Counted from the stretch's first letter, positions 1 through 64,000 are shown. The stretch is DNA of 64,000 bases from Macrostomum lignano (GCA_002269645.1 NIVC01002762.1:50877-114876); one strand, 5' to 3'. Numbers and translations are program-made. Notes: generated from the sequence alone by a model not told the origin.

Positions 1-142
1 AGTAGGGAAGAAAGTGGGGTGTTGGGGCGCAACCACACTTTGAGCCATAGACCTATTCTGTAACAAACGACGCTACGAAGTTATTTTGTCTATGGTAAAA
101 ATTCGACCCGGAAAAGACAATTGAGAGCAGATTAACACTCAC

Positions 143-3100
143 ATCCGGGTTAGAATCGCGATAGCAGACAACCTCTCGACTCCAGCCGACAGTTAGAATT
201 CTCTGCTGCATTGGCGCAGCCACCATCCCGGTGATCTCGGCGTCCGCAGTTTTCTCCAGTTCGTGCAGCACCTGACCAGTTTGAAAGTTCCACACCTTCA
301 TGCTGCCGTGACGACTGCCGGTGAACAGACGGCGGTAGGTGGCATCGTAGGCCAGACACGTGACTTCTTCTTTGTTATGCGTGTCGGCAAATGCCAGGCA
401 TTTATTGCCGGTGTCCAGTTCCCACGTGGTCATGCTGGAGTCGTCCGAAGCGGTGGTGACCTGCTTGAATGTCGGGTTGTAAAGCGCCGCACACAGTTGC
501 GCCTTGTGCGTCAGGATCAGTCCTGGCACCGGGTCAGCGGCTTTGCCTGAAGTTTTAGTTCAAAAGCTTGGGCTTCGAAAACTTGCAAAATGTGTCAAGA
601 TATCGCTGAGTCATGTTGTCAGCATCACTGAGTCATGATGTCAGCATCACTGAGTCATGTTGTCAGCATCACTGAGTCATGTTGTCAGCATCACTGAGTC
701 ATGTTGTCAGCATCGCTGAGTCATGTTGTCAGCATCACTGAGTCATGTTGTCAGCATCTCTGAGTCATGCCATTTTCGCTTGTACTTCAGTATGCACTGC
801 TGAGATGTAGAATTTCTGTATTTAGCGCTAAGAAAACAAGTTAAAATTCACAGTTTGTGGTGTAGCAAAAAAGTTCACTACTTATATTTAGACGGAATAA
901 AATAATTTTGCTTTGATTAACAGAAAATTCTTCTATTTACAATGACATTACTTACTGGTAAAAGCAAACAGATTTACTAAGTAACCTCAAGTCTAAATCC
1001 TGGAGTTTATTTTGAGCAGTGCAGAACCTATTTAGCTCCGTTAATCACATGACATAAAAACGTAAAGCTAAAATCAAAAGCTACTGAGCAGACGGATGGT
1101 TAATAACTAAGAAACAAGGCTATTCGGCTGATAAGCAAGATAAGCACATAAATTATGTATGTAAAAGTATGTAAGAGTCAGACATAAACATTCTCGCTAC
1201 GTAAGATCTTACCGTCTTCATCGTCGCCTGAAAATTGATTTTTTGAATGATAATTCATTTGAATTTTGGTATTCGATAGCGTTTAGCCTGGCTGATCGGG
1301 GTGACTACTCGTAAAGTTGTTGCTTGCGCATGTGCGCATTATGCATGACTGTTAGTAGTAAAAATTGACGAAAAAGTTCATCTTTTGGACTTCCGGTATT
1401 ATTCAACTACAAAAGGTTAGAGTGGAAAGGCGAGAGATGGGATGAGAGAAAAGATAAAAGAGGAGAGAAGAGGGGAGAGAAGGCAGAGGGGAGAGTGAGA
1501 GAAGAAGAGAAGGGAGAGGGGAGAGAGGGGAGAGAAGTAGAGAGGGGAGAGGGGATAGAAGAGAGAGAAGAGAAAGAGCTGAGCAGAGGTACAAACTTTG
1601 AGCGGGCCGGATTGCTATTGTGAAGCTTCAAAAGACCCGATCGTGCCGGATATAAGACGCTTCGAGGGCCGCATATGGCCGCGCCCTGACCTACCTAATC
1701 TGCAACTTAGTGCTGAGCACCCACATGCACAGGCAACACACCAACAGCTTGAACACAGGGGTTTATATCTCTGTTCTGATTCTGTCATCTCAGGCCGTAT
1801 CTTACATACGGCCCCCTAAAAATCAACTTGACATCTGTTAAGAATCGCACTCGCAGGCATTAGGAACTACACTAGCAATCTTCGCCCCCCGTTGGGGGAC
1901 ATCTGTATAGAACCTCTGTTCTTCACAAGTAACAAAAAGACAGCCAAATAGAGTCTTCACAAAGACAACAGAAAAACTGCTCAAATGAAGCACAATGCAA
2001 AAAGAAAACATCCCAAGACAGCAAGCATCCCCCCTCCCCCCCCCAGATAGCAAGCACCCCCAGATAGCAAGCACCCCCAGATAGCAAGCACCCCCAGATA
2101 GCAAGCATCCCTCAGATAGCAAGCATCCAATTGATAGCAAGTATCTATCCTTAAATAGCAAGCATCCACCAGACAAAAAGTATATAGTGCAACATTTCCT
2201 TAGCTTTCTAGGGGCTGCTTTATGATTGGCATGACGCTTCTTATTACGTTTGAAAATGTCTCTCCTGTGTTTGAAATGGTGGCTATTTTATTTTTGAATT
2301 CGTGGCTTTTTAATGTTTGGCATTGTGACTCTTTAATGTTCTACATGGTGGCTCTTTAATGTTTGACATCGTGGCTCGTTAATGTTCGACATGGTGGCTC
2401 TTTAACGTTCGACATGGTGGCTCTTTAATGTTCGACATGGTGGCTCTTTAATGTTTAACATGGTGGCTCTTTAACGTTCGACATGGTGGCGCTTTAATGT
2501 TCGACATGGTGGCTCTTTACTGTTTGACATGGTGGCTCTCTAATGTTTGACATAGTGGCTCTTAATTTTTTACTTGGTGGCTCTTTAATGTTTGACATGG
2601 TGGCTCTTTAATGTTTGACATGGTGGCTCTTTATTGTTCGAAATTGTGGCTCTTTAATGTTCTACATGGTGGCTCTTTAATGCTCTACATTGTGGCTCTT
2701 TAATGCTCTACATTGTGGCTCTTTAATGCTCTACATTGTGGCTCTTTAATGTTCTACATATTGTGGCTCTTTAATCTTCGACATGGTGGCTCTTTAATGT
2801 TTGACGTTGTGGCTCTTTAATGTTCGACATGGTGGCTCTTTAATGTTCGACATGGTGGCTCTTTACTGTTTGACATGGTGGCTCTCTAATGTTTGACATA
2901 GTGGCTCTTAATTTTTTACTTGGTGGCTCTTTAATGTTTGACATGGTGGCTCTTTAATGTTTGACAGGGTGGCTCTTTATTGTTCGAAATTGTGGCTCTT
3001 TAATGTTCTACATGGTGGCTCTTTAATGCTCTACATTGTGGCTCTTTAATGCTCTACATTGTGGCTCTTTAATGTTCTACATATTGTGGCTCTTTAATCT

Positions 3101-6100
3101 TCGACATGGTGGCTCTTTAATGTTTGACGTTGTGGCTCTTTAATGTTCGACATGGTGGCTCTTTAATGTTCGACATGGTGGCTCTTTACTGTTTGACATG
3201 GTGGCTCTCTAATGTTTGACATAGTGGCTCTTAATTTTTTACTTGGTGGCTCTTTAATGTTTGACATGGTTGCTCCTTACTATATGACATGCTGGCTCTT
3301 TAATGTTTGACATGGAGTCACGTATGTGTTTGACATGGAGTCACGTATATATTTGGCATGGAGTCACGTAAATGCTTTACATGGTGGCTCTTTTATGTTT
3401 GACATGGAGTCACGTATATGTTTGACATGTAGTCACATATATGTTTGACATGGTGGCTCTTTTATGCTTGACATGGTGGCTCTTTAATGTTCGACATGGT
3501 GGCTCTTTAATGTTCAACATGGTGGCTCTTCTATGTTTGACATTGCGCTTCTTTTATGTTTCGCAGTTTTGTGTTTTTAATGTGCTTTAATAAAAAAATA
3601 TTTTTGCACTACTAAGATTCGAACCCAGGTCACTAAATTAGCATCCCAGTCTGTTCGCATCTGGGCTATCTCTTTTCATTTGGAGAACATGAATTGTGGC
3701 CCTTATAATTCAATTCTTACAGCAAGTCAATTGGAGTAGAAAGTTATGACATAATCAATTTCTCAGTCAGCCAGAATCAGTCTCAATTCAAGTTAGCAAT
3801 ATGGTTACGCAATTTCAATCAAGTCTTGTGTGCGTTTTTGTGGCACTGTTTTCACCTTGTTGTGATGCAATATTTATCAGAATTGAAATTCAGCCAGTCA
3901 GTTTTTTCTCTAGCATTCTTACAATGCATTCCAGGTCGAAAAAGCTGCTTGACCTTTGCAAAAAAGCATGTTTTTCGAATATTTAATCCCTTTAAAATTG
4001 AGCAATTTCTTAGCCAGGATGCATGTACCGTCCCAGGAAAATTTCTGATCGAATGGTGCAAGTTTGAAGAAAATCGGTTGAGCCATTTTTTCTGAAATCT
4101 ATCGCATAGCTAGTTACAGACATTTCATTTTTAGTATATAGGACTAGCCAATTCCAACCCCCGTTGGGGCTTTCCGTCAAAACTCCTACCAAAGTTTTCC
4201 CACGCAAAAGAAATTCACCCAACTGAACCCCCCCCCCATCCAAAGAATCTCTAATCCATAAAGTCCCTGATGCAAATAATCTCACATGCAAAAAACCCTC
4301 ATCCAAAGAATCCCATACAAAGAACCCCCCATCGACAGAATCCCCGATCCGAAGAATTCCCCATTCAAGGAATCCTCTATCTGTAGAATTCCCTATTTAA
4401 TGAATCGCCCATCCATAGAATCTCACATGCAAAGAATACCAATCCTTCCCGTCCCATCCCCATCCCATCCCATTGATAGAATCCCCGATCCGAAGAATTC
4501 CCCATTCAAGGAATCCTCCCATCTGAAGAATTCCCCGTCCAATAAATCCCTTATTCAAGAAATCCCCATCCACAGAAACTCTCTATCCAAAGAATCCCCC
4601 CAACCATCCCTATCCAAAGAATCGCCCATCCATCCCTATCTAAACAATCCCCCATCCATCCCTATCCCAAGAATCCTCCTATTCATCCCTATCCAAAGAA
4701 TTTCCCCATCCATTCCTATCTAAATAATCACCTTAACCATCCATATCCAAAAAATTCCTTCTCCAAAAAATCCCCCCTCTAAATAATTCACATCCTTAAA
4801 TAATCCCCCATCAAAAGCATAATTGGCCAAAGAATCCAGAATCCCCTCATCTAAAGAACCCCCGTTCAAATAACCCCCATCTAAAGAATCATTCATCTAA
4901 AGAATCCCCCATTCAAAAAACCCTCAATCGAAACAATGCCCCACCGAAGAAATTGCCCAATGAATCACCTATCCAAATTTATCCATTAGAAGCATCCCTC
5001 ATCCAAAGAATCATCAATCCATAGAATTCCCCCAAGACTTAACATCTCAGCAATTTCCCCAAGCCTCGACACCTCAGAAATTTTCCCCAAGCATTGACAT
5101 CTAAGCAATTCCGGCGCAAGCCTTGACATGTTACCAATTTCTCCCCGTCCAAAGCCTTGACATCTCAGTAATTCCCCTCCCCAAGCCTTGATATCTCAGT
5201 AATTCTCCCAGTAAGCCTTCATATCTTAGTAATTCCTCCAGTAAGTCTTGACATCTTAGCGATTCCCCTCCCCGAGACTTAAGACCTCAGCAATTCCTTT
5301 TTAAGCCTTCACACCTCAGCAATTCCCCCCACAAGCCTTCGCATCTCAGCAAGTCCCATTTAAGCCTTCACATGTCATTAATTTCCCAAGGTAAGATTTT
5401 ATACATGTATCTCAATAATTCCCCTTGTAAATCTTGACATCTTAAAATTCTCTTCCGAGCAAGCATACCCCAAGAGCAAGCGTCCTTCCGATAGCAAGCA
5501 TCCCCTGATAGAAAGTACCCCCAGCAAGATTAGGGATCAATTTCCTCAGCTAGCCAATTCCAACTCCCGTTGGGGCTTTCCGTCCAAACTCCAGCCACAG
5601 TTTTCCCACGCAATAAAATTTCACCCAACTGAATCTCCCATACAAAGAATCCCTCATCCAAAGAATACACCACCCATAAAATCCACGATGCAAAGAATCT
5701 CACATGCAAAGAATCCGCCATCCAAAAAACCTCCCATCGATAGAATCACCGATCCGAAGAATTCCCCATTCAAGGAATTCTCCTATCTGAAGAATTGCCC
5801 ATCCATAGAATCTTACATGCAGAGAATCCCCATCCAAAGAACCCCCATCGATAGAATCCCCGATCCGAAGAATCCCCCTATCCATCCCTATCCAAAAAAT
5901 CCTCGACCTCCATCCATATCAAAAAATCTCCCATCCAAAGAACCCCTATCAATAGAATCCCAGATCCAAAGAATTCCCCATTCAAGGAATTCTCCTATCT
6001 GAAGAATTTCCCATCCAATGCATTGCCCATCCATAACATCTCACATGCAAAGAATCCCCTTCAAAAGAATCCCTATTAAAAGAGTCCCTCATTCACAGGG

Positions 6101-9100
6101 TCCCCATCGAAAGAATCCCCCACCCATCCATATCCAAAGAATCCCCCACCCATCCATATCCAAAGAATCCCCCACCCATCCATATCCAAAGAATCCCTCA
6201 CCCATCCATATCCAAAGAATCCCCCACCCATCCAAATCCAAAGAATCCCCCACCCATCCATATCCAAAGAATCCCCCACCCATCCATATCCAAAGAATCC
6301 CCCCCACCCATCTATATCCAAAGAATCCCCCTCCCATCCATATCCAAAGAAACCCCCCACCCATCCATATCCAAAGAACCCCCCATCCATCCCTATCGAA
6401 AAAATGCCCCTATTTATCCCTATCCAAAGAATCCTCCTATCCATCCCCATCCATTCCTAACTAAAGAATCTCCCTCCAAAAAATCCCCATGCAAATAATC
6501 CACGTCCAAATAATCCAGATCCACATAATCTCCATCCACATTATCCATTGATTCTCCCATCAAAAGAATAATTGGCCAAATAATACCCTCATCTAAAAAA
6601 ACCCGTTCAAAAAATCCACGTCCAAATAATCCCCATCAACAGAATCCCCCATTCAAGGAATCCAAAGAAACTCCCATCCAAATAATCCCCTCATCTCCTC
6701 GAGATATCCATTAGAAGCATCTCTCGTTCAAAGATTCCCCGATCCATAGAATTCCTCCCCAAGACTTAACATCTCAGCAATTCCCACCAAGCCCTGACAC
6801 CTCAGAAATTCCCTCCAAGCCTTGACATCTCAGCAATTCACTCTTAAGCCTTGGCATCTCAGTAATTCTCTCAGTAAGCCCTTATATCTCAGTAATTCCC
6901 CCAGTAAGTCTTGACATCTCAGCAATACCCCTCACGTCTTGATATCTCAGCAATTCCCTCTTAGCCTTGGCATCTCAGTTTAATAATTTTTTTTGAATAT
7001 ACTACATGAATACTCGTAGCTTCTCTTCTACCTGATTTACCTGACGTTTTTTTAGTTTTCTTTAGCTAAAAAGTTTAAAATTAATTTTTTTTAATAAAAT
7101 ACTTTTACAATTTAAAAATTCGAACCCACGTCGCTGCATTAGCAGGTCAGTCTGTTTACCTCTAGGCTATCTCTCAATGCTTTGATAATTGTAGCACTTA
7201 CATAATTCAACACTTTCAAAACTCCACGCAGAGAGTAAATCACACGAAGCAGTTATGACATAATTTCTCAGCCAGTCTGTATCAGTTTCAAATAAAGTCA
7301 CCAATATGGTTACGCAATCTAAATCTAAATTCAATGGCGCTGGCTTGAATTGTGGAATTGCGATAAAGTAGGGTTTTGCGATATTGGAGAGCGTACAATG
7401 AGTATATAGAGTAAAATTTATAGGAATCTTCTTTTTAATGCTGTGCTTTTAATTTTTCGAATCTAAGCAAAGAAATTATTCCCGAACTCAGCGTTTCAAG
7501 CTCTTTCTAGCAATACAAGGCTCTCTTCTGAAAGTAAAAAACTCGAAGCACAAACAATGATTGAACATTCCTGCTTTAAAGCATTCAAATTCATAAGGCG
7601 TACATTCAGCGCCAGCTACAGTGAGAGGCCTGCAGTTGATGCATTGAAATTAACAACCAAGCCAGCCCATGAATAATTGAATAGCGACACCCGCCCCTCA
7701 ATTAAAATGTGTTGCGCAACCTTTCAACGCTTGTAGCTCTCCACGCGAGTGTGGAGAACCAATGCTATAGTTGGCACTGAGTTATGATGCAATACAATTC
7801 CATCGGCCGGCAGACTGCTTCTCAATCGGAAAGAACTGTTTGAACTTTAAAAAACAGGGAGAAAATTGAGTTTTTCGAATATTAAAGCCCGAAAAAATGA
7901 AGCAATTTCTTAGCAAAATTTAGTGTACCTGCGCACCATCAATACGCATCGAATGCAGAAAACCCCACGAAATTCCGACCATGTAGAGTCAAGTTAAGCG
8001 AAGGTTCCTATAGGTACATAGTTTTGATTTTTAGTATATTGGATTTGTGTACCTGCGCACCATCAATACGCATCGAATGCAGAAAACCCCACGAAATTCC
8101 GACCATGTAGAGTCAAGTTAAGCGAAGGTTCCTATAGGTACATAGTTTTGATTTTTAGTATATTGGAATTCAAGCAAGCATACAAACCTTAGAGATTTAG
8201 TATATTTAGGTAGAAGTAGAAGAGATTCTTAGAATAGATTTATATATTCAACACTCACACCAAGTCAATTGAGTTAAAGTCACACGAAGCAGTTATGACA
8301 TAATCAACCAGACAAGTCAGTACCAGTCTTTATTAAAGTTAGCAATATGGTTACGCAATATAATTCAAGTGTTGTGCTATGCTTCCACACTGCGTTTTCA
8401 ATACTGGGACGCAATTCAATTCAGTTTCAAAATTCAGCCAGTACACAGACGATAAATAAAAAGCCTATTGTGATGATGCAATCTATTTCAGAATCAGAAT
8501 TCAACCAGTCAGTTTTTTCTCTAGCATTCTTACAATGCATTTCAAGTCGAAAAGTTTGCTTGACCTTTGCAAAAAAGCATGTTTTTCGAATATTTAATCC
8601 CTTAAGCATTTAGCAATTTCTTAGCCAAGATACATGTACCGTCCCGGGAAAATTTCTGATCGAACAGTGCAAATTCGAACAAAATCGGTCCAGCCATTCA
8701 GGAGAAAATCGATTTCGTACAAACAAACAAACATCACATTTTTATTAGGAACTACATTGCTCACCTAGTCGGTATTGCAGAATATTGTCCGAGCTGCACA
8801 GGTAGACAGTGTTAGATCCCAGGTGCAGGGTCAGCGGACTGCCCATGTGGTCAGGCAGTTTGTCAGTGACAGAGTAGGGTATTCGGACAGTCACAGTCTG
8901 AACGCAGACGTGCGCCTTCAAGTCCCAGGCTTTGATAATGCCGTCACGGGCGTAGCTCAGTACGCAGCCCTGTTTCTCGTGAATTTTCACGGACAGCACT
9001 GCATTGTTGTGGCCCTCGAGCAGGGCCGTGTGCTTGGCCGTCACGTAGGGGTTCCAGAACCGGACTAGATGATCGTGCGACCCGGTGACGAGTAAGTTGA

Positions 9101-12100
9101 GAGTCCAGTTGATGTCGAAGCACTCGGCCCCGCGGCGCAGCTTGAAGGTGTACAGAGTTCGACGATGTTTCAATTCGTAGATGACAACGGAGTTGTTGGG
9201 CGCCGCGCTGCAGGTCACGGTGCAGTTGTTGTCCGGCAGGTAGGCCAGTTCATTGATTGGCTCGGTGTGCAAGCCCTCGTGGTGGAAGGCGTCCACGCAT
9301 TTGGTGTGGCTAGCCAGCTCGTAGTACCAGATCCTCTGGCTGCGATGGTTCGGATCTGGCGGGATGTCGAAAAGCTGCTGCATGGGCTTCTTGAACACGA
9401 ATTCAGTCAGGTTACCACCGTCGTCGCCAGCAAACAGATGGCTGTCCGTGTTGGCAGCCTAGACGGATTTGGTTGACGCGTGGTTTGTCACTTATAGTAG
9501 AGCCAAAATGGCATTTCTTTAAATCGATTTATTCCTCTAATACTACAACTACTCCCCCTAACAGTCAGTCTGCAACCCCGGGGTGGCAGAGGGCCCTCCC
9601 CTGGACACAGAGTCAGTCTGCAACCCCTCCCCCCCCCACAGAGTCAGCCTGCAACCCCTCCTCCCACAGAGTCAATCTGCAACCCCTCCCCCCCCACAGA
9701 GTCAGTCTGCAACCCCCCCCCCCCCACAGAGTCAGTCTGCAACCCCTCCTCCCACAGAGTCAGTCTGCAACCCCTCCCCCCCCCACAGAGTCAGCCTGCA
9801 ACCCCTCCTCCCACAGAGTCAATCTGCAACCCCTCCCCCCCACAGAGTCAGTCTGCAACCCCCCCCACAGAGTCAGTCTGCAACCCCCCCCCACAGAGTC
9901 AGCCTGCAACCCCTCCCCCCCCACAGAGTCAGTCTGCAACCCCCCCCCCACAGAGTCAGCCTGCAACCCCTCCCCCCACAGAGTCAGTCTGCAACCCTCC
10001 CCCACAGAGTCAGTCTGCAACCCCCCCCCCCCCCACAGAGTCAGTCTGCAACCCCCCTCCCACAGAGTCAGCCTGCAACCCCTCCCCCACAGAGTCAGTC
10101 TGCAACCCCCCTCCCACAGAGTCAGCCTGCAACCCCTTCCCCCCCCACAGAGTCAGTCTGCAACCCCTCCCCCACATAGTCAGTCTTCAACCCCTTCTCA
10201 GTGCTCATTTGTAACAATTGAGCAAATCAAAATGTACCAATAGTTACGAGTACAACAACAGGAAAAAAGTGAGTGCATCGATAGTCTAAACGCTTGACAA
10301 TCAAGTTTACAAGCATATATATCGAGTACGAAGTTTTCGATTATGATTTTTGTAATATCGTGAAACAAATAGAAAAATTCCGTTTAATTCTCTGGGTTTT
10401 ATCTCAACAGATCAATGTATTATTGTTAGTTGGTTAGCTCCATACTGTAGCGAATATCAATACTGACATCCGGCAATTGAACTCATACGATGTACAATCC
10501 AGGTGACTGACAAACCAGCACGAGTTTAGTAGTCACCTCCCGACACCAGAGAAAACAGACTATTAAAATTTCTAGTTGAATCTCACCATAAACAAAGCTT
10601 CAGAAGCCTGAAACGAGGAAGTTAGCTTTTGATGAAGATAGCTTTTCTTTCATTAATTAATAAAACTGTTCCCTAACAATATCGCGAGGGAGTGCTCAAA
10701 GCGCAATGTGCCGTTAAATTATCAATTAAGCAATTAAGCAACTCTACAACTGGGTTAAGTGGCACTCAGCTAACTCAAGCTCTTTTCACTTCTACTAACC
10801 CTCTCTCCTCCCCTCTATCGCTCTCTTTCCCCTCTATCCCTCTCTCCTCCCCTCTATCGCTCTCTTTCCCCTCTATCCCTCTCTCCTCCCCTCTATCGCT
10901 CTCTTTCCCCTCTATCCCTCTCTCCTCCCCTCTATCGCTCTCTTTCCCCTCTATCCCTCTCTCCTCCCCTCTATCGCTCTCTTTCCCCTCTATCCCTCTC
11001 CTCCCCTCTATCCCTCTCTTTCCCATCTATCCCTCTCTCCTCCCCTCTATCGCTCTCTTTCCCCTCTATCCCTCTCTCTTTCCCCTCTATCCCTCTCTCT
11101 TTCCCCTCTATCCCTCTCTCCTCCCCTCTATCCCTCTCTCCTCCCCTCTATCCCTCTCTTTCCCCTCTATCCCTCTCTCTTTCCCCTCTATCCCTCTCTC
11201 TTTCCCCTCTATCCCTCTCTCCTTCCCCTCTATCCCTCTCTCCTTCCCCTCTACCCCTCTCTCCTTCCCCTCTATCCCTCTCTCCTTCCCCTCTATCCCT
11301 CTCTCCTTCCCCTCTACCCCTCTCTCCTTTCCCTCTATCCCTCTCTCCTTCCCATCTATCTTCAATATCATCCAGCGTATATAAAACCATATTTTTGCAG
11401 CAAAAAGACATACAAAATACAAAAATACAAAAATCAGTGCAAAAATCTACCGACAAAGTCAGGGCAATCATGATTACCTCCTTCCTGAAGAAGAACTTCA
11501 GCACAGTCGGCACGGATTTCATTCCGTACAGGATGTACTCCTCTTTGATCACGTTCGACGCAATGTCGTAAAATTTCAGTTCCCGTCCAGTTGTTGACAG
11601 CACAAGCTTGTGGCAGTTGTCCATGAACACGGCGTCGATGACCCACTCGCTGAATAGCCGCTTGCCGGCAGAGCTGCCCGCCGTTGCCAGGTCAACCGGT
11701 GGATTCTGCGTCTCAAGATGGGATTCGAGTTTGAGCAGGCAGTCCCACAGCATGATGCAGCCGGTCTTGCTGACTGAGATCGGCCGAGTTGGACTGCCGG
11801 TCAGCAGCAGGCGGGCTGTTGGTTCTTGCTGTTGGTTTCGGGTGAATCGATTTATACTACTTGTACAGACAAGTTAGTGAGTAGTATGGTACGCTATTTG
11901 AATCTCGTCTTTTGTTCATTTGTCGATTGAAGCAAGGAATTATGCTATCTAGACGGGATTTCTGATCCGCAAGGAAAGCCCCTGATTCATTAGTCAATGT
12001 AATTGGTTTATAAGATTACCTCATTGACGAAAAGATTCACTTTGCTCGATTTCAATATTTTTTATTAGAGGCAGGGGGGTTGTGTGCACCCTGGCGCACT

Positions 12101-13300
12101 TTCAGCGACATTGGCACACAACCGGCGAGAGGCATTACTGCCCATTCCGCCGACTCCCCTGAGCAGGCATACAAGCGCGCAGATACGTACGCAGGCACAC
12201 AATCACACAGGAGTGTACAGCGGCCCTAACTTTATTTTATCGTTAGGCATGTACACTTCACTGCGCCTTGGGGGGTTGGCTCTCAAGGCCGTTAATTGCA
12301 CGAGCAGAGCCAAGCCGAGATTCCAATTCAGCCCCAAATTAATGTGACTGCACTTGGAATCGAGCCTGGGTCGCTGGCACACCAGAGCCTGCGCTAGACC
12401 GCTGGGCTACGGCCCCCCCCCTCAATATTATTTCCCTTCTCCATAATTGGGATTCCCCTTGCTCCAAGAGTGGGCTTTCCCAATCATAGGGATTCCCTTG
12501 TTCAATGTTTGGATTCCCCTGTTCTATTATGGGATTCCCTTGTTCTATTTTGGGATTCCCCTGTTCTATTATGGGTTTCCCTTGTTCTATTTTGGGATTC
12601 CCCTGTTCTATTATGGGATTCCCTTGTTCTATTTTGGGATTCCCCTGTTCTATTATGGGTTTCCCTTGTTCTATTTTGGGATTCCCCTGTTCTATTATGG
12701 GTTTCCCTTGTTCTATTTTGGGATTCCTCTGTTCTATTATGGATTTCCCTTGTTCTATTTTGGGATTCCTCTGCTCAATAAGGAGATTCTCCTGCTACAA
12801 GTGTGAATACTTCTGTCAAAAACAGACAAGGATTCCCCGACGTACAGAACAAAAATTTTCAGCTCAATGTGCGAGGGCAGTCCAAAAAATTCCCCTGGCA
12901 ACTGACCTTGTTATGCAGCACGTGCCGCAGCCTGGGCTCCGCTTTGAATGGCGGATCAACGCGATTAGTGAGACGGTCCCTCTCGTGCAGGTAAAGCATC
13001 ATGTAGTTGCAGAACTCGGTCCAGGTGACGCTGCCGCTGTTGTCGGTGTCCAACTTGTAGTACAGGCGCTCCAGCTGGCCCGAGAACCTGTCGTGCCCGA
13101 TCACGCGGTTCAGGGTGGCCGTGAACTCGCCCAGGTTGAGGTAGCCCTGTCGCCGCTTTGTCTTCTTCGACTTTTTGCCTCCTCGGGCCTTTGAATCCGC
13201 TTCGCTGGGTGGCCGATAGTTTTCGAACAGGGCCTTCACGCGCTGCAGGTGCGGCAGCTGCAGGAAGTCCTCTACACGGAGACTGCCGCCCTGCTCGGAC
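143..13300 (-). CDS. EF-hand + WD40 repeat protein, WDR49/EFCAB8/WDY-like; partial. Exons 13300-12907, 11828-11478, 9458-8765, 1227-1213, 546-143; continues beyond window start, first exon not found
   Basis: All junctions are GT-AG and phase-compatible (HNK|QEPT, RKE|AANT, YRL|GDDED|GKAA). EF-hand loop DTDNSGSVTWTEF; WD repeats LVTGSHDHLVRFWN, LEGHNNAVLSV, VTTASDDSSMTTWE, LFTGSRHGSMKVWN. Family name is from remembered domain architecture. Confidence 0.85.
606..770. repeat. 22-bp minisatellite (CTGAGTCATGTTGTCAGCATCA)n
   Basis: About 7 near-identical head-to-tail units, intronic. Confidence 0.95.
1213..1227 (-). CDS. 15-nt phase 1-1 microexon (GDDED) of the WD40 gene
   Basis: Minus strand reads aatcaattttcag|GCGACGATGAAGACG|gtaag; it keeps frame between donor CTA G|gtgag (8765) and acceptor cttcag|GC AAA (546). 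Confidence 0.7.
1400..1820 (-). repeat. Dispersed repeat with CT-rich tail; related inverted copy at about 55885-56090
   Basis: Reverse complement of 1561-1680 aligns by eye with 55890-55990 (atgcggcc...tatccggc...tcgggtc...tttgaa.cttcacaatagcaatc...gctcaa...ctcagctct). Confidence 0.75.
2320..3560. repeat. 23-bp satellite (GACATGGTGGCTCTTTAATGTTY)n
   Basis: About 50 diverged units visible directly. Confidence 0.95.
3600..4140. mobile_element. Interspersed element X: tRNA-like head on the minus strand plus conserved body; related copies at about 7050-8170 and 8250-8748
   Basis: Shared blocks gttatgacataat, caatatggttacgcaat and tttttctctagcattcttacaatgcatt...gcttgacctttgcaaaaaagcatgtttttcgaatatttaatccc. 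Minus-strand A-box (TAGCCCAGA/TAGCCTAGAGG) and B-box (GGTTCGAAT) at about 3615-3672 and 7115-7173. Confidence 0.65.
4144..7000. repeat. Two tandem copies (about 4144-5530, 5550-7000) of composite repeat Y with palindromic head CCCCGTTGGGG, AAGAATCCCC-rich middle and AAGCCTTGACATCTCAGCAATT-type subrepeats
   Basis: Both copies start ctagccaattccaac.cccgttggggctttccgtc.aaactc and have the same order of internal subrepeat blocks. Confidence 0.8.
9560..10190. repeat. C-rich minisatellite (CACAGAGTCAGTCTGCAACCCC+Cn)
   Basis: About 20 units with variable C-run length; source of the spurious 256/198-aa ORFs. Confidence 0.95.
10795..11355. repeat. Polypyrimidine (CT-rich) tandem array
   Basis: CCCCTCTATCCCTCTCT-type units. 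Confidence 0.95.
12065..12416 (-). mobile_element. tRNA-derived SINE (family distinct from the CORE-like SINE)
   Basis: Minus strand begins GGGGCCGTAGCCCAGCGGTCTAGCGC...CCAGGCTCGATTCC (A- and B-box spacing), followed by a GC-rich body; the 3' end is approximate. Confidence 0.6.
12500..12775. repeat. 21-bp minisatellite (TGTTCTATTWTGGGWTTCCCY)n
   Basis: 7-residue periodicity in three overlapping ORFs. Confidence 0.95.
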
Positions 13301-13314
13301 CTTTGAGCAAGGGT

Positions 13315-14118
<804 letters not shown>

Positions 14119-14764
14119 TAGAGTCTACGTAAAGTTACAGTCAACTATTCGTCTGACACACATTACTGACATACAGAAAGGTGTTCAACAAAATTAGTAA
14201 TGAATAATTAATGAGTTTTCCGACAGAGCTGAGAATCTTAATTAACGACTGAGTCAAGAGACCCCAGCTGCTAGAAAGCCCTACTTAAGCTTATATGAAT
14301 ACTAGTAAAAAACTGATCGATGCAGCTTGGGTCTGTTTGCAAGAAGGCAAGAATTTGAGTGCACACAGCAAAGCGTATTGCAGTCCTCTTGGCCTCAGGT
14401 GTGCTCAGGCTTACTGTAATAGAAACTGCTGTTTGCAGTCCACTGAGGCTGGTGCGCCATTGACTGTTAGACACGTGATAAGGACATGGGTTTCGTTTTA
14501 CATTACACCAGTACACATACACAGTAATGCACACTCGTAGCTCCAAACTGCCTAAGGGTGTCGATTGCCTACACACACACCTGGACTTCCGGACCAAACA
14601 GGCGATTTGTACTTTTACTGGCTTGGTAGTTTCGCATGTTTGACAGAGCAAACAATTGTTATAGAACTGCAGATAATGGAAAGTTGGAAAATTTCCGGAC
14701 AAATTTCTGCTTTCATCTATTTATTCTATCCTCTAGTTACATGAATTCGTTTGTATCTATTCCT

Positions 14765-15110
14765 TCTATTTGTCTATCCATTATATCCATCCATTCTATC
14801 CATCCATTTTATCCATCCATTCTATCCATCCATTCTATCCATCCATTCTGTCCATCCATTCTATCCATCCATTCTATCCATCCATTCTATCCATCCATTC
14901 TGTCCATCCATTCTATCCATCCATTCTATCCATCCATTCTATCTATCCATTCTATCCATCCATTCTGTCCATCCATTCTATCCATCCATTCTATCTATCC
15001 ATTCTATCCATCCATTCTGTCCATCCATTCTATCCATCCATTCTATCCATCCATTCTATCCATCCATTCTATCCATCCATTCTATCCATCCATTCTATCT
15101 ATCCATTCCA
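14765..15110. repeat. (CATCCATTCTATC)-type 13/17-bp array
   Basis: Direct reading. Confidence 0.95.
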
Positions 15111-15323
15111 TGTACTATATCAATTCATTATTTTTTTTTCAGTTTTCTTCTAGTCATTTGTTACAATCGATTGATTGGTTTAATCAAATTAAATTTTCCG
15201 TTAATTATTTCTACTAGTGAATTAAATATATTGTTATAATATATTTCATCTCTTGTGCAATACCTATCTTTCACCAGCTCAAAGCAAATCATTTTTATAT
15301 TCCCTCTAGAAGCGCGTTTAGTT

Positions 15324-15555
15324 CTACCAGACAGCTACCAGACAGCTACCAGACAGCTACCAGACAGCTACCAGACAGCTACCAGACAGCTACCAGACAG
15401 CTACCAGACAGCTACCAGACAGCTACCAGACAGCTACCAGACAGCTACCAGACAGCTACCAGACAGCTACCAGACAGCTACCAGACAGCTACCAGACAGC
15501 TACCAGACAGCTACCAGACAGCTACCAGACAGCTACCAGACAGCTACCAGACAGC
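15324..15555. repeat. Perfect 11-bp array (CTACCAGACAG)n
   Basis: Direct reading. Confidence 0.98.
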
Positions 15556-16127
15556 TTCAGTAGTATAGCAGATTCAAAATCTCAGCCCGCTGTATGGGTA
15601 ATTAACAACCAAAGCAAAATAATGATTGAGAAACTTTTTCTATTTATGAAATAGTAAATATATTAATTCTTGTGTTTTTAATGATGATGCAGCCAATTTG
15701 TGGACACAGAAAACCTCCCATCCCCGTCAAACCTTCCGTCAGCTAATTTTACAGTCAGTCACAGAGGGAATAAAAAATTAAGTCAGCCCACAGCCTTAGG
15801 TAATCCGAGGTACAGTCACCACCCTAACTCAACTCGGGTGAACTTCCGGTTCAGAGGCACAGGACACGCAGTCTGCCTGTGTCTGTCTAATTCTCAACTA
15901 ACAATACAGAAAAGGCCCGAGACTCACACACACATCGTACAGTTGAATGACAGGGCCACTCTGAATGTATTGTGCCACTCCTCTGTCCTTGATAGGGGGA
16001 TTATTGGGCCGGTGTAAGAGCCATACTGTGTGCCGATGTTCATTGTGACTCTTTGGGGGCTTAGACTTAATCTTTTTGGGACTTTGTATCTTCGGGCGAA
16101 TACCACTCTGATACGCTTGCATATCGT

Positions 16128-16505
16128 GAGTAATTCCCCTAGAGAACGATAGTAATTCCCTTTAAGAATGAGGATAATTCCCATAGAGACTGAGAGTAGC
16201 CCAGAGAATGAGATTAATCCCCTTAGAGAATGAGAGTAATTATCCTAGAGAATGAGACTAATTCCCCTTAGAGAATGTGACTAATTCCCCTTAGTTAATG
16301 AGAGTAATTCCATTAGAGAATAAGAGGCCTGAAGAAAGTGACTAATTCCCATAGAGTGAGAGTAATTCCCATTAGAGAACGAAAGTAATTCCCCTGGAGA
16401 ATGAAGAGTAATTCCCCTTAGACAATGAGAGTAATTTCCTTAGTGAATGAGAGTAATTTCCTTAGTGAATGAGAGTAATTCCCTTAGAGAATGAGAGTAA
16501 TTCTC
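16128..16505. repeat. 23-bp array (GAGAATGAGAGTAATTCCCCTTA)n
   Basis: Diverged head-to-tail units. Confidence 0.9.
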
Positions 16506-16704
16506 TCAAACAATGAGAAAAATTCCCAAAGAGAACGCGAGAATTTTTCTGGAAGTGTTAGGCTGACACAATGCCCTCGAAAATTCTCTTTGCTGTAAAT
16601 AGCGAAGTAACCGCACAGACTGCAGTCTTTTTGACAGCAATTTACTGAGACATTTCACTAAAAGTTTATCAGCCAACTGTCCTGTAAACTGCTTTATCAA
16701 TGTG

Positions 16705-16705
16705 A

Positions 16706-16756
<51 letters not shown>

Positions 16757-17137
16757 CGATTGATTGATTGGTTGGTTGATTGATTGATTGATTGACAGTG
16801 TCAGAGATTGGTCAGGACTGTACAGTGTCAGAGATTGGTCAGGACTGTGTACAGTGTCAGAGATTGGTCAGGACTGTGTACAGTGTCAGAGATTGGTCAG
16901 GACTGTGTACAGTGTCAGAGATTGGTCAGGACTGTGTACAGTGTCAGAGATTGGTCAGGACTGTGTACAGTGTCAGAGATTGGTCAGGACTGTGTACAGT
17001 GTCAGAGATTGGTCAGGACTGTGTACAGTGTCAGAGATTGGTCAGGACTGTGTACAGTGTCAGAGATTGGTCAGGACTGTGTACAGTGTCAGAGATTGGT
17101 CAGGACTGTGTACAGTGTCAGAGATTGGTCAAGACTG
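16705..17137. repeat. (GATT)n followed directly by a perfect 29-bp array (ACAGTGTCAGAGATTGGTCAGGACTGTGT)n
   Basis: Direct reading; the 29-mer contains GATTGGT like the end of the GATT run. Confidence 0.97.
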
Positions 17138-17162
17138 TCCCACCCGCTGACCGATCCCGCAG

Positions 17163-18160
17163 CTGCTGGTACATGAACGGCAACCCCAGGCCTGACATGC
17201 TGACAGTATTCGTAGCCATAGACGCGTCAGTGAAGGAGAACGGGTGTCTCCGGGTCATCCCCATCTCGCACCTGAGCGGCCGCATCAATCACGAGAGTGT
17301 GGGAGATCAGCAGAGGGCAAATCAAGAGCGGATCGCCTGGGCGACTATCCAGTCGAGCAGCAGCCTGGCGACGCGCTGTTCTTCCACAGCAACCTGCTGC
17401 ACACGAGCGCACCGAACTGCAGCGACCTGCGTCGCTGGTTCCTGACCATCGCCTACAACCGCGCCGACAATGACCCGGTGTACCGACACCACCACCCGAA
17501 GTACACTCCGCTGCACAAGGTGCTTCTTCTTTGAGCAATATTTTCAAAGTTTTGAATAGATACGTTCTGTAGATAAGTTGTAGAGAAAAGTCTTTTCTTG
17601 CCAGCGATTTTCTCATAGACGATTTTCTCATTAGATGATTTTCTCATAGACAATTTCTTATAGACAATTTTCTCATAGACAATTTTCTCATAGACAATTT
17701 CTCATAGACAATTTCTCATAGAAAATTTCTTATAGACAATTTTCTCATTAGATGATCTTCGCATACCGGTAGGCGATTTTCTCATTAGATGATTTTAGAC
17801 GATATTCTCATAGATACTTTCTCATTATATTATTTTCTCATAGACAATTTCTTATAAACGATTTCTCATAGACAATTTCTCATAGACAATTTCTCATAGA
17901 CAATTTCTCATAGACAATTTCTCATAGACAATTTCTCATAGACAATTTCTCATAGACAATTTCTCATAGACGATTTTCCCATGGGCGATTTTCTCTCAAG
18001 CAATTTTCACAGGAAAGTGTCAAATGAAAGCTTCTAACAACGCTTTCAATTTTGCATTTTTCAGGTTGAGAACTCAGCCCTGCTCAACTGTCAATCGCCC
18101 ACAAAACTGTATAGCAAAGATTTCCTAACACCGAGCCAGGAGATTTATCCCAATAAGTAA
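17163..18160 (+). pseudogene. PhyH-family Fe(II)/2-oxoglutarate dioxygenase (ectoine/proline-hydroxylase-like), 3' half only. Exons 17163-17519 and 18065-18160; frameshift near 17334-17342
   Basis: CWYMNG..PDMLTVFVAIDASVKENGCLRVIPISH, then after the frameshift PGDALFFHSNLLHTSAPN..RRWFLTIAYNRADNDPV..HHHPKYTPLHK|VENSALL...PNK*. Acceptors cccgcag and tttcag, donor AAG|gtgc. Could be an intact gene with an assembly error. Confidence 0.75.
17600..17990. repeat. 14-bp array (TTTCTCATAGACAA)n
   Basis: Inside the last intron of the PhyH-like gene. Confidence 0.93.
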
Positions 18161-18619
18161 TTAATTAATGGAAGCCGAACTTTTCTGGTGTGGGCTATAA
18201 CAGTATAACAACTATAACTGAGAATTAAAGTACAAATATACACTAATTGGTTCTATGCCGCTGTTGTTAGGGAAACAATTATTCCCATATTATTTGAGAG
18301 TGAAGGTGTGAAAATCAAGAGTCATTTATTTTTTCGTTCTTTTGAGATTCTAAGATGCAAGTTGCCAAGTCTGAGAAGAAATTATTAAAGCAGAAAAGTC
18401 GATGCAGACATTGTTCTGCGTGGGTAGTTCCTTGGTTGCATCCAGAATTTCAGATGAAACCCCAAATCTTTGAGAAGGCCTTTGAGTTGCACTTTTATTT
18501 TAATGACCTTTAACAGCTATAGCCATGGTTCGCTTACAATCCACCTTTCGAATAACAGTCAATTCTGTAATAGTGACAATCCACCAATAAAATTAACAAC
18601 CTACCCATAGCCAAGCCAA

Positions 18620-19130
18620 CCTTAGAATGACAATCCACTTTTAGATTGACAATCCACTTTTAGATTGACAATCCACCCTTAGAATGACAACCCACTCCTA
18701 GAATGACAACCTACCCATATTATGAAAGCCCACCCCTAGAATGACAACCCACTCCTAGAATGACAAGCTACCCATATTATGAAAGCACACCCCTAGAATG
18801 ACAACCCACTCCTAGAATGACAAGCTACCCCTATTATGAATGCCCACCCCTAGAATGACAAGCTACCCCTATTATGAATGCCCACCCCTAGAATGACAAC
18901 CCACTCCTATAAAGACAACCCTCTGCTAAATTGACAACTCACCGACAATCTACCCTTCAAATATCAACAATCCCACCTTTGAATGACAACCCACTCCTAG
19001 TATGATAAACCACTCCTAGAATGACAACCCAAACTTAGAAATGACAACTCAGCTTTGAAATTTTACAGTATAACCTTAGAATAATAACGCAATCTTAAAA
19101 GAACAACTCACTGTTTAGACTGACAACCCA
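18620..19130. repeat. About 19-bp degenerate array (TAGAATGACAACCCACTCC)n
   Basis: Direct reading. Confidence 0.85.
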
Positions 19131-20577
19131 TCCTTCAGAACGAAAACCCTAGGTTAAAATTGACAATCCAAGCCTAAACAAAAAGTCAGATACAAAATAT
19201 GCTCTATCAGACATGCAAGTTGAAGTGCAAATCAAAGTAACTCACTCGGAAGCATCTGAATCCGACATGGTGCTTGAAGACAGAAATTTTATATGATTAC
19301 TAATGTTGCTGCTTTTACTACTTGGGCTTCTGTGTCGTTCTCGGATGTTAATACCAGAAGCTTTATAACTATTTATTGATTGCTACAGTGGGGGGTTGCC
19401 TGAATTTTAAATCAATATTGCAGGCAAATAAAAAGCGGGGAAAATAAAAAAAAAGCCTCCATATTCCCGCCTTGGTGAATTAGTGAAAAAAAGATTGCTA
19501 GATAAAACTGTATGCTAGACAGAACACTGCCAGTTGAACAATCAAGAGAACAACCCCAGCCACGAAGAGGGAGGGAGAAATGGCGCTATGGCGACAGAAA
19601 CTCTCTTCTATTATAGGGAGCAGCGTCTAAAAACCCAGCCGCAGCGACCAATTGAATTTTTGCTGGGGTTACGAGTGGGCGAGTGCGGAGCCAAGGACTT
19701 CTATGGGCTGGTAGGTATCTGGATTGGACACGCCCGAAATTTTGATTCAAGGTACTATTTACTATTTAATGAGCCAATACTACCCATACCGCAGGCTCCA
19801 TATCAGGGGTCGTGGGACGAGTCAGATGCGCTTACTGTCTAGGAGCTTTTGTCTATGGTAAAACCCTATTTGATGCAATGTATTTTAAAAGTATCCCACT
19901 GTTTTACTTAATAATTAATGAGTTTCCAATCCGATTTTCTAGCTCTAATTATTAGCAGTCTTTGGTGGAAACTAACCAAAGTACTTTACGCGTGTGTAGT
20001 AGTGTATTTATTAAAACTACTTACTTAAATTGATGAAGAAAGCTTTAGTTTGGCAACAGCCCGAGCTTCTAACACTGACAGTGTAGTTACCTGGGCAAAC
20101 TGCCGTTCAATAGAGTAGAACGAGTATAAAAGAAAAATAGACTCGCTCAATGCGCCTGCCTACTTTAGCTAACTGTGTCAAAATTGAGAGAATTGAAGAG
20201 AGACAGTCTCGCGCAACTGTGCACTGTGAGCTGGATGCTGGCACAGTTTGCATAGGACTTGAGTCCTTCAAAACATTTCTAGACGAATCGCCCACTTACT
20301 TATTAGGGTCTATTCAGAAACAAGCTTTCTGCGAGAAACTGTCAGGAGCACTCAAGCTATAAAGAAAAAATTGCTTCTGGAAGCTTGTATCGCGCTTTCC
20401 AAAAATTTCTGCTTTTTTAGTTTCTAGAATTTTACAGCAAGCTAATTATTGGTGAAATTTGTTGTCTCTTTACTTACGGTGTTGGCTTGTTGAATTTGCT
20501 GTCGAGATGCTGGTATAGCGACTTTTTCTGCAATTTTTTATATGATACCTCAGTAAAGTCACTTTAATATCAATATA

Positions 20578-22030
20578 ATGGATTGCTAATCTATAGCCAT
20601 ATCTGCTGGGTGAAGGAACAGAATGGATTGCTAATCTGTAGCCATATCTGCTGGATGAAGGAGCAGAATGGATTGCTTATCTATAGCCATATCTGCTGGG
20701 TGAAGGAGCAGAATGGATTGCTTATCTATAGCCATATCTGCTGGGTGAAGGAACAGAATGGATTGCTAATCTGTAGCCATATCTGCTGGATGAAGGAGCA
20801 GAATGGATTGCTTATCTATAGCCATATCTGCTGGGTGAAGGAGCAGAATGGATTGCTTATCTATAGCCATATCTGCTGGGTGAAGGAACAGAATGGATTG
20901 CTAATCTGTAGCCATATCTGCTGGATGAAGGAGCAGAATGGATTGCTAATCTATAGCCATATCTGCTGGGTGAAGGAGCAGAATGGATTGCTAATCTATA
21001 GCCATATCTGCTGGATGAAGGAACAGAATGGATTGCTAATCTGTAGCCATATCTGCTGGGTGAAGGAACAGAATGGATTGCTAATCTATAGCCATATCTG
21101 CTGGGTGAAGGAACAGAATGGATTGCTAATCTGTAGCCATATCTGCTGGATGAAGGAACAGAATGGATTGCTAATCTATAGCCATATCTGCTGAATGAAG
21201 GAACAGAATGGATTGCTAATCTGTAGCCATATCTGCTGGGTGAAGGAGCAGAATGGATTGCTAATCTGTAGCCATATCTGCTGGATGAAGGAACAGAATG
21301 GATTGCTAATCTATAGCCATATCTGCTGAATGAAGGAACAGAATGGATTGCTAATCTGTAGCCATATCTGCTGGGTGAAGGAACAGAATGGATTGCTAAT
21401 CTATAGCCATATCTGCTGGGTGAAGGAACAGAATGGATTGCTAATCTGTAGCCATATCTGCTGGATGAAGGAACAGAATGGATTGCTAATCTATAGCCAT
21501 ATCTGCTGAATGAAGGAACAGAATGGATTGCTAATCTATAGCCATATCTGCTGGGTGAAGGAGCAGAATGGATTGCTAATCTATAGCTATATCTGCTGGA
21601 TGAAGGAACAGAATGGATTGCTAATCTGTAGCCATATCTGCTGGATGAAGGAGCAGAATGGATTGCTAATCTATAGCCATATCTGCTGGGTGAAGGAACA
21701 GAATGGATTGCTAATCTATAGCCATATCTGCTGGGTGAAGGAACAGAATGGATTGCTAATCTATAGCCATATCTGCTGGGTGAAGGAGCAGAATGGATTG
21801 CTAATCTATAGCCATATCTGCTGAATGAAGGAACAGAATGGATTGCTAATCTGTAGCCATATCTGCTGGATGAAGGAACAGAATGGATTGCTAATCTGTA
21901 GCCATATCTACTGGATGAAGGAACAGAATGGATTGCTAATCTATAGCCATATCTGCTGGATGAAGGAGCAGAATGGATTGCTAATCTATAGATATATTTG
22001 CTGGATTATGAAATAAAATGGATTGCTAAT
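20578..22030. repeat. 45-bp satellite, about 32 copies
   Basis: 15-residue periodic ORFs (KEQNGLLIYSHICWV); units differ mainly at three or four positions. Confidence 0.98.
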
Positions 22031-22534
22031 CTTTTTACGTAATATAATAAGTGTCGATCTAAACCTCCATTTCTTCGTATATTTTAGAGCAGTCCCAAAC
22101 GCCTCTACTCAAATAAGTAGTGCAGCATGAAATCTACTAAAAGCTGTCACTCACAATAAGTCTGCCGCCACCTGACTGGTCAGCGCCTGGCACATTCTTC
22201 TTCAAGCCACTGGCCACCTCTGACCAGATGTTCAGCTGCCGTTTCTCCTGCTCATCCCGGGTGTCAGACATCACTCGGTCTACAGCGCCTCGAAGTTTGG
22301 CCAACGACGAGCTGCTTGCTTCTGCGGCCACCGTTTAGTGATCGAAATTTGAAATTCTATTTAGTATAGCTAGTGGCAAACTTTAAAAAGCAGGACGAAA
22401 ACTATAACGTCCTTGTTGAATCAAATTAGACTGAAATACTTGTATTATGGATGCTAATATTTTTAGTAGCGTAAACGAATGCAATATTTTCGAAGTGAAC
22501 TAACTATTCGAGACTGACCTAAAATGTAAGCGAC

Positions 22535-23030
22535 TAGAGTGTGACCAACAAGAAGTAATATGCTATAGAGTGTGACTGGCAGTGAGTGACCTTCTAGAGT
22601 GTGACTGGCATTCAGGGAGTGACCTGCCGGAGTGTGACTGGCAGTGAGTGACCTGCATCAGTGTGACTGGCAGAGAGTGACCTGCATCAGTTTGACTGTC
22701 AGTGAGTGGCAATGAGTGACCTGCTAGAGTGTAACTAGCAGTGAGTGACCTGCTAGAGTGTGACTGACAGTGAGTGGCAATGAGTGACCTGCTAGAGTGT
22801 GACTAGCATTGAGTGGCAATGAGTGACCTGCTAGAGTGTGACTAGCAGAGAGTGACCTGCTAGAGTGTGACTAGCAGAGAGTGACCTGTAGAGTGTGACT
22901 GGCAGAGAGTGACCTGCTGGAGTGTGACTGGCAGAGAGTGACCTGCTAGAGTGTGACTGGCAGAGAGTGACCTGCTAGAGTAGTGACTGGCAGAGATTGA
23001 CCTGCTGGAGTGTGACTGGCAGTCTGACTG
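22535..23030. repeat. About 26-bp array (GAGTGACCTGCTAGAGTGTGACTRGCA)n
   Basis: Direct reading. Confidence 0.9.
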
Positions 23031-24032
23031 GAGAAGATAAAATGCCAAGTAAATACTGTTTTGCTATCCCAGAAGTATGTGTACTGTTCAGCCTTCGAGA
23101 GAAGTCTCAAAGTGACCTAAGGGGATCAAAGTGATCAAATCACTAGAGGGCTACAAGCATGCAAAGCTTCATATTCAGCCGCTTACCCATTTTTTTCTAC
23201 AGTGCCCTTCAAAGCGGTTGTCAATGCAGAGATCAAAGTCTGTCTGACGCGCTAGCCTGTGCGAGAACTGACTGAGTACACACACTGTCTTTCTGAACTC
23301 TCTCTTAGCTACCTGAGCAGCTAATATAACAATTATACAAGTTAATAGAAACTAATATTGAGTAGACTCCCCCCTAGGGCCATTGGTCTGGCGCTGTTTA
23401 ATACGGACCGAAGCGGAGGCTCAGTATTCTGCAGCTGCAATTGTGAATGCAGACTTGTTTTCCACAGAACCCCGTCTGGAGAATTAAAAAAAAGCTTAAT
23501 TTTAGCACTTCTGTTCTACTCAAAACTTCGACTCAAAGCGCGAGAGCCCCCAGCACCCCTCATCTCTTCCACATCTCATCCAGTCCAGCAACCCCCGCAG
23601 TTTTATTACCTCCAACAGCAGTTGCCCAGAGTAAACAGATGTCTTATCTTTTAGTACGTACTCTCAAACTGAAAAATTTCTCAAAAAATAGAATTTACAT
23701 ATCTCAGGCGGGACGAAGTATTTTATAATTAATTCTGGACCGCTTCATTATTCAAACATATAAGTACGTTATTTCAAGAGAAATTATTCCGGAAATTTAT
23801 TGTAGAAATTAATTTATTCAACAGAATGCCGCGTGCAGCTCCCTTTGTTTTTGTCACGCGTTTAATCAATCAGAAATTTTTTTGGCTTGCAAATACCTTT
23901 GTTAGAACTATGATTTTTTCAGGTGCTCTTTTTACAACAGTTGAAAGACAGACAGTCTCCGCTTCATCTACTGCTAGTCTGGTGATCAAGTTGAAAGTAC
24001 ATGCAAATTTGACGAAACTTCCTGACCAACTC

Positions 24033-30091
<6,059 letters not shown>

Positions 30092-31067
30092 TGTCCAAGC
30101 CGAGTCTGAAAGGCAGTGTGCATGGCTCATATTTTAGGTTTTTTAACTACGTGTAACTCGTCCTCAACCTCAACAGCATTGAATCCTAAACAGCGCAGAA
30201 CACATTTCTAACCAACAATTATCGCATGATTCTCATTTCAAAAAGGAACGAACCGAGCAGTACAATGCTTGAAACTATCTGAGAAAGGTGCCTCATTAGG
30301 CATTTCCGTAATCTACAGCTATAGTGCAAAGAGCGTGACGGGGGTGCAACCGGAGTGACGTCCCTAAATCCTTCATCTTTTCTGCTTTTTTTTCAAAGGA
30401 GATTAGCTTAGCTAGTCGAAAATGTCTCTTGCCTGGGCAGTCAGGCCTTGCATAAATGATGAGCAGTTGCTCAAACTGCATCGTATATCACTTTTAAAGC
30501 TTCTAGCTCTCTACTGCTACTGAATCACTCGCCGAATATCTTGCTTTTTCAGCTGGTGTTTTAAATGACAATGTCAGGCAGAAAAAGGATCTTACCTGAT
30601 CTTACCTCAGGTAGCTGATTATTCGCAAATATCAGCGAAGACAGAGACAGGAAAAGGCAGAATTTATCGAGCACAGGTTTTGCCAGTCAGTTTTGCTATT
30701 GGCAGATGCTGGCCATGCAGAACCTGAGATCTACCGACCAATTGGAGAAGAGAATAACAAAAATGATTGAGTTTGAGGCAATGCTAGCTGATTTTGCTGT
30801 TGAAGAACATTTCTAAAGAATCATTTTTTTATAATTCAATAAAATTATTAATCCCGAATTCAGATCCTTGGATTCAGTAGCCATCACAATCCAGTTTAAA
30901 ATATAGGCAGAATTTTATGATAAAACGAAAGAAAGAATTTACATTGAATCAGTATAAAAACTTAATCTAAACTAAAGCACAGAGAGCAGTCATCCACTGT
31001 AGTAAAAAAGTCTTTAAAGTGAAAAAGAAATCGGAAAAATTTGAAAAGATTTCAAGCAAAACTGGTG

Positions 31068-34000
31068 TCACTTCGGTCTCTTGAACTGCCTGTCCTTGGC
31101 GCCGACCTCGCACAGCTGGAGCACCCGGGCCGGCGTCAGCGGCAGCTCGAACGTCAGGTTCACGTCCGGCTTTCCCTGCTGCTTCCGGAAGGCCTCAATC
31201 GCTCTCTTGATGGCGGTGACGCAGGTGGCCGCCAGACCGAGCGGCGGCTCCCCGATCGCCTTGGTGCTGAACACGCTGTCGGTGTCTCCCGGCTTCTTCA
31301 GCAGGTGGACGCGGAAGTCGCGCGGCACGTCGGCAGCCTGCGGCGGCTTATAGTTCCAGGTACCGTCGGCCAGGTTTCGCCCGGTGTCGGAGTCGTACAC
31401 GGTTCTCTCGTCAGGTAGTAACCCATGCCGAACACGTAGGCGCCCTCGATCTGGCCAATGTCCACGCCAGGGTTGAGGCTCTTGCCGATGTCCATCGTGA
31501 TGTCGGACCGCAGGACGACGTACTCGCCGGTGAGGATGTCCACCTCCACCTCGGCCGCGCCAACGCCGAGGGTAGAGTAGCGAGCGTGCTGGCCTTCACG
31601 GTCCTTAGGATAGTAGCTGTGAATCGGTTAGGTTTAAGTTAACTTTTTACAATTCTTTAGGTAAATTTTGTCTGTTTCTAATCAAAAAAAAAGTTTTCAG
31701 GGATTCGAAGGAAAAGAGCTGTTTTCACGAGTATTGACTGTCTATTCTGTGACAGTGTCGTACAGTTATAGTTGGTTTTGTATCGACAGCGTCGCAGAAC
31801 CCTCCCACCGCTTCTGAGGACGTACTGCTCTGTCTCACATTCATCAGTGCATCTACACCTTTTAGCTGCAGCGCGTTGAAGCAGTCACCTCTGCATGGAC
31901 TCGCCAGGTGCACGAACTGCGATATTGAGTCCTATCACCGAGGTCTGTCACGACTAATTAAGACAACACACCTTAATTTGTGGCTTTACCATAGACAGTC
32001 TTGTGAAAGCGATCAAGACACATCTGCTACACCTTTCTGCGTCCTATTTCGATAAAACTGCATTCAATATCGACATCGTATATTCGATATCGGCAGCTAG
32101 CGCCTCGTGCGGCAGACTGTCTATGGAAACTGCACTCAATTTCGCCAGCGCCAATCTAAAAGGAAAATAAAGACAGAATAGTGGGATTTCTTAGAGTCTG
32201 CACAAGTACTGCATTTGGAGTACAGTCCCTACCTCGATTTTTACCATAGAGAGTCCATGCAAGCTGAAAGTCGGCAACCCACCATTTTGCAGCAGCAACC
32301 AATTTTCTTGAATTCATCATTACTGTTCCCTGACCTCTAAGTACGAGCTAATGTACATGTATTTAAATCGAAGCTTTTGCTTTCATACCAATTTCAAAAA
32401 AGGGCTTGTAGCCTAGTTTTTAGATCATCGGATTCACGACTTGAAGGTCGGGGGGTTCGATTCCTGATCTAACTGGAACAATTTGTGTCCTTGAGCAAGA
32501 CACTTAACTCTGCATTGCTTCAGTTCACCCAGCTGTAAAATGGGTGCCAGCATTAGCTGGGGTAATTGAGGGTGTGTGGCGACCCCCCAGTCCTTGGACT
32601 GAACAGCCGTACGCAGCCTTCAGATGCGCCGCGCAATAGCTGCGGCTGAGCTGTCGGTTGCACATCTGGCCCAATTGGGGCAGGCGTAATCAATTACTAT
32701 TATAATAATAATAATTATTATTATTAAAATTTCAAATCGCGCTTCGCTCCGGTTTTTCATTTTACTTTTAATTGCTCGACTTTGTATTTCATCTGGAAAT
32801 ATATATTACGACTCGTTTCGCATGCTTGTTATTGCAAGATTTTCTCTCTTTTTCTCTGACGGGAGGTGACTACAGTGAAAATTGTGTCACTGCTGCTTCT
32901 ACTGCTAAATTTTTGAAGACGTAGCCGGGTTAGGTTGGCAGATGAGCTCTCTGGACTCTCTGGAGCCTCGAAAGTAAGTCGGCCAAAGCTGAAACGCATT
33001 ATTCGTAAAAAAATTACTCGCAATTTTTTTGGTTCCGTTTTCTAAACATAATGAATTTGAGATCAAACGCTGAACAGGTGTGGTAATTAAAGCTTTTTGC
33101 TTGGTTTTCACACATTCTGGATATTTATCTGCTACAGATCTTCTCGAATTTGATGCCCGTGTCTGCATTTTCAAAGCAAGTAATTGGCATATAGGTCCAA
33201 TTCAATTACTCACGTTCCGAAAGCCTTGAGCAGTACGCCCGAGTTGATGGCAGTCGATACCAGCTCAAGCCAATTCGCCTCCGGCTTGGTTAATTTAATT
33301 GGCAACAGCCGCTCTCTGATTTGACTGCCAGCAACCTTCGCGGCCATGGCGTTGAGCTCGCTGGTAGCGCTGCCACCAGTTCCGTCCATCTGCGGCAGCA
33401 GCATGCTATCTGTCGGTTTGGTCTTCACCATGTCGAGCGCAGCACCAAACTCGGCCAGTTGAGCAACAGCCGCTTGAGCAACTTTCGTGGTCAGACCCTG
33501 GCCCATCTCGGCACCGCAGTGCACAATAGAGATGCTGCCGTCAATGAGCACAGTGACATCTACCTGAGGTATTCCGAACCTCTCGTAGGACACCGGATAG
33601 GATATTCCGGACATGTCTATGCCGCGTTTTCTGTACAAGTTCTCCTATTTTAATTTATTATAAAGGAGGGGTTACAGCTCGTGTTTGAATGAAATAACTA
33701 TAGCTGAATATACAGCTTTGAGTTAGCTCACCTTATTGAACTGCTCAACACGTTTTCTTCGCTTGTCAATATCAGCTGCAATGCTGAGCTCATCCCACAT
33801 TCGCGCCATGTTGTCGTCGGGCCGTTTTAGACCGGTAAAGTCAGTCTGGACGGAGTTTAAGTAGGTAATTAAAAATGTGTTCTTTAAGATGTGCTCTGTG
33901 CTGCAATTGTGACAAGTTGAGACGGCCGTTGACAGTGGATCATGATGGATCACACCTGTTGACAGTGGATCATGATGGATCACACCTGTTGACAGTGGAT

Positions 34001-34990
34001 CATGATGGATCACACCTGTTGACAGTGGATCATGATGGATCACACCTGTTGACAGCGGCTACGGGTAATTTTACACCCAAACATGTACATATAATAATAA
34101 TATTTGAATGTCCCTATGACACCTGCCCCAATGGCGCCGCGCATCTGAATGCTGCGTACGGCTGTTCAGTCCCAGGACTGGGGGGTCGCCACACACATCC
34201 ACTCAATTACCCCAGCTAATTCTGGCACCCATTTTACAGCTGGGTGAACTGAAGCAACGCAGAGTTAAATGTCTTGCTCAAGGACGCAAATCGTTCCTAG
34301 CGGGTAGAGAATCGAACTCCCGACCTTTCAGTCATGAGTCCGACGCTCTCTGACCACTAGGCTAAACGACGCTGCTAAACGATCGATAGTAAAACTACGA
34401 GCTAAGAATATCATCTTCGAATGCAATCAGAAGTATTGCACCTGACTGACTTACCTGACCGGCACAGTACAGGTTCCTTCTTTTGAACTCAATAGGATCC
34501 AATTTCAACTCGTGAGCCAGGTGATCCATCATGAGCAGGCTAAATACTGCTGCTGGCGCCGAGCCCGGACATCGCACGGACGTTGTCTGTGGCTTATTAG
34601 TCTTCAAGAACAGCAGATCCCGCTTGTAAGTCGGCGAATAGAACGCCTGATCCAGGGACTGGTCGATTTCGTGTCCCAGAATCACGATAAAGTTGCACGA
34701 ACTGCCGGCATCGACAATTGACTGCCAGTGAACGCTCATTAACTGCCCGTCGGCGGATGCTCCAGCTCTGTATTTGGCCATCACAGTCGGTCGCTTCTGT
34801 CCGCATTGAGCCAGCGTGTCCAGGCGCACAAACATGCGACACGGCCGGTGAGTGATGTCGCAAGCGATGGCGCACACAGCAACTGCGTGGTCAACCTTGT
34901 TGTCGATTAAGATGATGTTTGCAAAAATGTGAGTCATGCCGAATTAACTCGATTGCTGATAGAAGCTCGTAGTCGGTGGGAGACAGATAA

Positions 34991-35037
<47 letters not shown>

Positions 35038-35122
35038 CGCCAGGGGTTAGCGAAATGGGCGGCAACGCCTCCTCGCTGTTTCCGGACGCACGGAGCCCCC
35101 TGCAGCTAAGTCAAGTAAGTAA

Positions 35123-35153
<31 letters not shown>

Positions 35154-35154
35154 A

Positions 35155-35207
<53 letters not shown>

Positions 35208-35214
35208 CACAGAA

Positions 35215-35273
<59 letters not shown>

Positions 35274-38200
35274 GACAGACAGACAAATCGTGAACTACAC
35301 ATTTTTGAGCAAAGAACTCACTAAGCTTTTTAACCAAGACTTTTTAAAATGATCAGTATGTTCATTAGAAGCAATCAATCAGTAAATATTGATGTACAAA
35401 CCATGAAAAACTTTCCACCGAAGCCGCCGCCAATTCTCGGACAGATCACTCGAAACTGATGCTGCGGTCGACGCATGACTTTGGCCAGCACCGCGGCCAC
35501 AATCTCTGCCCACTGATGCGGCGCGTTCACTACAAAACCTTCCTCGGTTTGGCGGACACTCGCGGTGATCGACTCCATGAAAAAGTGCATCTGCTCACCC
35601 ACAGAAATCTCACCTTCTACTTGAACCGGCTGTTCGCTTAAGGCAATATCGGGGTCCAGTTTAGAAACTTTCTGAGTATCGTGAAAGTAAATTGACTTCT
35701 TTTTGAATGCTTCTGTTGGGTGCAGAATCGGTTCCGACTTTCCGGGTTCGTATCGGACAGCCACCAGACTGGCCGCTCGGTCGGCGGCCCACTGCGAGTC
35801 AGCCGCAGCCACGGCTATGGGCTGACCGGCAAATGCCACGTCGGACGAAGGAAAAATTTCGTCTGTTTGCCTTGGAAATTTTTTTCTGTGTTATAAATGG
35901 AAATTACGCACCTGTGCATCTCTGAAGCTATAATATTACGAGTACTTACGAATCCTTTGGGAAAATAGGCAAGCTAATATTATTGTTGTATCTTCCTTCC
36001 AGGTCACTGACAGACAGTAAGCGCTGATACCCAGGAACATTCTAAAACGGAAAGCAAGAGATACTTCCAATCAGCTACTAAGGCACATTTGTTGTTGGTC
36101 GTAATCTTAGAGACTACTTGGATTGTTAATGTTAAATAACCTCAGCTTCCTCAGTGTCGAAACCTGTGACCTTGATGGCGGCCTCGGGAGCCAGAACGTA
36201 GGCCAAGAACAGCTCATTTGCGTGAGCTGGGTAGTCGTTCACGTAGGTGGCCTCGCCGGATGTCTGCGCCTTGGACTCGAGCTTCCTGACCGACTGGCCC
36301 AGCGGTGCCGGCTGAAGCTCTTCGACAAAGTCCTGCTCGCCCCTCTGGAGAGGCCGGGTGAGGACGGGACCGCCCGAGCGAGCGGCGCCTTCCACAGCGT
36401 CGCTGCCGATGTCCAAGATGGTCTTGTAGAGAAGATTCACGGCCAGCTGTCGACGGTGCTCGGGCGAGGAGGCGGTGGCTTCCTCGACCGGCACCACCTC
36501 CGACTCGAGCACCTTTAGTGCCGCTGTGAGGATTAAAATGCTTGAGTAAAATAATAATCTTATTATCATTGAAAATAATATTGTTTTAAGTTTTCATAAG
36601 CTTACACTCCACAACTTCTGAATCCATAAGGCTCTTGTGCAGAAGAAAGTTCTCTGTCCCCGTGGCTCGATTCTACGACAAAAACGTACACAAAAATTAA
36701 GCTGTGAGGCTACTAAAGCTACAGAACTACAGAACCACATGCAGTGCTTACAAATTTGTCAGAAATTCCTCCAATAACAATAGTAGGACGCTCAATCACA
36801 GTGTAGTCTTTTTGCTTATTAACGGCAAGCTGGAACGCTCCGTTGACGTAGGCATGAGCGTTCTGCAAAACGTGGAGAGTGACATTTTATATACTAGAGC
36901 AGTGAAAAAGAGCTAGATAATGTTGCACGTGTAACTCACAAGCTGACGCAGCGTGATCTTGAACGACCTGTAGAAGTGCTGGTCCGTCGAGATCGCCGGC
37001 AGCTTGGCCGACACGATCACCTTCCCGCGCATGTCCAGCCTCAGAAAGTCGGTCAGCACGTGATCCTGAGTACCCTGCTCATCCGCCACCTTGATCACGG
37101 TCTTTGCCGCCTCCAGTGTGATGAACACGTCCGACGGAAAGTCCTGGTGTCGGTGCTTCATCATGAGGTTTCCAGCCCACGACGCATTCGCGCGAACGGC
37201 CTGATTGGCTACCTGCTGGTAGTGGTCGCTGATTCTGTCGAGGTGAGCCAGTCCGGTCACCTTCTCGGCGGCCTCCTTGAATGTGTCGATCAACTCGCGC
37301 AGAGTGACGGTAGCACCGATCTCCAGACCCGACTTGCTCAGCTGAAACCAATGCGAAGTGTTACTTAGCTTGCACTTTGAGCGTACAGTCCATCTGATAA
37401 ACTCTTGCTGTAACATCTACTACTCACCCTGATGTTGTGCAGCTCTGGAACGTTGCGAACGTTGATGTAGCAGTTGACGAGCACGTCTTCCTTGAACACT
37501 CCGGCAGAAGTGTTTCCGCACACGAGCTGGTACTCATCGTCCTTGTACCGCTTGAGCAGCTTGAGCAGTTGGTCTAAGCTTCCAGGATTGTAGAAGCGCT
37601 GTCCCTTCCAGCCGCGAGCGATCGGGATCACACCGGATGTAGGTGGTTTCGCGATGCCTTCAGCGCACAGGCTCTTGTTCATTTCCTGAGCAATGGAGTT
37701 GATGTTGTATGTGTGAAGGGGTTGAATGGGATGTTGAAAGGTACTACTGATTGTGCGCCAGATAACATAGGTGCAAACCTCAGACTCACCTCGATGTCCA
37801 CGCAATCACCGTTGTTCGAGTCGCACGCGAACGACTTCATGCCGTCGAGAATGGACCGATAGCCTGTGCAGCGACAAATGTTTCCATCGAAGAAGTGCTC
37901 GACCTGCTGCATCGTCGGCTTCGGGTTCTCCTGCAGCTGGCTGTACATGCTCATGACGAATCCGGGAGAGCAGAAGCCGCACTGGGTTCCATAGTGCTCG
38001 GCGAGTCTCTCTTGGATCGGGTGGTACGGCTTGCCGCTGCCTCCGATGCCCTCGATGGTGGTGACATGCCAGCCTACTGCCGAGTACACCGGACACAAGC
38101 ACTGCAAACGATCACACGAGTCGCGTCATGACCCCAGAGCTGACGTATTCAACTTCATCCTTAGTAGGTCGTAATCACGAAGCAAAAGGTGACTCACCGA

Positions 38201-38513
38201 GTTGACAGGCACTGACACGACCTCTTCTGTAGCCGGGTGCTTGTAGGTGGCCGTGACAACGCAGCATCCGCACCCGCCTTCTCTACACATAACTTTGGTG
38301 CCCTTGAGGTTGAGCACATCGCGAAGGAAGTCGTTCAGGCTGGTCTCAGGGTTGCAGTCTCTGGGAACTACATTAAACGTTTGGGAAGAAATTGATCAAA
38401 AGTGCCAATTAATGAAGAAAAGTCAAGAAAGAATGCTTATCTCGCTTACTATCGATGGGTTTTCCATTGACCCACACTGCTGGGTCTCTGATGGAAGACG
38501 AGACGTCACTCAT
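31068..38513 (-). CDS. Aldehyde oxidase/xanthine dehydrogenase-family molybdo-flavoenzyme, copy A (14 exons, about 1290 aa); 1-nt frameshift at about 31410 in the last exon
   Basis: Exon 1 38513-38450 ([21 protein letters not shown]); 2Fe-2S motifs [26 protein letters not shown]; FAD segment VCGNTSAG and ASWAGN; Mo-domain [28 protein letters not shown]; last exon 31616-31068. Confidence 0.92.
32401..32727 (+). mobile_element. tRNA-derived SINE with CORE-like central domain and (TAA)/(TAT) tail
   Basis: B-box GGTTCGATTCC; GTGTCCTTGAGCAAGACACTTAAC...CTTCAGTTCACCCAGCTGTAAAATGGG resembles the remembered MIR/CORE consensus GTGACCTTGGGCAAGTCACTTAAC...CTCAGTTTCCTCATCTGTAAAATGGG. Confidence 0.8.
33927..34053. 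repeat. 30-bp array (GTTGACAGTGGATCATGATGGATCACACCT), about 4 copies
   Basis: Direct reading. Confidence 0.95.
34110..34372 (-). mobile_element. Second copy of the CORE-like SINE, inverted relative to 32401-32727
   Basis: Minus strand TAGCCTAGTGG (A-box)...GTTCGATTC (B-box)...GTCCTTGAGCAAGACATTTAAC...CAGCTGTAAAATGGGTGCC...GGACTGAACAGCCGTACGCAGC shared with the plus copy. Confidence 0.85.
34985..35285. repeat. (AGAC)n microsatellite interrupted by an ~80-bp GC-rich segment (about 35037-35120)
   Basis: Direct reading. Confidence 0.95.
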
Positions 38514-38961
38514 AGTCGGTCGGTTTGCAGATCAATACAATTTCTGTCGTTTTTTTCTATCGAACGACGGCTCTCCCACAGTCACTTCAGCTACTGTTTT
38601 AAATAGCATACTCCAGCGAGAAAGTGTGCTTAGCTTATTTGGTATTGCTGCTTTTAGCCAATTAAGGCAAGTCAGATCTTTACTATCTTTTGAAGTACTT
38701 GGCAAAGGAAATGGAACGGCTTTTTTAGATTGGAGCCGGTCAGTATGTGTTCATACTTTATTGCACGTGCCTCGCTATGTCAGCAGTTTATAGCTTGCTG
38801 AATGCCAACACTTGCGTTAGAAATTGATCTCTTAATGATAAGAGAACGGAAGATAGCTTTGAGATACATGTAGAACTGAGAAGCTCGTGTTTTTCGAACT
38901 ACATTTCATAGCCACACTCCTTTGACCGACAACAAGCATTTTGAAACGATTTCTTTTAATA

Positions 38962-39634
38962 AACTCAGCAACATTGAAAAGTTTCCACCCTCGCGCCAGC
39001 CGTATATTTAGAGTTTCAAAACTGGTTTTTGTCGCCAGACTTGTGCTATGGACAAAAACTTGGGTCATAGACGCCAGATAGGTCGAAGGAAACAGTCACA
39101 TGGAGCAGACAGCAGCAGCTTACAGGAGTCTAAAATCCACGTTCGCAACCGAACGCAATGGTTCGCCAAATGACCGACCTGGAACGAGCGCGCGCCATTG
39201 GCATGCTGGACGCTGGGATGTCCATCCGAGCTGTTGCTCGCTAAATTGGGCGGTCATGAATCCCATAGAGCACGTTTGGGATTACCTGAAGCGCTCGATT
39301 CGGCGCGACAATCCGCCGCAAAACGTTGCCCAACTGCGCGAATCACTGTCTACTGCATGGCAACAACTACCGCAAGATTTTCTGCGACGCCTGGTTCTGG
39401 GGATGCCCCGGAGAGTGAGCGCTCTGCTGCACGCACGTGGCTGCTATACGCGTTACTGACCCTGTTCTGGGCAAGTTGTCACCCATGCTCGCGTACTTTG
39501 TTTCTTCGCTGTTCCTTTGCTTCGTTCGAATCCGGATTATATATTTGTCTATGGCTCAAACCACGAACATCTCCACCCACCAAAACGTTGACCCTTCGCG
39601 CGTTGGGGTGGAAACTTTTCAATGTTGCTGAGTT
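38962..39634 (+). mobile_element. Internally deleted Tc1/mariner element (673 bp)
   Basis: 29-bp perfect TIR AACTCAGCAACATTGAAAAGTTTCCACCC (38962-38990 / 39606-39634), left flank TA. HTH start MTDLERARAIGMLDAGMSIRAVAR is fused directly to the C-terminal MNPIEHVWDYLKR...MPRRVSALLHARGCYTRY*. Confidence 0.88.
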
Positions 39635-40129
39635 GAATTGTCTATGGCCGAAACAGGACTTTCAGTTATTGACCAGCCATTAAGCAAAGGTCATTACCGT
39701 GATGTAAAATTTCGATCAGTGGCTTGCAAGGCCGATAGTGTGTAGCTGATAAATACGTTTCGGCCATACACCATCCACAGAAAAGCAAATGCTTATATTC
39801 CTGCATTCATGCCAAAAAAATTGGCTAGACTATAATCTGTTCTTCTGATTTATACCCCTTTTGGCCGCTCCAAATAAATGGCTCCGCCAATAGGAAAGCA
39901 AGAATCATTTATCTGGCCCGAGCCAAATAAACGATCCAAATAAATTAGACGCACGAATAACGATTTTTTAAATTTTATTTCGTCTATGGCTATAATAGAC
40001 AATTATAGTAGACAACAGAGTATAATGTTGTGAACAAGTAAATAACACAAAATTTTCCGTTTAAAGTTAGTCAATGGGTCATAACAAAGCAGCTCAATCA
40101 AACTAGACAACTACACGATTCGTCTCACC

Positions 40130-40715
40130 GCACAACTCCACACGCATCTTCTTTGCTGGTGGCTGTCCATTGGCAGGCCCCTCATTCGTGTCTTCATGCC
40201 ACGATCGAAAGACTCCTAGCCATCCAATTGCACTTCTTCTTTGTAGCTTCTGGCACATCAGACGCAATCATTTCATTGAGTCTTTGCTCATCTTCGTTGT
40301 AGTCGGTTGCCGGAGGAGCATTTGACAAGTTATCCAGAAGAGCTTGGACTTCAGCAAGACTAATACGTTCGAAACCGAAGCTCATGTTATCAATGTCACT
40401 CATGTTGAAAATAGCTCGAATTTCGCTGTTTTTTTAATTTAAGAGATTTGGTTGAGATTTCTCCCTCTGCAAGCTTCGCTTTTCTTTTTAGTAACTGTAC
40501 CAAGCTTTTTTAATTTTATTCGTCTATGGTTAGAATATGGGGGCTTCGCCCCCACACCCCCAGCAAGAAATCTGCATGCCCCCTCATCCCCGCTAGCAGC
40601 CAACATACCGAACGGGGTATAAATATATTATTTCCGTTTATTTAGTCTATGGTCTGAATTAATGGCAGAGGACTCGTTTCTTGGCCGAGGCAAAGAAATA
40701 AATAAACGGAAATAA
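40130..40715 (-). mobile_element. Possible Crypton/tyrosine-recombinase (DUF3504-like) element relic
   Basis: EQRLNEMIASDVPEATKKKCNWMARS-F-RSW (one frameshift) resembles the remembered N-terminal S.VP.NT.K.T.WA...F..W motif; 17-bp perfect inverted repeat at 40628-40644 / 40699-40715. No catalytic domain seen. Confidence 0.4.
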
Positions 40716-41285
40716 CTTTTACTTCTATACTAAAAATATGCCTGAACACTGATGCTAATGGCGATTTAAAAGTTGAGTACACTTCTTATATAGTCATTTC
40801 TTAGTTTATTCTTCTTAAAGGGCAATAAAACTAAATATTATTACAAATAAAAAACTTTTAGACTTTTTAGTCTTATTGATTCTTTTTTAAGTTTCTTTAA
40901 AGTTAGAACAACGTTTGCAATAAAAATCAATTCTAGATCGGTGACATTGTGCGATTGGAATAAAATCATTGAGAAAGGATATTTCCAGAGCAACAATCAG
41001 CATAAACACTCACACATACTCGTAGGTATTTATTTTAAAATTTGTTAAAGTATTAAATTAAAATATTGCATAAAGAATCGAGTCGTTTCCAGGGTTGCAG
41101 ATTGGTTTATTAAGTGAGTGATTTATTAACTATCGACCAAACAAAGGTTTGATAAAAAATCATTCTTCATAAATATATTAAGCTCGGACCAGGCGTGGCA
41201 TGGTTCAATCAAAGAATATAAACTGTAATCATTATGATTTTTTACTCAAACTGCCCCAAAAATTTACTCAAATAAAGTAGGGCTT

Positions 41286-44200
41286 TTACTTGAACATCTT
41301 AAACTGCCTGTCCTTGGCGCCGACCTCGCACAGCTGGAGCACCCGGGCCGGCGTCAGCGGCAGCTCGAACGTCAGGTTCACGTCCGGCTTTCCCTGCTGC
41401 TTCCGGAAGGCCTCAATCGCTCTCTTGATGGCGGTGACGCAGGTGGCCGCCAGACCGAGCGGCGGCTCCCCGATCGCCTTCGTGCTGAACACGCTGTCGG
41501 TGTCTCCCGGCTTCTTCAGCAGGTGGACGCGGAAGTCGCGCGGCACGTCGGCAGCCTGCGGCGGCTTATAGTTCCAGGTACCGTCGGCCAGGTTTCGCCC
41601 GGTGTCGGAGTCGTACACGGTTCTCTCGGTCAGGTAGTAACCCATGCCGAACACGTAGGCGCCCTCGATCTGGCCAATGTCCACGCCAGGGTTGAGGCTC
41701 TTGCCGATGTCCATCATGATGTCCGAGCGCAGGACGACGTACTCGCCGGTGAGGATGTCCACTTCCACCTCTGCCGCGCCAACGCCGAGGGTAGAGTAGC
41801 GAGCGTGCTTGTTTTCCCGGTTCTGTGAGACGTAGCTGTGTATTAATATATGTTTAGGCAAAAATAGATGCTCAGGTAATATTGTTGTCTAAAACACGAG
41901 CCACTGTTTCATTCTGCCTAACTGAGTTTGCAAGGTATTTTCTTTTTAAGAACCAGAGTTAACAACTCTTTTCAAAGTTAACCAACTTCAAGTGACTTAA
42001 ACCTGTAAACTTGTGAAATTTCGTGCGCGATATGCAAACAAAGTTATATTCAGTTCAATTGGCACCTGTTTAGGATCCACCCCATGTACTATAAACGATA
42101 TATTAAGTGTTATAGTACGCTCGTACATTGAAAAAATTTCTTAACTGAAGTTTCTTACGTTCCAAACGCCTTGAGCAAGACTCCCGACATAATAGCGGTC
42201 ATTACTAGCTCATTCCAACCGGCATCTGGCTTATTCTCTTTGATTGGCAGCAAGCGCTCTCTGATTTGCTCGGCAGCAACCTTCGCGGCCATTGCGTTGA
42301 GCTCGCTGGTAGCGCTGCCACCAGTTCCGTCCATCTGCGGCAGCAGCATGCTATCTGTCGGTTTGGTCTTCACCATGTCGAGCGTAGCGCCAAACTCGGC
42401 CAGTTGAGCAACAGCCGCTTGAGCAACTTTCGTAGTCAGACCCTGGCCCATCTCTGAACCGCTGTGCACAATAGAGATGCTGCCGTCCATGTGCACTGTC
42501 ATGTCCACTTCCGATGGGCCAAATCTGGCGTAGCTGATGTGGTACGAGATTGCAGACATGTCGAGTCCTCTCTTCTTGTAGTGATTTTCCTAAAAGTATG
42601 ATATAGGTTACCGAGTATTCATTTTTATTTTTTAATTTTTTATTCAGAAATATAACTTTGCAAGGTCGAAAGAATTAATATCATTGGTAACAATCACACC
42701 TTATTGAACTTCTCGATTGCACTTCGACGCTTCTCAATATCGGCCTCTTTGTAAAGGTCGTCCCACATCCGCCCCAGGTTATTGTCAGCTCGCTCCATTC
42801 CGTGCTGGTCGACCTATAGTGATTGTTCGCGTGTATTTTTTACTGACTAAACGTCATATTATTGTTTCGAAGCGAGCATCAGAATTACAAACCTGGCCAG
42901 CACGATAAAGATTCTTCCTTTTAAACTCAATCGGATCCATCCTGAGCTCATGGGCCATATGGTCCATCATGAGTAGATTAAGCATAGCGGCTGGAGCGGA
43001 TCCGGGCGCCCTGACGGCAGTAGCCTGCGGCTTGTTTGACTTCATGTAGGTTAGGTCCCGTTTAAATGTGTCAGCGTGATACGCCTGGTCCAGCGAATCG
43101 TCCATCTCGCGGCCGATCAGCGTGATGAAGTTGCACGCGTATCCAGCTTCAACAGCCGAGTCCCAGTGAACGCTTCGGAGAACGCCATCAGTGTCAGCTC
43201 CGGCCTTGTACTTAGCAACAATGGTCGGTCGCTTCTGTCCGCTGAGTGCAAAGGTGTCCAGGCGTAGGTACATCCGGCAGGGACGATGCGTGATGTCGCA
43301 TGCAATCGCGCACACCGCAATCACGTGATCTACCTGCAATTCGGCCCCGAATTTCAGAGATGCTCAGAGAGAGATAGGGGCGTAGCGTGGAGCTTAGCTG
43401 GCCCTTTTAGGCTTGTAATTCGTGGTACCGGCGCTTAGCTTACGTCAAGCGCCCTCCCCCCCCCCAAATAAATGGGGCCCAAATATACGTGAAAAGACTC
43501 GCACCCAAAATTAACCCTGTGACTACTTGCTTAGGCCCGATTCAAAAACAACTGCATAGTAACTAGTGAATCTACCAGTTACCAGCTACCAGCTACCAGC
43601 TACCAGTTAGCAGCTACCAGCTACCAGCTACCGGCTATCAGCTACCAGTTAGCAGCTACCAGTTACCAGCTACCGGCTACCAGCTACCGGCTACCATCTA
43701 CCGGCTACCAGCTACCGGCTACCATCTACCGGCTACCAGCTACCAGCTACCAGCTACCGGCTATCAGCTACCAGTTACCAGCTACCAGCTACCGGCTACC
43801 AGCTACCGGCTACCAGCTACCAGCTACATTGTACCAGTGATTACTTTTCAGTCTGAGAAAAGCCAGTCCCCTAGACGTGTTCTGATTGGTCGAGAAACCC
43901 TTTAAACAGCCGTCAAAACTAAACGGATTTGGTAGACTTCGATTTGCTTCCTTGATAGATTCACAAAAATTCCAAATAAAGAAGGTTGCGGCCTACTTGT
44001 TATTTATGAAATCGGATTTTGAAGGACTGGTAAAAATCAGTAGTAGCTCCATCTATTTGATGCAAGATTATGAATGCAGCAACTACTTGACAGTTGACAC
44101 TGCTGAATATACGTCTGTAAGACGGTATTTCTGAAGTCACTTTAGTCACATGAGAAGAGAGAGAGAGATGAAGAACCCATGAGTAGGCACTAAGTGAAGA

Positions 44201-47200
44201 ATTTTGAGGCTTATTTTGTTAAATCTCTTATCTATCTTAAGACTGCCTATCAGATTCAAATAGGTTTCGACATTCTGATTGATGTATTGTTTCATTACCA
44301 TAAACATTTTTCCACCAAATCCGCCGCCGATTCGCGGACTAATTGCCCGGATTTGATTCCTAGGCCTGCGAAGCACCTTAGAGAGCATCACGGTGACGCC
44401 CTCGATCCACTGGTGCGGCGCCTGAACTAGGAAGCCCTCCTCCGTGCGGCGCACGCTGGCGGTCAGCGACTCGATGAAGAAGTGAATCTGCTCGCCGACC
44501 GTCACTTCGCCTTCAACGCGAACTGGCTGCTTGGCCAGGGTGGCATCGGCGTCCTCCTTGGAAGCCCGCTGAGCATCCTTGAAGTGGATCGATTTCTTAG
44601 CCAAAGCCTCCGTGATGTGCACGATTGGCTCCTCGTCTCCGGCGTCGAATTTCACGTCGACAAGACTGGCTGCTCGGTCGGCGGCCCACTGGGTCTCGGC
44701 GAGGACCACGGCCACGGGCTGGCCAGCGAAGCCGACAAGCTTAGATGGGAAGATCTCGTCCGTCTGCCTAAAAGTTGTCGCGACTTTCTTAGCCATTTCT
44801 TAGATCATCTGCACTTTGTCTCTGTTTACTCAGTTTTCTCTCCCTCTGTCTAGTTCAATCTTGTTATTCTTATCTCTCTCTCCCTTGCTGCCTTCTGATT
44901 GGCTCTTCAATATCGTCTCTTTCCTTAGTCGCGCACTCCACCCCTTCTTGTTTTATATTGCACTCAACCCCCGCCCCCGCCCGGCTTTATTGCCATATAT
45001 ATACCCGTTGGGGCCCTAAGCCCCTCTGTCTAGCTGTCTCTCTGTTTTGTTTTCAACTCTAAATACTCTTAGTTTATTGATAATTCTTTACAAAAAAGGC
45101 AATTCAATTTCGTAGCTCATGGGCCAATAATCCAAGCGGGCAAGTAGAAGGGAGATGATTATGGACTTTACTGGAAATTTGAGAAGGCAGTTGAACATTA
45201 ATACTCATCCACCGATTGTTAATGAATTGCGGTTTTTTAATGTACATCTTAAAGGCATGACTCTCCGTTTTCATGGCAACGTAACTGACTGTACGAGGCG
45301 TTATACAATAACACTTTGCTTTGTGTATGGTTCAAGCATATCGATCAGAGAATAAAATTCAATGAACACTTTTCGTGACTCAGTGGACCTTCTCGAAATT
45401 ATTCGCTGCTTCATCTCAGAGTCTGAAGATTTTTTCTTCACAAGTTGCTTACCTTAACCGATATGTCTTATTGATTGCTTTGATTTGTAGCGACAGATTG
45501 ATAATTTATTTCCTGATATCGTTCGTTCAGACGTACGTGTAGACTTAATACGACCTACAGAAGATACGCTCGTAATTGTGACGATACAAGGAACTCACAT
45601 TTCTGGCGGGAAGATTGGCATCGTAGTGTTATTGGTGTACTTTCCCTCCAAGTCCTTCAAACTTAGCATGCTGTGGTATCCAGGGACTTTCTGAAGTGGT
45701 TAACTCTTGCATTAAAGTACATAAGTCTGGTTGACAAGCAAAATTCAATATCAAACTATCGCACCTCTGCTTCCTCAGTATCGAAACCGGTGACCTTGAT
45801 GGCGGCCTCGGGAGCCAGAACGTAGGCCAAGAACAGCTCATTCGCGTGAGCTGGGTAGTCGTTCACGTAGGTGGCCTCGCCGGATGTCTGCGCCTTGGAC
45901 TCGAGCTTCCTGACCGACTGGCCCAGCGGTGCCGGCTGAAGCTCTTCGACAAAGTCTTGCTCGCTCCTCTGAAGAGGCCGGGTGAGGACGGGACCGCCCG
46001 AGCGAGCGGCGCCTTCCACAGCGTCGCTGCCGATGTCCAAGATGGTCTTGTAGAGAAGGTTCACGGCCAGCTGTCGACGGTGCTCGGGTGAGGAGGCGGT
46101 GGCTTCCTCGACTGGCACCACCTCCGACTCGAGCACCTTCAATGCGGCTGACAAATATTTTCAGATGTGTCGGAGAATGTTTTAACTCTTCACTGTATCA
46201 AAACAAAACATAAGTATCTATATGAGCATTGATAATAAAGGCGACTCACACTGAACAACTTCTTCATCTAGCAGACTCTTGTTCAGAAGAAAGTTCTCCG
46301 TCTTGATGGCATGATTCTGTTGATTTAATTTAAGAGGAAACGTTTGACTTTCTGAATTTTTGTATTGAATTTCATTTTACAGTGCAACCGCTAGACGCCA
46401 AAACGAACTTACAAACTTATCAGATATTCCTCCAATCAGAATGTTCGGTCGTTCGGTCACTCGATAATTTTGCCTTTTGTCCACGGCAAATTGAAATGCG
46501 CCGTTTACGTAGGCATGAGCGTTCTAGAAAAATTTGCATACTCGCGTTAAAAACTGTATTACTAGCAGTAGGCAAATAAGCAAAATCTTACTCTTTGACT
46601 TTCGAAAAAGGACAGCAATTCAATTCTAGTGTCCTAAGCTATCAGTCTTGAGTAGGGGTGTTCGGGTTTCCATTTTTTCTAAGTCTAACCCGAACCCCGA
46701 ACCCGACCCGAAACCCGACCCGACCCCGAATCCCGAATACCCCTAGTCTTAAGAACTAAAGGCCTACTGGCTGAAAAAATACGATAACGATCAATTCGAA
46801 AAACTATACTGGCGAGTTACGACACTTTTATCTTCAATTTAATCTTAACGCTGAAGCAACGCAGTGTCAACGTTGTAAAGCCACTTTTTAGAACTAATCA
46901 TTCAGTTCTGTAATAGAAACGCTTTTCAGACTACTAAGAATAACAAAAACAACAAAATGCTAAAAGTAGAGCTCACGAGCTGACGCGGCGTGATCTTGAA
47001 CGACCTGTAGAAGTGCTGATCCGTTGAGATCGCCGGCAGCTTGGCCGACACGATCACCTTCCCGCGCATGTCCAGCCTCAAAAAGTCGGTCAGCACGTGA
47101 TCCTGAGTACCCTGCTCATCCGCCACCTTGATCACGGTCTTGGCCGCCTCCAGTGTGATAAACACGTCCGACGGAAAGTCCTGGTGTCGGTGCTTCATCA

Positions 47201-48777
47201 TGAGGTTTCCAGCCCACGACGCATTCGCGCGAACGGCCTGATTGGCTACCTGCTGGTAGTGGTCGCTGATTCTGTCGAGGTGAGCCAGTCTGGTCACCTT
47301 CTCGGCGGCCTCCTTGAATGTGTCGATCAACTCGCGCAGAGTGACGGTAGCACCGATCTCCAGACCCGACTTGCTCAGCTAAAAGCAAAGCAAAGATTTA
47401 TTCAGATTGCGAACTATTCAGATTGCGAACATACAATCCAACTGATAAACTCTTGCTGTAACATCTACCACTCACCCTGATGTTGTGCAGCTCTGGAACG
47501 TTGCGAACGTTGATGTAGCAGTTGACGAGCACGTCTTCCTTGAACACTCCGGCAGAAGTGTTTCCGCACACGAGCTGGTACTCATCGTCCTTGTACCGCT
47601 TGAGCAGCTTGAGCAGTTGGTCTAAGCTTCCAGGATTGTAGAAGCGCTGTCCCTTCCAGCCGCGAGCGATTGGGATCACACCGGATGTAGGTGGTTTCGC
47701 GATGCCTTCAGCGCACAGGCTCTTGTTCATTTCCTGAACAATGGAGTTGATGTTGTATGTGTGAAGGGGTTGAATGGGATGTTGAAAGGTACTACTGATT
47801 GTGCGCCAGATAACATAGGTGCAAACATCAGACTCACCTCGATGTCCACGCAATCACCGTTGTTCGAGTCGCACGCGAACGACTTCATGCCGTCGAGAAT
47901 GGACCGATAGCCTGTGCAGCGACAAATGTTTCCATCGAAGAAGTGCTCGACCTGCTGCATCGTCGGCTTCGCGTTCTCCTGCAGCTGGCTGTACATGCTC
48001 ATGACGAATCCGGGAGAGCAGAAGCCGCACTGGGTTCCATAGTGCTCGGCGAGTCTCTCTTGGATCGGGTGGTACGGCTTGCCGCTGCCTCCGATGCCCT
48101 CGATGGTGGTGACGTGCCAGCCTACTGCCGAGTACACCGGACACAAGCACTGCAAACGATCACACGAGTCGCGTCATGACCCCAGAGCTGACGTATTCAA
48201 CTTCATCATTAGTAGGTCGTAATCACGAAGCAAAAGGTGACTCACCGAGTTGACAGGCACTGACACGACCTCTTCTGTAGCCGGGTGCTTGTAGGTGGCC
48301 GTGACAACGCAGCATCCGCACCCGCCTTCTCTACACATAACTTTGGTGCCCTTGAGGTTGAGCACATCGCGAAGGAAGTCGTTGAGACTGGTCTCAGGGT
48401 TGCAGTCTCTGGGAACTATGAATTAAAGTTGGTTCTGTAGCTAAAGACAGCATGGATTATATTAAATTATCTCAGCCACTCCCCGGATCTTATAAACTGA
48501 GGTGGATACGTTGACAGGTATTTCATAGTCAGATAGTGTCATTAATTTGCGCCTGCTCGTATCAGATGAGACCAAGGGACGTCTCGACAACGTGTCAGAC
48601 ACTCGCACCAATTCGCATGTCCGTAATTATTCTCATCTTTCCATCGCTAGTAGTGCTTAGGCTTAAGTTTGTTAGAAACAAATAAAACTTTAGTGAAATA
48701 TACTTACTCTCAAGCGCTTTACCATTCACATGAATGGTTGGCTCCCCGCTGGATGCAGCTATCCCTCCTGAGTACAT
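41286..48777 (-). CDS. Aldehyde oxidase/XDH-family enzyme, copy B (14 exons); the only copy with no frameshift found
   Basis: Exons include 48777-48708, 48415-48246, 48149-47838, 47733-47476, 47378-46977, 46147-45765 and 41835-41286; same motifs as copy A; all checked junctions in phase. Confidence 0.93.
43575..43828. repeat. 7-bp array (CCAGCTA/CCGGCTA)n
   Basis: Direct reading. Confidence 0.95.
46653..46745. mobile_element. 93-bp hAT-like MITE in intron 5 of copy B
   Basis: TIRs TAGGGGTGTTCGGG / CCCGAATACCCCTA (13/14); flanks GTCTTGAG / GTCTTAAG (7/8) as 8-bp TSD. Confidence 0.8.
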
Positions 48778-49951
48778 TTCTTTTGAATATGATGTTTTCG
48801 AGACTACAGAGCTGAACTATATTCTATTAAGGCTAAGGTGAGTTGTAGCGATTAATTTTGCATTAGTTGCCATTTATATTCTTCAGTATTGTTTAGCGAG
48901 GTAGATTTGCTGATACAATTTTTCCAGTGTTATCAGTTTGTATTCAAATCCTAGTTAAGGCTGGTTGGTACCTGTGTGGCGGGTAGAATGTACGTCAGAT
49001 AAGAACCGCAACGAGCAAACTTGATTTAGTGAGCTGCACTCGAAGTCGGATCTCAGTTCGATGTTTTGCTACTAGCCTGCTGCAAGTCAACTCTCGTATC
49101 TGATAGCTAACCTCCAAGCAAAGTTTCTTTTAGGGTCAATTGGTTGAATCCATACGCTGCCCTGCTTCAATGCGAATTCATAACATTTTATCACAAATTT
49201 CTCAATTAGTACAAGTAGATACATCTTAACTAAGCGGTAAATCGACGGCTGATTATGTGTAAAATCTTCTTTATTTAAATGTTGGCTATGCGAAAGATAA
49301 TTCTATTGATTGATATGTAAAATGCTGGTTTTATTGTTTAATTACCAGCGAACTCAATCATGATTGGTCATAATTTCTTACAGAGCAGCACAAACAGCTC
49401 GCCTTCGATTAACCACGCAAGTAAAAAATTAATACTAGCTACGTCAAAAAGAATATTTTGCAACAAGATATTGTAGCTCGTAAAAGTCTTACTCATTCTC
49501 AGTGATCCTTTGCTGCTACAGAAACTACCAGCTACTTCAATAAAAAAATGACGGCCTAGCTTTAGGGGCGCTTAGATTTTAGCAAAAAAGCGTCAAATAA
49601 ATATCAACACACAGGGGTAGCTACCAAGAAAGTAATTCATAAAAAAGCAGTAGAACAAAAAGGGTTTAACAAAAAGCACAATATTTTTCAATTCAAAAAA
49701 ATTCAAAATTTAGGAATAGAAAAAACTGGCACTTTATGCGGCAGCTGATAAGTTAAATTAAAAAATCTAAATAGAAAACTAATGGCTACATATTATATAT
49801 ACATAGCAAACTTTTTTATTTAGATTCGCATTTATAAAGCGGTAGCGCAAAGTTCAAGCCAGAGACACCATAGCGCACGCAATAAACAACAAAATAAAAT
49901 CGTCCAAACGCTTGATCAGCGTAATCGAACACAGAGACAGCCCAATTTCTT

Positions 49952-52900
49952 TTACTCAGAATGTTTAAATTTCCTATCCTTGGTGCCGACCTCGCACAGC
50001 TGGAGCACCCGGGCCGGCGTCAGCGGCAGCTCGAACGTCAGGTTCACGTCCGGCTTTCCCTGCTGCTTCCGGAAGGCCTCAATCGCTCTCTTGATGGCGG
50101 TGACGCAGGTGGCCGCCAGACCGAGCGGCGGCTCCCCGATCGCCTTCGTGCTGAACACGCTGTCGGTGTCTCCCGGCTTCTTCAGCAGGTGGACGCGGAA
50201 GTCGCGCGGCACGTCGGCAGCCTGCGGCGGCTTATAGTTCCAGGTACCGTCGGCCAGGTTTCGCCCGGTGTCGGAGTCGTACACGGTTCTCTCAGTCAGG
50301 TAGTAACCCATGCCGAACACGTAGGCGCCCTCGATCTGGCCAATGTCCACGCCAGGGTTGAGGCTCTTGCCGATGTCCATCGTGATGTCCGAGCGCAGGA
50401 CGACGTACTCGCCGGTGAGGATGTCCACCTCCACCTCGGCCGCGCCAACGCCGAGGGTAGAGTAGCGAGCGTGCTGGGATTCACGATTTTGGCTGGCGTA
50501 GCTGAATGTTCGAGAACGTATCGTAAATTATTTATAATCTTTGTAAATCCAGTCACAGGTGACGAATTAGGAGCTTATGAATGGACTACTTACCTGCCGA
50601 AAGCCTTGAGCAAGACTCCAGACATGATTGCCGCGACAACCAGTTCGTTCCAACCGGCATCTTGCTTATTCTCTTTGATCGGCAACAAGCGCTCTTTGAT
50701 TTGATCAGCGGCAGCTTTGGCTGCCATGGCGTTGAGCTCGCTAGTAGCGCTGCCGCCGGTTGCGTCCATCTGTGGCAGCATCATAGTGTCGGTCGGTTTG
50801 GCCTTCACCATGTCGAGTGTGGCGCCAAACTCGGCCAGCTGAGCAACAGCCGCTTGAGCAACTTTCGTTGTCAGACCCTGGCCCATTTCCGTGCCGCTAT
50901 GCACAATGGAGATGCTGCCATCCATGTGCACCGTAAGATCGACCTCGGATATGCCAACGCGAGCATAACTGATCGGGTAGGAAATAGCGGACATGTCCAG
51001 CCCCCGTTTTTTGTACGCGTTGGCCTGAAAACACGGTGGGGGATTAAATGATGTATACTTAAATTAGGTAGCTCATGAACTCTGCTAAAACTGAATACGA
51101 CTTTGTAGTTAACAATCACACTTTTTCTTTACCAGATTGAAGGTGTCGATGTCTTTTCTACGCTGGTCTATCTCAGCTGCAATGTACGCTCGTACAACTC
51201 GTCCCACATTCGCACCAGATTGTCTTTTGTTCGTTCCATGCCATTCTGGTCCAACTTGAATTGGATTGGTTTAAATATTCCAAAGTAAAGAAAGGACTAA
51301 CATCTCTTAGCGCTCATGATTTTTTGCTTTGAAAATTGATAAATATGTCTATTACCTGTCCGTCTCTATACAAATTCTTTCGTTTGAAGTCGATAGGATC
51401 AATTTTTAGCTTATAAGCCATGTGGTCCATCATGAGTAGGTTGAACAGCGCGGCTGGACCGGCTCCCGGAGCTCGAACTGATGTGCTCTGTGGCTTATTC
51501 GTTTTTAGGTAAGTCAGATTCCTCTTGAACGTTGGCGAGTAGTACGCTTGATCCATTGAGTCATCCATCTCTCGGCCAATGATGGTGACAACATTACAGA
51601 CGTAGCCCGCGTCCAAATAAGAGTCCCAATGGACGCTCATTAGCTGACCATCCTCTGTAGCGCCAGCTTTGTACTTTGTGATCACGGTTGGACGCTTCTG
51701 GCTGTACTGGGCCAGAGAATCAAAGCGAAGAAACATGCGACAGGGTCGGTGGGTAATATCGCAGGCGATGGTGCAGAGAGCAGTAGCGTGATCTATCTGT
51801 AATGCGCGGAGTATAAAATGCCGATGTGTATAGCTTTGTGACTCAATACTTCAACGAAATGCAAATATTCAGCATAAAAATCGGTGACTGCCAACCATAA
51901 AAATTTTTCCACCGAATCCGCCGCCCAAACGGGGACAGACCACTCGAAAATGGTTCCTTGGTCTGCCCATCACCTTGGCGAGCACCATAGAGGAAACTTC
52001 TGGCCACTGGTGCGGCGCATACACCAAAAAGCCTTCCTCTGTTTGGCGAACGCTGGTAGTCACTGACTCCATGAAGAAGTGCAGCTGCTCACCGACCACA
52101 AACTCTCCTTCAATCTGCACCGACTGCTTTGCCAACTCAGCGTCAGGGTCTTCTTTCGAGGCTCTTTGTGCATCCTGGAAGAACATAGATTGCTTAGCCA
52201 AAGCCTCCGTGATGTGCACAATTGGCTCATCATCTCCGGCATCGAAGTTCACTTCGACCAGACTGGCTGCCCGGTCGGCGGCCCACTGGGTCTCGGCGAG
52301 GACCGCGGCAACGGGTTGACCAGCAAAACCAACAGCTTTGGATGGGAAGATCTCGTCCGTCTGCCTAAAGACACCAATTTTATTCAGGGGCATGCATAGA
52401 TTTCTTCTTATACTTTGTAGAAATCCTTTCACGTGCGTTTAGGAATATACCAGATTACGAGTACTTACGGTACACGAAGAAATAAGCAAATGTTGTCAAA
52501 ACTTACGCCTCGGGAGGAAGAATAGGAAGAGTGCAGTTGTTGGTGTATTTTCCCTCTAAGTCCTTGACTGTAAGGATGCTGTGGAAACCAGGCACTCTCT
52601 GTAAAAATTTTTTGAATTCAATAAACTAGGCATCGTGGTCTGGGGAAAAGCAGATCTATTTTCTAAAAAAGTGACAAACATGCATAATATATGTACCTCA
52701 GCTTCCTCAGTGTCGAAACCTGTGACCTTGATGGCGGCCTCGGGAGCCAGAACGTAGGCCAAGAACAGCTCATTCGCGTGAGCTGGGTAGTCGTTCACGT
52801 AGGTGGCCTCGCCGGATGTCTGCGCCTTGGACTCGAGCTTCCTGACCGACTGGCCCAGCGGTGCCGGCTGAAGCTCTTCGACAAAGTCCTGCTCGCCCCT

Positions 52901-55128
52901 CTGGAGAGGCCGGGTGAGGACGGGACCGCCCGAGCGAGCGGCGCCTTCCACAGCGTCGCTGCCGATGTCCAAGATGGTCTTGTAGAGAAGGTTCACGGCC
53001 AGCTGTCGACGGTGCTCGGGTGAGGAGGCGGTGGCTTCCTCGACCGGCACCACCTCCGACTCGAGCACCTTCAGCGCGGCTGAAAGTTTTTGAGTGTCGG
53101 TTAAGTGATTGTCAAGTTTTCAAGCGATTCTTAAGTCCAAATAATATTTTAACAACACAATTCTTCGTTTAAAACTCACATTCGACAACCTCTTCATCCA
53201 GAAGGCTCTTGTTCAACAGAAAGTTTTCTGTCTTCGTGGCTCGATTCTACAACAGACAAGGTTACATGTCAACTACTTTGTTGCTTCTGTTTCTGTTCTA
53301 TAAGTTTAGAATCAGCTGCAGTGCTTACAAATTTGTCAGAAATTCCACCAATAACAATGGTTGGACGCTCAAGCACAGTGTAGTCCTTTTTCTTGTCAAC
53401 AGCAAGCTCAAAGGCTCCGTTGACGTAGGCATGGGCGTTCTGCAAGAGAAACATGTGGGTATTTCAATGTAGCAAAGTATTATTGGTTATACATAGTGTT
53501 GTGTCAGAAATACATGATTGACTTTTAGCTCACGAGCTGACGCGGCGTGATCTTGAACGACCTGTAGAAGTGCTGGTCCGTCGAGATCGCCGGCAGCTTG
53601 GCCGACACGATCACCTTCCCGCGCATGTCCAGCCTCAAAAAGTCGGTCAGCACGTGATCCTGAGTACCCTGCTCATCCGCCACCTTGATCACGGTCTTGG
53701 CCGCCTCCAGTGTGATAAACACGTCCGACGGAAAGTCCTGGTGTCGGTGCTTCATCATGAGGTTTCCAGCCCACGACGCATTCGCGCGAACGGCCTGATT
53801 GGCTACCTGCTGGTAGTGGTCGCTGATTCTGTCGAGGTGAGCCAGTCTGGTCACCTTCTCGGCGGCCTCCTTGAATGTGTCGATCAACTCGCGCAGAGTG
53901 ACGGTAGCACCGATCTCCAGACCCGACTTGCTCAGCTAAAAGCAAAGCAAAGATTTATTCAGATTGCGAACTATTCAGATTGCGAACATACAATCCAACT
54001 GATAAACTCTTGCTGTAACATCTACCACTCACCCTGATGTTGTGCAGCTCTGGAACGTTGCGAACGTTGATGTAGCAGTTGACGAGCACGTCTTCCTTGA
54101 ACACTCCGGCAGAAGTGTTTCCGCACACGAGCTGGTACTCATCGTCCTTGTACCGCTTGAGCAGCTTGAGCAGTTGGTCTAAGCTTCCAGGATTGTAGAA
54201 GCGCTGTCCCTTCCAGCCGCGAGCGATTGGATCACACCGGATGTAGGTGGCTTCGCGATGCCTTCAGCGCACAGGCTCTTGTTCATTTCCTGAACAATGG
54301 AGTTGATGTTGTATGTGTGAAGGGGTTGAATGGGATGTTGAAAGGTACTACTGATTGTGCGCCAGATAACATAGGTGCAAACATCAGACTCACCTCGATG
54401 TCCACGCAATCACCGTTGTTCGAGTCGCACGCGAACGACTTCATGCCGTCGAGAATGGACCGATAGCCTGTGCAGCGACAAATGTTTCCATCGAAGAAGT
54501 GCTCGACCTGCTGCATCGTCGGCTTCGCGTTCTCCTGCAGCTGGCTGTACATGCTCATGACGAATCCGGGAGAGCAGAAGCCGCACTGGGTTCCATAGTG
54601 CTCGGCGAGTCTCTCTTGGATCGGGTGGTACGGCTTGCCGCTGCCTCCGATGCCCTCGATGGTGGTGACGTGCCAGCCTACTGCCGAGTACACCGGACAC
54701 AAGCACTGCAAACGATCACACGAGTCGCGTCATGACCCCAGAGCTGACGTATTCAACTTCATCATTAGTAGGTCGTAATCACGAAGCAAAAGGTGACTCA
54801 CCGAGTTGACAGGCACTGACACGACCTCTTCTGTAGCCGGGTGCTTGTAGGTGGCCGTGACAACGCAGCATCCGCACCCGCCTTCTCTACACATAACTTT
54901 GGTGCCCTTGAGGTTGAGCACATCGCGAAGGAAGTCGTTGAGACTGGTCTCGGGGTTGCAGTCCTTGGGAACTGTTTAGGTTTAGAGGGATGCACGATTT
55001 TATTTGTGTGTTAATACGCTCGTAAGCACAAAGAGCAATATTATTAGACTTGATTTACCATTAGTGGCTCTTCCGTTAACGAAAATCACGGGATCACCGC
55101 TGGAAGGCACAATGCCGCTCGAATACAT
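49952..55128 (-). CDS. Aldehyde oxidase/XDH-family enzyme, copy C (14 exons, compact introns); frameshifts at about 54230 (exon 4 is 257 nt vs 258 nt) and about 51184-51191 (exon 12 is 122 nt)
   Basis: Exon 1 55128-55059 (MYSSGIVPSSGDPVIFVNGRATN), exons 54971-54802, 54705-54394, 54289-54033, 53935-53534, 53079-52697 and last exon 50501-49952; same catalytic motifs. Confidence 0.9.
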
Positions 55129-56419
55129 AATGTCGCTTGTGGTTTGGAATTATTTTTTTCGGAAGCGTCAGGCTGGCTATCTGAAATAGTTCTGCGGAGT
55201 GTTTTTATTTTGTCAGCAGGGTTAGCTCTTGCTCCTGCTTTGTTGATGAGAATTTTTTGTTGAAATAAAACTTGGCGCTCTTAAGTGGCTCGGAAGAAAA
55301 ACACTTAGATTCGATGCGAGAGTGGGCGCTTTCTCACTTACTTGTGCAGTCTTCTTTCTTGATTATCTTTGGTTAGCTCAGATTTAGCATTGGAAGCTTT
55401 TTTCCACTGTATTTGATATGAAACTTTGACCTAAAAGTTTATGCTGTAATCGCTTAATTGCGCTGGGTAATTCTGCTTTTGTATCGTCTTTTGACAGAGT
55501 TTTCTTGTACGGTACTACCTAGAGATAGATAGTTTATTAATTAAAATAAATTTATCTAATGTTATATGAAACTTGTAAATAATAAACTACTGCGTTTAAA
55601 AGTGTTTTGTTCATCGTTTTTACGGTTGTCTTAAAACCGATTTAAAGACACCTTTTTCTACATACCATATCTTACTGTAGTGACTAAGATACTACAGTCA
55701 CACAGTAGGTAACACAGTATTGCAGTACTAGAGAATACAAACATACCAACTACGACAGTAGTACCACAGTACATATATTATAGTTTTAATGCATGATTTT
55801 GTCATCTTAAGTTAAGTTGCTTAAGGTGTTTAAGTTGAATATTGGCCGTGAAACGAGCGTGTCATTGTAGATTAAATCATTCATCGCCACATGCGGCCGC
55901 AAAGCCTTTCTATCCGGCCCTCGGGTCCTTTGAAACTTCACAATAGCAATCTTCCCTGCTCAAGGCTTGTGTCTCTTCTCAGCTCTCCTCTCTCACTTCT
56001 TCCTTCTCTTTTCTCTCCTCTCCTCTCTTCTCTGCTCTCCTCTCCTCTCTCTTTTCTCTCTTTATTTCGTCTTCTCTCTAATGCCAACTAGCAAGCATCT
56101 TTAATATGATAAAAAAGGTTATATTACGAGTAGTTGTGAGCTCGAGCAGAGACACTTTTTGATAACTTTTCGTTCAAATTTAAGGTTAAAATATATATTG
56201 TATATCAATCCTCTGTATATTTTTGGCAGCAAGCCATAAATATTCGTACATTATAAATGTTTAATTATAACAACTTGAGACCTTTCTCAATGGATTAAAT
56301 GAAAAGTATGTCGCCCAAGCACCTAAAGGAATGAAAAAGGAGTTGTGTCTGCATCTTAATAAAATATTCAACCGTTAATTGTTTAAGCCAGTTTTCCTGG
56401 CCTGTACTGAAGTACTGAT

Positions 56420-63352
<6,933 letters not shown>

Positions 63353-64000
63353 CCTTGCGAGCTAGTTCACTCACAACAATTTTTTTACTTTCTTCCGATC
63401 TTTTTATCGTTGCAGCTGTAGCTAAAAACAAAATGCCCCTATTTAGCCGTCCCTGCCTTCTCCTCTCCTCTAAACTGCAGAGAGAAGAAATAGCAAAGCA
63501 AAGCAAACGAAGATAGATTCTCTTTCCGTATGTGCGTGTATTTGTCTTCTTTTATTGAAGCAGATAAGCTCTGAGACTTGGAGATGAAAAATTGCTGGCC
63601 TAATGCCTCGGAGACTGAACAGTTTGCCAAAGGCATGGAGCATTGCAGTCTGAGTCATGCTTGGGACTGGCCCCGTTTTTCTGCGTACATTGCCTAGCCA
63701 AGCTGAGCTGCCTTATAAGCTAGTTGTGTAGTGTTAGTAGAATGCCTGAGAGACAGATTGAGTCAGTCAAGCAGTGGGGTTTACACAACTGTCGAGGCTT
63801 GAACAGTGACATTAGGGAAATCCGCAAAAGGGTGCATCCATGGTCACCTGTTGAAGATTCAGTAGCTCCGTCTAGGTGAAGACCAATTGCCTGTGCTGAT
63901 GAAGTTTAGAGGCTTGACAAGGCTGCACCAAGGCACGCAGTGCTGGGGATTGCGCGCGCAAGGCGCTTGTTGCAAAATAGGATTTTTCTGGCCGGAATCG

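Follow-up and report, generated by a model that had tools for sequence, protein, structure and literature searches.

A mosaic of near-identical and diverged exons in tandem aldehyde-oxidase genes of Macrostomum lignano

Three tandem aldehyde-oxidase genes of the flatworm Macrostomum lignano, A, B and C, are built of blocks of near-identical sequence that alternate with strongly diverged exons and introns. This mosaic is very probably the product of repeated, homology-dependent ectopic gene conversion between old aldehyde-oxidase duplicates, namely A, B, C and a fourth paralogue, D. The latter lies in L004, on contig NIVC01001128.1, which also carries a copy of A at a distance of 185 kb.

The three genes and their predicted products

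The window, the whole stretch of 64,000 nucleotides that was analysed, comes from contig NIVC01002762.1 of the M. lignano assembly Mlig_3_7. All three genes are on the minus strand, each with 14 exons and GT-AG introns, and the last exon is therefore exon 14, which corrects the earlier numbering. Gene A (31068..38513) has exons 1-7 at 38513-38450, 38367-38198, 38101-37790, 37685-37428, 37341-36940, 36862-36752 and 36672-36606, and exons 8-14 at 36523-36141, 36041-35950, 35870-35402, 34895-34455, 33845-33732, 33644-33214 and 31616-31071, with the stop codon TGA at 31070-31068. Exon 14 lacks 1 nt between 31410 and 31409, which breaks the frame of A; the UniProt fragment P0007 corresponds to exons 8-14 of this gene. 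Gene B (41286..48777) has an intact reading frame of 1289 codons ending in TAA, with exons 1-7 at 48777-48708, 48415-48246, 48149-47838, 47733-47476, 47378-46977, 46523-46413 and 46316-46250, and exons 8-14 at 46147-45765, 45690-45599, 44767-44299, 43333-42893, 42813-42700, 42589-42159 and 41835-41289. Its translation is identical to NCBI PAA55389.1 (BOX15_Mlig028303g1). Gene C (49952..55128) is the compact copy, starting at 55128, with exons 1-7 at 55128-55059, 54971-54802, 54705-54394, 54289-54033, 53935-53534, 53439-53329 and 53246-53180, and exons 8-14 at 53079-52697, 52598-52507, 52364-51896, 51796-51356, 51254-51133, 51024-50594 and 50501-49952. Two lesions disrupt its frame: exon 4 has lost 1 nt (CCC to CC at 54230), and exon 12 has gained 8 nt (51191-51184). 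C1, the counterpart of C in L001, has neither. Our exon models reproduce exactly the 383-nt exon 8 of each gene as it had been placed by the preliminary description, whose outer limits for the cluster, from the start codon of C to the stop codon of A, also match.

The gene B protein contains seven Pfam domains, all above the curated cut-offs: Fer2, Fer2_2, FAD_binding_5, CO_deh_flav_C, Ald_Xan_dh_C, MoCoBD_1 and MoCoBD_2. The domain order is that of the xanthine oxidoreductase / aldehyde oxidase family (2Fe-2S, FAD_binding_5, CO_deh_flav_C, a/b hammerhead, MoCoBD_1, MoCoBD_2). Among solved structures the best match is 7px0, aldehyde oxidase 1 (Drosophila AOX1), which is full-length with 728 bits, and structures of xanthine dehydrogenase (XDH) are also matched over the full length. 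The catalytic glutamate, in a GEPP motif, aligns with Glu1262 of human XDH, equivalent to bovine Glu1261, and the 12-residue segment that holds it aligns with KAVGEPPLFLAA of the human enzyme; the motif is found in A, B, C and D. XDH is told from aldehyde oxidase (AOX) by Glu802 and Arg880. The position of Glu802 (bovine numbering; GGGFGGK-x) is occupied by F in A, M in B, I in C and L in D, and this pocket position falls in the variable exon 10. The bovine Arg880 position aligns to Glu, with a placement that is uncertain by one residue. With both substrate-binding residues of XDH replaced, A, B and C are predicted to be aldehyde oxidases as opposed to xanthine dehydrogenase.

Homogenised tracts and their edges

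The mosaic was mapped by self-BLAST and a three-way MAFFT alignment of A, B and C, in which it is seen directly, at the coordinates that the preliminary description had given. Taken exon by exon, exons 2-5, 8 and 14 are 95.1-100% identical between the genes with dS of 0-0.135, whereas exons 1, 6, 7 and 9-13 are 56-88% identical with dS from 0.49 to saturated. When pooled, the homogenised exons differ at 1.9-2.4% of positions compared with 27-30% for the remaining exons (Fisher P <= 1e-126). The near-identity that had been claimed for exons 2-5, exon 8 and most of the last exon, synonymous sites included, is thus borne out; low dS is limited to the tract exons, and a similarly low dS in all exons is excluded. 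No significance was reached in a Sawyer-type permutation conditioned on variable sites, a test that has no power here because there are only three sequences, homogenised at the same places.

The first tract extends from the exon 2 acceptor to the exon 5 donor, includes introns 2-4, and encodes the 2Fe-2S and FAD modules. In A (36935..38369) it is 97.1% identical to B over 1447 nt, with dS of 0.016-0.108. In B (46972..48417) its identity to C is 99.5% over 1448 nt with the introns counted; in C it spans 53529..54973. Introns 2 and 3 are 99-100% identical across all three genes, and have thus been homogenised together with the exons around them. B and C have the same intron 4, as had been proposed, but the further statement that it is largely different in A was wrong: the 5' half is nearly identical there, and the 3' half has an 11-nt gap and ~11 substitutions.

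Exon 8 (36141..36523 in A, 46147-45765 in B and 53079-52697 in C) is 96.6-98.4% identical with dS of 0.06-0.135. The core of exon 14, with the catalytic glutamate motif AIGEPP, is homogenised at 31090..31590 in A, ~41809-41302 in B and ~50475-49968 in C; the coding part of the exon is diverged over ~27 nt at its start and ~20 nt at its end. The functional labels given to these modules hold, since the tracts correspond to 2Fe-2S, FAD, CO_deh_flav_C and the start of the hammerhead, together with the last exon and its catalytic glutamate.

The division into homogenised and diverged exons is not absolute. Exons 1, 6-7 and 9-13 are diverged as described at the identities above, but the core of exon 13 (33315..33545 in A, ~nt 100-330 of the exon) is partly homogenised, with A and B 92-97% identical across ~200 nt. 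Moreover, A and C can be aligned across exons 6-7 and introns 5-7 at 64-88%; otherwise the introns around diverged exons give no alignment between copies. Within exon 13 there is a 28-nt patch (33420-33393) where A of the window is the same as B at 14 of the 14 sites that differ from its counterpart A2. The direction of this patch is ambiguous because the A2 state is unique among all copies, and that state might be either a relic or a clustered change that arose separately.

A further tract is shared by C and D. In C it lies at 53178..53637 (minus strand), from the middle of exon 5 through intron 5, exon 6 and intron 6 to exon 7, ending at the exon 7 donor, with only 3 mismatches in 460 nt. 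Intron 5 is 100% identical between the two genes and intron 6 is 97.6% identical. This is a very recent transfer.

The edges of the tracts had been quoted correctly: tract 1 runs between the acceptor of exon 2 and the donor of exon 5, the edge in exon 8 is at AAGGTGCTC, and that in the last exon is at CACGCTCGC, ~27 nt from the start of the exon. However, to call the tracts exon-bounded was an over-reading. The edges sit at splice sites where the adjoining intron is no longer alignable, and this is a prediction of homology-dependent conversion. Only in the comparison with B is exon 8 exon-bounded, and intra-exon edges are found at both ends of the exon 14 tract, in exon 5, where the C/D tract begins ~100 nt short of the exon end, and in the exon 13 core. 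Every tract is flanked on both sides by diverged sequence, from which we conclude that patches were transferred non-reciprocally, and not by (single) unequal crossing-over.

The exon-limited appearance had suggested a cDNA-mediated route, in which a spliced paralogue transcript serves as the repair template and tracts end at exon borders. Tract 1 does begin at an acceptor and stop at a donor, and exon 8 compared with B is identical from ~8 nt inside its acceptor up to the donor between introns that are unalignable on either side. But a spliced template would not carry the introns 2-4 that lie within tract 1 at 99-100% identity (intron 4 in B and C only), nor the complete introns 5 and 6 of the C/D tract. 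The exon 14 tract begins inside the exon and stops short of the stop codon. A spliced template covering exon 8 should also have converted exons 7 and 9, yet these are 60-82% identical between copies; and there has been no intron loss in any copy, with all 13 introns kept in every complete copy. Given that introns were converted along with exons and that a number of edges are intra-exonic, the route is unsupported, and we regard it as extremely unlikely.

Transfers in other copies of the cluster

We compared two further copies of the cluster, which are probably those of other subgenomes. From exon 2 to exon 5 the difference is 0.4% between B and C and 1.3% between B1 and C1, compared with 1.5% between B and B1 and 2.2% between C and C1. 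B and C are therefore closer to each other than to their counterparts, and transfer between them occurred after the cluster copies had separated. The quartet sites in exons 2-5 agree with this, 18 being concerted (B with C inside each cluster copy) and 4 orthologous. In exons 10-11 there are 0 concerted and 107-154 orthologous sites. The exon 8 tract arose before the cluster copies split, as its quartet sites are 0 concerted and 4-6 orthologous, and the exon 14 conversions likewise precede that split (2 and 21 sites, respectively). With dS near zero in the tracts and saturated elsewhere, embedded introns homogenised along with the exons, and these quartet sites, the original proposal of old paralogues with repeated gene conversion is upheld.

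The exact level of identity within the tracts rests on one PacBio assembly, Mlig_3_7, for whose polishing with Pilon both Illumina DNA reads and RNA-seq reads mapped by STAR were used (PMC5730564). Mis-mapping of short reads, DNA or RNA-seq, from one paralogue to the others could have overwritten real differences and left exon-shaped tracts. RNA-seq polishing affects exons only. The assembly also contains three near-identical subgenomes, with 36% of scaffold length reported as chimeric (PMC10733133). Reads, however, cannot be mis-mapped across 30% divergence, and polishing erases a few per cent rather than creating a contrast of ~98% with 67%. Introns 2-4 are homogenised as well. Variants specific to a cluster are kept, such as the 16-nt intron 4 deletion common to B1 and C1 and absent in B and C, whereas the effect of cross-talk would be to blur such variants rather than to generate them. 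The three 1-nt frameshifts are all within tracts, which suggests that short-read polishing was ineffective there and not over-active. Finally, separately annotated protein models, which we take to come from a different gene prediction and possibly from the other public assembly, agree with the exons of the window at the protein level. An assembly or polishing artefact is thus a very unlikely source of the tracts.

Purifying selection alone might hold the redox modules identical with no transfer of DNA, and the tracts do encode cofactor-binding domains. Yet the synonymous sites and the introns are identical too, which refutes this explanation; its probability is negligible. Tract exons are only 51-70% conserved relative to distant paralogues: P0004-6 reach 51-59% identity to B in exons 4, 5 and 8, no higher than in variable exons, so that constraint alone cannot yield ~100% identity. 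In addition, the grouping of B with C inside the cluster contradicts simple descent.

Alternatively the genes might be young duplicates in which the variable exons either changed rapidly or were acquired from distant aldehyde-oxidase paralogues by conversion. The genome does have further paralogues, the ~50% identical P0004-6, that are donors in principle. But positive selection on the protein cannot saturate the synonymous sites of the variable exons or render the surrounding introns unalignable, and the variable exons of A, B, C and D show 53-88% identity among themselves but only 39-68% to P0004-6, so that none of the known paralogues is the donor. Counterpart copies of the variable exons differ by only 0-1.6%, with pN/pS of 0.10-0.29, indicating that these exons evolve slowly today; exon 13 of A and A2, with the 28-nt patch included, differs by 3.5%. 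Recent duplication therefore has very little probability.

Probable gene conversion and its relation to known systems

Ectopic gene conversion could operate here as follows. A, B, C and D are old duplicates, with synonymous sites saturated and most introns unalignable. A break in one paralogue may be repaired non-reciprocally using another as template, and a patch copied in the process. Conversion would last only in islands similar enough to pair, that is exons 2-5 as one block with the short introns between them, exon 8, the exon 14 core and some of exon 13, and every event would refresh the identity required by the following one, making the islands self-reinforcing. The heteroduplex would stop on meeting non-homologous DNA, placing an edge at a splice site where a conserved exon meets an unalignable intron. 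Exons 1, 6-7 and 9-13 and their introns may have become too dissimilar to reach the threshold for pairing, or selection may act against conversion in them. These regions carry the substrate-pocket positions and evolve independently, and selection may have had some role in holding the pocket exons apart.

Two other readings have a very slim chance. Exon 8 might have been transferred by RNA/cDNA-templated repair, in an event separate from the DNA-templated conversions behind the other tracts. More mildly, the alternation might be a selection-maintained 'constant redox chassis plus variable pocket', a design held across the paralogues and subgenomes of a neopolyploid.

The tracts are richer in GC. 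GC3 is 0.68-0.88 in the tract exons compared with 0.41-0.74 in the remaining exons, and the GC content of the co-converted introns 2-3 is 0.43-0.49 compared with ~0.22-0.41 in other short introns. Raised GC3 and intron GC in converted tracts are consistent with GC-biased gene conversion, although this is only a correlation, and codon-usage selection could also account for the excess.

Animal AOX genes, derived from XDH, form tandem clusters, as in rodents and insects. The present genes are like these in their seven-domain architecture, in keeping the catalytic glutamate with the XDH-specific Glu802 and Arg880 replaced, and in having several tandem copies whose pocket residues differ. What sets them apart is the near-identity of paralogues over the N-terminal redox half and the last exon. 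To our knowledge domain-wise homogenisation has not been described in animal AOX clusters, and the literature searched for gene conversion with aldehyde oxidase or M. lignano yielded no report of the present case.

Region-restricted concerted evolution by ectopic conversion is well known from primate gamma-globin, red/green opsin, RHD/RHCE, CYP2D6/CYP2D7 and the clustered protocadherin variable exons. As in those systems, old tandem duplicates have been homogenised non-reciprocally and in patches, with synonymous sites and embedded introns affected too, while other segments have escaped and remain diverged. The converted tracts are GC-enriched, and the more distant paralogue, here D, differs more within the tracts (~5-8% from the cluster genes). 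What differs is the setting, a molybdo-flavoenzyme family in a free-living flatworm with three subgenomes, and the unusually clean alternation, with four islands in a 14-exon gene. The case is one of clear but ordinary concerted evolution, a new example of a known process.

Three tandem genes of the aldehyde oxidase family

Gene models were made by mapping annotated proteins onto the minus strand and then reading the splice sites. Each of A, B and C has 14 exons, and every intron is GT-AG. Exon lengths are equal across the three genes, with the exceptions of exon 1 of A, the indels of A and C, and the 3' end of exon 14. An intact frame of 1289 codons is found in gene B (48777-41286, minus strand), the translation of which is NCBI PAA55389.1; the exact protein leads to a locus (L002) on contig NIVC01002762.1 of GCA_002269645.1 that is 100% identical to window 58777-31286. 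Gene A (38513-31068, minus strand) lacks one nucleotide in exon 14, and gene C (55128-49952, minus strand) lacks one nucleotide in exon 4 and carries an 8-nt insertion in exon 12.

Translated roughly, the third copy matches Macrostomum lignano proteins with 80-95% identity, and molluscan and insect aldehyde oxidase or xanthine dehydrogenase (XDH) with 35-38%. All seven Pfam domains of the family are present in the gene B protein; among solved structures it is closest to aldehyde oxidase 1 (7px0, 728 bits), with vertebrate XDH at 545 bits. On alignment to human XDH the catalytic Glu is retained, the Glu802 position is occupied by M in B, F in A, I in C and L in the fourth paralogue D, and an aligned Glu lies at the Arg880 position. 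We take Glu802 and Arg880 to be the residues that tell aldehyde oxidase from XDH. Given the domains, the match to 7px0 and the pocket residues, aldehyde oxidase is a reasonable label for these genes.

The public models of the region require care. UniProt models of this stretch (P0001, P0002, P0123 and P0130; window 41286-55128 and 38367-48777) are chimeras, in which exon 2 of B follows the end of C, and exon 2 of A follows the end of B by way of a spacer ORF. Two further models have 3478 and 4223 residues. The fused models may reflect either read-through transcripts or prediction artefacts. The ORF of 79 codons in the B-A spacer (window 40197-40433, minus strand), part of P0002, gave no match at E <= 0.01 in a Pfam search. 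Gene C has no called gene in L002. Directly upstream of it lies a 441-residue NCBI protein with a ligand-gated ion channel domain (PF00060; window 56420-58310, equal to L002 468-2358, minus strand), the span of which overlaps a (TAAC)n array. Much of the 506-nt intron 10 of A is occupied by a short tandem repeat of GTCT/CTGT type (window 34940-35343), which in each of the three frames reads as long repeats of CLSV type; in C the counterpart intron is 99 nt.

A mosaic of homogenised and diverged exons

Self-BLAST, a three-way genomic alignment and per-exon statistics agree in showing the mosaic of constant and variable segments claimed in the preliminary description, with minor corrections. That description had proposed per-exon identity and dS as a check, and dS is not similarly low across all exons. 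Between copies, exons 2-5 are 97.1-100% identical (dS 0-0.108), exon 8 is 96.6-98.4% identical (dS 0.064-0.135), and exon 14 is 95.1-95.8% identical (dS 0.083-0.101) with differences mostly at its two ends. Exons 1, 6, 7 and 9-13 are 56-88% identical, with dS from 0.49 to saturated. The core of exon 13 is partly homogenised. The introns flanking diverged exons are mostly unalignable, while introns 2 and 3 are 99-100% identical across the three genes. Intron 4 is identical in B and C as first described; it was thought to be largely different in A, where we find only the 3' half diverged.

Pooled differences amount to 1.9-2.4% in the homogenised and 27-30% in the diverged segments (Fisher P <= 1e-126). 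As a control for constraint, three more distant M. lignano paralogues (P0004-6) were compared with B, and have only 51-59% identity in exons 4, 5 and 8, no better than in the 'variable' exons. Unconditioned placement of identical fragments gives P <= 1e-4. When the longest identical fragment is tested by a Sawyer-style permutation that conditions on the variable sites, P is 0.06-1; we set this result aside as uninformative, since all three sequences are homogenised in the same places and the variable sites are themselves clumped. GC3 is 0.68-0.88 in the homogenised exons compared with 0.41-0.74 in the others, and the GC content of introns 2-3 is 0.43-0.49 compared with ~0.22-0.41 in other short introns. 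This pattern is compatible with GC-biased conversion, without proving it.

The assembly (Mlig_3_7) was built with Canu from PacBio reads, and then corrected by Pilon using Illumina DNA and RNA-seq reads (PMC5730564). In principle, the use of RNA-seq reads for polishing could raise the apparent similarity of exons, but it could not bridge a divergence of 30%, and it accounts neither for identical introns nor for common indels specific to one cluster. The presence of uncorrected indels within the tracts also sits badly with such a process. For these reasons we regard it as very improbable that the identity of the tracts was created by Pilon. The reading put forward at the outset is well supported: these are old paralogues in which the redox and catalytic-Glu modules undergo repeated gene conversion while the substrate-pocket exons stay apart.

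Tract edges and the order of conversion events

The first tract reaches 2-3 nt upstream of exon 2 and 5-6 nt beyond the end of exon 5. Exon 8 is identical relative to B from about nt 8 to the donor, and A, C and D can still be aligned across introns 5-7. In exon 14, the first ~27 nt and the ~20 nt ahead of the stop codon lie outside the tract. A further, very recent tract is common to C and D (window 53637-53178), with 3 mismatches in 460 nt; it starts in the middle of exon 5, takes in introns 5 and 6, and stops after the first 2 nt of intron 7. Tract edges therefore coincide with splice sites only where the neighbouring intron is no longer homologous, as homology-dependent conversion predicts. 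A cDNA-mediated route had also been raised. Introns lie inside the tracts and have been co-converted, and no intron has been lost from the gene copies, so a cDNA template is ruled out for the first tract and for the C/D tract. For exon 8 it is unnecessary.

Cluster members of the first matches led to further loci of the same assembly. L001 holds a second cluster, with C1, B1 and part of A1; its identity to the window is ~97%, a figure that takes in introns and spacers. L003 holds a third copy, comprising part of B2 together with A2, and D (L004) lies on the same contig 185 kb from A2. The M. lignano line is described as having three homeologous subgenomes with ~2% SNP divergence (PMC10733133), and the three cluster copies fit this description. 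Identity between L003 and window 45643-28162 shifts from 99.5% in the 3' half of B to 98.5% in the spacer and 5' part of A, and 96.5% in the 3' part of A, which suggests either that subgenome copies have recombined or that the scaffold is chimeric. There is also an insertion of ~900 bp in the L003 spacer relative to the window.

In the variable exons counterparts differ by 0-1.6% (3.5% for A and A2 in exon 13) and paralogues by 19-34%. In the exon 2-5 block this pattern is reversed, the differences being 0.4% for B-C and 1.3% for B1-C1, compared with 1.5% for B-B1 and 2.2% for C-C1. Here 18 informative sites group B with C and B1 with C1, against four that support orthology, all of which sit at the tract ends, and a 16-nt intron deletion is common to B1 and C1. 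In exons 10-11 the corresponding numbers are 0 and 107-154. These observations show that DNA was transferred between B and C in exons 2-5 after the cluster copies separated. Informative sites follow orthology in exon 8 (0 concerted, 4-6 orthology) and in exon 14 (2 and 21), so the conversions there are older than the separation. Compared with the cluster genes, D shows ~5% difference across exons 2-5, rising to 5.5-7.6% for exon 8 and 7.5-8.2% for exon 14, and in exons 10-13 it is as distant from them as any paralogue.

Within exon 13, A and A2 differ at 14 sites in 28 nt (window 33420-33393), and A is the same as B at all 14. We rejected a clean conversion from B to A, since the A2 state is unique among nine copies, leaving direction and history ambiguous. 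The patch may be either an unconverted relic of earlier patchy conversion or a separate clustered change in A2, and the case for conversion made here does not depend on it.

Lesions, flanking repeats and consequences

Lesions of the reading frame vary from copy to copy. The deletion in exon 14 of A lies at window 31409-31410, and that in exon 4 of C at 54230. C1 has neither of the C lesions, and has instead a 1-nt deletion in exon 2 (L001 2178-2346). The three 1-nt indels seen among the copies all fall within homogenised tracts, to which short reads map ambiguously; two of the three occur in short runs of C. These indels may be PacBio errors that the multi-mapping short reads failed to correct. 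Exon 5 of A1 contains an element of 1192 bp (L001 20849-22040) that has terminal inverted repeats of ~30 bp and includes a THAP domain; this insertion disrupts that copy of gene A. It looks like a non-autonomous P-element-like DNA transposon; it has an apparent target-site duplication (GCAGGTAGC), and the THAP domain is split (28.4 bits, cut-off 23.9). A2 is missing a segment that begins at nt 60 of exon 2 and reaches almost to the end of intron 4 (L003 ~8240-8259, equivalent to window 38309-37362), and with it both 2Fe-2S domains; its NCBI model (P0129) has the C-terminal 558 residues only. Between counterparts, pN/pS in the variable exons of A, B and C is 0.10-0.29, so all three genes were under purifying selection until recently. 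On the strength of this ratio, the unlike lesions of the cluster copies and the confinement of 1-nt indels to tracts, where short-read polishing would fail, we reject the idea that A and C are old pseudogenes.

Two (TAAC)n microsatellite arrays bracket the cluster, ~1.3 kb downstream of A (window 28162-29810, ~412 units) and ~1.5 kb upstream of C (56619-57011, ~99 units). Such arrays also lie beside the other cluster copies (L001 1-460; L003 ~15703-17450). The window flanks (1-28000 and 59500-63300) are rich in minisatellites, examples being 2268-3561, 9594-10195, 20577-22032 (90-nt steps), 24335-24796 and 25439-26036. The array at 13314-14122 is related to those at 61366-61627 and 62196-63219, and one much like 24335-24799 is found upstream of D (L004 3143-3686).

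Among the papers searched for gene conversion together with aldehyde oxidase or with M. lignano, none describes this case. Gene conversion of this kind is textbook material, and the cluster reveals no new mechanism. It does show, in a natural setting and with good resolution, how the gene of a multi-domain enzyme is divided between gene conversion and divergence: the modules for cofactors and electron transfer, like the exon with the catalytic Glu, are held in common by the paralogues while the substrate-pocket exons diverge. The three genome copies of the cluster allow the conversion events to be put in order. The cluster also bears on annotation, given public models that fuse C, B and A and short reads that multi-map in the tracts, and the near-identical segments will have to be reckoned with in knock-out and expression work in this transgenic model flatworm.
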